From Mytilus trossulus (Eukaryota), in the NCBI RefSeq assembly GCF_036588685.1, contig NC_086379.1, positions 14,384,001-14,448,000 on the forward strand: a stretch of 64,000 nucleotides of DNA, written 5' to 3'. The notes under the pieces were generated by a model. The model worked only from the letters and a program-made list of their open reading frames with translations, did not search any database and was not told the origin of the DNA. This document shows, in pieces, positions 1-64,000 of this stretch. The position numbers and the translations under genes were made by a program. Numbering within the stretch: the first letter of the stretch is position 1; each line of letters begins with the position of its first letter.

Positions 1-686
1 CCGTAGGGGTTTCTTATCCAGACATGCCGCATCCCGAGATGTATAACTAACTTACACCCTATTCTAAACTCTATATTGTTAACATTGATTATCAAATGAA
101 AAAAAAAAAAACAATAGCATATATTTTATTGACAATATCAAACCATGATTTATAAGATTTTTTGGTTATTACATGAAATACCCACTAGTAACCTTTTTTT
201 GGTTATCTTCGATCATACTTTGACAAGTGAGTATGTTTTACCAATGTCAAGGTTGTTTTGCATATTCCAAATAAATCCTTGGATTGATATGGATCAGCAG
301 GTCAAGGTTGACCGTATCGTGTATTCATATTAAAAACAAAAAATACGTCATGCTCCTTGTATGCAGTTGTCAATATGGAAGGGTATGAGACGGACGACAT
401 TTCTTAGCAAGCGTTGGATTTGGTAGATGAGACTAATTTAAAAGATAAAGGCAATATCATAACCCAAAGTACTTACCTGTATCAGTTTACTAAGGTAATC
501 ATAACTATATTTTCTATCTTTAATACGGTTTTATGGGGAAAAAGCCCCCTCTTCTCGAGAATGAATAAACATTCATATTCGGACCTACAAAGGGATAAGT
601 GTGTCTGCAAAAGAAACCCGACTTCCAGGCACGCTCAGCATACAAAGATACAGATTTAATATTTCGTAACTCTCTCTTTTGCGGAA

Positions 687-809
687 GAGGGGCTGATCCA
701 GCTGGGGTTCCTAACTCAAAAGAAAGGGGCGGGGGTTCAAATAAGTCAAATACATTGATCTTTTAAATATGGTCCAACCCGCAGAACCCCTACCCCGGAT
801 CGGCCACTG
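687..809. mobile_element. Degenerate GC-rich MITE
   Basis: aggggctgatccag ... ccggatcggccactg form imperfect inverted termini. Confidence 0.45.
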
Positions 810-1532
810 GATAACGGGGGGGGGGGGGCGGCGAGAGTTAGAATCCCCCTTTTTATAATAGAAACATATGACTGGGATAAAAAAAATGTTACTTTCAGCA
901 AAGGAGTAATTGAAGGATTTTTTTAATTTATAATAAATGCTTAATTTTTTTTCTCTATTGGAATTTCCTTAAATGTTTTTTTTTTTATATCTTGAAACAA
1001 TTTGTAGTGAACACTGTAAGTAATTTCTTGTGTTCATGCTATTTAAAGAATATTTCTATTGTTACGAATAACAATGGACTTTGTTTGCGGGATGTAGAAG
1101 CAGGGGTTTCCAGAAACCCCGCTTGTCACAGCCTGTGGTCAAAATCCATTGTTATTCGTAACAATAGATCTATTCAATTTACACGTGTTTCAAAAATAGA
1201 AACTATGAACTATAACAATAGAGCTGGGGTGTAACCCTTATTAATTAGTGTCAAATTACATAAAAGAAGTAAATTTCTATAAATTATTTTATAACCTAAT
1301 TAGTACATCAAAGTTCCTATCAATTTCATAATTTATCAACCGTAACATTTACAAGAAGTTTTAACACCTGTGACAAATATCGATCTTTGTTACCGGTATT
1401 CTAAGGATTAACTGCATCAGTAATTAATACATCAGAGGTCATTCAGGTAACAAAAAAAAATTAACTATAACAATAGACACTTATTTGATTTAATAACAAT
1501 AAAGAAACTCACTTATAATTATATATTTTTTA

Positions 1533-2398
1533 GGAGAATTTCTTCTTCCTCAGATAATCTATGGCGGAAAAACTGACAAATGCCACCCTACTTATAAATT
1601 TCCTTCCGACTGGGACATTACGAATTCGGAAAACCATTGGGCAATATTTGATGTCTTTAGAGCTCAGATGGGAGAAAATTTTCTAGCTTTCTTGGACGAA
1701 AAAAACATTAAAGTCGTGTTTGTCCAACCATGTTGCACAGACAGATTACAACCGCTAGAGTAAGTGTACAAAAAGCAGTAAAAAATAAAATGTTTAACTT
1801 ATTTGAACAATGGTATTCTAATAAAATCGTTAAACATTTGGATGGAAAAGAAATTGTTGATTCCGAAATTGAACCTTTTGTGCCGGTTGACTTGTCTGTA
1901 ACACGACTTAAACCATTATCAGCAAAATGGTAAGTACATATGTTCCAACACATAAAAACAAGCCTGATACTGTCCGTAGTGGATTCCGTGAAACAGGTAT
2001 TAGTGGCGCTTTGATTATCTTGAAGACGAACTTCCGCAATCAAAAATGTCACGAGACAAGTAAATCAAAGATATATCTGTAAATACTGGACTATTCAAGA
2101 CATGTGTTTTAACTAAAATAGTGTTTCCAACTACCAAATGTTTTTATTTTTACTATTAAAATCATCATTTCTTTTAATTTCATGTATTTATACAGAACTA
2201 CAACACAGATGTTTCAAATGTTTTCTTCCTGTAAATTTGTAAAACTTTTTTTTAACTGCAATGATTTTAGGTACCGCCAAAATATTTTATTTGGGAATTA
2301 TAAATCCGCCTAAATAAAAACCGCCAACATTTTTCGTATACCTTGTTGCCCCTCAATCGCGAAAATTTACACCCGCGAAAAAACCCCGCTATACGGTA
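1533..2398 (+). mobile_element. pogo/Tigger-like DDE transposase relic with probable right terminus
   Basis: GEFLLPQIIYGGKTDKCHPTYKFPSDWDITNSENHWA/IFDVFRAQ...CTDRLQPL, frameshift, VSVQKAVK...LKPLSAKW. Terminus ...cgcgaaaaaaccccgctatacgg followed by TA at 2397-2398. Confidence 0.75.
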
Positions 2399-3809
2399 AT
2401 TGAATTTGTTTTGTATAAAAAATGACGACCTTTCTGTTATGTTTCTGTCCTTGGAAGATGCACTATATTTTGCATGGTCAAGTTTTAGTAATGACCACAT
2501 CATCTATCAATATTGTACACTAACGTACAAATAATCTGCTATTAACAATGTCTATTCTATTTTTAACCGAAATGATTTGTGGTATAGACTTGAAAGAAAG
2601 ACACATTATGCCAACATGTACAAATGCAAAACAAATATTTACGCTAGAACTTTCAGAAATGACGTCCTTTAATGAAGTAAAATAGAAATGCTATTTAGAT
2701 ATGATAAGATGTGATATGATTGCCGACGCAACACTTTTACATATAAGTCACAATTTGTTAAAGTAAACCATAAAAGGTATAATTATGGTCTTCTACACGA
2801 AGCTATAGCTCACACTGAACAGCAAGGTTTAAAGGGTCAAACAAATGAATAGTGTTAAACCATTCAATATATATGTATAAATGACAAATAGATTTTCTTT
2901 CAACTTAATATGCGTAATGATTTGATTGTGTAATAGTAATTATGATAGCCAAAGTGCGCACATATTTGTTATTAAAGTACGAAAATATTCATATGTATGA
3001 TAAAAACAAATTAATAATTGTACCAATAATCATACATAATGGGATGTATGGATAAATAGTAAAATCACAAAAATACTGAACTTAGAGGAAAATCAATTCA
3101 AAAAGTCCATATTCACATGGCATTATCAAATAACAAAACGCATCAAAAAAGAATGGACAAGAACTGTCATATTCCTGACTTGATACAGTAGTTATCAAAG
3201 GTACCAGGATTATAATTGAGTACGCCAGACGCGCGTACAGGCATTTTCAAATGTGGAAAATTGTGGATTAAACTTGGTTTTATAGCGTCAACTCTCTCAC
3301 TTTGATGACAGTCTCATCAAATTCCGTTATATTTACAATGATGCGTTAACTAAACAAATAAATAAAACAGTCAAATAAATATACAGGAATTAATCAATAT
3401 AATATATGTTTTATTTTACTTTCTCATTTTATTCACTACCAGTAAGTTAGAGTGTTATTCTACGTTGACCCTGTGGGTTTATGTAACCGAGAATTATAAG
3501 TTAGAAAAGATTTATAGAATTGTTACCAAAAACCAAAATATTGAAACGAAACATAAGACTGAGGAACAAGCTTCTAATTCAAACCCAAAGAATACGCTTA
3601 TATACTTAAGCTTTGTTTTAGCTCTTTTTTTATAAAACTAAATTTCACTTGTTTAATCAATTGTAAGTACTTATAAAAGATTCGTACAGCTAACATGAAA
3701 ACATTTTGAGATGTATATGTTTGCTTCAACGATTTGAAAAACAAAAACATATGGAACAATGAAAGTTGACAACATAATATCATAGCCATATACTTTCCAT
3801 ACTTTATAC

Positions 3810-3911
3810 CTCATTCTTTTGATTTGGATCTAAATTTGATGTTTCGAGTAACAGTTTGACTGTTTCGAGTTCTCCAGTTCTAGCAGCTATGTGTAAAACA
3901 GTGTTTCCATT
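3810..3911 (-). CDS. Ankyrin repeat exon NGNTVLHIAARTGELETVKLLLETSNLDPNQKNE
   Basis: 102 nt, tttcag/GTATAA; last exon confidently found. Confidence 0.88.
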
Positions 3912-6900
3912 CTGAAAAAATAACAGTTGAAATATTTACAGTTCTTCCAAATATTCTGCTAAAAACAAAAAAAAACAGATTGAATACATACAATTAATAG
4001 TACACACCGTTTTTAATATGTAAGTTACGTGTAAACGTTAATTTTGTCAACAACTTGTTGATCGAGTCTGAATAAATTTGATTTCGCCTTACTCAAAATA
4101 ATTGAATACTTATTTATTTATTTATTTTTTTTAATATAAAACATATTTTATTAACAATCGCCTGTTACATCAACCCTCAGTTGCCCAGGGGAGCATTTGT
4201 CGGGGAAATACCAAATGAGAAAAAAAACTCCCACGATAAATTATTAACATCAACCTTTAAACATATTATCTATCCTTGTACAAATGTACATGTACCTGCA
4301 ATCATTATCGATCCATATATCTTTACCTCTCACCATATATAATTTTTTCAGTAAAGTATGTATCTTTATTTATTTCTCACAAAAACTACCTGTATTTATT
4401 AAGCAGTTTTTAATGTTACGGTACATCAAGTCTTTGGTTATGTTAATTTCAATTACATTTAAATTCTGGTCATGTTATCACGTGCGATTTGTTGAAGGGA
4501 TGTGTTACAGTAGTTCATTCATAAAAAAATGGATTATTTAATGATTTTTGATTTCCAAAAAGGTTTTATTTCAAAGATATGGTGAGTAAATATTTGTTTA
4601 TAAAATGAACCTGTTGATACAACATGTCTTGTTACAATTAGATGATATACCTGAATTACATACACAATAGAAATGACATGTAGGGAGTTGAGAGCAGTGT
4701 AAATATTATTATTCAATCAGTATCAAAGAGATCATAGCACTGACCTGACCACACAAAATGTATATGTATATACAAAAAATGTTACACATAAAAGAAAAGG
4801 CTTCGTTTTTCGTATTCGGTTAAAAAATATTTGAGCAAAAATTGCATTTCTTGTTCTATGTAGTAACTTCCATTGAAGTTGTTTAGTTTTCCTGTTAGCT
4901 AAATTCTTATTCAAGGTTTCCCAAATGTATTCCCAGGGTAGCTTATTCCCAAAATGTAAATTCCACTTAAACTGGCTTTTTGGAGCTGTTTTATTCTCAT
5001 AGAAGTTTCTAATATTTTTTTGGCACCAACGACAACTCCATTTTTTATAAATTGACAAGAATTTATTATTTTTATAGGTCTATCAGAGTGACTTTGCATG
5101 CTAGAGTCTGTTTTTAAAACGTCAATTTGTTGAGGTGTTAACGAAGATTTAATGCGGCTATATTGTGCTATCCAATTTCTTTTATCCATCAGACGGTTAA
5201 AAATATCAAAAGAAGTTTTAAAGGATTTATTGTTTAAGTCACATATATCTTTCTTTTTTTTTATTCCACTGGAGGCAAAATTTGCATAATATAATGCATG
5301 TCCCTTGAACTTAAATTTAAAATTGCCGAATATATATTTTCTTCTAAAAGGTCCTCTTTTGTGACCGATGTTTGGATTTTCTGTAAGTCAGACCAGGAAA
5401 TTAAAAGTTCTTTATAATATTTGGACATTTGTTTTTGCCTAAAACATGAAGTGTCCGAACAAGAACACATAAAAAAATCTGTATCATATTTTTCGTCTAG
5501 TGACGTCAACCAGTATTTTCCTATTGCATTCCATTTTTGTGTTATTGAGTTGACAATACTGTACATACTTTTCACCTGTTTTGATTTAATAAAGTCCCTT
5601 AAGTTTATCATTCCTATCCCCCCTTTTTCTTTCGGTAAACAGCACACTGTTCTAGCGATTTGGTTTGTTTTCCAATCCCATATAAAGGACCATATAATAT
5701 TATTTATTTGTTTTTCGAATATGTCCGGGATACCTCTAATTTCAATTTCGTATCCAATGACAGACAGTACAAAGGATTTAATAATTAAGACTTTTCCCGT
5801 AAAAGTGAGATCTCTTGATTTCCAAACTTCCATACAGCTTTTTATCTTATTTATTTTTTCTAACCAAATTTGATCTAAGTCCACCCCGTATCCATGTTGT
5901 ACCCCTAATGCTTTAACAGGACGCTTAGACCATTTAATTTTGTTAAATTTTGGTTTTTTATTTCACCACTTGCCTAAATACATGCCAACAGTCTTATCCA
6001 TATTCATTTTAGCCCCGAAGCGTTTTCGTACAGTTTTAAAGTTTTAAATGTTTCTTCGATAGACTCCTCACTTTTATTAAAGAGTTGAGTATCGTCAGCA
6101 AACATATTTAGCTTAGTTTCAATATAGTCCCCAGTTCTAGTAGGAAGTTTTATTCCTTCTATATTAGGATTGTTTCTAATTGAAGCTGCAAGTGGTTCTG
6201 CTTGCAGGATATATAACACCGGGGCTATTGGGCATCATTGACGAATTGAACGGGTTATCTTATATACTTATTTTTCTTCAAAGAACAGCCTTTGCCCCAA
6301 AGCAACTGAATTACACACTGTGGATGGCTTTGAATTCCATGTGAATTTTGCACGTCAATTTTCTTTGAGATTTTAAGATTTATTTTGGGGTTTTGTTTGT
6401 TGCGAGTGGGTACTTAAATGTCAAGTACGTCTAAGAATTGTTTAAGTTGACTATGTAACGATTGACAACCCTCTTGTGTGGTACAATCTATACCTTGTAT
6501 ATTTTTTTAGGGTCTATTGTTGTTCTTTCTAATAACAGTCTAACTGTTTTTAATTTTTCTACTTCTGCAGCTGTATCAAATGGAGTGTCCCCATCCTAAA
6601 ACAGAAATGCAACGATGTTCAGAGAACTAAAAGAAAAGGAAGAAACATTAACTAATCTTATCTGAATAATGTTATTTTGAAACAAGTCATTTGTATTGAT
6701 TTTAATTTTGAGCTTAAGTGAACAAACATGGTCATGGTGACGTGTTTTCATTTCTCATCTATATTGACAAAGATTGCCAGTTCCCCAACAAAAGGTTGGT
6801 GGTTCTCTTAGTTTACTTCAGCTCTCTCCACCAATTGATACTGTCACTAAACTTGATATTAAACATATTATTCGTCAATAAACCAATGAACCAACAAAGC

Positions 6901-9900
6901 CTTAGTGACACTCATATATTGAAGATAGGTATCATTACAGACAAACCTCTAGATAGAGTTATGAGTGAAGGCAATTTAAATTGGATACGATGAAACTTAA
7001 GTAGTCAAACGTATTTAGAAGAAACAAACGAATTGCCTTATCTACATCATATGATACAAGGTGGAAAGTTATTTCATTGCGAATCATATCACAATCCTAA
7101 TTTCATATAGATCAACATATAAACGGTCTATGGTAAGAAGAAAAAAAGAAACAATCCAGTAATAGGAAAAAAGATTTGAAAAAGTCTATAAATTTGTTCT
7201 AAATCACATCATCATAATGAATAGGTTCTCATGCATGTACATCATTCGTACACCGTTCGGGAAGCGTGCGTACAGCGTACGGGCATCGGCCGTGCATGGT
7301 TCGGGCATCGTTCGTATTGTTAACTTTTACGTTACACGGACTGTACTATGCAATTCAATATATGACATTATACATTTTAATTGAACTATGGTCATTGTTA
7401 CGTTGAATTAATTTGTCAATTAATATTATTAATAATATTGCTTTTGAAAAAGAAACACTAACATTTCCAAAATTATCCACAAAATACTAATTAAAATTCA
7501 TTGATTTATAGAGAGAACATGAAAATTTACGCATTTTTCCAGAAGAATTCTACAATGTACTTGAAAGACTCCCTAGCAAGTTAATTAGTTAAAATGCATA
7601 ATGAAGTATTCCAATAAATAAAACAAAGTGAGTTACCTTAATTTGTGCAATGAACCAAAGGTTGGATAGCTTTATAAATATTTACTTTTTATGACTTTCT
7701 GAAAATAATGTTTAGTGGATTATCAGCCACAAACTGTTTCTTAATAAAATGTATGTACTGATGATTTTTTAAATCTTTAACACTTGATTAATCAATAAAA
7801 AATCATTCTCTTTCTCGTTATTTTTCGCATTTATAAGTTTCAGGGTGTTGAAATTGGTTCATAGAAAAATACTGCCTCAAACATTTGAAAAATGGTTCCC
7901 GGTACATTACAGTATAATATTGTTTAAGCAAACAATGTTTCAATCGAATCTGATGAACACCCTTTTTGAGACTGGTTGTTAATAATCTAGATTGTATCTT
8001 CCTGTTTTTGACAAGTGTATGAAGGAACTATGAACCAAAAGAAGAAAACAAAAAAAGGCGATGACAAAACGCATTACTCACCAATTTTATATTTGAAATG
8101 AGGAATATATAACACAAATAGTAATGGATGTAACATTGCCATTAAGAAAGAGTTTTATTAGATTTGAAATTTCAAATATTAATTACTAATAATTCAACAG
8201 ATAAATTTAGGTATAGGTCCTTGTACTAATGAAACTGCAAAGATCAATAATATTAATTAAAACCAATTTTTATGTGTTCAGCTTTTGCAGATTAACACAT
8301 CTTATATTCTTAAAAAAATTAAAACATATGGAAACGGTGAATGTGTTAACGACTCAAAACCCCAACCAAAAGAGCAGAATACAGCACAAGGCCATCAGCA
8401 CAGCCAGAACATCCGGTACGAACAAGCAGTTACACAAATGTGTAGTAGTGTATAAAAGGTGGACATCACAACAATAAACCACGATCCATATAATTGAACG
8501 GAAATTTGAAAAATGATATACAAGACTAGCAATGGTCAGAGGTTCCTGATTTCGGACAGCCACAAACATGCCTCAGGCTTAAACATGTTTTATGAGATCC
8601 CAACGTTCTCCCTTTATCTTCTATAAGTTGAACCTATATGTTCGGTTTTGATCAGACTCGTGAATCATAATAAACAGCTTATCAACAAGTATAAAAGTGC
8701 CCAAATTTTGACTATTTTATTTATATGTGTCTGTTTAGTAAACGCATCATTGTAAATATAACGGATTTGGATGAGACTGTTATCAAAGGCAGAGGTTCAG
8801 CGCTATAACATCAGGTTTAATCCACCATTTTCTGCATTTGAAAATGCCTGTATAAGTCAGGAATATGACAGTTCTTGTCCATTCGTTTTTGATGTGTTTT
8901 GTTATGTGGTTATGGACTTTTCAAATTTATTTTCCTTTATGTTCAACATTTCTGTAATTTCACCTTATACATGACCTCATGAAATTCGTTGATATTGGCA
9001 TTTTTGTTTCTTTGGGGGGTTTTGTTGTTGTTGTTGTTTTTGTTCATATAATTCCCCTCCCCTCTGATATCTAGTATTTTACTAAGATATGTGTTTATAA
9101 ACAACATTGTTTAGGCATTCATTTCAATTGACAATTTAACAAAGTCAGTCAATACCTTATTTACGCTTTTTGGATCGATCATTGTTCTTTCTAATAACAA
9201 CTGAAGAATGGTTGGGTCTCCACCTCTACAAGCTGAGTGTAAGAGAGTGTCACCGTTCTGAAATAAAGAGGTTGCAATCTTTACAGTAGCATACGTTGGT
9301 ATAAAAAAAAAAGTAGAAATGATCTGAAAACATAAAACAGCATCCGGCAAAAATTTGAAAAGTGAAAAATTAAAGATCGTTTTTGTAATAACATTTCTCT
9401 TAAACCGTAAAAATTAAAATCATGAAAAACTCCGAGGAAAATTCAAAACGGAATTCCCAAATCAAATTGTAAAATAAAAAAAGCTCCGTCACATTTAACG
9501 AGTACATAACAATTGTATAAGAACACAACTTGTGTACAAGAAAAATGTTCAAATGCAAGTTATTCAGCCTGAGACAAAGTTTCATCTTAGCTAATTCAGC
9601 TACCTTCACTAACAAAAACTGGACATTTAGCTAAAAGGCATTATCACTGAGCATGGCTATAATCAACATGAACTAAATTAACAAATATTAGATTGGTAGG
9701 TTGTATGATACTCATAGTACGGGCAGACATTACGAGTGTTGTCTCAATAATAATACAATATACATAAAAAATGACGCAATGACCGTTATCGACAGCATTT
9801 TTGTAAAAAGACACAACATGTTAACATCTTCTGAAAAATTGTCTCATTGGAAATCAAATGATTTTATTTTTTTCATAAATATGCATACCTGAAGGTACCT

Positions 9901-12900
9901 TTATAATTATCAAACAAGAAAAAGTAATAAAATAAGTTCATGATAATCAAAGGATGGCACATTCCCCATTGCCAATTTCAATTTTATGCAATAGGAAAAG
10001 TACAGCTAGAAATATGACACCGATATTATATAAGTTATCACATTTTGCTGAAGACACAATGTCACATTTGAATTGAGGTTTAGCATTCTTAAAGAAAGCT
10101 TTAGTGGAATACGGTTGTGTGTCACAAGTGCAATGTTTTATAAAGATTAAAATCATTTTTTAAATTAGAAATGTGGTAAAGATTTTCCTATTTTAAAATA
10201 GATACTTATCGTGAACCACATTAACTCTGTAATTAAATGATATTACTGTGGGTGTTTAACTGGATAAAATTATAGGGTTATACAGCAAACCATGTTTTTT
10301 ATTTGAAATACAGGAATGAATAAAACACATGGTAATGGATGTAAAATTGCCCTTGAAAAAGAGCCTTTTATTAGATTTATATTTTAAGATGGGTTAGGTG
10401 ATTCAGCACGTGAATTAAAAAAAGGCAGTAATATCATTAAATTGACTAGTATGATTAGTTTTTTCGATTCGTTAAAAGTGAATCCCATGATTAGAAAAGA
10501 ATGATAAATTTCGTTGTTCAACTTATTTTAATCACTGCATTTACTAATCACTGTATTAATTTTTATTCGTATGTTTAATTTTTGGTTAATAAGCAAGTGT
10601 TTCTACAATGCATTGTAAACCAGGGCCTTTAAAACTCCCTTATCTGCAACAAATCATAACACTCTACTCTTTAAGCAGTTTGTGGGTGTCAATAACATGA
10701 GAATAATGATTAAATACATATATTATAACATGATTATATTTTTTTTTTATTGAAATATAGTCATATTTTAAATGTGTTTCCAATTCAAAATGAAATGTGC
10801 ATTAGCAACTGAAAAATCATTTCAGTATTTTAAAAGATTTATGGCATTTTGTTGACCATACAAATGGTTTAGGGTATATTTCGTATTAATAAACTTTTGC
10901 ATTTTACTTAAATCATGACTGTGGCCAGAGTGTTTTATGTTTTTGTAAAAAATATCTTGGTATCTAAAATAATGAGGACTTGCAAGTGGTCGAAAAATAA
11001 ACCAACATATTGCATCTGAGTAACTTGAAATTTTAATTCTATAAAAAAAAAGTTTGAATTGTTATTTCATCATCCCCAAGGTGGCTGTTCTAAATCGGAA
11101 ATAATGTCAGTGATTGTCTTTGGTCCTCAAAAAAATGTATCATTTACTGCATGATCTTCATGGAATGTGTCCGACGGAAACAGTGATAGCAATGACAATT
11201 TGAAGTCTTTGTTTTACATATCCACATGATAATGATTCATTAAATAAACTTTAGTTCCTGTTTTTGTTAATTAAGTACAACCTTCTATACATGATACAGA
11301 TACGCGTTTGTTTTATTAATGACGAAATCATTGGGTTTCAAAAGTCAGTCGACGCGTAGGTGAAGGTGATTTCTTTCACGTCTGTATTTCATCAAGTATG
11401 ACATGCCAAGTTAACATTTAAGATAATCATTACGGATGGTGTTGATATATAACAGAACTGTGATCGATTATAGTTCATCAGGCATAAAAAGAGACGGGTG
11501 CCAATTTTAAATATTCTGTTTTGTTATTTGTATAGGCATTATGCACAGTCTGTCACAGTGGTATAATTTAGAGAAGATTTCAAAACTGAAATAACGACTT
11601 CTTCGTGTTCTTTATTGAAAAAACCCTGTCAGAACATTAAAAAAAAACAATAATAATTAAAAACCAATTGTTCAGAGAACAATTGAAGGTCTTTCCACTA
11701 GTAAAGATCTATTTTGATATTGATATAGGAAAAATCAGTTAATAATGTTAGTTCCAATGGCTTTATGATGTATTTATATGAATTTAAAGCAAAGGTCAAA
11801 ATCTAGGACGTCCTATTAACCTATGACCTTGACCTCAATTTCAGGGTCATAAACCAAGGACCTCAAATCAAAAGACTATAGGTCTTATTTATAGTTGGTT
11901 AATGAGTTATTTCACCATACGCATATTTTAAAATACAAGGGGGGAGAAAACACCTTTTTACGTTCAACGTATCCTTGCAATCAAAATTTACGTGTACCGA
12001 CATGTCGCAACAAACAATTAAGTTAACATAATTTGTCGTTATCTTATACAGTTTCTGGAAATAAGAGAGAATAAGTCAAATTCAAAATTGAAATATGATC
12101 TTGACCTTTGACCTTGACCTAATTTTCATTTTTTGGACCAAGGACCTGAAATCAAACGTTCCTAGGTCTCTAGCACTTATGGCTTACAAGATAGAAATGC
12201 ATATCACTTATATCACATGGATAAGGGGAAATAACTCTCATATGGAGCGTTCATATCGCTTCGGTCAAAATAGGACAAATCATGCGAAGGATATAACGAG
12301 AAATTTTGAAAAATAAATTTGTCGTAATCTTTTACGGTTGCGAAGGAGTTGTGCTAACAAGGAAAACAGTGTTTGGGGAGATAACTCCTACAAAGAAAAG
12401 TATTCGGTTACGCAGGGTAAATTTCAAAAGCGCATAAACTGTTCGATATCATATACGAAATATCTAAGCGACATGTTGCGAAACAAATATTTATCTAAGA
12501 AGCAAATAAGGCGGAAGAAAAAAAAAAAATAAAAACCAATTGTTCAGAGAACAATTGAAGGTCTTTCCACTGGTAAAGATCTATTTTGATATTGATATAG
12601 TAAAAATCAGTTAATAATATTAGTTCCTATGGCTTTATGATGTATTTATATGAATTTAAAGAGAAGGTCAAAATCTAAAATGTCCTATTAACCTATGACC
12701 TTGATCTCAATTTCAAGGTCACAAACCAAGGACCTCAAATCAAAAGACTTCAAGTCTTATTTATAGTTGGTTAATAGGTTATATCACCATACGCGTATTT
12801 TCTAATACAAGAGGGGAGAAAACTCCCTTTTACGTTCAACGTTCCCTTGCAATCAATATTTACGTGTAACAACATGTCGCAACAAACAAATTAGGTAAAA

Positions 12901-15900
12901 TAATTTGTCGTTATCTTATACAGTTTTTGGAAATAAGAGAGAATAAGCCAAATTCAAAAATTTGAATATGACCTTGACCTAATTTTCATTTTTTGAGACC
13001 AAGGACCTCAAATCTAAAGATCCTAGGTCTCTAGCACTTATGGTTTACAAGATAGAAATGCATATCACTTATATCAAATGCATTAGGGGAAATAACTCTC
13101 ATATGGAGCGTTCATATCACTTCGGTCAAAATAGGACAAATCATGCGAAGGATATAACGAGCAATTTTGTAAAATAAATTTGTCATAATATTTCACGGTT
13201 GCGAAGGAGTTGCGCTAACAAGGAAAACAGTGTTTGGGGAGATAACTCCTACAAAGAAAAGTATTCGTTTACGCAGGGTAAATTTCAAAAGCGCATAAAC
13301 TGTTCGATATTATATACCAAATATCTAAGCGACATATTGCGAAACAAATGTTTATCGCAAGAACAAAATTAGGCGGAAGAAAAAAAAATAATCAGAAGAA
13401 AAACAATAGGTCTTTCCACAGAAAGGTGGAAAGACCTAATAATCAGAAGAAAAACAAAAGGTCTTTCCACAGAAAAGTGGAAAGACCTAAATATCGACAG
13501 TATGATATATATCATGGTTATTCAATATGAACTTTGGATGGCTGCATAACAGTAAATATAAAAACAAGAAGATTTGTATGATTATCAACGAGACAACTCA
13601 AAATCAGAGACCACATGGTGAAGAGGCAACGATTATATGTGAACATACGGGCTTCCACAATGCGATTGAAGGCTGTACGATGACTTAAAGTTGTTAATTT
13701 CTGTGTCATTTGGTCTCTTGTTGAGAGTTGTCTCATTGGCAATCATACCACCTCTTCTTTTTGTGTTCGTTTATAACCCCAAATAGAAGAAAAAGCTATA
13801 TATACAAGGCATATAAATAACAAATCACGGTAACACATTTCAAACGAGAAAACAAGTACAGCTTTTTGTTTAAAATACATTCTCTTATGGCTCTCCGTTA
13901 TATATATGCTAGACATATTTACCACTAGCAATTCAGGAAATTCATATCTCCTCTAGAATTACAGTACTAAAATGATATAGGGTAGCACAATACAAAAAAA
14001 ATTTCACACCAATCTGACAATTTTAAACTGATGTAGTTTCTTTCACCTAGTTTAAAATTTTATAAATGAGGTACCGAAAAGAAAGAATAAAGGTTAATTT
14101 CTTATATTATGGTGATAACTTTATTTTTACATTATTATGACATAAGTAATAAGTTGCTATATTGTGATGTTCCCTCTTGAAAAAGATTAGATTCTTTGTA
14201 AATAAAAACACCCTATCATATTTAATAGATCCTTGTATATCACAGTTTTATCCCAAAAGGATGTATCAGATTTTTCCTTTTGTATCTCATTCTCTCATAA
14301 ACTTTCATTGACGTTTGACACCACAATTCATAATTTGGTATAACATTTGTTCTATTGATATTTTTGGAAATCTGAGACACTCTTTTGGTCAAGGAACAAC
14401 ATGTGTGAAAATCAGGCATATAGAGGCATCAATCTAGGAGCTCATTTCATTAAAAATTACATTTTCATAATAATAAATTAATGTGTCACAATTGTATCAA
14501 TCAGGATTTTCCTAATTGTACCCAATTACTTTTCTTTAATATTCTTTATAACCTTAGGTTTTGTCTTCCTTAAGAACTGTTCTAATCATAGGCAGTCAAT
14601 CTTGCATCCCCTGGGAGTATAAAACACAAAAATGTCATACATCCGTTAATGAGATTACCAAACTTGTTATTAGTAACAGGTGCTTGTTTTTTGTGTATTG
14701 TTTCAGCTTAGAAATATGAGACTTTTCGTTGTCTATATATATGTACAACTCGTCTAAACATCAACCCTACAATGTTAGATCTATAAATTTGTTCTTCCCT
14801 CGCCGGAATTCGAACCCATGCTACTGAGATATCGTGACACCAAATTGCCTGCACTGTAGCCGTCCCGCTAGACCACACGACCGTCTGGGCTTCACAAAAA
14901 TAAAGTTTTCGGTGTCCGTTTGTTACCTTTCCTCGTCAGTTTTAATCTAGCAGCATACTACAGTACATGATATATAAGGCATGGAGATATTATTGTTACA
15001 GATCAGCTCAATTATCTATAGTAAAGGATCCTACAAATTAATGCAAGATACAGTCACATAAAATAATTAAATTTATAAGTACGTCTGAGTCAGTGACAAC
15101 TCTACAACAGATGTATCCATCTGAAATCATCTCTTTTTGTCGCAAAGGTTTGTTTTCAACCTACCATCAGTGTCAATTTCTATATTTAAGTCAAGATATG
15201 AGGCTGACTTAACTGTATCTGTAGTATCCTTTATTTCTAGTTTGCTGGCGTAGAAAGCAGAAAATAAATTTAAGTTCCTTTATGAAGTTAGCCTCGTAAT
15301 AATAAAGAAACAGGAATACACATATTTATTCATACAAATGTTGGTTTTACTCATTTTTTTAAAATTCAAAATCTGAACATGCAATATGGAGCCAATGCGT
15401 ATGAACAGTTTCTTTAACTATCTCTAAAACATCTTTAATTATACATGTTTTGTGTTATCCAGAGAATATATTGTTTTCAGATTCACCTTTATACATTCCT
15501 GATAAATTTCCAAACAATAAATGTCTTGTATTAAAGATATCAGGGCCTAAACTGTCGACCTGCATGAAGAGGATATGCGAGATAAGCGGTGAGATAAATA
15601 TATACTAATACCATTCTGGAGAAACCGCATTTCAGTTTGCTAGATAAATTGTTTTACATAATGACAGTTCCAAAGTATATGTTCAATTGATTTATATTCA
15701 GTCTAACAATACGTACAATATGGGATTTGAACTAATCCATTTTTTTACTCCTGTAGGAACAGTGCAATTTTTTGTATGCATCCAAATACATATTTTTACT
15801 CCCTTTTAGTTTTGAGAATGGTTTTTAAACAGATGGTATGAAAGTAAATACTTATTTATAATCTCCCTTATTTATTGTGTTGGAAGTCTTAGTTAGCGTA

Positions 15901-18900
15901 AAAATTATGGTATTATTTCATGATGTCTAAATTCATATGAAAAACTCCTAAAACTCATGAAATTTTAAAAGGTATCATTCTCCCCATCAATAGAAAAAAC
16001 TGGATTGTGGTCAATTTGAAATAGATTATTCATCCAAATTGTACAGGAAAGAAAATATTCCCAGTCGTGTAAATTCATTTCTTTTTCAATTACCATTTGC
16101 CAAGCACTCATTGTATTATTTAGACTTTGTTGTAGTTGCTTTATATAGCTATAACCACAACTAAAAATTATATCTGTGTCAACATATATGAAGGACATAA
16201 ATAAATTTTGCACTGTACACTCAATTCTTAAAATCCATTTGATCCAATTTCATGTCAAAGCATTTATAAAAGCATTTGATCATCTTAGGGCCCCATCCAA
16301 AAATCATTTTGTAGCACATTTTTTTCACTCATTGGACTTGTGATTTCCAAAAAAAAACATGGATGGGCTTACTCAACTATTCCAGAAAGTCGGTTGTTCT
16401 GTCTGTTAACTCCAGATTCTTCTACCAAAAAAAGTGGTCGCCTTTTTATATAATTTTAATTCGTTTTTGCGTAAAACTTTGAATTAACTATACGAACATT
16501 ATCATGGTTGTATTACACTCATTTTATGACAAATGATCTATTTTCGAACAGAACTCAAGACCGATGTCTTACTCAAGGCAATTAAAATAAGATATAATGT
16601 AGTTAAAGCTGTCAAAATAATAAATATCAATGCGTCCGAAGCGAATTTCTTGATTTTCCTTTACAAGAACCCTTAAAACCGAATAATTGAAAGCCAAGTA
16701 TTCATCTTGTATTTCCATATATCAAATTGTCTGTTCCAAAACATAATTAACGGCTGTCGCCACTTTTGAAAAAATGCTTATTTATGATAGAACTTTTTTT
16801 TTCTAATCTGTATCATATGTTCAGTTTCGTTTAATTGAATTTGTGACGTTTAAATTTTATTTTGCAACTTTATAGCATCTCCAACATTGAAGGGTTGCCA
16901 TCTTTATACGTTAAGTAAATATGAAGTGGCTGCATTTACATGACTTCTTAAAAGACGTTTATCTTGGTATTTTCTGTTACTATTTTTTTAAGGGTTTAAT
17001 AAATATCATTGGCCTTCACCCCTCTGATATCTAGAATATTGGAATATTGGATATTGGATATACAGATATGTATTGATTTCATAAGCAACATGTTGTTGAC
17101 ATTGATTTTAATTGACAATGCTGTAAAGCACTTCCTTCAATACCTTATTTACGATATTTGGATCGATCTTTGTTCTTTCTAATAACCATTGAAGTATGTG
17201 GAGGTGTCCATCTCTAACAGCTGAGTGTAAAAGAGTGTCATTATCCTGCAAAACATAAGTTACAATGTTCATAGTATCATTTGGTGGTAAAAACAAAACT
17301 TGTAGACATTTGAGGCCTCCATCACAATAATCTTTTTGTAGTACATTTTTTAACTTGTGATTTTCAAAAAAAACATAGATGTGCATGGCCAAGTATTCCA
17401 GAAAGTCGTTTTTTTTTGTCTGTTTTATAACCAAGACTCTGCCACCAATATAAACTAGACGCCTTAGTATAACCATTTTAATTTTAAGTGGCGTTTAACT
17501 TATAATCAAATACACGAATATTATCATGGTTCTATTACACTCGTTTTACAATATATCATCTCGTTTCGGGCAGATTTAAAGATCGATGTCTCATTCGAGG
17601 CAATTAAAATATGATATGATGTAGTTAAAACTGTCAAAATAATAAATGTCAATGCGTCCGAAGCGAATTTCTTGATTTTTATTTACAAGAACCCTCAAGC
17701 CGAATAATTGAAAGCCAAGTATTAATCTTGTATTTCATTGTATCAAATGGATTATTGTCAGTTCTCAAAAATATAATATAAGGCTTTTATCCCTTTTAAA
17801 AAAACATTTGCTTATTTATGATATGACCTTTTCTTTAAATCTGTATCATATGTTCAGTTTTGTTTAATTAAATTTAGTTAATTTTTAATTTGCCACACTA
17901 TTACATTTTCACTTGAATTAAATATGTAGTTGCTGCATTCACACGACCCATGACAGATATTTACCAAGTTTTTGTTTTGTTTTTGTTGGGTTTTTTTTTG
18001 GGTTTTTTTTTTTAATATCATTGTCCTTCACCCCTTTGATATCTAGTATATTGGATAGATATGTATTCATTTCATAAGAAACATTGTGTTGACATTGATT
18101 TTGATTTTAATTGACAATGATGTAAAACACTTTCTTCAATACCTTATTTTCCTCTTTTGGATCGATCTTTGTTCTTTCTAATAACCATTGAAGTATGTTG
18201 AGGAGTCCACCTCTTACAGCTGAGTGTAAGAGATTGTCACCATCCTGGAAAAAAAGTTGCAATGTTCATAGTATCATTCGTTGGTATAAAAACAATGTAT
18301 AGACATCTTAGGCCTCTATCACAATAATCATTTTGCAGTACATTTTTTTATCCCTCTCTGAAATTGTAATTTCCAAATAAACATGGATGTGCATGGCCAA
18401 GTATTCCATAAAGTCGGTTGTTCTCTCCGTGAACCTCAGATTCTTCCACTAACAAAAACTTTTCGCCTTAGTATAATCATTTTAATTCCAAGTGGCGTTA
18501 AACTTATAATAAAAAAAACATGTACTTTATATGGTTGTATTACACTCATATTATAACAAATGATATATTCATGGGCAGATTTAAAGATCGATGTCTCATT
18601 CAAGGCAATTGAAATATGATATCATGTAGTTAAAGCTGTCAAAATAATCAATTTCATTGCGTCCGCAGCGAATTCCTGGATTTTCCTTAACAATAACTCT
18701 TAAAGCCGAATAATTGAAAGCCAAGTATTGGACTTGTATTTCCTTGTATCAAATGGACTATTGTCAGTTCTCAAAAACATACTTAAAGGCTTTGTTCGCT
18801 TTTAAAAGAAACATTTACTAACTCATGATAGGACCTTTTTTCAATCTATATCATATGTTTAGTTTCGTTTAATTAAATTTGTTACGTGAAATTGTTTTTC

Positions 18901-21900
18901 GCAACACTATTACATTAAAAGGGTTACAATCTTTACACATGAATTAAATTTGTAATGGCTGCATTTACATGACTTTCTGAAATATGTTGATCACGGTATT
19001 TTTTTTTTCGTTGTTTTTTGTTGTTTCTTTTTTTTAAATATCATTGCCCTTCACCACTCATTTCTAATATATTGGGTAGATATGTATTCATTTCATAAGA
19101 AACATGTTGTTGACATTGATTTTAATTGACAATATTGTAAAGCACTATCTTCAATACCTTATTAACGCTATATGGATCGATCTTTGTTCTTTGTAACAAC
19201 CATTGAAGTATAATGATGCGTCCATCTCTTACAGCTAAATGTAAAAGAGTGTCACCATCCTGTAAAAACAAGTTGCAATGTTAATAGTATCATTCGTTGG
19301 TATAAAAAAAACTCATAGACATCTTAGGCCTCCATCACATTAATCATTTTGTAGTACATTTTTTTTTATCAATCTATGAACTTGTGATTTCCAATTAACA
19401 TGGATGTGCTTTTACAATATTCCAGAAAGTCGGTTGTTCTGTCTGTGAACCTCAGATTCTTCCACCAACAAAAACTGGTCACCTTAGTTTAACCATTTTA
19501 ATTCTAAGTGGCGTTAAACTTATAATAATAATACACGAACTTTATATAGTTGTATTTCACTCATATTATAACAAATGATCTCTTTATGAACATATTTAAA
19601 ATAATAATAATACACGAACTTTATATAGTTGTATTTCACTCATATTATAACAAATGATCTCTTTATGAACATATTTGAAGATCGATATCTTACTTAAGGC
19701 AATTGAAATATGCTATGATGTAGTTGAAGCTGTCAAAAAAATAATTTCCAATGCGTCCGCATCGAATTTCCTTATTTTCCTTTACAAACCATCAAAGTCG
19801 AATACTTGAAAGCCAAGTATTTAACTTGTATTTCCTTGTATTGATTGGACTATTGTCAGTTCTCGAAAATATAATTAACGGCTTTTGTAACTTCTAAAAC
19901 ACATTTGCTTATTTATGATAGGACCTTTTTTTTAATCTGTATCAATGTTCAGTTTCGTGTTAATACATTTGTTAGGTTAAATTTAGTTTTGCAACACTAT
20001 TACATTTCCAACATTGAAGGGTTACCATCTTAACACTTGCATTAAATATAAAGTGGCTGCCTATACATGATTTCATGAAAAACGTTTATCTTGGTATTTG
20101 TTTTATTTATTTTTTTATTTTTTTTATTTTTTTTTAAATCACTATCCTCCACCCCTCTGATATCTAGTATACTGGGTAGATATGTATTCATTTCATACGC
20201 AACATGTTGTTGGCATTGATTTTAATTGACAATGCTGTAAAGCACTTCCTTCAATACCTTATTTAAACTTTTTGGATCGATCTTTGTTCTTTCTAATAAC
20301 CATTGAAGTATGATGAGGTGGTCACCTCTTACAGCTGAGTGTAAGATATTGTCACCATCCTGGAAAAAAAAGTTGCAATGTTCATAGTATCATTCGTTGG
20401 TATAAAAACAATTTATAGACAGCTTAGGCCTCTATCACAATAATCATTTTGCAGTACATTTTTTATCACTCTATTAACTTGTAATTTCCAAATGAACATG
20501 GATGTGCATGGCTCGGTTGTTCTCTCCGTGAACCTCAGATTCTTCCACTAACAAAAACTTGTCGCCTTAGTATAATCATCTTAATTCTAAGTGGCGTTAA
20601 ACTTATAATAAAAAAAACATGTACTTTATATGGTTGTATTACACTCATATTATAACAAATGATATATTCATGGGCAGATTTAAAGATCGATGTCTCATCC
20701 AAGGCAATTGAAATATGATATCATGTAGTTAAAGCTGTCAAAATAATAATTTCCAATGCGTCCGCATCGAATTTCCTTATTTTCCTTTACAAACCATCAA
20801 AGTCGAATACTTGAAAGCCAAGTATTTAATTTGTATTTCCTTGTATTGATTGGACTATTGTCAGTTCTCGAAAATATAATTTACGGCTTTTATAACTTCT
20901 AAAACACATTTGCTTATATATGATAGGACCTTTTTTTTAATCTGTATCAATGTGCAGTTTCGTGTTATTACATTTGTTAAGTTAAATTTAGTTTTGCAAC
21001 ACTATGACATTTCCAACATTGAAGGGTTACCATCTTAACACTTGCATTAAATACGAAGTGGCTGCCTATACATGATTTTACGAAAAACGTTTATCTTGGT
21101 TTTTGTTTTATTTTTGTTATTTTTTGTTTTTTTGGTTTTTTTTTAAATCACTATCCACCACCCCTCTGATATCTAGTATACTGGGTAGATATGTATTCAT
21201 TTCATACGCAATATGTTGTTGACATTGATTTTAATTAACAATGCTGTAAAGCACTTCCTTCAATACCTTATTTACGCTTTTTGGATCGATCTTTGTTCTT
21301 TCTAATAACCACTGAAGTATGTTGAGGTGTCCACCTCTTACAGCTGAATGTAAGATATTGTCACCATCCTGGAAAAAAAGTTGCAATGTTCATAGTATCA
21401 TCTTAGGCCTCTATCACAATAATCATTTTGCAGTACATTTTTTATCACTCTATTAACTTGTAATTTCCAAATGAACATGGATGTGCATGGCTCGGTTGTT
21501 CTCTCCGTGAACCTCAGATTCTTCCACTAACAAAAACTTGTCGCCTTAGTATAATCATCTTAATTCTAAGTGGCGTTAAACTTATAATAAAAAAACATGT
21601 ACTTTATATGGTTGTATTACACTCATATTATAACAAATGATATATTCATGGGCAGATTTAAAGATCGATGTCTCATTCAAGGCAATTGAAATATGATATC
21701 ATGTAGTTAAAGCTGTCAAAATAATAATTTCCAATGCGTCCGCATCGAATTTCCTTATTTTCCTTTACAAACCATCAAAGTCGAATACTTGAAAGCCAAG
21801 TATTTAACTTGTATTTCCTTGTATTGATTGGACTATTGTCAGTTCTCGAAAATATAATTAACGGCTTTTATAACTTCTAAAACACATTTGCTTATATATG

Positions 21901-24900
21901 ATAGGACCTTTTTTTTAATCTGTATCAATGTGCAGTTTCATGTTATTACATTTGTTAAGTTAAATTTAGTTTTGCAACACTATTACATTTCCAACATTGA
22001 AGGGTTACCATCTTAACACTTGCATTAAATATGAAGTGGCTGCCTATACATTATGTTATGAAAAACGTTTATCTTGGTTTTTGTTTTATTTTTGTTTTTT
22101 TTTTGTTTTTTGGGTTTTTTTTTAAATCACTATCCACCACCCCTCTGATATCTAGTATACTGGGTAGATATGTATTCATTTCATACGCAACATTTTGTTG
22201 ACATTGATTTTAATTGACAATGCTGTAAAGCACTTCCTTCAATACCTTATTTACGCTTTTTGGATCGATCTTTGTTCTTTCTAATAACCATTGAAGTATG
22301 TTGAGGTGTCCACCTCTTACAGCTGAGTGTAAGATATTGTCACCATCCTGGAAAAGAAAGTTGCAATGTTCATAGTATCATCTTAGGCCTCTATCACAAT
22401 AATCATTTTGCAGTACATTTTTTTATCACTCTATTAACATGTAATTTCCAAATGAACATGGATGTGCATGGCCAAGTATTCCATAAAGTCGGTTGTTCTC
22501 TCCTTGAACCTCAGATTCTTCCACTAACAAAAACTTGTCACCTTAGCTTAGAATTATCATTTAAATTCTAAGTGGCGTTAAACTTATAATAAAAAAACAT
22601 GTACTTTATATCGTTGTATTACACTTATATGATAACAAATGATCTATTGATGGGCAGATTTAACATGTTTAAAGGACTTTGTTTTAATCTATATCATATG
22701 TTCAGTTTCGTTTAATTATATTTGTGACGTTTAAATTTTATTTTGCAACACTATTATATCTCCAACATTGAGAAGTTACCATCTAAAAACTTGAATTAAA
22801 TATGTAGTAGCTGAATATACATGTTTTTGTTGGATTTTTGTTAAATATCATTGCCCTTCACCCCTCCGATATCTAGTATATTGGATAGATGTGTTGACAT
22901 TGATTTTTTGTTGACAATGTTTACGCTATTTCGATCGATCTTTGTCCTTTCTAATAATCGTGAAGTATTTTCAGCTGTTTACCTTTTACAGCTGAGTGTA
23001 AATAAACTCATCATATATACCAGGATTACCAGTAACTTTATATATACGCCAGACGCGCGTTTCGTCTAAAAAAAGACACATCAGTGACGCTCGAATCAAT
23101 GATGTTATAAAGGCCAAATAAAGTACGAAGTTGAAGAGCATTGAGGACCCAAAATTCATAAAAGTTTTGTCAAATACAGCTAAGGTAGTGTCACCATCCT
23201 GGAAAAAAATTGCAATGTTCATAGCATCATTCGTTGGTATAAAAAAAACTAGTAGATTTGATTTGAGAACACAAAGAAGCATTCACTAACTATTTGCGAA
23301 GTAAACTTACGAAATTTAAAATCGTTTTTAGACATCACATTTTTCTTCAAACCGTAAAAGATCAAATCACAAAAATAAAACTTCGAGGAAAATTCAAAAC
23401 GAAAAGTCCCTAATCAAATGGAATAATGAAAAGTTTCCAACACATCAAACGAATAGTTTGCAACTGTATTTTAAAAAAGAACATAGCTTGTGTCTATAAA
23501 AAATGTTTAGATTGCAAGTTATTAAGCCGTCGATAAAGTATTTGCTGATTTAGCTTCCTCCACCAACAAAAAATAGTCATTATATATGCTAATAGGCATT
23601 ATCACCGAGCATGGCCATACTCATCATCAAACAAATAAACAAATATTATCTTGGTACGATGTCTGATACGCCTAATACGGGCAGACACCAAGAGTGATGT
23701 CTCAATAAGGTAATAGAAATTTGATAAGACGCAATGAAAGTTTTCGACAGTATATTGTAGAAAGACACAACATGATAATATCTACGTTGTTTTGATATCT
23801 TGTGAAAAATTTTCTCATTGGCAATCAAATTATATCTTTTTAACTTCATAAGTGCAGGACATCATTCATTCATTCCCGGTTTTTTTTAATTTCATTCGTA
23901 TGTCATAAAATGTTAACAAATGTAGAGCGATATGGACACTCGTTTATGTCCCCTTTTTCTATTGAAACCCAAGACTTACTATATATAAACCATTCACGCA
24001 TTACATTGAATTCAAAACCAAGAACAGAAAATTATAAATAGTGATTAACTAAGTTTCAATATATAGAATCAAATGATGAGACACAAATATAACAGATAAA
24101 GTATCCTATATATGTGATGCAGATATTACATTTTACTGAAGATACAAAATCACATTTTAATGGAGGTTAAGAGAGCTTTAGCTGAATACGATTGTTTGTC
24201 ACAAGTTCAAGGTTTGATAACAATTAAAACATTAAACAAAATAATTAGAAATGTGGTGAAAAAAATAATATTTCTTAATAGATACCTATCTTTTACCAGA
24301 ATATCTCTGTAGCATGTGTAAATATGAATAGTATTGTGAATTTTTTTATCTAGAAAATGTTACAATATATTTAAAGGATTTTTCGTTAAAGGACATGCAC
24401 CCAATACAATTACTTATGAAGATACCATATAGTAGAAATACATTAAAACAATATTTTTTTGTTTTTTGTTTGACCTTTAATCCAAACACCAATCTCATTT
24501 CTTGGATTTTTTTGATTTTTACTGTCAAAATTCCAATATCCCACCAATCAGAATTTATACCACCAATAAGATATCAAAATACAATAATGAGATACAACGT
24601 AAGAATACAATACTGCAATATGATAAAAAAAAAAAAAAAAAAAAAAAAAAAGACATGTTATAGAGTACATGTACACTTCAACAATTGTTAAATGTCATAG
24701 TAGATTCAGCAATTTATTCAGAATATTTGTTTTAAGGGAATACGATACAGTAGCAGGGGCAGATAATAACGTTTTCAAAACTGTTCGTGTTGTTTTCGCG
24801 ACGTTGATAGCCAGAACGTTGTAATTTCGCGATGTTTCTAATAAAAACGTAAACATTTCGCGACGTCGCTTTAAAATAAGTCATATTTCGCGGAATATTC

Positions 24901-27900
24901 GCTGACGTCATTAATTTCGGTTGTGCGAATTTCAAAAAAGTACCTGCTAAAAAAGTGGCCATGCCGTTTTTAAAAGACGGATAAATCCGCCGAAAAGCAG
25001 TGAGATTAAAGGAAATACTTGAGATGTACAAAAATAAATCAAATACAATTTTGCATGACGAAATTGAAGAAATGCATGATAGACACAGAAGAGAGTACTA
25101 TATAACATGGAAAGACGGAACATGCTGAAAAATATTTTACCAATAACACAATTCGGAACAAAATGACCTGCAATAGCTAATTATGAGTATTGGTAGCTGC
25201 TTAACGTCCAGCGGCAAATATTTAATTGCACATTTATGACATCCAAATGTTATTTTAATGAAATTCAAAGAAATGAAAAAACGTATGAACCCGTGATTAA
25301 TGAGAAAAATCTACCAAAATCTATGGCGCATAAGGTGGCCGAACCGGGTCTGGTGTTGAAATACATACACAAAAGTCATTACTACGGCGAGTTGTACAAC
25401 TATGCAATATTTTTCCTGACGAGAACAGTTATTTTCATTTATTGATAATGAATTTGAAGTTTATAATACTATATTGAATTGAAGAATATCAGTATCAAAA
25501 TAGTTAAGTTTGTGCCTTTTTTTTACTTTTCTTGTTCAGCATTGGGCAGCCTCCAAGTTTTACGGAGAATTGTCATTGTAAGGCCAAATTTGACAGACTA
25601 TCAATGAAATAACAGAACCTACTGCATGTGCGAGACCGTCATCGGTGGACAAGGTTGTATAACACCCCTATTCGTAAATAAAATAATAAATAAAGATATC
25701 GTCTCATCCGGTTCTGGACTTGAAATTGGTACATAAAAAAAATTGCCGATTTTAATTGATATTTTAAAAACATAAAATATTGTATGTGTATGTATAAAAA
25801 CTGTCAATAAAAGTCCGTTAAAAAGATTTCAAAAAATATATTGGTGTCGTTTTTGGTTTAATTTAAGCAAAATATTACCAATATATGCAGAATTGTCACA
25901 CGTTAATTTGTTTAATTATGTAACTTATCTATTGATAAAGACTTCGTTCAATATTATTCTCTTATACCGGCTGTCGTACTTTCTATGAAACATTGTATTA
26001 CAACTTCGTTTTCGGTCGATTGAGGTAATGATGGCATGAGTTAAATTGCGCAAAACAGCTCTTATTATAAAACAACTTGAGAAGTACTGCTTATGATTTA
26101 AATTTGAAAGATGATTATCTTTTAAATGTAAAAAAAACGTACGTCGGAACCTTTTATAGTTGACGACACGGTATCGGTTTTGTCATTGTTGAAGGTTATA
26201 CTGTTGTCAATTTATGGTATCGCCTCAATTATTTATAGTTGGTTTTCATAATGTCATTTCAATAATGTTGTCTTTCCTCTTATAGTACATGAAGTAATTT
26301 AGAACTTATGTCGGACCGAGATGCACCTTTAGTACATCTGACGAAGCAATCTGCTAGAATCCTTTTTTTATATTTTTTTTTATTATAAAAAGGTTCCTGT
26401 CCAAATTTCGTTTCGTAAATGTTTAGCACAAATGTTTTTTCCATTTTATGATTAACCATCTTATAATTTTTTATGATAAGTATCAACGCTTTGAAAAACA
26501 TCTGCATATACTTGACAGCGAACTCGTGTACAACGGGAATGATTACACGACGTTGTTGCAATTAAAATTTAATTTAACGTAATTTAGCGCCATACTGACA
26601 GGCGTCGTAAAAAAGTATGGTATATGGCTTTTATTGAAAAAACAAGCACATGGACCCCAATTTTTTTTCTTTTGCAATCAATCAAGTACTGTTTTAAGAA
26701 CACTCCGCCAAAATTTCAGGAAAAAATTAACAATGAAATTTTTTCTGCACTTCCGAGAAGACGCAAAGATATAATCAATTTGTTTATTTCGGATATAGCA
26801 ATCTAGATCTGGAACACCATTCAAAAGTATTCTTACTTTCTTTAAAAGTCATAATTTATGAAATTTCAGGGATTTTCTTCCAAATATGCAAATTTCAAAC
26901 TAAATTATCTCAAAAAGTAAGTCATGAAGGTACTTTTTTCTTTGCATATTTAAAAAATTCAAATTGAAATTGACCTTCTATCAAAATTTTAAGAAAAAAT
27001 CAACGAAGGATCTCTACTGTATCGTATGCCCTTAAAACGAATCTGCATCCTTTTCAAATATTAAATGCTTTAGACATGTTATTCTCACATACGTTTGATT
27101 TTTTAAACCTGCATACTAACATTGCTTATGTAATTTTTTTAATTGTTTGTATGCACATTGAACGACAAATTTATGTGAAGTATAAAATTTTCTGACGTCA
27201 GACACTCATATCAATCAATGTGTTCGTAGATAGTAGATGTTTTTGTGTTCTGTTAAATTGTTCCTTTCAAAATTGTTATACGATGATGACTGATGTATCC
27301 ATATTTTGACTAATTGATTGATTGTGTCTGTGTATTTAACGCATCAATGTAAATATAACGAAATTTGATGAGACTGTCATTAAAGTGAGAGGGTTAGCGC
27401 TATAGAACCAGGTTTAATCCACCATTTTCTACATTTGAAAATGACTGTACCAAGTCAGGAATATGACAGTTGTTGTCCATTCGTTTTTGATGCGTTTTGT
27501 TATTTGATTTTGCCATAAGATTATGGACTTTCCGAATTGATTTTCCTCTAAGTTCAGTATTTTTGTGATTTTACTTTTTAGACAAATTTTCATGTTGATG
27601 TATTTTAAAAAAAGGTTCAGATTAATTCACCAGTTAGTATACATGTCATGTCATTTCTGTCTTCAAACCGTTTTCCAATATTTACTTGTCTACAGAATCA
27701 AACATCATAAAGAGGTAATTCTTAACATATTTCAAAATAATTGATCAAAGCTGTCCAATCGACATGTTGCGAAACAAAAAGTATCTGCAGGAAAAACAAA
27801 TGGCGGAAGAAAGAAAAAAATAGGAATCAGAACAAATCTCCACGACAGGTCTTAGTGAATTTAATTAACTGTGTGCATCTGTTAATACTACATCTAAATT

Positions 27901-30900
27901 CATCAAGGTTTCCCATTTTCAGACTTTATCACATATTAGGTAGTTGTATATACATACGTTCATGAATGATAAGTACACACTATACTTATATATAACAATA
28001 AATATATCAAACACAATTTATAGTTGCCGATCGCCCACAAGACTAGAAGGACACCGGATTTTATTATAATCTATCATAACAAACATAATATTTATGCAAA
28101 TAATTTCTATATACATATATATAAACAATGCTTTCGATATGAAATGAAAACATTGACTCCGTCGAACCCGCCGGCCAGGAAAAAACAACAACCAAGTTAC
28201 CTTAGTCGATATGGAAACCTGTGTCCAAACCCTAATGCTCGGAAGATCGTCTCGAGAGTTGTACTTGGACAATACTGAAAGTTAGGTTATAGATATAGGA
28301 AGATGTGGTGTGAGTGCTAATGAGACAACTCTCCATCCACATAACAATTTAAAAATTAAACCATTATAGGTTAAAGTACGGCCTTCAACACGGAGCCTTG
28401 GCTCACAACGAACAACAAGCTATAAGGGGCCCCAAAATAACTAGTGTAAAACCATTCAAACGGGAAAACCAACGGTCTAATCTATATAAACAAAACGAGA
28501 AACGAGAAACACGTATATATTACATAAACAAACGACAACTACTGTACATCAGATTCCTGACTTAGGACAGGTGCAAACATTTGCAGCGGGATTAAACGTT
28601 TTAATGGATCCAAACCTTCTCCCTTTTTCTGAAACAATAGCATAACATCACAACATAGAAAAACATACGATAAAATATCAATTGGCAGACTTAACTCAAT
28701 CAAAAAACGTAATATGCTTACATAAACAAATACCATCAAAATGTGTAATAGCAAACATAAATACCAATATATAGTACACAAACAAGAAAAAATCAAACAT
28801 TAATGAACCAACATAAAATCTGAACTTGACCAGTTCGAAGTTGGCGAGAGAATGGTCTGATAGGAAAATAAACCCGCCAAAATGACCATTCACGTGATAC
28901 TACAATTAATATCACGTGTCCATACATATATTGAAAGAACCTAATATCACGTGTCCATACATATATTGAAAGAACCGTTAGTACAATAATTTTTACTCTA
29001 TACTTCGAAACGCGGAAAATTATAAATCCTTGTCTTAATTTATCTGTACAATTGGAATGCAATATAAGCCTAAACTAAGAAAACGAATCTTAATTGATTG
29101 AGGGTCTTTGATTCTTATAAAATCAAAATTATTTGGGTTTAAGTATGCCTTGGCATTTCGAATATTTTGATTACGTAACGCATTTTGCATTCTGAAGATT
29201 TAAGTATTTATAAGAGATGTGTATAGAATTTATAATCAACATTATGTTGACATTGATTTTGATAAAAGATGCAACAAAGTTTAACAAGTATATACAAAAT
29301 GTCAATTCGTACCTTATTTTCCACATTTGGATCTATATCTGCTCTTTCTAATAACAATTGAACTATGTCAAGATTTCCACAACTAGAAGCTGCGTGTAAG
29401 GGAGTATTACCATTAAACTAAAAAAAAAAGCATCATATGAAAGCTATCAAAAACAATTCATACACATGTATAGCAGTTCACAATTGCATTTGCCATTATT
29501 TCGGGACGTTAATGAATTTCAAACTTTTTTGATTATCGCAATTTTGTTAAAACTGTTGATGTGTTTTATGTAAATTATTTGTGTACATAGTACATTTCTA
29601 TTGTGATGTGTAATCGTATCCAGTTTGCATTGTCAAAGGTTGCCTTTTTTCTCAAAAGCTCAGTTGTTTTGGGTGTTTATTTTTCCATCCACCACCAACA
29701 AAACCTGATCGCATTAGTATGACCATTAATGTCCGTTGCGTCAACCTCAACATACAAATACATAACAATATCATGGTTAGTTGTAGTATACAAATAGTTT
29801 GATTACGGGCAGATTTTAAAAAAAGAGGTTACAATAAATGCAATCGAAATAGGAAAAGACATAATTAAATTTGTCAAAATTATATAACACAAACAGACAG
29901 GCTGGTTACATCTACGTCATTTGTGACGTAGTTGAAAGTTGTTTCGTAAGTCCCAGCTCATGCCAGTGCAGTGCATGCATATAGTGTTTATGCCTGTTCT
30001 ATTTTACTTTTATTTTTTTGTGTGACTATATGATTTGTACAATCTTATTATTCATTTGTGCTATGTATTAAGTGTACTCTGCTTTTCACTTAAAAATGTC
30101 ATTAATGGTATCTGCATTGTGTGTTGTTATTAAGTCGATTTGAAAAGCTGTGTTTATGTTGTTTATTGAATATCGACTCTAAATAAAACTATGAATCTTG
30201 AATCTTGAATCAAGATCTTGAATCGTAAGCAATCATATCACATTTCCTTGTTTTAATATGTAGCAGGATATGTGTAATTTAAACATAATGTTTCTTTCTT
30301 TTTATTGGATATCTCAAACGATTTAGCAATTATACTACTTGACTAATATATTCATACCGTATCCTGTTTTGGGGGTTGTGTATTCTTATAAAATATTATC
30401 AGTTTTATAGAAATATTTTACAAAGTTTTACTACCCGGTAAAGAACGTCATCCCATACCCCATTGCCTTTATTCGGATCTATATCTGCTCTGTTTAATAA
30501 CAATTTATCTATGTCAAGATGTCCACAACTAGTAGCTGCGTGTAAGGGAGTATCATCATACTGAAATAAAAAGTTTACAATGTTCGTATTATCATACAGA
30601 CGTATAAAACAAACTATGTCATACAAATGAAAAAAATACAAAAAAAGATTGGCCAACAATTCGAGATAGATGAATTTCAAAACTGTTTTTCTTAATCGTG
30701 TTTTTCTTAAAACTGTTAATAAATAGTGTATCCGAATCACATTTAATTTGACATTAAGTTGATTGATCTGTTGGTGTACTCCATTGTCACCCAAAAACAC
30801 AAACTGAAAAAAGCTTTAAACTCCAATAAATCAAATACACCAACAATATCATGGTAAGTTGTCTTGGCTCTTAGTATAACAGTTGGTTTCATTACTGGCA

Positions 30901-33900
30901 GATTTCAGAAAAGAGGTCTCAGTCCAGGCAATCGAAATAAAAGAGAGACGAAAGATACCAGAGGGACAGTCAAACTCAGAGATTGGATATAAACTGACAA
31001 AGCCATGGCTAAAAAACCAACAGACACATGAAAGAACACAATACACACATCTTGGGTGAATTTAGATGCTTCGGAAGGGTATGATGAGTCTGCTCCACGT
31101 GTTACATCCGTCGTGTTACTCATGTTATTACAAACCCGGTAAAAATTCTCTTTCGGTAGGTCAAATTCTTGAAGAGGGAATGAGATTGTATTTACGACGT
31201 AAGGAAAATATCAGATGTCCTCTGTGAAACGGTTATTCTATAACGATGGCGACACTTAAATTTACGAATGGATGATTGCATTTTTTAACTCTTGGTTTAT
31301 AGCTTTCTTGTGTGCCAGAAATAGTGATCGGGCGTACAAGCCTGGGGAAGATCGTATCAACTGGGAGACATATATTCCGTTTGCAATCGCTGATGTAATA
31401 TTGCTGCATAAAAATGGACAAGTATTAATTGGGAAGCTGAAATCATCTCATTTGTCGTTTCAACCGACCCTCATTGTCAATTTCTAGAAGTATGTGAAGA
31501 TATGAGGCTGACTGAGCTGTATCCTGGTATCCTGTTTTTTTTTCCTTATTTAATGAGATAGATGCGTTCAACAAAGTTACCAAATTCTGAATTATTTAGT
31601 GAGACAACTTATCTATATATTCGAAAGTAAAGTTCATGCATATTGCTAACATATTATCTAAAGAAATGCAAACACCTATTGGATTTTTAAAATGGAAATC
31701 ACTAGAAGACACCAATCTAGCATATGAAACATTAAAATTTATTTTGACATTTTTAGATGATAATAGATATAAAATATTTAAATGAAAAAATACTTCATCA
31801 TATACTACCCTGTAATCAATTATTAAAACAATGGCGTTGAGTACAAACAGATACCTGCTTACACTGTTAACAAATAGAGAATTATGAACACTTCTTCCAC
31901 AAATGTTCATATTTTGAATTACTATGGCGAGTACAACAAATTCTTAAGAAATTAAATATTGGAAGATATGTTATTAATCTAAAACATAGCTTTGGAATAT
32001 AACATGCATGATAAAGAGCACTATGAACTAAATTTACTTTTAACTATTATCAGTTACACAATATATCAAGTATACTACTATATGTCTGACAAAAAAATAA
32101 GTTATACAACCATTCAAAATATTAAAACAAGATATCAGAACTTTTATTGAAATAAGAAACGTTTTAGAATATACAATTGGCAGACCATTATAGCAATTTA
32201 ATAAACTGAATGTCTGACTAGGACCCTATGAATGATGGCTGGAAAATAATAATATCTCAACCAAAAACAGAGAATATACTGTAATTTTCTTTAAACATTG
32301 TATTACCACCTGTTTATGTATATACATGTAAATATTTAAAATATTGACATTATACTATAATTTTCTTCAAACACTGTAGGTATAAGTACCAGTTTATGTT
32401 TACATATAAATAATAGTGTTTATCAATTGTGAATTGCGATTTGACTGTATTTATATACAACAGTCAACAGTTGTTTTATATATGTTATGTTTTCATGATT
32501 ATTATTTGAACTATATATTATTCGTCTATGTTTGTTGTTGTCCACTAAATAAATGTTTTTTTTACTAGCTTAACGTTATTCAAGATATAAGAATCTAGTA
32601 TGACATTAGAACACTCAGAAAACGAAAATTACCTTCAACTGAATAAGTTGATAAAATAGCATCCGATTTTACTAATTCGATATTTTGTAAAACACATATT
32701 TGCATTTCAAACGAATATTCACAACAGAAAAAGATAACGGCATATCAATAATCCTTTCAAAACAAAAATTTTGGAAAAATTTCGTTGAATAATGCACTAA
32801 TGTTTATTCCATATAATTACTGCACATGAGGACGGGATAAGGTACCGGTATTTGATGGTTCTATTAACAAATGTGAGTATGTTAATAAAACTTAGGTTAA
32901 AAAAGAAAGAAAGAAATACTTATCTTTCTTCCTTAGAAGTTCCTGTATGAAGTCAGTCTCATAATAATAAAGAAACAAGTAGGCAAGAAGAGATTGGTTT
33001 GTTGAAAAATACGTCCAAATATGTTGTCAAGTAAGAAATCAAGCATCTTGATAATGTAAGTATCAGAATTGTTCTTTGTTTATTTGAATCAGACTGATTC
33101 TTTACAAAGTAGGATTTATCCCTTCCTACAACAAGATATTTGATTACTTTTCTAGAAAACCAAACAAAGCCAACTCTTTCAAAATTCTTAGATTGTACGT
33201 ACTCTTAAAGATTTTGGAATTTATTGATATCCCCATCGAATTCACGCCATCTCTAGAAAAGGAAGTTTCACAATAACTTTGAAGCCCGGCTTTGAATGCT
33301 GATAGAATATTTGTTAATGAATTTTGATTTGTATCAACGACCTCAAAGCCTTACTGTATTCGGAAAGAATATATTTGCACGTTTAGCCAATTCCCTGGCA
33401 TAATCCTCGATTGAATTCATCAGTATTTTGAAGATGTATTTCAAATTGATAGATTAAGGCTCACGATACTAAGGACCGTTGGATAAAACATTGTGCAGGG
33501 AGCTGTTAATAACAATGTTGATGTCAACGGTGGCCAGCCGGATTTTATATGAATTGCGAACTAGCATAGGTGCAATAGGAGGTTGAGATTTGTCGTCAAT
33601 ATTGAATTTCTGAAAAATGTGTTTGTAATTGGAAATATTAGTTGCAGTTGGTTTGGTATAGGTATAAGAAATGATTGGTACAGACTGATCTTTACAATAA
33701 GGAGGTATTTTCGACTAAACCTATTTATGATGACAGTTATTGCCTAAGTTATCGTCATCGAGACCTTTGTTGGGAAAGGAAAGTTTATGAATTGTTCATG
33801 AATTTGTTCATAAGGATTAAGATAATAACTTCTGTACTTAAAACATGTTCATGGTGATATTTTCAATTGATAAAGATTGCTAGTTTTCCAGAAAGTCGGT

Positions 33901-36900
33901 TGTTCTATCTATTTCCTCCAGGTTCATCCACCAACAAAAACTAACCACCATGGTATTTGCAATCTCATTGAACAAATATTTTTACTCCAACAAACAAATA
34001 CACTAACAATATCGTGGAAAGTTGTATCATGCTTATAGTATAAAAGTTAGTAGCATTACGGACAGACTTTAAGAAAGAGATCTCAGGCAAGGCATAAATT
34101 AAAAACTGATACGAAAAGCTGTCAAAAGTAGATAGATAGATAGATGCTGTATTCCCTGTAAATTAATACAAGTTATAACTTTACAGAGTACCTAAGGATG
34201 TATGGATTTGTTTCCAGATATATCAGGATAGTTTAATATCATTGTTCTTGCTAGCAAATAACCAGCAATATAATTGTAAGTTATATAACACTTATAGTAT
34301 AACAGTTGGTTTCATTACGGGCAGATTTTTAGCTAGCAAATAACCAGCAATATAATTGTAGGTTGTATAGCACTCATAGAATAACAATTTTTTTTAATTT
34401 TGCCTACGTTCTGAAATTTGATTTGGGGTGATGGCTGTAGCTAAACATTATAGTATAGTATCCTCTGAACTATATATTTTATGTTAACAACGTAACTAGG
34501 AATGGTCACGGTGCCTTTATATTAGTCAAACAGAGCAGCAGGCATAATTCATTATAAGAATTGAAACCATATATTAACACCACATATCTTTTTTCTCTTA
34601 ACAGACTTTACCATGTATTGTGTAGACATTCAAATTCAAGTTCTTTTAGTAAAATCGATTCGTCACAACAATACACTCTATTAAATGAAAAGACCATATC
34701 ACCGTCGGATACAATATGTTACATTAAATTACTCAGAATGAAATACACACAACTATCTGTATACCTTATCACCAACAAATACAGAAGCTACCTTTTTTCT
34801 GGACCTTTAACCAAATGGTTGAAACCTAATCAATACGCATTAAAACATCGGTTTGAAGAATAAGGTTGTTATGTACCTGAATATATGTATAGAAAAAGAG
34901 TATATGTGGTAACTTGAACCCAACCTAAGTGTGGTATTCAATATGTGGGACAGACGGGACGAGAGTATTTCAGAAGAAATCAAGAACATCTGTACCGCTT
35001 TCGTAGACCCAAAAAATTCAAAAGTTTAATATATCAGCATTTAGATAAGCATAATCATAATCTGAAATATATAAAATTCCAACCGCTCGAAACCGTTCAA
35101 AAACAACCAGGAGAATCACACAAGCAATTTGAAAAATCACGCGAAGTTCGCGAATTGTTTTGGATAAAAAGACTTCAAACAGCTTATCCTCTCGGTCTAA
35201 ATGATAAAATATTAGGGCAGGGGAACATATCTAAAACTCATATCGATGTCATTAATATTGTTGATAAACGACTTAGAAATAATAGATCTCATGGTAAACG
35301 CAAGAACCGCAATCAACGTATTAAACATCGTAAAAATTATACACTTGCTGATCTGTTATCTATAATAAAGAATAATGGCAGACATCAAGTATTATGCAAA
35401 CTGGGTCAGATACCTATAAGTAAATTATATGCTATTTTTCTTGAGTGTGATAAAATTTCTTTTTTTAGCCCATTTTAAGAATACACCCGTATTATTACAG
35501 CCTTTTGTCATCACAGGCTTTTTCCTATTATTGATAAACCTGAAAATCGTAAACGACATTTTCTCAAATTAAAATATATAAATAGAGGTATTGATTTTAT
35601 TAATTTGTCTAGCATATTCAATGACTCTTCTGTCTATAGCTTAATACCTCCATATTTTGATAATATAGAACAACCCATTATTTCGTATTCTTATAAAAAA
35701 CCGAGCAGAAATTTGATTTTCAATTATACGTCAATTACAACAGACGTCAATATAGAAAATAATGTTCCTTCCACTTGAGATTGCGAAACATCTAGTTTTA
35801 AATATGTTCCCTATGGTCATGTTATCACAGGAGACCTCAACATAGTCGATGACCGTGAAGTCATAACTTTTCTAAAGAAATGACCGAAATACCGTCCTCC
35901 ATCTACAATAGATTGGAAACAGTGTCGTCAGGTCATTAAAGACGCTCTGTCTGCCTATTGTAAAAATTGGTGCAAACGTGAAAAATCCGATAAAAAATCT
36001 TTAGACAGTTATTTGAATAAAATTATGAATACTGTTGATATTCGAATATCTCATTTAGAAAACAATTCTGAAATAAATAATAGGAACCATGATATACCCA
36101 TTTCTAGAATAAAAAACAAACTCAAGGTACTCGCAGAGCGGTTTGTGTTCGTACCGGCAGACAAGGCATCAAATAATGTAGTGGTGGTGTGACGCATATA
36201 CTACACGAAAGTTCTTCAAAACGAAATTATCAATTCCTCTACATTCAGGTCAGTGCGCACCATAGAGAGTCAAATCGTTAACAAGCATACCACTGCAACT
36301 GCCCAGCTTAAAGCATCTTCCGAACATTTGAAAGTCCCTACCATGTACTGGTTACCGAAATTACACAAAAAACCATTTAAATTCCGTTTCATCTCCGCTT
36401 CGAGTAAGTGTTCTACTACTAATCTATCAGTGTTTCTAACCACCTCCCTTACTACTATCAAAGAACTGGTTATTAACTTTTGTAATAAAGCTTATGAAAA
36501 TAATGGTATTAATTATTTTTGGAGTGTTAAAAATTCTTTAGAGGTTTTAGATAAAATACATGCTTTCAATGGTCCTTACAATTCTGTTGACAGTTATGAT
36601 TTTTCTACTCTGTACACTACACTTCCACACAATCTTATAAAGAAAAAGTTTTTGTATTTGATAAAATGGTCTTTCGAAAATTCTCATTGTGATTTTATTT
36701 GCTGTAACTCGTTTAAGGCCTTTTTCTGTAACGAAAAAGGAAAGTATGCTAGATACACTTACTGGAAATGTGAGGATATGATTAAAGCTTTAAACTTTCT
36801 GCTTGATAACATTTATGTACGTTTCGGCGATAAAGTGTATCGTCAGGTAGTAGGTATTCCTATGGGCACCAACTGTGCCCCTTTAATAGCAGATTTATTT

Positions 36901-39900
36901 CTATATTGCTATGAATCTCAGTTTATGACCAAACTCAGTAAAGACCCATCATTGTTACATTTGGTTGATACATTCAAAAATACCTACCGTTATCTGGATG
37001 ATATTTTTTCGTTGAATAATCCAGAGTTCTCTAAATATACTTCAGAAATTTACCCAAACGAACTTACTTTAACTAAATCTAACATAAACAGCAGCAGTTG
37101 TCCTTTTCTAGATTTAGACATTTCAATTTCAAACGGGAAACTTCACACTAAAATTTACGACAAAAGAGACGATTTTTCATTTCCTATTGTTAATTTTCCT
37201 TTTTTAGACGGCGATGTGCCTTTGGCTCCATCATACGGTGTTTATATATCGCAACTCGTTCGGTTTGCCCGTGTGTGTTCTGATGTCATAGATTTTAACG
37301 AACGTAATCAATGCATCACTGGTAAATTGTTGTGTCAGGGATTTCGATACCATAAATTACTTAAAACTTTTACTAAATTCTTTCATAGATACAAAGATTT
37401 GATTAGTAAATTTGGCTATACCTGTAGAAAGCTTATTAAAAATGGTATTTCTCATCCTAAATTTTATGGTAATATTGTACTTAAAGCGAGGAAATCACTA
37501 TGTGATCCTTGTAAACTCATCGAACCTTTAAACAAACTTATAAGTAAGGGTTATCGTACCAATATTGTAATTAGATCTCTGAATATAGTTCACATTGGCA
37601 CTAATATTGATTTTGTCATTAGCAAATTAAAACATAACTAAATTTCATTATCTTTTGAGGCGAGATGTATAGGGGACACAGCCACGTTAACTTTTATTTC
37701 TATAGAAGTAGCTCTTCACTATACTACTACCTATCGATACATTTATTTTTGGCATTGCACAAGTCATGTCTTCTTTGACTATTAATGACGTTAAAATACT
37801 AAATCCCTGTGATGTGTTTTAGTCGATTTTAGTCTCTGATGCATGATTTTTACTATTAATTGGTTTTGGCTTTTAACTAGCTGTCAGTAACTGCGAGTAC
37901 TCTCAAATCGTATTTTCTTGTTAATTCGACCTGTTGATACTGTTTATAATGCTTTTTTGTCATTTTTTATTTATATGTATCTTGCTTGTATACCAGCTTT
38001 GATTATTTGTAATATCTTCAATTTTTCACTTATTCTTACAACATTTGTATAAACTTCAAGATTATAAAAAAACGGTTTTTTTCTAAAGTGAACATTGATT
38101 GGTTAAATATTTCTCAGTGTGTTTGAATTTGTTTGTAAGCCTTTTGGTCATGAATGTTTGTCTCTAATATTTAATTAACTGTGCATTTGTATTCAGATAT
38201 CGCAGATCAAATTTATTCGTTCATTGTGTAATCATACGTTTTTTGATTGAGTTAAGTCTGCCAATTGATATTTTATCGTATGTTTTTATATGTTGTGATG
38301 TTATGCTAATGTTTCAGAAAAAGGGAGAAGGTTTGGGCCCATTAAAACGTTTAATCCCGCTGCAAATGTTTGCACCTGTCCTAAGTCAGGAATCTGATGT
38401 ACAGTAGTTGTCGTTTGTTTATGTAATATATACGTGTTTCTCGTTTCTCGTTTTGTTTATATAGATCAGACCGTTGGTTTTCCCGTTTGAATGGTTTTAC
38501 ACTAGTAATTTTGGGGCCTTTATAGCTTGTTGTTCGGTGTGAGCCAAGGCTCCGTGTTGAAGGCCGTACTTTAACCTATAATGGTTTAATTTTTTAATTG
38601 TTATTTGGATGGAGAGTTGTCTCATTGGCACTCACACCACATCTTCCTATATCTATAGAAACAATATCCAACTTAAAGGTAAATACAAAAAACAGAAAGG
38701 TCATACAAATTCAAACGCAATCAACCAACGGAACAAGTTAAAAATAAAATATTCTATTCCTGACTTGGTACAGGCATTTTCTAAAGAAAATGATAGGTTA
38801 ACTTAAGTTTTACGGCTGGCAAAACATCTTTATTGTATGTTGTTAACAGTTTCATTAAATTGACAAATTGATTGAGTATTCCAGACATTTATATTTTGTT
38901 AATGTGCAAATTGTTGTGACCCAGCATGACTGAGTAAACTTACATCACTGACATATAAAACTGACTGAAAATTCAAACAAACATAGAAATATATCTAACA
39001 ACGATGTGAACAAAAAGATTGCTGTAGTTGATAGTAAAATTGACTAAGAAAAATACAAAAGCATTATGGTTATTGAGGAGAACCCTGTAAAATCCAAATC
39101 CTGCATTTCAGATTTGATTTTGAGAGGTAAAGAGTTAGCTAGGTCAAAATATTGATTTTTGGAAAAATAGTGAAAAATAAAATCAATTGTCTTGCTATTC
39201 TGAATTTTAGTAAAATCTTGCTCTAAACCATTCCCTCTCGCAAGCGGCTATTGCTAGTTATGGCTATTAGTACTTTAAATAACCATTTGATACCAAACAA
39301 ATTTTTTTTTTTAAACAACGAACATTATAGCGATATGCTTCTGTTGTATTAATAAGTCAAATTTTGGGAAGAATGAAGAATAATACTATTTTATCAATTG
39401 CTTGTAATTGTGTTATTGTTCAATACAATTTAGCTGGTTCCCTAAGTTGTTTGTGTTAAAATTCTCACCCAGTCGCTATAGTTTATATCTGCGCCTTTGG
39501 AAAGCCAATCTTTAACCTTTTGTAAATCCCCGTTTTCAGCTGCTTTACAGAGAACCTGGAGGAAAGCATATATTCCATTGAACAAGTATTCTCTATTAGG
39601 AATATTTGTTTGTACAATAGTATCAATTATTATAACTCAGAATGCTTTTTCTATATAAAAAGTAATGAAATAGTTGTGCTATATCATTCCACAGAACCAT
39701 TTGCCAGTCAATAGTTTCAAAGCCTATTGCCCCGGGAAATAGTTTCATAATCATCTTTCCCGTACTTTTTCATGCTTAAATTTCATTGAACGATAATGAT
39801 GTCATTGACTACTCTGCTTGGCTACGTATGCTTTGCAACGTCAAACTCACTCTTATATTGTAAACGTTGGAATCTGTTTGTGTTGATTGTAATTTAACTT

Positions 39901-40925
39901 TCAAGAAGCAATTATAAGAAAGAAAAAAAATCTTCACGGGAATTTTATAAAGATCTAGAATATAGTACCTTATTCATAATATTGGTTCGCTCTCCGTATA
40001 TTAAAAGTAAATTTGCGTTTGGTGTACTTTAGCTTGAATTAAATATAAGAACGGAAAGCTTAACACTTGTTCAATATAATAAAACACCTAATGACTGGTT
40101 GTGCGGGTAATATCAAGTTTGTTGTCCTTTTTGCATACCAACTATTGCTCTTGGCTTTGCCCGGAGCAATAGTTGGTACCTCAGGGACAACAAACTGTCT
40201 ATTATCCTAACAACCCGACATAGGAGCGTAAAACAACTGAATGCAATGTGTCTTCAATACAGTGAGAAAATTCCCCACCCGGAGGCGTGGTTCTTCTGAC
40301 CCCTAAACAAAAATGTGTACTAGTTCAGTGATAATAGACGTCATACTAAACTTCGAAATAAATAAAAGAAACTATAAAAATTATAATCATACAAGACTAA
40401 CAATGGTCAGAGCCTCCTGACTTGGGACAGGCGCAACAATGCGTTGGGGTTAAACATGTTTTTGATATCGCAACTCTCCTATACCACAAGCAAATGTAAA
40501 AAAACAACCGCGCACAGCAATACGCACAGTTAAGATCAGTTTAAAAGAAGACCAAGTTCGATGTCAAAATACTTGAATAACGTTTGTTTTCATAAACAGC
40601 TGATTTTAGGTGTCATTTAATACAAAGTCAGATTAGACCGATCTATCGTATTAAGAAAAATAATGCGTATTGTAGGATTTGTGTTATCACATAAATAACA
40701 TATAAATTTATGACAATCTTTAAGCTAGAAAAGAGATAATTTTAACAAGTGTAAAAACTCCATTTAATTGAATTAAAACTGATGTCACGTCAAAACCTGA
40801 ATTCGGAATACGATATATCTGAATTTTATTTCAAATTAGAAATGATCACGCTCTAAAACAAATACGAATTAGATTGGTGTCATTTTTGTAAAACTTACAT
40901 CATGTCCCTGCTGCCAACTTTCCAT
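3810..40925 (-). CDS. Multi-exon ankyrin-repeat protein gene (ATG exon, N-cap exon, 11 single-repeat exons); 3' end unresolved
   Basis: 13 coding exons each bounded by AG/GT on the minus strand with phase-0 junctions. They splice into MESWQQGHD-VLCKAAENGDLQKVKDWLSKGADINYSDW followed by repeats of the G-x-T/N-x-LH-x-A...G...LL...DP-x-x-x-N ankyrin pattern. Confidence 0.88.
4123..6263 (-). mobile_element. 5'-truncated, decayed L1/Tx1-type LINE (RT C-terminal half and A-rich tail)
   Basis: ITRSIRQ*CPIAP, MFADDTQLF, YENASGLK, WKSRDLTFTGKVLIIKS, LPKEKGGIGMINL, LQWKLLHR across several frames; A-rich tail near 4110-4150. Confidence 0.88.
6494..6595 (-). CDS. Divergent ankyrin repeat exon DGDTPFDTAAEVEKLKTVRLLLERTTIDPKKIYK
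   Basis: 102 nt, ttttag/GTATAG; TPFD replaces TPLH. Confidence 0.8.
9156..9257 (-). CDS. Ankyrin repeat exon NGDTLLHSACRGGDPTILQLLLERTMIDPKSVNK
   Basis: 102 nt, tttcag/GTATTG; lies inside ORF 9111..9350. Confidence 0.9.
11661..13490 (+). mobile_element. Head-to-tail dimer of a Helentron-associated (HINE/DINE-like) non-autonomous element
   Basis: Units start at 11661 and 12533 (872-bp period). 5' palindrome CAATTGTTC-aga-GAACAATTG plus GGTCTTTCCAC; internal TGACCTTGACCT subrepeats; 3' hairpin GGTCTTTCCAC-n6-GTGGAAAGACC present twice. Confidence 0.7.
14735..14960 (-). repeat. Third copy of the tRNA-derived unit
   Basis: Reverse complement of the 62.9-63.15 kb unit, including B box GGTTCGAATTCC and the (TA)n end. 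Confidence 0.7.
17144..17245 (-). CDS. Ankyrin repeat exon DNDTLLHSAVRDGHLHILQWLLERTKIDPNIVNK
   Basis: 102 nt, ttgcag/GTATTG; lies inside ORF 17108..17476. Confidence 0.9.
18143..18244 (-). CDS. Ankyrin repeat exon DGDNLLHSAVRGGLLNILQWLLERTKIDPKEENK
   Basis: 102 nt, ttccag/GTATTG. Confidence 0.9.
19158..19259 (-). CDS. Ankyrin repeat exon DGDTLLHLAVRDGRIIILQWLLQRTKIDPYSVNK
   Basis: 102 nt, ttacag/GTATTG. Confidence 0.9.
20258..20359 (-). CDS. Ankyrin repeat exon DGDNILHSAVRGDHLIILQWLLERTKIDPKSLNK
   Basis: 102 nt, ttccag/GTATTG. Confidence 0.9.
21267..21368 (-). CDS. Ankyrin repeat exon DGDNILHSAVRGGHLNILQWLLERTKIDPKSVNK
   Basis: 102 nt, ttccag/GTATTG; same peptide as the 22246 exon with two synonymous differences. 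Confidence 0.9.
22246..22347 (-). CDS. Ankyrin repeat exon DGDNILHSAVRGGHLNILQWLLERTKIDPKSVNK
   Basis: 102 nt, ttccag/GTATTG. Confidence 0.9.
22918..23198 (-). pseudogene. Destroyed ankyrin exon (donor deleted, split by a hammerhead-family repeat)
   Basis: Acceptor and DGDT codons at 23187-23198; the remainder of the exon at about 22920-23001; insert of about 185 bp between them. The caatacctta donor segment found in sister units is missing. Confidence 0.85.
23002..23186 (-). mobile_element. Hammerhead-family repeat fragment inserted in an ankyrin exon
   Basis: Motif at 23047-23089 reads CGUCA-CUGAUGU-GUCU...AGAC-GAAA-CGCGCG-UC-UGGCG, with one core substitution. Confidence 0.85.
24736..27031. 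mobile_element. Non-autonomous TIR DNA transposon with TTAA TSD (Kolobok-like termini)
   Basis: TTAA|GGGAATACGATACAGTAG ... CTACTGTATCGTATGCCC|TTAA; TIRs match at 17 of 18 positions. Confidence 0.8.
27130..27579 (+). repeat. Dispersed repeat, probably the 3' end of another retroelement family (also 3058-3372 minus and about 8708-8960 plus)
   Basis: Three aligned copies share aagtcaggaatatgacagtt...gtccattc, and two share the end ttcagtatttttgtgattttact. The AAGTCAGGAAT motif also occurs in the Naiad 3' UTR. Confidence 0.65.
28289..28711 (-). mobile_element. 3'-terminal fragment of the Naiad-type element
   Basis: Near-identical reverse complement of about 38235-38657. Confidence 0.9.
29313..29417 (-). 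CDS. Ankyrin repeat exon FNGNTPLHAASSCGNLDIVQLLLERADIDPNVENK
   Basis: 105 nt, poly-T-ag acceptor and GTACGA donor, TPLH motif; one codon longer than its paralogues. Confidence 0.82.
30459..30560 (-). CDS. Ankyrin repeat exon YDDTPLHAATSCGHLDIDKLLLNRADIDPNKGNG
   Basis: 102 nt, tttcag/GTATGG, TPLH motif. Confidence 0.9.
30940..31290 (-). repeat. Dispersed repeat (related piece at about 46763-46930)
   Basis: Shared cagagggacagt.aaactca...gccatg.ctaaaaaa block. Confidence 0.5.
34900..37641 (+). pseudogene. EN-RT polyprotein frame, predicted selenoprotein (3 Sec TGA codons); this copy inactivated by 2 nonsense changes
   Basis: 913 codons with no frameshift. TGA at 34915, 35776 and 36190 (expected Cys positions); TAA at 35476; TGA at 35881 (expected Gly of KGPKYR). 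Confidence 0.8.
37777..37834 (+). promoter_or_regulatory. Eukaryotic SECIS element (type II)
   Basis: Helix I GACTA/TAGTC; core ATGAC (37785-37789) and CGAT (37824-37827); 10-bp helix II GTTAAAATAC/GTGTTTTAGT; apical AA plus ATC/GAT mini-stem. Starts 136 nt after the ORF stop. Confidence 0.85.
39469..39555 (-). CDS. Ankyrin N-capping exon VLCKAAENGDLQKVKDWLSKGADINYSDW
   Basis: 87 nt, acceptor tcctccag, donor GTGAGA. The L-x-x-AA-x-x-G-DL-x-x-V-x-x-x-L-x-x-GADIN pattern is typical of a first ankyrin repeat. Confidence 0.88.
40899..40925 (-). CDS. Ankyrin gene start-codon exon, coding part MESWQQGHD (whole exon 40899-40932)
   Basis: Acceptor ttttacag, then ATAGACG-ATG, donor GTAAGT. An in-frame TAG two codons upstream supports this ATG as the start. 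Phase 0 joins the N-cap exon. Confidence 0.72.
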
Positions 40926-41394
40926 CGTCTATCTGTAAAATAAACATACACATTAATTATGTGTGCTAAATCGTTTCAGAAAACTGTTTTGATGGCAAAC
41001 ATAAAAACATTTTTTATTTGTCAATCAAGATACATTGAGTAGCAAACCAATTACAATTTAATCAAAGTATACAAATAATTGAAGAATAAAATCATTTTAA
41101 AACACTCTATAACATTTATAGGTATTAATTCATTGAACAATGCCAGGTTTTTCCTTATTTTATTTGATATTGTATTCTGAATCTATGATTAAGCAAAAAT
41201 TCTGTTGTTGAATTAAAATTTTCAAATAATGTTTAGTGTTACTCAATCAGTTGTCGCTTCATTTGTTAAACTCTTCAGTGGATGTTATTTTTTCTGATAG
41301 TCTGACCCTAAATAAAGACGTATTTAGTATAACTTAAAGGGTATATCGCAGGTCACTGCTCGGTTAGTCAATTTTCTATGTGTCTATAGAGAAT

Positions 41395-41426
<32 letters not shown>

Positions 41427-41861
41427 TTACTTTTTGATAACTTTACATGTACTGATCTCGAAAAACAAATATTCCCTTTTGTAACTTATTTTTAGAGAAT
41501 TGTCCCTAAATCTCTAAGCCAACAAATAAAATTTGCTTCAATATGAAGACGTATTTTAACATTAACAAATAAGTCATACAAGATACCAGACAAATGTTAG
41601 TACATACTCGTCTTTGGTGCTTGCATCAAAACAATTAAAAGTTTCGGTCAACTAGAAAGTTAAGCCGTAGTGAAATCCTCTAGTATCAAATAAGATGAAT
41701 GCCGAATTATGACTTGAAGTAAAACAAAAAGGTATTTCGATTTATGTTTCACATATTTGAACATACATTTTACAACACGTTTGATACATCACTATTTGTA
41801 AAATATCAACATACAACCTAGGTGGTTTTCGTGAAAAGGCAATCGACGATTATTAATACTG

Positions 41862-43000
41862 GGTAAATAAACTCAACATAATTACCAGGATTGCATTTTA
41901 TTATATCTACGCCAGACGCGTGTTTTGTCTACAATAGATTCTTCACACGAATAAAAGAAAAATGCTAAAAAAGACCAAATAAAGTAAGAATTTGAAGATT
42001 ATGAAGACTAAAAAGCCCTAAAGGTTTTGTCAAATACAGCTAGTCTATTCCTGAGGTAGACAGGGGCACTGACGGGCATATATGAATAAAGACGATCCAG
42101 TGATTCCATAAACAGTCTTGAGGAAACGATGATAGTCCGTCGGAAAGGGACGATAAATGGCTGACCCGTGTTAAGAGAGAGCCACATCTCTGCACGTTAA
42201 AGACACCCTTGTAGATTTCGAAAAAGAGTAGGCTAATGCCGCTACAAGGCAGCACTCGCACCCGCAAAGTGGAAAGGGATTAATATAAGTTGCAAAACTT
42301 GTTTCCCAATCCACTATAAATAAATATGTTTAAAACTAAACAATCTGGTAGGGAAGCCTTGGTATTTTAAACTTTCAAAGTTTTGTTAAAAGTTATCAAA
42401 GGTACCAGGATTATAATTTAATACGCCAGACGCGCGTTTCCATTACGTGAAACTCATCAGGGACGCTCAGAACCAAAATTCTTAAAACAATATACCAAAT
42501 ACTGATAAGTTAATTTATTACTGGGATTTATAAAAATCACCATATAATTGATATTCATGTCAAGACCGAATTGCTGACTAATGGGCTAGTGATACCCTCG
42601 GGGACGAAACGTTCACCAGCAAGGGCATCGACACAGTAGTGTAAAAGGTTATTAAAGGTACCAGAATGATAACTTAATACGCCAGATGCGCGTTTCGTCT
42701 ACTTCAGACTCATCATCAATAAAGTCTAAAGCCAAACAAGTACAAAGTTGAAGACCATCGAGGACTCAAAATTCCAAACGTTGTAAACAGTTAATTTAGT
42801 ATTATGACTATATCAATGATAATTATGTGAGCTCAGAAGTGCTGACTACTGAATATACTGGATATACTATCGGGGAATAAAACTACAACAGCAGTAGCAT
42901 CGATTCAAAGGTTGTAAATAAACTCATAATACATACCAGGATTGCAATTTTATATTTACGCCAGACATGATTTTCGAATACAAAAGACACATCATAAATG
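41862..43000 (-). repeat. Decayed tandem array of a second hammerhead repeat family (4 motifs)
   Basis: tacgccagacgcgcgtttcgtct...gactcatcag motif at 41908, 42422, 42678 and 42957. Minus-strand consensus CGUCA-CUGAUGA-GUCU...AGAC-GAAA-C(GCGC)G-UC-UGGCG. Confidence 0.8.
42061..42345 (+). mobile_element. 5'-truncated SINE fragment resembling the Deu/Nin domain, nested in the hammerhead array
   Basis: gggacgataaa...gacccgtg...gcacgttaaagacaccc...ttcgaaaaagagtagg resembles the Deu-domain core (from memory); A-rich tail; interrupts a hammerhead repeat unit. Confidence 0.55.
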
Positions 43001-44309
43001 AAATGCTTAAGGTATAAATGCTTGATACTAAAAACTGGTATATATAAACCTCACGCAATGAATAGTCAAACGTGTTTTTAAAATATATAAAGTTTCTACA
43101 AATTAACGTGTAAAACGATACCAAAATGTGAACGGACTGATCTAACATTCAAGTAAAAGTAACGTTTCCTGGATATCTTCTTTCTTAAAGCTAACGCAGC
43201 CACGAAATAACCAAATAAACCCAGATTCTTTACATAAACTATGAAGACCAGAGCGTAAAAAGAAGCCGACGTGGTTATGACTAAACTTATCAAGACAGAA
43301 GTCTATCGACTGAGCTTCTCGAACCCCATCAAAAACTTGGGTTGATCTCAAATGCATGTTTCCGATAAACTCAGGGAATGATTGGAAACTGATCAATGCA
43401 GTTAGACGCTAGAAAATAGCGTTTACAACCTTGCATATCATTTTTGTGGTTAAACATCGGTGTTCCAATTTATGTTCTGTTGTTAAATGTTACGTATTCG
43501 TACATTGTGTTTCGTTTGTTTACATGTCTAATATATTCGTTCGATTTACCTCCCTTATTAAATTATAAAGAACAGTTTATAATGTTATCAAAACAATCGT
43601 CGAGTCTGGTTTGCATTTCAATTGATTGATTGTTAGATGTAAAACGTTCTTTGGCAGGTATTCCATGCTTTTCACGACGAGATAAGCTTTTGTAAAAGGA
43701 TTGAGAAGTGATTGAGATGACACAAATTCAGTATTTTTTCATTTATTATATCCACACATCCTTTATTAATATGGAACGAATTAAAAAGGTTGAGTTTGGG
43801 TAAATTCTGTTTCCTAGAATAAATCCCCCAACAGGAAAGTGTTAATGTGCCTTAGTTCCAATTGATCCGACTTGCTGTTGAATTATTTTTGAGGTTAGGT
43901 AACAGATATATAAGGGTGCACTCGATCAATTGTAAAACTATAGAGTTTGATGTATTCTTGTTGAAAGTATGAGCACTACAACACCAACAAAACTGATAGT
44001 AACATAGTTTTTTTAAATAGTACATTTTCTTAAAATTCCATTCCCAAAGTAAAAAGAAAAAATTAGAACAATAAGATCCGACGAAATCATATATATAAGT
44101 CCTGTACATGTTATTATTTTGTACAAGTAATTATTACTTGTACAAAAATTTTAAACAAGTAATTACTTGTATGATATTACTTGTACAAATACATTTGTAC
44201 AAGTAATTACTAGTACAATTTTTACAGAGAAAAAGATAATAACTTGTACAAATCATTATTTGAAGTTTACAACACATCGTTTCCCTTTTAACAAATAATT
44301 TATTACTTA

Positions 44310-44663
44310 GACCCCGTTTACACTAGCAACGAAATTGAATTGATATTTATTTAAATCGATCTTAAAAAGACCAGTTCGCGTTTACATTGCACAAGCAAGA
44401 TCGGCCGAGATCGATCTTATTTAATCCGCTGGGTTTACACTACATCATAAAAAAAAACGGTCTTACCTTTATTTTCCCATCTAAATATAACAAACATCTG
44501 AAAAAAGATCGATCGCGGTCCATCTAAGTGTTTATACCATAACAAAAGATTGATTCGAATAAGATCGATCTTTTTAAAACCACCTCTAGAAGTAGACTTT
44601 TTAAGTCCGATTGAAGATCGATCGTACCCGTTATCGATCTTTTTTGTCAGTGTAAACGGGGTC
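44310..44663. mobile_element. MITE with TTA TSD (PIF/Harbinger-like)
   Basis: TTA|GACCCCGTTTACACT ... AGTGTAAACGGGGTC|TTA, perfect 15-bp TIRs; internal AGATCGATC palindromes. Confidence 0.88.
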
Positions 44664-45941
44664 TTAGTCTAAAGGTATAAACAATATAAATATATGTGAG
44701 TACATTTTATAGATCAAATAGACGAGCAAAACTGTTAAGTTTAGTAAACAGCATGCCATAAAAACTCCACGACAAAAGATAAAATAAAATAATATGCATA
44801 CTAAAATGTGTACGATTATAAAACATACACATAGAGAATAAGAACTGCCATGAAAACAAATCAACCCAAACAAAAACCAAAATACATTACGGAACATCTT
44901 TTTAAAGTGTTATCTGTTGTTTTTTTGTGGTTTCTTGAAAAAAATCGAGTACGTTCAAGAGCAATTCGTTAGAAATTACTAGAGAACTAGGTTTGTACCC
45001 AAAACCTGTCATCCCTATTAATTACTCATACAATTTTCTGCATCAGCAACTCTCGGTTGTCCAATCAAATGTAGTTTTACATTCAATCTAAATGGCGAGA
45101 GAGGCGACAAACTAGGTAACAATCTAACATATTTTCTACACCTCGAACCTGTAAGGACACTTCGCGTTAATAAACTATAGTTTACCTAGGTGACCTTTAG
45201 TTGTATCATGTTTGTATCATGTTGGTCTTTTGTGGATAGTTGTCTCATTGGTACTTGCACTTGCCAATTTGTCAACTTTTCATATATACATACAGTATCT
45301 TTGCAATTTCATCGGTGATAAGTTTTATTTCATATTGTAAACATCATCTATATTAAAGTCCTCAAATGCATAATGTGTGTTATGACATGTTCACTAATCA
45401 CACAAATAAACAATCGAATTGCATTGCACTTCTTAAAATCCTACATTGAAAATATTAACATTAACACTTTTTTAGTTTCAATGAACCGCTATCAATAAAA
45501 GAAAGAATAAATACACCAAAAGAACATTCAAATTCATAATTCGAAAACCAAATGGGTTTTGCTCAATGTCAAAACCTATATTTGTAAACTTCTTTGTCAA
45601 TTGATCTCTGGTGGAGAGTTGTTTACTTGCATTGGCAGTCATACCAATTTTTTCTCGTGGGTTTTCAAAATATATCTTATGATGATTTTACCAAACATTA
45701 TGAAATTTAAATCCAAATTTTCTCGATTTTAAAACGCATCAAATGTATTATTAAATGCGGTTATCGCTCCTAGAATTTTTGGAAATACAAATACGGCTGG
45801 CTAATCATCACATACATTGTATGTGTTGACATCTTGCCTATTTTTGCCAACGATAGCTCTGATTAAAGATGCCAAACTTATAATTATCTACGTCAAATGC
45901 TTAAATCGTTTATATAGGTTAATCAGATGTGGTTGTATTAA

Positions 45942-46448
45942 GGTCAAGGAACAGTAAATGGGCTATGTCGCAGATTTTGCTAAAAAATTGCATACAACCT
46001 TGGCTCGTTGAACTACAACTGAAAATAGAAAAATAAAATACATTTATCTCTTTTATTATCTGAAAAATTGCAGATTGATTTCTTTTATTAAAAAAACGCA
46101 ACTTTGAATGATGTTTACCGTAAAAACGAAGTCGGTGACCCTATCTTTATTTTGCATCATTATAACGGAAATTATGTATCAACAACATATAGTTTTTTAA
46201 GAAAAATCTATGGAGTCGAATAAAAGATTTGGCGATTTTAAGACAAATTTTAGAAAGGTTTTCGACGATTTTATGTGCTTTCTATACAAATGTTCACACA
46301 TGTTGTAAGAATTCAATCAGTAATATTTTAAATGATAAATGAGATGAATACATTATTTTTTCGATTTTCAGTTGAAGTTCATCGAGCCAGAGTTGAATGC
46401 CAAAATTTACTGAAATCTGTGAAATAGCCCATTTACTGTAACTTGACC
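45942..46448. mobile_element. MITE with TTAA TSD (Kolobok-like)
   Basis: TTAA|GGTCAAGGAACAGTAAATGGGCTAT ... ATAGCCCATTTACTGTAACTTGACC|TTAA. Confidence 0.85.
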
Positions 46449-47041
46449 TTAAGATAGATTGAAAGCAAATTCAAGTTTTTAGAGCATAATACAACTGAGG
46501 AATTTATGTCCAAATGCAATATGATATGCATAACACTTTTTTCTGTTAATGCATATGTGCTGTGCATATGTTGGAAAACATTTTGGATTTATTCTTTAAA
46601 ATTTTTAATTAGGGAACATATCCATTTCTATTTGGAGGTGCTCCTAATTAAAGGAGGCTCATACTAAGAAGAAAAAATCAAACACGATAAAGGTCATATT
46701 TGCCTTAGGAAAGTGAAAGCTTTTGCAAATGATACGTAGGTTAGAGTTTACTCATAACTACAAAAGGGGGACTTAAAAGGACAGAGGGACAGTAAAACTC
46801 ATAATTTGAAGAAAAAAATGACGCCATGACTAAAAAAGACAAAAAAGACAAACAAACAAACAATAGTACAAAAAACACAGCATTCAAAATTACGACTAAG
46901 CAACTGGAACCCTATCGAAAACTAGGGTAATATCCGGTGAACAGTTACTTAATTTTCTCAACTTAAAAAGTAGAAAATCCAATGGAGACAAAGCACATAG
47001 CAGAAATGACAATATTACAAAACAAATTTAATGACAATAGC

Positions 47042-47312
47042 AAAGGTACCAGGATCATAATATAATACGCCAGACGCGAGTTTCGTCTAGATAGGACCCA
47101 TCAAAATACTAATAAAGCCAAAAAGAACAAAGTTTAAGATTATTGAGGACCTAAAATTCCAAAAAGTTGTGCCAAATACGGCTACGGTAATCTATGCCTG
47201 GGATAAGAAAATCCTTAGTTTTTTTCGAAAAATTTAAAGTTTTGTCAACATGAATTTTATCCAAATGACCATGTAATTTATAGTCGTGTCAATACCGAAG
47301 CGTTGAATACTG
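47042..47312 (-). mobile_element. Single decayed copy of the hammerhead repeat family
   Basis: aaggtaccaggat...tacgccagacgcgagtttcgtctag...gaggacctaaaattcc...caaatacggcta, matching 23002-23186 and the 41.9-43.0 kb copies. Confidence 0.75.
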
Positions 47313-49417
47313 TAAGTATACTCCTTGCAACGTCAAATAGATATTACCAAACATAGAATCAACAGTAAATGTAATAATTTAAAAAGACAAATAATGAACA
47401 CTCTAACACATTACTAATATGATAACCAACGTTAGTACCTAGAACCTAAACTTGAAGGCCAACTTGTATTATTTATGAAGTTGATACGAAATATTTATCA
47501 ACAATGTCTTGGTATCTTCCAATTAACATTTTACGAAAAAGGACGAGACATTCTTTGATAATACCCTGCTTCAACAACTGTCTGCGCAGACACTGGTGAC
47601 GTTTAACAAAGTTTAATGAATACTAGTAAAATCACCTAGTATATAAATAAAACAAACCCTGCCTGCTTTTGAAATATTTGATTCTGATTTAGATGTTGTT
47701 GTTTTTTTAAATACATCTTATTGAACTGTTATCACATGATAAACAGAATATTATTACGTAGTGTACTTCAAAATTAACCAATTTAAAAGGTAAAAAATGA
47801 AATAAATAATTTCTATATATCAACCATTTAGCATTTGGTCATCAATTGTGAATAGGTTTGTGTTTTGAGTTTTGTAATAATATATTGGTTTAAACCGAGG
47901 CATGCGATAACAAGGAGCATAAAAATCAGAAGTCGAAATGGAACTAGCAGTACCATGGTAAACAATCGCACAAACAAAATAACACATAGGCAAGTTAAGA
48001 TTGGGCAATACGAACAATTTTTCTTTTTAATTTAGATAGCTATTGCACCTCTCCTTCCTCAATTCAAAGTCAAATTACATGTAAGAAATTAATGGTAGTT
48101 GAGTCAAATAGAATTTTATACTTTTCTGTACAAGTCACAAAACAAATCATTGGTTTAATGAAATATCTTTAAATTTGCTTCTGTGACATCCCGGAATATT
48201 CAATTAAATCAAACTTGGTAAGATATGAACTTACAAAGCAAAGTTACTGATCAAGGAAAGTGTGTCTATGCGCCTGTTGTGGCACAAAAATCTACCATGT
48301 ATCCAGTATATTCTCTCTCGGATTAAAAACTTTATAACAGTTGGCCTATTATAAGACAAACACCAGAGAACATACGATCAATGTCCTAAAATACTCTAAA
48401 ATTTTCAAATATTTTGAGTATTTTAAACAAACGTGATACATAGCTTTCCAAAACAAAATGTTTATTCTGATAGTGCGCATTTGCAATAAAATTTTACATC
48501 TGTGAGGAATTAAAACATTGAAGGAATGTAACATGCTGTCCCCGTATACAAATTTTAACAATATTTAAACTATACAGCCAAACTTTGTGCAGTGGTTAAA
48601 CATAAATGTAAATATGTTGGCAACAAAACGTTTGACTTGAATGTCAATAGATGATTTTTTAACAAATTGGTCCGGGTTGACACATGTATCCTTCACATCG
48701 TCGCAAAAGAACGTTTTTTTTTACTCTATTATATTATCTTAATAATGCATTGACTTTTGAAATCAACTACCACCTGAAAGGTTGCTTTAGAAGGTTTTGA
48801 ATATTTACGTTATGTGTCTTTTGTCATAAAGCTCTTCAAGTATATATTTATCATAGAATTTTAAAGAACAAATGACGAAAAGGCCTGTTTTTGGCCCCCC
48901 TATTTTCTCATTTTTCAAATTTTGTTTTGGAAAGCTATGTACCACGTTTGATACCCAGAAAGATGTAAAGTTAAATCATTAGCATAAAGATCAGTACACT
49001 CATTTTTGAAGGAATTTCAAATAACAATGAAACACAAATATTCGATTTTGTTGAACATCAAATTTCCTGGAAGGCGTTATAAATAAAAATATTTTTCTTC
49101 AAGAAGGCAACACCTTTATAACAGGAAATCAATTATTCGAGTATTATTTTGGTATTCGATTTGGTACCGAGCGATACTCGAGTACTCGTTTACATCCCTA
49201 GTATTAAAGCATTGTGTATAAATAAATAAATTGACAACACAAAATAGAGCATACTGCCATTAATTCTACTCTATATTTGCTATTCATATTTAAATACTCA
49301 AAATATTTGACGATGAGAGCTCGTTGGAATCGGAGCAGAGGCTTTATTTAACGTCTTTTATTTTCTTAATAAATCTAAATTTATACGATTACAAAATAAG
49401 CAGGTCCTATAACTTAC

Positions 49418-49561
49418 CTTTGAATCAGTCTGACATATCTTGAGAAACTTGATGCATTATTAATGTCGATTTCAGATGGATTTGCTTCTTTCCATACATG
49501 TTCAATGTTTAAATAATTTTATCTGATCATACACTTGACGTTTTCCGGGAAACTTTATATA
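49418..49561 (-). promoter_or_regulatory. Candidate core promoter and non-coding exon 1 of the ankyrin gene (copy 1)
   Basis: Minus strand: TATATAAA (49554-49561), TTCCCGGAA (49543-49551), Inr-like TCAGAT about 30 nt downstream, and a consensus donor AAG|GTAAGT at 49418/49417. Confidence 0.55.
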
Positions 49562-51202
49562 GTCGGTTACATTTCTTTACAACACTTGTTATAAGTATCA
49601 GTTTAACAATATAAAAGAGGTAATGTAAGGGGGTATTCATTTTGTAATATTTTAATTGGTAGTCTTGTTTTACTATCGTATTTTTTTTCCCATATCATAT
49701 ATTCTTTACATTTGATTATTTCCTTTATTATTTTGTCCTTATTTGTTTTGGCCATTGTTATCAGTTAAATATACTTTGCCAATATTTGCCTCACTGTAGC
49801 TCCCAAACCAGACCTTTTTTGTAATGTCTCACGTGGTGTGTCTATTCAATTACTGTACTTTTATGTACGTATTTAATTATACTTTGTAGGTCCTAATTTT
49901 CATTGTAAATAAGGGAAATCTGTGTGACAGATATTTTATTAATTATTGTTTAAATGCTTTTTTATTGTTTTGTTTTTTGTGTCGAATATTATTATCAAAC
50001 TTGGTAAGATATGAACTTACAAAGCAAAGTTACTGATCAAGGAAAGTGTGTCTATGCGCCTGTTGTGGCACAAAAATCTACCATGTATCCAGTATATTCT
50101 CTCTCGGATTAAAAACTTTATAACAGTTGGCCTATTATAAGACAAACAGCAAAGAACATACGATCAATGTCCTAAAATACTCTAAAATTTTCAAATATTT
50201 TGAGTATTTTAAACAAACGTGATACATAGCTTTCCAAAACAAAATGTTTATTCTGATAGTGCGCATGTGCAATAAAATTTTACATCTGTGAGGAATTAAA
50301 ACATTGAAGGAATGTAACATTCTGTCCCCGTATACAAATTTTAACAATATTTAAACTATACAGCCAAACTTTGTGCAGTGTTTAAACATAAATGTAAATA
50401 TGTTGGCAACAAAACGTTTGACTTGAATGTCAATAGATGATTTTTTAACAAATTGGTCCGGGTTGACACATGTATCCTTCACATCGTCGCAAAAGAACGT
50501 TTGTTTTACTCTATTATATTATCTTAATAATGCATTGACTTTTGAAATCAACTTCCACCTGAAAGGTTGCTTTAGAAGGTTTTGAATATTTACGTTATGT
50601 GTCTTTTGTCATAAAGCTCTTCAAGTATATATTTATCATAGAATTTTAAAGAACAAATGACGAAAAGGCCTGTTTTTGGCCCCCCTATTTTCTCATTTTT
50701 CAAATTTTGTTTTGGAAAGCTATGTACCACGTTTGATACCCAGAAAGATGTAAAGTTAAATCATTAGCATAAAGATCAGTACACTCATTTTTGAAGGAAT
50801 TTCAAATAACAATGAAACACAAATATTCGATTTTGTTGAACATCAAATTTCCTGGAAGGCGTTATAAATAAAAATATTTTTCTTCAAGAAGGCAACACCT
50901 TTATGACAGGAAATCAATTATTCGAGTATTATTTTGGTATTCGATTTGGTACCGAGCGATACTCGAGTACTCGTTTACATCCCTAGTATTAAAGCATTGT
51001 GTATAAATAAATAAATTGACTACACTAAATAGAGCATACTGCCATTAATTCTACTCTATATTTGCTATTCATATTTAAATACTCAAAATATTTGACAATG
51101 AGAGCTCGTTGGAATCGGAGCAGAGGCTTTATTTAACGTCTTTTATTTTCTTAATAATTCTAAATTTATACGATTACAAAATAAGCAGGTCCTATAACTT
51201 AC

Positions 51203-51346
51203 CTTTGAATCAGTCTGACATATCTTGAGAAACTTGATGCATTATTAATGTCGATTTCAGATGGATTTGCTTCTTTCCATACATGTTCAATGTTTAAATA
51301 ATTTTATCTGATCATACACTTGACGTTTTCCGGGAAACTTTATATA
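51203..51346 (-). promoter_or_regulatory. Candidate core promoter and exon 1 (duplicate copy 2)
   Basis: Same TATA (51339-51346), TTCCCGGAA (51328-51336) and donor (51203/51202) as copy 1. Confidence 0.55.
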
Positions 51347-51384
51347 GTCGGTTACATTTCTTTACAACACTTGTTATAAGTATC

Positions 51385-52202
51385 TGTAGCGGATCACATC
51401 ATTCAGGCAGGCATCAAATTATAATAAGACGATAACTCAAGTATGCGGTATAAATATGTATCTTTTATTCCTCAAAATTACACTTAATTTTGGCTTCTTA
51501 TACTCATATATTATATCAACCGATTCTCTACAATAGAATACAAATACAAATAATAGATATAGGAAGATGTGGTGTGAGTGCCAATGAGACAACTCTCCAT
51601 CCAAATAACAATTTAAAAATTAAACCATTATAGGTTAAAGTACGGCCTTCAACACGGAGCCTTGGCTCACATCGAACAACAAGCTATAAAGGGCCCCAAA
51701 ATTACTAGTGTAAAACCATTCAAACGGGAAAACCAACGGTTATCGTAAGTAAAAATATAACTTAAAGCACTACAGGCATAATACTAAACAAACAATAGGA
51801 AACACTTTCTTTCACGCTTAATGAATAACTTGTTAAAGTAAAAAGTTAATTGAAATAAATATACTTTTACAATTCTTAATATTTCTTCTTTAAATAAATA
51901 TTGTTCTTAAAAATGTACATAAATTATTTCTTACCGATTATGATCTCTCTATAAATAACGATGTGTCTCCGTAATCAAATAATTTGTAATGAATAAAAAC
52001 TATAGACAACGTAACGTACGTAAAAGGCTAAACGTCATAAAACTTTAAAAACGGGAAATATAGCAATTCATAAGAGCGCAACGTTACATGTATGCGCAAA
52101 TACCCAAAAATCGTATCTACAAGTATTACAAATAAAATAAATAACTTCAGTAATAATTAATGAAGTAACCCAACAATTTGGAATTACATTTCAAATCTAA
52201 CA
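51385..52202 (-). repeat. 3' LTR (818 bp, including an insertion of about 190 bp)
   Basis: Matches the 5' LTR by eye except at about 51549-51741. Confidence 0.95.
51549..51741 (-). mobile_element. Naiad 3'-end fragment inserted in the 3' LTR
   Basis: Reverse complement of about 38470-38657; replaces about 11 bp (cataagcatac) present in the 5' LTR. Confidence 0.9.
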
Positions 52203-52277
52203 CTCCCCACCATGACATTTCTATAAAATTGTCATCACACAAAAAACTAATAAAATATCAATTAATTATTGTAAATT

Positions 52278-55200
52278 CTATTGAGAACATTCAAGTATGC
52301 ATAGTTTTGTTACTGGTCTTAAAAATTTTGACTCTTTTGTTTTGATCACACAACTACGTATAAGACTATCGCGGCTCCTAATAACTTCAATTACTCGGCC
52401 TAATGGCCACTGTCCTCTCGGTGTATGGTCATCTGCAACGATTACAATGTCGTCAATCTGTATATCTCGCTGTTCTCTTTGCCATTTATTTCTCTGTTGT
52501 AGAGTTGGCAAATATTCACGTAACCAACGTCTCCAGAATACATTGGCTAAGTATTGTATCTGCTTCCACCACCTTTTAGCATACACATCTTTCTCGTCAA
52601 ACACCCCTTGCGGTATTGAAGTGTTGTTTTTCATAAGTAACAACATATTCGGTGTGAGAACTGGCAAATCTCGAGAATCATTACTGACTACTGTTATCGG
52701 TCTATCATTGACGATTCTTTCGGCTTCAGCCATAAAGGTAAGTAACTGTTCGTCGGTAAGCAGTTGTTCATTTGCAAGAGCTCTGAGAATTTTGCGTGTC
52801 GTACGAATCATTCTTTCCCATGCACCACCACGATGACTAGCGTTTGGCGGATTGAAAGTCCAATTAATATCCTTGTGTGACATGTAACTGGATATTTTTG
52901 TTTTGTTCCATTGATCAATATATTTCCGAAGTTCCGATTCTCCACTGACAAGATTTGTCCCGTTATCACTATACACCTTTTCAGGTATGCCTCGCCTGCT
53001 CGTAAAACGTTGGAAAGCAGAAATAAAGGAATCTGTAGTCAAACTATGAGCTACTTCTATGTGAACAGCTCTTGTTGTCAGACATGTAAAAAGGCAACCG
53101 TATCTTTTAACGACTGAACGTCCAACTTTAACATTTAATGGACCAAAGTAGTCTATTCCAACAAAGGTAAATGGTGGTTTATCAGGAGTTTTCTGATCGT
53201 CTATAACAGAAGCCATCTTCTGAAAACAGAGCGGTGCTTGATATCGTCTACATCTTACACACCTGTTCAAAACTGTTCGGACAGTACTAGGTCCTTTTAA
53301 AATCCAATACTTTTCCCGTAATGATGCTAGCACTTGTGCCATTCCTGTATGACCATTTTGTTCATGAAACGACCTGATTATCAAAGTGGTCACGTGATGA
53401 GAATTTGGTATAATGACCGGACATTTGCTTAGTGACAAGTTGAGACGTCTCTTGACGCGCAATAACCCATCATGCATAACAGGATTTAAAGATGCTAAAC
53501 GACTATCTTTCTTAACAGGATTTTGCTTTTCAAGCATTTTGATTTCATTTAAGAATGATTCTTGTTGTACATGTATCAATATATACCTTGTTGCTTCCTG
53601 TAATTCATCGGCATCTAAGCTGTCTGTCTTTATTTCATCGTCTCGTTTTAAGAAACGACGTATACAATATTTCTTGAAACGGATTAGCCATGCTACAGTC
53701 CGTTGTAATACTTGCCAGTTTGAAAAGTATGTAATTATATCGCGTATCGAATCAGTTGTAGTTGAGTTAATCATAACAACCTTTTTGATCTCAATATCTT
53801 GCTCGTCTACCGTTGATACAGCTTTTGGTTTCGGCCATTCATACGAGTCTTTCAACAAGAATTCTGGTCCATGGAGCCAAAATTTGATCTGCTTATTATC
53901 TGTTGCAAGAATGCCTCTAGATGCTATGTCGGCAGGATTTGATCTTGTATCTACGTATCGCCACTGACCTGGTGATGTCAACTCGTGAATGCTGCTCAAT
54001 CTGTTTGCAACAAATGTTTTAAAACGACGAGATTCATTCTTAATGTATCCAAGTACTATCATACTATCGGTCCAAAACACTACGCTGTCAATCTTAATCT
54101 CTAATTCGTCTCTAATTATTTCGTAAAGTTTGCATGCAACAACGGCACCTGATAACTCTAGATTGGGAATTGTTGTCTGTTTTAATGGCGCTAAACGAGA
54201 TTTCCCCAGAATAAGTGAACAGTTCACTTTTCCATTAGTGTCTACTAGACGTAAGTAAGCGCATGCTCCATAACCAATTTCAGAACCATCGCTAAATATA
54301 TGAAGTTGAGCATCAGATATTTCTTTCATGTCTTTTGTCTTGAAGCATCTAGGTATTGATATATTTTCAATTTCTGGCAGAGTCGATTTCCATTTTATCC
54401 ATTCTTCTTCTTTTTCTTTTGGTATAGGATCGTCCCATCCAAGCTTAATTGACTGTTTACTAAGTTCTTGTAATATAATTTTCCCTTTTAAAATGATTGG
54501 CGCTATGAGTCCCAGTGGATCAAATATCGAACTTACTGTAGAAGTTATTCCGCGTCTTGTCAGCGGCTTCTCTTCGAGTTTGACTTTATATTTGATGGCA
54601 TCATCATTTACATCCCATATTACGCCTAGTGCGCGATCGGTCGGCAAAGCTGTGTTTGACTTCAAAATTTCAACTGAAGGTGCTCGTTCCGAATTCGGTA
54701 TTTCGTTTATAACGACTTTACTGTTACTTAACCACTTCGTTAATCGGAATCCACCACGTTTCATAATTTCTCGTAAATCCGTTGCAAGCTGAACGGCCCT
54801 TTCTTCCGTGTCCACTGACTTCAAGAGGTCGTCTACATAAAAGTTTCTTTCTACGGTTGATGCTATCTCTGTATCAAATAACTCACCGTTGTCGATAGCT
54901 GTCTTTTTCAATGCGTATGCGGCACAACTGGGCGATGATGTTGCACCAAACAGATGAACCTGCATCTGGTAACATTTTGGCTGTACCTTACCATAAAAAT
55001 CGTAAAGCATCACAGTCATCGTCTTTCACGCGGACTTGATGAAACATAGCCTCTATATCAGCAGCTAATGCAATGTGGTCTTGTCTAAATCTCATTAGAA
55101 CTCCTACCAAGCTGTTCATAAAGTCTGGACCTTGTAATAATCGGCTATTTAGCGAAACATCTTTAAATTTGGCTGCACAATCGAAGACTACTCTCACCTT

Positions 55201-57879
55201 TCCGGGTTTATGTTCATTTGTGACAGGGTGGTGTGGAAGGTACCATATGTGACTTGACTCATTACTTACATCAGTAACTTCCTTTGCATATCCTTTTTGT
55301 ATATAATCACTTACTGTTGCTGTGTACATTTCATGCAGCTTCGGATCATGTGACAATTTGCGGTGTAATTGATTCAATCGAGCATGTGCTAAAGGCAAAT
55401 TATTCGGCAATTTTACATTTTCATCCCGCCACGGTAATCCGAGTTTATAGTGTCCATCTTCTTAGGCTATTGTTGACTCCATTGTTTTCAAGGCGCGTTT
55501 ATCCTCCAGAGACATGCATACTTTCTCCGTGCTAGGCTGATCGAGAAAATCAGTGGTCCAAAGTCGCTCTAACTGCTGCTGCAAAATTACATTATCTGCA
55601 TGCTCAAAATTGACGTTAACTACATCACTGGTGCTTGTGTTGTTGATTGGTCCTCTAACGATCCATCCTAAGCGCGTTCGTACGGCATATGGCTCATGAC
55701 TACTTCCTGAACGCACTTCTATCGGAATATGTGCTTCTGGTGTATCGGTGCCTATTAGAAGCAGAACTTTATTGCTGCTTATTTCTGGTATATAAATATC
55801 TGACAAGTGTTTAATACTCTTAATATCTTTATTATTTGCGGCTGAGTGTGTCGATATCGGTAGATTTTTAACTGACCATACCTTACTAAGTGTTATCGGA
55901 CAGTTGCTGCCAACTGATTGTACATGTAAGTCAACCTCTTGACCTTCATGTCGGACTCGCTGTGCTGTTGCTGTTGTCATTTTAAATGTAACCGGTCTAC
56001 TTTCGGTTTCTAGCATTTTTATCAAACGCTCGTCACATAACGTTTTATCCGCTCCATCATCAATCAAGGCATAAGTTTGACAAGTTTTCCCATTTGACCC
56101 TTTAACCTCGACGGGTATAATTCCTAGACAATTCTTAATAACTGTCCCGGCGGATGAACAATGGACGCTTACCTTTGTAGCCGTGTGATCAGTGTTGTTA
56201 TTTTTACCCCAACTATGCATTAAAATGTGATGTTTAGAGCTACAATTTTCTACAGTACACATTTTAGCTTTTCTACAGTCCCTTGAAAAATGTTTACCCT
56301 TTAAACAATTAAAACATAGCTTAGCAGTTCTTACAAAATTGACTCTATCGGTTAAACTCATAGACTTGAATTTTACACACAATTCTAAATTATTACATGT
56401 ACCATTACAACAAATACATTTACGATCTTCTGTCGTAGCCTTGCTGTCATACATATTATTATTAGACGCAAATGTAGATACCTTCTCTCTTGTATTCATA
56501 TCAGTACGTTTGTCTATATCTTTTCTATATGTATTTGAGTTTTCTCTTACGAGATCTAGACCAAACATTGACGAAGCTAGACGAGACTTTTTATCAATAA
56601 AATTTGCTAAATCAGAAAATCTAGGTTCTCTACCATTTTCAGTTATGGAATGAGCAATATCAACCCATTTTACCCTTAAATGCATAGGTAAACGCTTTAC
56701 AATCTTTCTAAGATTATCAGTATTATCTATATCAGAAACATATCCTAATTGTGATAAAGTTATCTCACACTTTTGCATTTCAAGAGCTAATTTTGAAAGT
56801 GACTCAAAATCTGACGCCTTTATCGGGGCACCATATACAAGATTTTCTATATAAGACCTAACTATCATGTGTGACCTGCCATAACGTGAGTGTAAAATAG
56901 ACCTAGCACGTTCATAACCCTTTTTCTCTAACAATACACAATCTTCAATCGAAGATTTAGCCTCACCATTACAATACTGTATTAAATAACTTAACTTTAA
57001 CTGATCATCTGTAACTCTACATTCAACATTCGTTTCAAAGTTCTTTATAAATTTGCAGTAATCTGTGGGCTTTCCATCAAAAGTCAAAAGTTCAGGTTTA
57101 GGTAGATTGAATCCTTCTTGTAGTGTTGATGCTAATCTTTGGAATGCAGTATCGATGCTGCTGCTTGACTGTAAACTTCCGGCAGTGGTGCACTCTATCC
57201 CTGAAACGGCATTTTCTGTACTCTTTGTTGTAACATGTTCCTTATTATTAAGTGTCTTATTTTCTGTGTTAAATGGCACGTTTATGTTTTGCTGGATCTT
57301 AGATGTCACCTCAGTATCTTCTTCTTCTTCTTCTTCTTGCCACACAGATTCTTCTAACTTTGCTTCTTCTAGCTGACTTTTTCTTTCTAACATCTGTTCT
57401 TTCATTTCTATTTCTCGACGAGCGCGTTCTAGTTTTTGCTTTTCTTCCATTTTCTTCACTTGAACCTCGGCCTTTAAGCGGTTGGCCCTCGCTAGCTTCA
57501 GCCTATACTGTGTTGACGATGAAGTCCGAGACACCGACGTGACACGGCTATTCTTGTCTTCTTCATCTTTTGTAATTTCTGGTTCGCGCATCCACTCATT
57601 GAATCTTTCACGAAATTCTGTAAAGTTTTTCTGTGAACTATCAAAGTTCATTTCTAGTGTTTCAAAAATATCCGAGTTTGTACACAAATCCAAACATTCC
57701 AGATGTGCAGTTTTAAATTGTTCATATCGGTCGCACAATTTTGTGAATAATGTTTTCACAAGTTTCACATTATCCCGTGAAATCATCTTTGTTTCTAGTT
57801 CATTGTATAACTTAGTTAGCTGAGACAAATTAACTGTTCTTCTCTTCCGAGATTCTTCATACGCTTCTTCGCTATCCAT
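52278..57879 (-). pseudogene. BEL/Pao gag-pol polyprotein broken by one stop and one frameshift
   Basis: Three Cys/His knuckles (CICC..., CFNC...H...C, CTVENC...HH...H), protease ALIDDGA, RT WYLPHH/RVVFD/YVDD, Pao RNase H IFSDGS...KSRLAP...TDS, integrase HHCC plus GIDYFGP/SDNGTN/WER. In-frame TAA at 55462-55464; frameshift near 54990 after LRFLW. Confidence 0.93.
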
Positions 57880-57901
57880 CTTTTTTGGAGTAATCGAGAA
57901 T

Positions 57902-58537
57902 TGTAGCGGATCACATCATTCAGGCAGGCATCAAATTATAATAAGACGATAACTCAAGTATGCGGTATAAATATGTATCTTTTATTCCTCAAAATTACAC
58001 TTAATTTTGGCTTCTTATACTCATATATTATATCAACCGATTCTCTACAATAGAATACAAATACACATAAGCATACATCGTAAGTAAAAATATAACTTAA
58101 AGCACTACAGGCATAATACTAAACAAACAATAGGAAACACTTTCTTTCACGCTTAATGAATAACTTGTTAAAGTAAAAAGTTAATTGAAATAAATATACT
58201 TTTACAATTCTTAATATTTCTTCTTTAAATAAATATTGTTCTTAAAAATGTACATAAATTATTTCTTACCGATTATGATCTCTCTATAAATAACGATGTG
58301 TCTCCGTAATCAAATAATTTGTAATGAATAAAAACTATAGACAACGTAACGTACGTAAAAGGCTAAACGTCATAAAACTTTAAAAACGGGAAATATAGCA
58401 ATTCATAAGAGCGCAACGTTACATGTATGCGCAAATACCCAAAAATCGTATCTACAAGTATTACAAATAAAATAAATAACTTCAGTAATAATTAATGAAG
58501 TAACCCAACAATTTGGAATTACATTTCAAATCTAACA
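57902..58537 (-). repeat. 5' LTR (636 bp)
   Basis: tgtagcggatc...caaatctaaca, repeated at 51385-52202. Confidence 0.95.
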
Positions 58538-61500
58538 GTATCAGTTTAACAATATGAAAGAGGTAATGTAAGGGGGTATTCATTTTGTAATATTTTAATT
58601 GGTAGTCTTGTTTTACTATCGTATTTTTTTTTCCCATATCATATATTCTTTACATTTGATTATTTCCTTTATTATTTTGTCCTTATTTGTTTTGGCCATT
58701 GTTATCAGTTAAATATACTTTGCCAATATTTGCCTCACTGTAGCTCCCAAACCAGACCTTTTTTGTAATGTCTCACGTGGTGTGTCTATTCAATTACTGT
58801 ACTTTTATGTACGTATTTAATTATACTTTGTAGGTCCTAATTTTCATTGTAAATAAGGGAAATCTGTGTGACAGATATTTTATTAATTATTGTTTAAATG
58901 CTTTTTTATTGTTTTGTTTTTTGTGTCGAATATTATTTAAGAATATTATTATTAGGCAAGTCACATAAATTTTTTGTTCAAAGAAAAAATGGTGTATGCT
59001 GATTCAACAAAACAGCAACAAAAAATTACATGATATTCAACCAAAATTTATGATGATGTCCTGTTGAATTATTGGTACATGTTCTATAAAGTCCTTTGGT
59101 TTAAGTACGTTTTGCCAGGCAAACTACAATATCATACATATCATAATAGTTCATGTGCCTTATTATGTTGATTACAAGCAATGCTTGGTACGTTTCAAAA
59201 AATTTGGGAGTATGACTTAAATCGTTAGACACACAAAAAACTTCTTACTGCAGGCATAGGTGTTAGTTTGATACGTATCTTCAAAAAAAGGTTTAATACG
59301 TGTTTAGAAATTTTAAGCCAAACTATTTTTACATTTTGATGAATTCCTTTTGTTAAAAGTTTAAGTATTGTTTATCCATGTTCATAAACATATGTATGGT
59401 TTGCATGGTATGTTATTTTGGGTTTTTTTGTCAGTTGGTCTCTAGCGAAAAGTTGTCTCATTAGCAATCATACCATATCTTCGTTTTTATATCCCTGCTC
59501 ATCTTTTTCGTTCATTTTTTACATACTATGTTTGCTATACTATATTTAAAATGCTATACTCTTTATGTATTTCGTCTTATGATTCACGATACTTATAGAT
59601 TATCGTTGATCATCTCAACGAGCTTGATTTTCTCGCTTGAGCCGGTACGGCGAAAGCGAAAAAAGCAATTAAGTTGAGAGGACAAAAGATAATCTGTTTA
59701 TCGCTATTTTACCTACGACGACGTTGTCAATTCCATGTCAATTTTATTAGCAACGCCACGTGCCTCCTTAGTTTCTTGAGATTATTTTCCATCTCAAGCG
59801 AGTAGCATGATTTAAAACATTATCACAAAAAAAGATCAAAGGGAAAATGCACTGAAAAAGATGATAAACTTTATTTAATATCTAAATGTTAGCTAAAGTT
59901 CCAGTCACTATTGATTTCTGATCGTTTGAATATTTGCTTACAATTTTCATAAGTTTTTATAATAATGTTTTTGCAACTAAACAAAATCTTTAATCTTTGG
60001 CAAGTTTTTTCGAGGATCGTTTGAAGGAAAGATGAACTACAGATTGGTTAACGTTGCAATTAGTGGGTGTTTGGTTTTAATGAAAACAAATATAGTGTGG
60101 GGTACTTGTTTTTTTCTCTTCTCTCTGTACGTTCTATGGGTTCGTGTTGTTCAGTATTTAATTTTATCGACCGTATTTTAAAAAAATGTGGGTTTTGTGG
60201 TCGCTTTTCCTTGTGTCCAAGGTATTTCCCTTTGAATATTTTTTTTTCTAAAGTTCATTCATTTTTCCTCTTTTGCTTATCGTTTTTCCAGCAGTGATAT
60301 ATTTCATTTTTCAATTCAATGCATGAGATGTTTCACTTTCTTATCTTATTTCCTGTTTTTTTTCATGATTATTTAGTCATTTTTTTTTAAATATCGTTTA
60401 GTGAAATCATATCGAACTTTGGATTGGATTACTACACGACACAGAAATTTTATATAATATATGCTCCGATTTCAACCATCGAAATTAATAATACGCGTAG
60501 CTCGTTACATGACAAATTGAGGTCACATGTTAAATTCTGATTTAGCTTGTTGATCAAGTAGAGAACAGGGTTCGTAGTTTATAATAAATTGAACAGCAGA
60601 GCCAATCCAATCATTACTTGGTAGTAATATGATGAAGGACAAATCCCTAACTGGGCTTTTTCTATTAAAACAGACGTAATGTCAGGACGATATTCAAACA
60701 CATTCAGAATATCAGTAAAACGAAAAATTAAAGAAATAAAGGATGACTATAGTGGCGCAACAGTTGTATTGTACCAGTGCAAAGTTACTATGTTCCGGCT
60801 TACGGAGACTTAACAGTATATCCGTATATCAAATTAGCTCAAAAGTGTCAAGGAAATAATAGCGAGTAATAAGCTCGCTTAACGCTTCACAGACTCACCT
60901 TAACAGTAATATTTAAATTAAAAAGAGTAATCTGGTTAATGGATCTTACAAGTTTTAATAGAATTCTCTATGACATCACTTAGTAAAATTCGCGTTTAAG
61001 TATTGTATTACTTATTTATCATACTTTTTCTAAATCATTCGACAATATAGAACAATAAACAAAAACAGTCAACAGAAACAATCAACACTACGATTTAATT
61101 AAACTTAGAACACATTCTTGAATACATGTTTTATCATTCCATGACTGTTACGACGTTATCCATAATTTTATCAACTTAAATATTGACGTAGTCCTAAACT
61201 TTAAAAAAAAACACATTTAGGACGACTCGATTTAACAGCAAACGTCGCTGTTGGATTTGTTTTCTCCTGGGGAATAGATTTCTGGTGAAAATGCTTGTAG
61301 AAGTCACTAAATAAGAACAGATACACGTTGTTGGTCTATGAATTATGTTTGTATCGGTTAATACCACGCTTTTGAAACGTTAACGATGTTTCATAAAATT
61401 TATGTGGAATGTGTTGAACTTAAAATATGCAAGATTCAATGAAGTAGTAGCTCACCGTACACATATGCATTGCAGTCAGAATTCTGGTTTAATTTTTCCA

Positions 61501-62725
61501 TGTTAGAAAAAGCAGTGTCAAAACTTAGTGTTTTACCCAGAAAATTTCTTTTCCGATATGTTATACAAGATATAAAAAAAAACACTTTAATTCATGGAGA
61601 AAAATATTTCCACACATAAATGCTGTTGTCTCACTTTAGACTCTTTAGGATTTGTTTAACCTAATTGAAGTATATTGTTTTATATATATATTTGTATTAG
61701 AGATGGAAAACAATTTCCCCTGGTGATGACTTGCAGCTTTTATTGGCAAACTATTTGAATTGGTTGTTTGAAAAGCATAAAGGTTTGGAAAATTCAACTT
61801 TTCGATATCAAAATACTTTATGTATAGGAATGTATTGATAGGATAAAATAGTGGAGTGAAATTGATATACTCGGAATCGAATGTTGTTTAAAGTATGTTA
61901 CAGTTTATGAAGGATAGCACACAAAGAATAAATATCCACGATTTCAACAGCCCAATACAGCCATATAACAAATACAGATTGATACTTTATAGTGAACGTT
62001 GTATACAGAGTCAAAACCGTAATCTGCAATACAACATTAAAAGTCCTCGCTATAATCGACTGGTTTAACATTGATGTTACCACACTTTCAGAATACAAAA
62101 CCCTTACATTTATGAGACAGTCTTACGGACAGACACACAAAACAGAAAACGTAAAGTACCCTTCTATGGTTGGCGTTTAGGAAAACACATAATATTTTTC
62201 ACGACAACATTTTTCACGACAACATATATAACCTTTGACCTGACTATTAAGAGTTAAGATATATTTGTATATACTTGACTTGTATGTATCATAATTGAAT
62301 TCTATTTTGTCATTCAATAGGAGATGTACTTATAATATTTCCGTCTGTAAATACTATATCGTAATTTCAATTGTTTTTTTGTCATTTGATTTTCATTCTT
62401 GTTTGAATTAGATGAATGTCAAATTGTGAAGTAAACTATTATTTCCACAATTATTTCCGCACCAGTTTTAAATTAATTGTTATTTATTTCATATTGTTTG
62501 ACTCGGTGCGATGTAGAACTTATTGCCTAAATATATTCACTTGCCTATTGTTGAAACTATATGCTGCAGTTGTGATATCTCCTAGAGATGTGTGTCGTTT
62601 AGTAGCTGTCGTGGCGGTACTCATCCAACATCCATTGAACGTAATAATTTATTAGTTAATTATTCAATATATATATACTGACGTGGAAAGGAAACACATG
62701 GCCATCGAAAGCTTATTTATATAAA

Positions 62726-62822
62726 GCCCAGGTGGTCATGTGGTCTATCGGGACGGCTACAGTGCAGGCGATTTGGTGTCACGATATCGCAGTAGCATGG
62801 GTTCCAATTCCAGGCGTGGGAA
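62726..62822 (+). repeat. tRNA-derived module (A and B boxes), copy A
   Basis: TGGTCATGTGGTCTA ... GGTTCCAATTCC; tandem with copy B at a 244-bp period. Confidence 0.7.
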
Positions 62823-62969
62823 GAACAAAAAAATTGCGAAAGCAAATTTACAGGTCTAACATTGATTGGTTGATGTTTAGACGAGTTGTATATATATATA
62901 GTACGCCGCTAGATTAAAACTAACGTGGAAAAGAAACACATGGCCAGCGAAAGCTCTATTATTTGTAGA

Positions 62970-63065
62970 GCCCAGGTGGTCGTGTGGTCTAGCGGGACGG
63001 CTGCAGTGCAGGCGATTTGGTGTCAAGATATCATAGAATCATTGGTTTGAATCCCGGCGAGGGAA
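62970..63065 (+). repeat. tRNA-derived module, copy B
   Basis: TGGTCGTGTGGTCTAG ... GGTTTGAATCCC, followed by a tail ending in (TA)n. Confidence 0.7.
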
Positions 63066-63521
63066 GAACCAAAAGTTTGCGATGACAAGTTTACAGATCT
63101 ACTTTGTTGGGTTGATGTTTAGACGAGTTGTATATATATATATATATATATAAACGAGTCTAAATTGAAAACTACGTTCAAACCTATGACTGCGTTGGAT
63201 AAAAACCGCAATTTTTATACGTGTGCATGTCAAACAAATTTCGTTGTAGAAGGGTCTAAAAACAGCACAAACAACATTTTCCAAAAGACCAAAAGAGTGA
63301 AAAAGTATATTTAAACAAAACGCATTTGACTAACAGGTCGAACAACTGATGTTCTTTAACCCTGCTGACTGCCATTGGCGATAGCCAAATAAAATTGATC
63401 ACAAGTTGTAACAAAATGGATCTTAATATAAATTTAATACGTCACAGAAAAAGAAAAAAAAATTGTTAACTTGTGGACAGGATGTTGTGCCACAAACATT
63501 CGGTGTCAATATTTCTTTAGT

Positions 63522-63565
63522 ACACCATATCCGGATTTCGACAATAAATGTCTCTTCAGTGATGT
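63522..63565 (-). ncRNA. Type I minimal hammerhead ribozyme (intact core)
   Basis: Minus strand: ACAUCA-CUGAAGA-GACA(UUUAU)UGUC-GAAA-U(CCGG)A-UA^UGGUGU. Stem I 6 bp, stem II 4 bp, palindromic UCCGGA in stem III, AUA cleavage triplet. Confidence 0.85.
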
Positions 63566-63947
63566 TAGGGATCGAAACGGTATTTGGAAGGCCAAAAAAA
63601 GTACCCTCATTTTTAGAGAAAGTACCCTCATTTTTAGATTAACTCTATAATTTTTAGAGTCAATATATAGGATGAACGGATCAGATAAACCGGAGGGAAA
63701 ATATGATACATGCCCAAACAAAAAAATATAAACGAGTCTAAATTGAAAACTACGTTCAAACCTATGACTGCGTTGGATAAAAACCGCAATTTTTATACGT
63801 GTGCATGTCAAACAAATTTCGTTGTAGAAGGGTCTAAAAACAGCACAAACAACATTTTCCAAAAGACCAAAAGAGTGAAAAAGTATATTTAAACAAAACG
63901 CATTCGACTAACAGGTCGAACAACTGATGTTGTTTAACCCTGCTGAT

Positions 63948-63991
63948 ACACCATATCCGGATTTCGACAATAAATGTCTCTTCAGTGATGT
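63948..63991 (-). ncRNA. Type I minimal hammerhead ribozyme (second identical copy)
   Basis: Identical to 63522-63565, 426 bp away. Confidence 0.85.
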
Positions 63992-64000
63992 TAGGGATCG

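Follow-up and report, generated by a model that had tools for sequence, protein, structure and literature searches.

The 64,000-nt window analysed here (Mytilus trossulus, contig NC_086379.1, positions 14,384,001 to 14,448,000; all positions below count from its first letter) carries the 5' part of a minus-strand gene which, judging from its sequence and from predicted folds, we hold with high confidence to be a ROCO gene devoid of a kinase, composed of ankyrin repeats, Roc, COR and two predicted death domains. We consider it probable, for the explanation as a whole, that duplication, loss and recombination have reshaped its array of ankyrin exons, and that the effect is most likely to vary the binding of a cytoplasmic sensor.

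As described in the first-pass annotation of this DNA, a start exon and an N-cap exon are followed in the window by 11 intact ankyrin exons of one repeat each, all without stops and each bounded by AG and GT, and the statement that these exons are multiples of 3 nt with phase-0 ends also holds (102 nt in ten of them and 105 nt in the other). The features of the gene are as follows.

40899..40932, minus strand: first coding exon, with the ATG at 40925, 9 codons (27 coding nt) and a phase-0 GT donor at 40898
39469..39555, minus strand: N-cap ankyrin exon, 87 nt, phase 0-0, Pfam Ank_4 with E 4e-4
33882..34328, minus strand: orphan pieces of intron, akin to the introns that precede ankyrin exons 1 and 3
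30459..30560, minus strand: ankyrin exon 1, 102 nt
29313..29417, minus strand: ankyrin exon 2, 105 nt
22920..23197, minus strand: destroyed ankyrin exon, starting at about 23197, into which some 180 nt have been inserted about 12 nt from its start
22246..22347, minus strand: ankyrin exon 3, in unit 1 (young)
21267..21368, minus strand: ankyrin exon 4, in unit 2 (young), encoding the same peptide as exon 3
20258..20359, minus strand: ankyrin exon 5, in unit 3 (young)
19158..19259, minus strand: ankyrin exon 6, in unit 4 (older)
18143..18244, minus strand: ankyrin exon 7, in unit 5 (mosaic)
17144..17245, minus strand: ankyrin exon 8, in unit 6 (older)
16279..16550, minus strand: orphan piece from the upstream intron of a seventh unit, ending about 30 nt short of the acceptor
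9156..9257, minus strand: ankyrin exon 9
6494..6595, minus strand: ankyrin exon 10, of a divergent type without the TPLH histidine
3810..3911, minus strand: ankyrin exon 11
1..3809, minus strand: start of a 16-kb intron running out of the window
12 to 79 kb left of the window, minus strand: the other 15 exons (ankyrin exons 12 to 16, C-cap, micro-exon, three Roc exons, COR, linker, two death-fold exons and a second micro-exon)

The count of 11 repeats is therefore correct for the window but not for the array, which totals 16 because five more lie to the left. All 16 ankyrin exons encode one repeat with phase 0-0. A search with an ankyrin-exon profile over 264 kb around the window gave 16 matches, all on the minus strand and all within this gene, and the same region contains a single start exon and a single N-cap. 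Four window exons scanned singly against Pfam matched PF00023 with E values of 1e-11, 7.8e-9, 7.9e-6 and 0.0073, the last being that of exon 10, which is under the curated cut-off. The N-cap is 77–86% identical in DNA to those of three paralogs, while exon 2 shares 94% identity with one exon of paralog A and 83% with its neighbour. Paralogs A and B have the same start exon, including its ATG and phase-0 donor. Since an acceptor is present at 40933 and a TAG lies in frame just 5' of the ATG, a 5' untranslated exon is expected further up; comparison with the paralogs found neither this exon nor a promoter.

The extension to the left that had been proposed for finding the C-terminal domain revealed Roc-COR and two predicted death-fold domains. 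The gene continues for 79 kb beyond the window, for a total span of 120 kb, and the resulting model of 28 exons (5,289 nt, 1,762 aa) is open with its sole stop at the end, the AG/GT sites and phases being consistent throughout, both micro-exons included. Roc matches PF08477 (E 3.5e-7, 30.9 bits, cut-off 27) and COR-A matches PF16095 (E 8.4e-12, 45.6 bits, cut-off 35.3); only the 107-nt G4 exon lies between the two matches, so that COR directly follows Roc. The Roc motifs occur in order as GEQGTGKT, KST, DFGGQ, THKD and NAK (G1–G5), where we take the second, fourth and fifth to be G2, G4 and G5 by eye from the consensus, and a long insertion of 373 residues separates G2 from G3. The two tail exons have predicted folds with pLDDT of 91 and 85. 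For either exon, the top ten structure matches are death domains, among them those of RAIDD, FADD, Fas and RIPK1, with TM of 0.62–0.79 to solved death domains but E values above 0.001. Neither tail exon of this gene matches the Pfam Death family, and the exon of paralog A that matches one of them gives PF00531 with E 1.8e-4. No N-terminal kinase is present, as the model begins with 9 residues and the N-cap after an in-frame stop, and no kinase family was found in the closest relatives. A classical ankyrin of the ANK1-3 type was ruled out by the Roc-COR tail, and a DAPK1 orthologue by the lack of a kinase, the Ca/calmodulin kinase domain of DAPK1 being N-terminal.

We infer that the exons splice into one transcript; the joining of the window exons to Roc, over introns of up to 16 kb, would follow from the phases and from the predicted models of relatives. 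Among the deposited Mytilus models, P0001, P0080, P0085, P0087 and P0442 link the last ankyrin types of this gene to the C-cap, micro-exon and Roc. The deposited proteins named "COR domain-containing" or "uncharacterized" (P0001–P0088, P0239) are direct relatives with the same exon types, and COR identity is 73–92% for the nine closest. They are predicted and unnamed, mostly cut before or within the ankyrin array, and none of those found spans the exons of the window. A single deposited model, P0359, was found on this sequence; it joins exons 13–16 to another first exon and to a LINE piece as its last exon, and extends neither to Roc nor to the exons of the window. Mobile elements are abundant in the genome. 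The annotation of such genes can be corrected, since in deposited models they appear as separate "ankyrin-like" and "COR domain" pieces. A profile search of 1.84 billion representatives returned generic long-ankyrin proteins, none of the 150 listed matching a COR of this ROCO family, and homologue searches with an ankyrin region brought up many unrelated ankyrins but no series of isoforms.

The split of P0359, together with deposited relatives that mostly begin just before Roc, could also indicate a young pseudogene or a split copy, in which an ankyrin-only transcript is made or the full-length product is disabled at the first Roc exon. The acceptor of that exon is indeed weak (TCGAAG, where paralog B has TTTTAG), and 6 of the 99 COR exons scored in the family are broken. 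However, AAG is a permitted splice acceptor, the 28 exons contain no stop or frameshift and have intact micro-exons, and no second start or N-cap exon exists in the 264 kb, and we regard this possibility as unlikely.

Exons 3 to 8 are carried by six tandem units of about 1 kb. The first-pass annotation had called all six young; the six units exist, but only three of them (exons 3, 4 and 5) are young. The downstream introns of these three are 2.3–5.7% apart, as opposed to 16.5–19% for all other pairs, and units 1–3 are 94–98% alike. Unit 5 is a mosaic, its upstream intron being 3–7% from the young units and its downstream intron 18%. To speak of six young units still being born is thus too strong, and pieces of the three older ones also occur in contigs of three other samples. 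The destroyed exon and orphan introns that had been reported were both recovered. The remainder of the destroyed exon (23002-22920) is frameshifted and has lost its donor, and 686 nt of its upstream intron are in common with exon 9; no exon remnant was found with the DNA profile at either set of orphan intron pieces (16279-16550 and 33882-34328).

The similarity of units 1–3 raises the question of whether the tandem units are an artefact of assembly, which we find very improbable. The units carry private substitutions and indels, the contigs of run X1 match the unique parts of units 4–6 with zero differences and an even depth of 22–25, and pieces of units 4–6 occur in X2–X4 at 1–4% divergence. 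This comparison covered positions 9000–21050, which take in units 3–6 and a small part of unit 2; it gives no count of copies, and the thin coverage of units 2–3 in X2–X4 is uninformative. A skip joint of 1,039 nt in X2–X4 (16275–17315) was considered as a deletion allele and rejected as paralog or repeat noise because of its short sides, the unknown letters between them and the high depth in two runs.

The same type of turnover is observed elsewhere in the genome. The proposed copy-number change of one-repeat exons was borne out in this gene and in four paralogs, in which 26, 9, 19 and at least 23 exons are intact and which contain tandem arrays and broken exons of their own. They carry the same exon types in other orders, with in-frame AG and GT in 94 of 106 profile matches across five genes and in 13 of 13 in a gene on contig C13. 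Half of the ankyrin exons of this gene (8/16) have their nearest relative in another gene and not among their siblings; paralogs A and D contain runs of near-identical exons, and paralog A has an intact inverted exon. We have little doubt that exons are turned over in the germ line. The ROCO family itself is large, with at least 99 COR exons (scored out of 561 candidates), 93 of them stop-free, and on contig C8 nine of ten clusters of related ankyrin exons have a same-strand COR exon 31–113 kb downstream. Closely related arrays (N-caps 86–92% identical in DNA) are attached to Roc-COR cores only 31–32% identical: N-cap DNA and COR protein identities are 92% and 32% for paralogs B and C, 86% and 31% for this gene and C, and 83% and 75% for this gene and B, where paralog B spans 390 kb including a 297-kb gap and its array and core may be separate genes.

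The framework of the repeats is under purifying selection (omega 0.45–0.48, well under 1), while the likely binding positions at the surface are near neutral (omega about 1.0) and positive selection is weak at best. The M1a/M2a comparison was not significant for 81 exons (p 0.27 and 0.49), for 16 exons of the young clade (0.99) or for the 16 exons of this gene (0.12); M7/M8 gave p values of 0.014–0.02 and M8a/M8 of 0.03–0.08, and no positive selection was found in the young clade alone. A pathogen sensor would be expected to show diversifying selection, and its weakness or absence here counts against the sensor reading. With the same gene structure, gain and loss could be neutral, driven by look-alike introns and made harmless by phase symmetry, repeat number hardly mattering to a scaffold that is not pathogen-driven. 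Such neutrality is in agreement with the omega of the surface positions, with the shared peptide of exons 3 and 4, with the near-identical runs of paralogs A and D and with the abundance of mobile elements. It sits less well with the number of stop-free COR exons, the build of sensor, switch and death domains and the swapped cores, which together resemble immune families, and with the M7/M8 and one M8a/M8 test, which lean towards a few sites above 1; we consider it possible, though somewhat unlikely. Roc-COR and two predicted death-fold domains fit a recognition protein, and that the gene encodes a working immune or danger sensor appears to us about evenly balanced.

Diversity could also arise in the transcript. 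As all 16 exons are phase 0-0, any subset would remain in frame, and up to nine isoforms are described for brown-algal ROCOs of the same build in the available text of PMC11378527, so a Dscam-like receptor with diversity mainly from regulated combinatorial splicing can be envisaged. Skipping that is permitted is nevertheless not skipping shown; the splice sites of the 16 exons are ordinary by eye, and among the eight clusters checked there is no pair of deposited isoforms with a whole repeat more or less, seven clusters having a single member and P0239 and P0471 being 11 residues apart. Regulated combinatorial splicing is doubtful, and a receptor relying mainly on it is more doubtful still.

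Returning to a sensor remodelled in the germ line, unequal crossing-over or conversion between look-alike introns would add or remove whole repeats without a frameshift, and the phase-1 intron before the first Roc exon would allow an array to join a different core. From the known biology of ROCO proteins, a target bound in the ankyrin groove may shift the GTP/dimer cycle of Roc-COR, and from that of death domains, this shift could uncover the two predicted death domains, on which an adaptor complex driving cell death or inflammation would then assemble.

The closest parallel in design is found in the LRR-ROCO genes of brown algae, which have one-repeat exons (Zambounis et al., PMC3341825; Teng et al., PMC11378527). 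As far as the available parts of these papers describe them, both they and the mussel genes place a repeat sensor before Roc-COR with each repeat in one symmetric exon, have paralogs differing in repeat number, dead exons in introns and an intact inverted exon (in the mussel, in paralog A), show exchange within and between genes, and are proposed as immune receptors. They differ in the repeat, which is an ankyrin of 102/105 nt in phase 0 in the mussel and an LRR of 72 nt in phase 2 in the algae (PMC11378527). The mussel gene, being from an animal, also has two predicted death-fold tail domains and belongs to a family with cores swapped between distant subfamilies; positive selection, weak in the mussel, is reported as strong in the algae (P<0.001, with an omega of about 5.9 for the sites under selection), for which alternative isoforms have been observed.

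Among animal proteins, DAPK1 has a similar layout. Ankyrin repeats precede Roc in DAPK1, as in the mussel gene. According to the accessible part of PMC6337361, from which the definition of the G1–G5 motifs of ROCO GTPases is also taken, the DAPK1 group has no LRR and a death domain after Roc-COR, in common with the predicted domains found here. The mussel gene is distinguished by the absence of a kinase from its 28-exon model, two predicted death-fold domains, 16 repeats of 34–35 residues, a G2–G3 distance of about 370 residues, and membership of a large multigene family instead of a single conserved gene. ROCO expansions in Trichoplax (PMC4104024) and TIR/MyD88-ROCO genes in Aplysia (PMC9334734) likewise combine invertebrate ROCOs with repeats and death-fold or TIR adaptors, but the partners are TPR/LRR or TIR instead of ankyrin arrays, and the available text describes no exon-level turnover. 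Two further reports concern a down-regulated "Ankyrin 1" in infected gills, which is not attributable to the mussel ROCO gene (PMC7772429), and TRADD-N and death-fold proteins, as opposed to ROCOs, that have expanded in bivalves (PMC8195603). No literature on an ankyrin-ROCO family in mussels was found, most subscription papers being outside the scope of the search; supplements of the two algal papers or of mussel genome papers could list such genes.

From its predicted domains and its copied, lost and shared exons, the mussel gene is a plausible immune or cell-death sensor. Bivalves, to our knowledge, have no adaptive immunity. A bolder proposal, which we put forward tentatively and judge rather unlikely in full, is that mussels possess about 100 or more ankyrin-Roc-COR-death receptors akin to a natural DARPin library, with specificity altered by germ-line shuffling of one-repeat exons and by their omission from the transcript, and with whole arrays swapped onto other GTPase/death-domain cores at the shared phase-1 intron, as an independent animal counterpart of the brown-algal LRR-ROCO genes. 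Should the turnover be neutral, the gene would still illustrate the birth and death of exons cleanly, though with modest weight. If the explanation favoured here is true, sensor and signalling halves would be exchanged between the genes of a large and badly annotated family, and the brown-algal design of repeat-exon ROCOs would recur in an animal with another repeat. For the diversification of intracellular recognition in bivalves, the ankyrin-ROCO-death family would be a concrete and testable candidate if its sensor is rebuilt exon by exon.

The start exon, the 87-nt N-cap exon and the 11 stop-free ankyrin exons of the first-pass annotation all lie at the positions it gave. The ankyrin exons (ten of 102 nt, one of 105 nt) are flanked by AG and GT and are in phase 0 throughout; four of them, scanned singly, match PF00023 (E 1e-11 to 0.007), and the repeats of the gene measure 34-35 residues versus 33 in the family model. 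The annotation had proposed extending leftward for a C-terminal domain, and Roc, COR and two tail exons were indeed found within the 140 kb examined there.

Exons left of the window (window coordinates, hence negative)
-12272..-12373, minus, ankyrin exon 12
-25904..-26005, minus, ankyrin exon 13
-27963..-28064, minus, ankyrin exon 14
-30801..-30905, minus, ankyrin exon 15
-32926..-33030, minus, ankyrin exon 16
-39057..-39131, minus, C-cap exon
-40141..-40153, minus, 13-nt micro-exon, phase 0 to 1
-51895..-52152, minus, Roc exon 1
-66660..-67853, minus, Roc exon 2
-68804..-68910, minus, Roc exon 3
-70781..-72025, minus, COR exon
-73237..-73270, minus, 34-nt linker exon
-74819..-75090, minus, first tail exon
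-78067..-78094, minus, 28-nt micro-exon
-79051..-79358, minus, last exon, with stop

The 28 exons join to 5,289 nt (1,762 residues, 120,284 bp span) with a sole, terminal stop, and the 264 kb searched yielded no other start or N-cap exon. Roc and COR-A score above the Pfam cut-offs and motifs G1-G5 occur in the correct order, G2 and G3 being separated by 373 residues. The gene belongs to the ROCO proteins. A DAPK1 orthologue was rejected as there is no kinase, and an LRR-ROCO because the repeats are ankyrins. In the second Roc exon (L007:3340-2147, left of the window), a long insertion of low complexity lies between the G2 and G3 motifs; it varies widely in length and sequence among relatives. 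The two tail exons have no match to the Pfam Death family; their predicted folds are confident (pLDDT 91 and 85, 41 rows each), and for either exon the ten top fold matches are all death domains (TM 0.62-0.79, E 0.012-0.68). The first death-fold exon has its final stretch (about 51 nt) repeated immediately behind its donor (L008:4907-4857). In the predicted protein models of relatives (P0001, P0080, P0085, P0087 and P0442), the ankyrin types with which the array of this gene ends are followed by the C-cap, the micro-exon and Roc. The one deposited model found on the gene's own sequence, P0359, holds exons 13-16 only, begins with a different first exon and ends in a LINE fragment. At the first Roc exon the acceptor is weak, with TCGAAG in place of the TTTTAG of paralog B (on contig C8). 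The predicted gene likely yields one transcript.

Six 1-kb tandem units, carrying exons 22347 to 17245, exist as previously described, but they are of two ages rather than all young: the downstream introns of units 1-3 are 2.3-5.7% apart, and those of every other pair 16.5-19%. Unit 5 is mosaic: the intron upstream of its exon differs from those of units 1-3 by 3-7%, the downstream one by 18%, a pattern left by unequal crossing-over or conversion. The destroyed exon reported earlier was recovered at about 23197-22920, interrupted by an insertion; it has 686 nt of upstream intron in common with live exon 9257, 14 kb away. Contigs of sequencing run X1, possibly the assembled sample and so not independent, show zero differences to the unique parts of units 4-6 (depth 22-25), and pieces of these units occur, 1-4% apart, in X2-X4, from a second study with a different organism label. 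The older units are therefore not a product of misassembly, and they occur in more than one animal.

The source genome (1.30 Gb, 541 contigs) is AT-rich, and all 76 closest database protein matches are from Mytilus. The intron between the N-cap and first ankyrin exons holds a reverse-transcriptase element (34918-37638, plus; weak RVT_1 match), which resembles a Penelope-type element. A broken LINE-type element (4735-6264, minus) lies between exons 10 and 11, with a more complete copy right of the window (L015). At 51742-58537 (minus) there is a BEL/Pao-type LTR retrotransposon, a very recent insertion whose two LTRs of 461 nt are 100% identical; it has long frames at 57915-55465 and 55025-52281 (Peptidase_A17, integrase zinc finger) and local duplications at its borders (48194-49602/49984-51387 and 49594-49993/58537-58937, 98.7-99.5% identical). 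A 329-codon open frame 30 kb right of the window (L017:9825 to L018:811, plus) reads by eye like a single-exon seven-transmembrane receptor.

The design is not specific to the window. In a genome search with the COR exon, 99 of 561 candidates were scored, all with E < 1e-47 and 93 without internal stop, part of them on small contigs and possibly duplicate haplotypes. Contig C8 holds ten clusters of related ankyrin exons, nine with a same-strand COR exon 31-113 kb downstream; 1.0 Mb of it was examined, covering paralogs A, B and C from N-cap to COR and 90 kb of paralog D. Across this gene and A-D, 94 of 106 profile hits are bordered by AG and GT in frame, 93 of them in sense orientation and one inverted; the other 12 are broken or were missed by a scan of in-frame splice sites only. 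Intact ankyrin exons number 16 in this gene, 26 in A, 9 in B, 19 in C and at least 23 in D, and further, broken copies were picked up in every one by a DNA profile. Tandem runs of its own occur in each gene, with periods of 2.7 kb in A, 1 kb in B and 0.76-1.0 kb in D. The array of D (L118-L119, G000:C8:50922042-50931705) is dense with near-identical exons of two alternating types at ~0.76-kb spacing, three truncated copies among them. In the middle of B, 297 kb (L054-L084, G000:C8:52734808-53031669) lack ankyrin and COR exons, being a giant intron, an insertion or the gap between two partial genes. In one gene of the cluster on contig C13, whose COR exon contains a stop, all 13 ankyrin exons hold one repeat and are in phase 0; 12 measure 99 nt and the remaining one 93 nt. 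One-repeat exons are common to the whole family.

With each letter denoting one DNA cluster, exon order is sabbbbbbbldfddqg in this gene, anbfdajaaaaaaehaehadfdeahx in A, eaeabbbgg in B and eaajbbbbfdfdbvtmucw in C: common types in different orders. Half of this gene's exons (8/16) are nearer to another gene's exon than to any sister. The predicted M. coruscus model P0239, with an A-type core (79-94% identical), has about 25 repeats and a different set of expansions.

N-cap DNA/COR protein identity (rows with B weakened by its 297-kb gap)
B-C: 92%/32%
This gene-C: 86%/31%
This gene-B: 83%/75%
This gene-A: 77%/30%

Conversion of 5' parts among neighbouring genes would give the identical N-cap/COR pattern. 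The COR of this gene groups with C13-type cores (56-61%), while its ankyrins are of the 34-residue C8 type, unlike the 33-residue C13-type repeats. In the predicted M. galloprovincialis model P0434, the last repeat and C-cap are of type B and the Roc that follows them is of type C. Judged from these sequences, sensor arrays and Roc-COR cores appear to be exchanged between genes. This gene, paralogs A, B and C and two genes of the C13 cluster all begin their first Roc exon in phase 1, which is a natural swap point.

Selection was analysed with in-house codon models on the 81 exons that remained of 93 once identical ones were removed, with tree and relative branch lengths fixed and one alignment row carrying three wrongly added bases. 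Omega was 0.56-0.59 overall, 0.45-0.48 in framework codons and 0.97-1.01 at the six positions randomised in DARPin libraries. The site models, which presume no recombination between exons (violated here) and have little power with 34 codons, gave p 0.27 and 0.49 for M1a/M2a, 0.020 and 0.014 for M7/M8, and 0.08 and 0.03 for M8a/M8; M1a/M2a gave 0.99 for the young clade alone and 0.12 for this gene alone. For the six units pooled, pS was 0.147 and pN 0.101. The repeats are maintained as folded ankyrins, their surfaces drifting or under weak selection.

The nearest known system is the brown-algal LRR-ROCO family (PMC3341825, PMC11378527): its repeat exons carry a single repeat each and are shuffled, some are inverted or dead, positive selection is strong, and splice variants occur. 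An inverted intact exon occurs likewise in paralog A (L044, G000:C8:52571426-52571527, minus), with both splice sites and adjoining a forward copy (compare PMC3341825). ROCOs with death-fold domains in Trichoplax (PMC4104024) and ROCO-TIR fusions in Aplysia (PMC9334734) have also been described. No publication on mussel ankyrin-ROCO genes was found in the literature searched, mostly outside subscription journals.

The modular gene noticed at first pass is confirmed as an observation, and its reading as a diversifying recognition scaffold is partly supported. Symmetric exons, duplication, loss, mosaic units and common exon types are observed. One long transcript from all exons would encode a capped solenoid with as many as 16 repeats; target binding could tune the Roc-COR GTP and dimer cycle documented for other ROCOs (PMC6337361), and the tandem predicted death domains may recruit adaptors. 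Judged by its architecture and family expansion, the gene is a candidate for a role in immunity, the chances of which we consider evenly balanced.

What the first reader, a model, noticed from the sequence alone, without database searches (positions are those of the whole stretch)
34900..37641. Selenoprotein-encoding Penelope-like retrotransposon: three TGA codons sit at expected cysteines
Seen: the two ORFs (34945..35478, 36253..37641) and the gap between them are one frame with no frameshift over 913 codons. Three in-frame TGAs fall in Cys contexts: VYVVT-TGA-TQPKC-GIQYVG (first C of the endonuclease CCHH set, 34915), PST-TGA-DC (the linker CxC read as UxC, 35776) and ADKASNNVVVV-TGA-RIYY (start of RT, 36190). 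Known: the Naiad clade of Penelope-like elements has GIY-YIG N-terminal to RT with a CxC linker, and Sec-encoding Naiads have been reported from spiders and clams. Inference: this family is a multi-Sec selenoprotein whose RT can only be translated through Sec recoding, which would make transposition depend on selenium supply. I do not know whether this particular family has been described. This copy is probably dead (TAA at 35476, TGA at 35881 for Gly, 5' truncation).
Basis: partly seen in the sequence, partly recalled or inferred. Interest (0 to 1): 0.9.

Follow-up and report, generated by a model that had tools for sequence, protein, structure and literature searches.

The report
Dead copy of selenocysteine-coding Naiad retrotransposon
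This stretch is a broken, 5'-truncated copy of a very young Penelope-like (Naiad) retrotransposon whose endonuclease-reverse transcriptase gene carries UGA codons exactly where relatives have invariant cysteines, so it joins the selenoprotein-coding transposons first described in 2021, with five such codons where the published families have three or four.

Summary
Window 34901-38656 (+) is one 5'-truncated copy of a 4445-bp Naiad Penelope-like element. Its single frame carries TGA at 34915, 35776 and 36190.

- **Copies:** among 38 genomic copies about 99% alike, these TGAs are present in 29/30, 32/32 and 36/36. The window's TAA at 35476 and TGA at 35881 are private; the others read TAT and GGA.
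- **Genome-wide 27-mers:** 69, 113 and 177 copies carry TGA at the three sites. None carries TGT or TGC.
- **Full-length copies:** they add two more TGAs, five in all. All five fall on columns that are Cys in 25/26 to 44/44 full-length homologues.
- **SECIS:** a SECIS-like hairpin lies at 37777-37834, 135 nt after the TAA stop. It scores 28.4 bits, below Rfam's cut-off of 35.
- **Host:** the genome has two tRNA-Sec genes.
- **Selection:** variants shared between copies show purifying selection on the RT part downstream of all the TGAs (p=0.0002), but not detectably on the endonuclease part.

The kind is already known (Craig et al. 2021, three or four UGAs, clams and spiders). This is a new, richer member. 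The scan had already found this family elsewhere in this genome (s1-820507, s1-820123). Sec insertion itself is inferred, not shown.

The parts
34901..38656 (+). 5'-truncated copy of the Naiad element. It covers unit positions 688-4445 of a 4445-bp unit.
   Evidence: blastn against 29 other copies at 98-99% identity; all homology starts at 34901 and ends at 38655-38657
34901..35181 (+). GIY-YIG endonuclease domain; its first two residues are lost to the truncation.
   Evidence: Aligns to the Pfam GIY-YIG stretches of homologues P0020 (32.9 bits) and P0023 (38.3 bits), which map to ORF residues 87-182
34915..34917 (+). TGA at the first Cys of the CCHH motif inside the GIY-YIG core.
   Evidence: TGA in 29/30 copies. 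Genome-wide 69 TGA and 0 other. Cys in 34/34 homologues
35476..35478 (+). Private nonsense mutation TAA in this copy.
   Evidence: 30 other copies read TAT, Tyr
35776..35778 (+). TGA at the first Cys of the CxC linker motif, read as UxC.
   Evidence: TGA in 32/32 copies. Genome-wide 113 TGA, 1 TGG, 0 TGY. Cys in 43/43 homologues
35881..35883 (+). Private nonsense mutation TGA in this copy.
   Evidence: 31 other copies read GGA and 1 reads AGA
36160..36168 (+). DKA motif, diagnostic for Naiads.
   Evidence: Seen in the translation and in the alignment to homologues
36190..36192 (+). TGA eight residues after DKA.
   Evidence: TGA in 36/36 copies. Genome-wide 177 TGA, 1 TGG, 0 TGY. Cys in 44/44 homologues
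36193..37638 (+). Reverse transcriptase part, 482 codons; the YLDD motif is at 36991-37002.
   Evidence: phmmer finds 10835 proteins at E<=1e-10. Pfam RVT_1 is weak at 15.7 bits. Shared versus singleton N/S gives p=0.0002
37639..37641 (+). True stop codon, TAA.
   Evidence: TAA in 38/38 copies
37777..37834 (+). SECIS-like hairpin with an AUGA ... AAA ... GAU core.
   Evidence: Rfam SECIS_1 28.4 bits, E 0.038, below the gathering score of 35. Fold z-score -3.7. Identical in 31/38 copies. Its 28-mer occurs 586 times in the genome
37642..38656 (+). 3'UTR and the part that forms the pseudo-LTR.
   Evidence: In full-length copies this stretch recurs immediately upstream as a partial tandem copy
28289..28711 (-). 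Separate 423-bp 3'-end fragment of the same family.
   Evidence: blastn, 97.9% identity to unit positions 4023-4445
51553..51740 (-). Separate 188-bp 3'-end fragment of the same family.
   Evidence: blastn, 99.5% identity to unit positions 4258-4445

Best explanation
Window 34901-38656 is a dead, 5'-truncated insertion of a very young Naiad-clade Penelope-like retrotransposon. The full unit is 4445 bp. It has a 5'UTR of about 420 nt, one ORF of 1001 codons and a 3'UTR of about 1 kb. The ORF runs N-terminal GIY-YIG endonuclease, KR-rich and CxC linker, then reverse transcriptase.

In the family's intact copies the ORF is interrupted only by five UGA codons. Each sits on a cysteine that is invariant in relatives: the second Cys of CX4CxxC, the Cys just before GIY-YIG, the first Cys of CCHH, the first Cys of the CxC linker, and the Cys eight residues after DKA.

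Inferred mechanism: the SECIS-like hairpin in the 3'UTR recruits the host Sec machinery, and all five UGAs are read as selenocysteine. The full endonuclease-RT protein is a multi-Sec selenoprotein, with Sec replacing metal-binding or redox cysteines. The element then copies itself by target-primed reverse transcription, leaving 5'-truncated copies and partial tandems.

Shown here: the anatomy, the fixation of TGA, the Cys correspondence, host tRNA-Sec genes, and selection on the RT part. Inferred: Sec insertion, SECIS function, and dependence on selenium.
For: - **Fixation in sampled copies.** The five TGA sites read TGA in 27/28, 29/29, 29/30, 32/32 and 36/36 of 38 distinct copies. The window's other two stops are private.
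- **Genome-wide counts.** Exact 27-mers at the three window sites give 69, 113 and 177 copies with TGA, two with TGG, and none with TGT or TGC.
- **Cys correspondence.** All five TGA columns are Cys in 25/26, 32/33, 34/34, 43/43 and 44/44 full-length homologues.
- **No other stops.** Five of the 9 conserved Cys columns that the element has are TGA, and the family state has no other stop in 1001 codons at 33% GC.
- **SECIS.** There is a SECIS_1 match on the right strand 135 nt after the stop, with the AUGA/AAA/GAU core. It is identical in 31/38 copies.
- **Second family.** A relative at about 63% amino-acid identity also has a SECIS_1 match of 27.4 bits, about 55 nt after its ORF end.
- **Host machinery.** The genome has two tRNA-Sec genes at 79.6 and 77 bits, with anticodon TCA.
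- **Selection.** Variants shared by copies have N:S of 15:22 against 141:66 for singletons (p=0.0025). In the RT part the figures are 6:16 against 74:31 (p=0.0002).
- **Intact copies.** Nine of 20 sampled copies that reach the ATG have no stop other than the five TGAs and no frameshift.
- **Published pattern.** Three of the five sites are those reported for the clam Sec-Naiads (PMC8557442).
Against: - No direct evidence exists for Sec insertion.
- The SECIS match is below Rfam's gathering score (28.4 against 35). The copies are too alike to show covariation.
- The endonuclease and linker part shows no detectable purifying selection: shared 9 N:6 S against singleton 67:35, p=0.77, with low power.
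- Five successive UGAs demand efficient processive recoding.
- The same genome holds Cys-type Naiads with uninterrupted 1000-aa and 1056-aa frames, which could supply proteins in trans.
- One old, decayed relative has TGC at the DKA+8 site.
- The RNA evidence is only contigs from metatranscriptome libraries, which may contain DNA.
Confidence: 0.82

Rival explanations
1. The TGA-bearing family is a non-autonomous, protein-dead lineage. Its RNA is copied in trans by Cys-type Naiads of the same genome, and the TGAs are plain nonsense mutations carried along.
For: The same genome has Naiad families with uninterrupted 1000-aa and 1056-aa frames. The endonuclease part shows no detectable selection.
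Against: Five of five stops are TGA, and all lie on invariant Cys columns (P about 1e-11, or 5e-4 among Cys codons). No TAA or TAG occurs in 1001 codons of the family state. The RT part is under purifying selection among propagating lineages (p=0.0002). A SECIS-like hairpin is present, and a second one lies in a relative at 63% identity. Three of the sites match those of published Sec-Naiads.
Confidence: 0.07
2. Only an RT-only product is made from this RNA, by initiation at the first Met about 50 codons downstream of the last UGA. Alternatively the UGAs are leaked through by near-cognate tRNAs without Sec, so the element is not a selenoprotein gene.
For: The selection signal is confined to the RT part downstream of all the TGAs. 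The SECIS score is below Rfam's cut-off.
Against: The DKA motif and the N-terminal RT region lie upstream of the last UGA and are kept in frame. Dispersed insertions on many chromosomes need an endonuclease. Leak-through at five UGAs in series would yield almost no full-length protein. The exclusive TGA-at-Cys pattern has no explanation under this reading.
Confidence: 0.07
3. The TGAs are assembly or sequencing errors, or mutations specific to this copy.
For: None found.
Against: The same TGAs occur in 69 to 177 independent genomic copies. They also occur in contigs of independent public runs: a contig of run X15 spans 36190 with all five of its differences elsewhere.
Confidence: 0.01

Closest known systems
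Naiad_Mmer and Naiad_Scon, the Sec-encoding Naiads of the clams Mercenaria mercenaria and Sinonovacula constricta (Craig et al. 2021, PMC8557442)
   Same: The architecture is the same: N-terminal GIY-YIG endonuclease, CxC linker, DKA motif and RT. UGA sits at the Cys before GIY-YIG, at the first Cys of CCHH and at DKA+8. A SECIS lies after a TAA/TAG stop. Copy number is high, with 5' truncation and partial tandems.
   Different: This family has five UGAs, against three or four. Its additional UGAs are at the first Cys of the CxC linker, a site not among those the paper lists for its four families, and at the second Cys of CX4CxxC, reported only for a spider family. It has no UGA in RT6(D). Its SECIS starts 135 nt after the stop, against 1-21 nt or overlapping.
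Naiad_Sdum and Naiad_Smim, the Sec-encoding Naiads of Stegodyphus spiders (same paper)
   Same: UGA sits in the CX2-5CxxC motif, before GIY-YIG and at DKA+8. They are multi-Sec with a 3'UTR SECIS.
   Different: The spider families lack UGA in CCHH, and per the paper they lack the IFD. They are judged an independent origin. The runs that hold the present element carry marine labels.
Selenoprotein P (processive multi-UGA recoding; up to 132 UGAs in molluscs, Baclaocos et al. 2019 as cited in PMC8557442)
   Same: Several UGAs in one ORF are read with 3'UTR SECIS help. It shows that bivalve-type hosts can decode many UGAs in series.
   Different: It is an unrelated host protein, and vertebrate SelP uses two SECIS elements. 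Only one SECIS-like hairpin was found here in 12 kb.

Membership tests
Naiad clade of Penelope-like elements | GIY-YIG endonuclease N-terminal to the RT (permuted order) | tested here: met
   ORF residues 87-182 align to the Pfam GIY-YIG stretches of homologues P0020 and P0023, which score over the cut-off. The RT follows at residues 520-1001. Pfam does not hit the window's own pieces, because the GIY part is cut by the TGA.
Naiad clade of Penelope-like elements | CCHH Zn-finger-like motif inside the GIY-YIG core | tested here: met
   The motif reads U-x4-C followed by His residues. The column of the first Cys is Cys in 34/34 homologues and that of the second in 33/34.
Naiad clade of Penelope-like elements | CX2-5CxxC motif upstream of GIY-YIG | tested here: met
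   It is present as C-x4-U-x2-C in full-length copies. It is missing from the window's copy because of the 5' truncation.
Naiad clade of Penelope-like elements | CxC linker motif between endonuclease and RT | tested here: met
   It is present as U-D-C at 35776-35784. The two columns are Cys in 43/43 and 41/43 homologues.
Naiad clade of Penelope-like elements | DKA in place of the DKG of other PLEs | tested here: met
   PADKA lies at 36154-36168 and is shared with the homologues.
Naiad clade of Penelope-like elements | PLE insertion anatomy: variable 5' truncation, partial tandems (pseudo-LTR), no poly(A) | tested here: met
   The 38 copies start at many different unit positions. Ten of 13 copies that reach unit position 1 are preceded by a long stretch of the unit's 3' end, and the other three by a short remnant of it. 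All copies end at the same ...TATATCTA(T) without an A-tail.
Naiad clade of Penelope-like elements | No canonical hammerhead ribozyme in the element | tested here: met
   There was no hammerhead match in 30000-42000 at E<=5, nor in 11 loci at E<=1.
Naiad clade of Penelope-like elements | Insertion-in-fingers domain between RT3(A) and RT4(B); preference for (TA)n targets | tested here: inconclusive
   The IFD was not measured. The flanks of 38 copies are AT-rich but show no consistent (TA)n target or target-site duplication.
Eukaryotic selenoprotein gene | In-frame UGA aligned with Cys (or Sec) in homologues | tested here: met
   All five sites align this way, at 25/26 to 44/44 Cys.
Eukaryotic selenoprotein gene | SECIS element in the 3'UTR | tested here: inconclusive
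   SECIS_1 scores 28.4 bits against a gathering score of 35. The AUGA, unpaired AAA and GAU are in the right places, helix II has 10 pairs, and the fold z-score is -3.7. SECISearch3 was not available. There is no covariation among copies 99% alike.
Eukaryotic selenoprotein gene | Host has the Sec decoding machinery | tested here: met
   The genome has two tRNA-Sec genes at 79.6 and 77 bits, which ARAGORN calls SeC with anticodon TCA. The protein factors were not searched.
Eukaryotic selenoprotein gene | Sec actually incorporated at UGA | not testable with these tools
   This needs 75Se labelling, mass spectrometry or ribosome profiling.

The most novel reading that the evidence does not exclude
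This may be the most selenocysteine-rich transposon yet seen. It has five Sec codons, at least one in each cysteine motif of the endonuclease and linker, including a UxC linker site not among those listed for the four published families. It may still be active: copies are about 99% alike, and about half of the sampled full-length copies have unbroken frames. Its 5'-truncated insertions have scattered at least 586 identical SECIS cores over all chromosomes. That would make it a live source of SECIS elements for host genes, and a natural system in which selenium supply gates transposition.
Probability: 0.3. Interest if true: 0.7.

Novelty: new member of a known kind. Interest (0 to 1): 0.45.

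Why it matters
Selenoprotein-coding transposons are known from only four families (Craig et al. 2021). A fifth family with more Sec codons would be useful for three reasons:
- It has hundreds of near-identical copies and apparently unbroken members.
- It sits in a genome that also holds Cys-type Naiads, which allows a direct comparison of Sec with Cys in the same protein fold.
- It makes the selenium dependence of transposition testable, and likewise the spread of SECIS elements into host 3'UTRs.

For annotation, it shows again that gene finders split such elements at TGA. The closest database proteins begin just after the last TGA.

The copy in this window is itself inert.

Tried and rejected
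- **Pfam on the window's own stop-free pieces.** It gave only a weak RVT_1 hit (15.7 bits) and no GIY-YIG, because the TGAs cut the domains. The homologues settled the question.
- **Rfam over 11 whole loci.** It missed the family's SECIS, because the filters are stricter with more sequence. The hairpin is nevertheless identical there.
- **The fetch from genomes.** I used exact pattern counts instead.
- **The paper's supplementary sequences.** They are not held, so no direct comparison with Naiad_Mmer or Naiad_Scon was possible.
- **Searching with the Cys-type homologue P0003.** I hoped for stop tallies for the Sec family. It returned only other, Cys-type Naiad families.
- **Laying RNA-library contigs.** The contigs show the element in three studies. 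They cannot prove transcription or show read-through.
- **Aligning the 3'UTRs of three related families.** The two SECIS hairpins did not fall into register, so no covariation test was possible.
- **No consensus built.** Polarity of variants was taken column by column inside scripts and never assembled or printed. No copy is singled out as intact.
Full report
**Observation**

Translating window 34840-37641 in one frame gives a continuous reading that ends at the TAA at 37639. It is interrupted only by TGA 34915, TAA 35476, TGA 35776, TGA 35881 and TGA 36190. The local contexts are as quoted: YVVT-TGA-TQPKC-GIQYVG, PST-TGA-DC and ADKASNNVVVV-TGA-RIYY.

**Extent and family**

A DNA search of the window's own genome (1.30 Gb, 541 contigs) returned 29 further copies at 98-99% identity.

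- Homology to the window begins at 34901 and ends at 38655-38657 in all of them, so the element here is 34901-38656.
- The other copies run further 5', to many different end points. Several are preceded head-to-tail by the last ~810 bp of another copy.
- The full unit is 4445 bp. One natural copy, L004:814-5258, served as the coordinate reference.
- The window's copy lacks unit positions 1-687.
- All copies end at the same ...TATATCTA(T) without an A-tail.
- Copies that reach unit position 1 start with TTACTGCAGG; ten of 13 are preceded by a long stretch of the unit's 3' end and three by a short remnant of it.

This is the partial-tandem (pseudo-LTR) and 5'-truncation anatomy described for Penelope-like elements (PMC8557442). 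Two more 3'-end fragments of the family lie in the window, at 28289-28711 (-) and 51553-51740 (-).

**The ORF of full-length copies**

In the reference natural copy the frame runs from an ATG at unit position 423 to the TAA at 3426, which is 1001 codons. It contains five in-frame TGAs and no other stop:

- C-x4-TGA-x2-C;
- TGA just before the GIY-YIG core;
- TGA-x4-C inside the core (window 34915);
- TGA-x-C in the linker (window 35776);
- TGA eight residues after DKA (window 36190).

The window's copy therefore shows three of five.

**Are the TGAs fixed?**

I compared 38 distinct copies, 30 and 8 new ones.

| Site | Reads TGA | Others |
|---|---|---|
| CX4-U-xxC | 27/28 | 1 TTA |
| Before GIY-YIG | 29/29 | none |
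| First Cys of CCHH (34915) | 29/30 | 1 TCA |
| UxC linker (35776) | 32/32 | 1 copy has a gap |
| DKA+8 (36190) | 36/36 | none |

- The window's TAA at 35476 is private: 30 other copies read TAT.
- Its TGA at 35881 is private: 31 read GGA and 1 reads AGA.
- The terminal TAA is present in 38/38 copies.

Because the sample was chosen by similarity, I also counted exact 27-mers over the whole genome, with the third codon base left free or restricted.

| Site | TGA | Other | TGT or TGC |
|---|---|---|---|
| CCHH | 69 | 0 | 0 |
| UxC | 113 | 1 TGG | 0 |
| DKA+8 | 177 | 1 TGG | 0 |

The rise from 69 to 113 to 177, and then to 586 for the SECIS core, is the expected 5'-truncation gradient.

**Do the TGA columns hold Cys in relatives?**

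A full HMMER search with the 482-aa RT piece found 10835 proteins at E<=1e-10. I aligned the 46 hits of 800 aa or more with the reference copy's translation, with X at each TGA.

- The five X columns are Cys in 25/26, 32/33, 34/34, 43/43 and 44/44 of the sequences that cover them.
- The family alignment has ten conserved Cys columns. The element has nine of them, five as TGA and four as TGT or TGC.
- For five random codons out of 1001 to fall on those nine columns, P is about 1.5e-11. Restricted to the 33 Cys/TGA codons it is 5e-4.
- Homologues P0020 and P0023 carry Pfam GIY-YIG above the cut-off near their N-terminus. That stretch maps to ORF residues 87-182 of the element, window 34894-35181.
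- With the CCHH, CxC and DKA motifs, this places the element in the Naiad clade as defined in PMC8557442.

**SECIS and host machinery**

An Rfam scan of 30000-42000 at E<=5 gave one relevant match. It is SECIS_1 at 37777-37834 on the + strand, with 28.4 bits and E 0.038, below the gathering score of 35.

- It starts 135 nt after the TAA.
- It has a 5-bp lower helix, AUGA on the 5' side and GAU on the 3' side (U.U, G.A and A.G pairs possible), and a 10-pair upper helix.
- Unpaired AAA opens the apical loop.
- The fold is more stable than shuffles, with z -3.7.
- Whether it is form 1 or form 2 is open. The minimum-energy fold has a 14-nt loop, but a 3-bp mini-helix is possible.
- The 82-nt stretch around it is identical in 31 of 38 copies, so covariation cannot be tested within the family.

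There is independent support. The upstream flank of one locus holds the C-terminal end of a different Naiad, 63-77% identical at the amino-acid level. A second SECIS_1 match of 27.4 bits, with a quite different sequence, lies about 55 nt after that ORF's end on the same strand.

The genome has two tRNA-Sec genes at 79.6 and 77 bits (cut-off 47), with anticodon TCA.

**Selection**

Mutations private to one copy are mostly post-insertion and neutral. Variants shared by two or more copies arose mostly in lineages that went on transposing.

| Region | Singletons N:S | Shared N:S | Fisher p |
|---|---|---|---|
| Whole ORF | 141:66 | 15:22 | 0.0025 |
| RT part, after the last TGA | 74:31 | 6:16 | 0.0002 |
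| Endonuclease and linker part | 67:35 | 9:6 | 0.77 |

So the RT region, which lies behind all five UGAs, has been under purifying selection in the propagating lineages. For the endonuclease part the data have no power either way. Of 20 sampled copies that reach the ATG, nine have no frameshift and no stop other than the five TGAs. I do not name them.

**Expression**

Twenty public runs from 11 studies hold the element. Their labels are marine: seawater, macroalgae, and fish and invertebrate gut metagenomes. Contigs from four RNA libraries of three studies cover most of 34840-38856 at 95-100% identity. None lies on the unique 5' flank at 34701-34839. A 424-nt contig of run X15 spans 36190 with all five of its differences elsewhere, so it keeps that TGA. 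These are contigs from metatranscriptomes and may contain DNA, so this is not proof of transcription.

**Comparison with what is known**

Craig et al. 2021 (PMC8557442) described four Sec-encoding Naiads.

- The two clam families have 3 and 4 UGAs, and the two spider families have 3 and 4.
- All four have UGA at the Cys before GIY-YIG and at DKA+8.
- The clam families also have it at the first Cys of CCHH.
- The spider families have it in CX2-5CxxC.
- Their SECIS lies 1-21 nt after the stop, or overlaps it.

The present family shares the three clam sites. It adds the second Cys of CX4CxxC and the first Cys of the CxC linker, a site not among those the paper lists, giving five. Its SECIS is placed further downstream. 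A literature search found no later report of Sec-coding transposons.

It is therefore a new and richer member of a known kind. Whether the host is one of the published species I cannot tell. The UGA pattern differs from both published clam families.

The scan had already met this family on other DNA of this genome (s1-820507, s1-820123) and had noted the hairpin in this window (s1-826839). My counts agree with those notes.

**Rivals**

- **Trans-mobilisation.** The same genome holds Cys-type Naiads with uninterrupted 1000-aa and 1056-aa frames, so mobilisation of a dead lineage in trans is conceivable. It does not explain the exclusive TGA-at-Cys pattern, the absence of TAA or TAG, the SECIS, or the selection on the RT.
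- **RT-only product or leak-through.** An RT-only product from internal initiation, or near-cognate leak-through, is not excluded by the selection data. It leaves the same pattern unexplained.
- **One ambiguous relative.** An old, decayed relative at about 60% identity has TGC at DKA+8 and TAA at the UxC site. As one broken copy, it cannot say whether its family coded Cys or Sec.

**Verdict**

The window's copy is inert: it is 5'-truncated, lacks the ATG and two TGA sites, and has two private nonsense mutations. Sec insertion, SECIS function and selenium dependence remain inferences that need bench tests.

Noticed in passing
window 33379-33786 (-): A fragment of a distantly related Naiad-like ORF, 33% amino-acid identity over 140 residues around the linker region and carrying stops. 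It lies 1.1 kb upstream of the element on the opposite strand.
   Followed up: partly
window 38315-38731: In all four RNA-library runs, summed contig depth over the last ~350 nt of the element is 100-fold or more higher than over the ORF. This is far more than the 5'-truncation gradient in the genomic counts. A short derivative or another family may share this tail.
   Followed up: no
L008:508-572 (flank of another copy): A second SECIS_1 match of 27.4 bits lies about 55 nt after the ORF end of a different Naiad family, 63-77% identical at the amino-acid level. More than one SECIS-bearing Naiad family may live in this genome.
   Followed up: partly
L033:2063-3082: An old, decayed Naiad relative at about 60% amino-acid identity, with frameshifts and stops. 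It has TGC (Cys) at the DKA+8 site and TAA at the UxC site.
   Followed up: partly
G000 C10 63.84-63.86 Mb and 64.46-64.49 Mb; L033:610-691 and 1501-1583: Two tandem arrays, 49 units in all with periods of 891 and 900 bp, hold tRNA-like genes that score 45.9 bits on the tRNA-Sec model, just under its cut-off. In L033 ARAGORN calls a tRNA-Ser (GCT) and an 83-nt tRNA with a Cys anticodon (GCA). These are long-arm Ser-type tRNAs, not tRNA-Sec.
   Followed up: partly
G000, 46 places listed: Cys-type Naiad families with uninterrupted frames of 1000 aa and 1056 aa, some as adjacent tandem pairs, coexist with the Sec-type family.
   Followed up: no
table (G000, many places): About half of the 95 RT-region matches have an open frame of 480 aa rather than 482 aa. 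This suggests a second subfamily with a two-codon difference that is bounded upstream at the same place. It could not be fetched.
   Followed up: no
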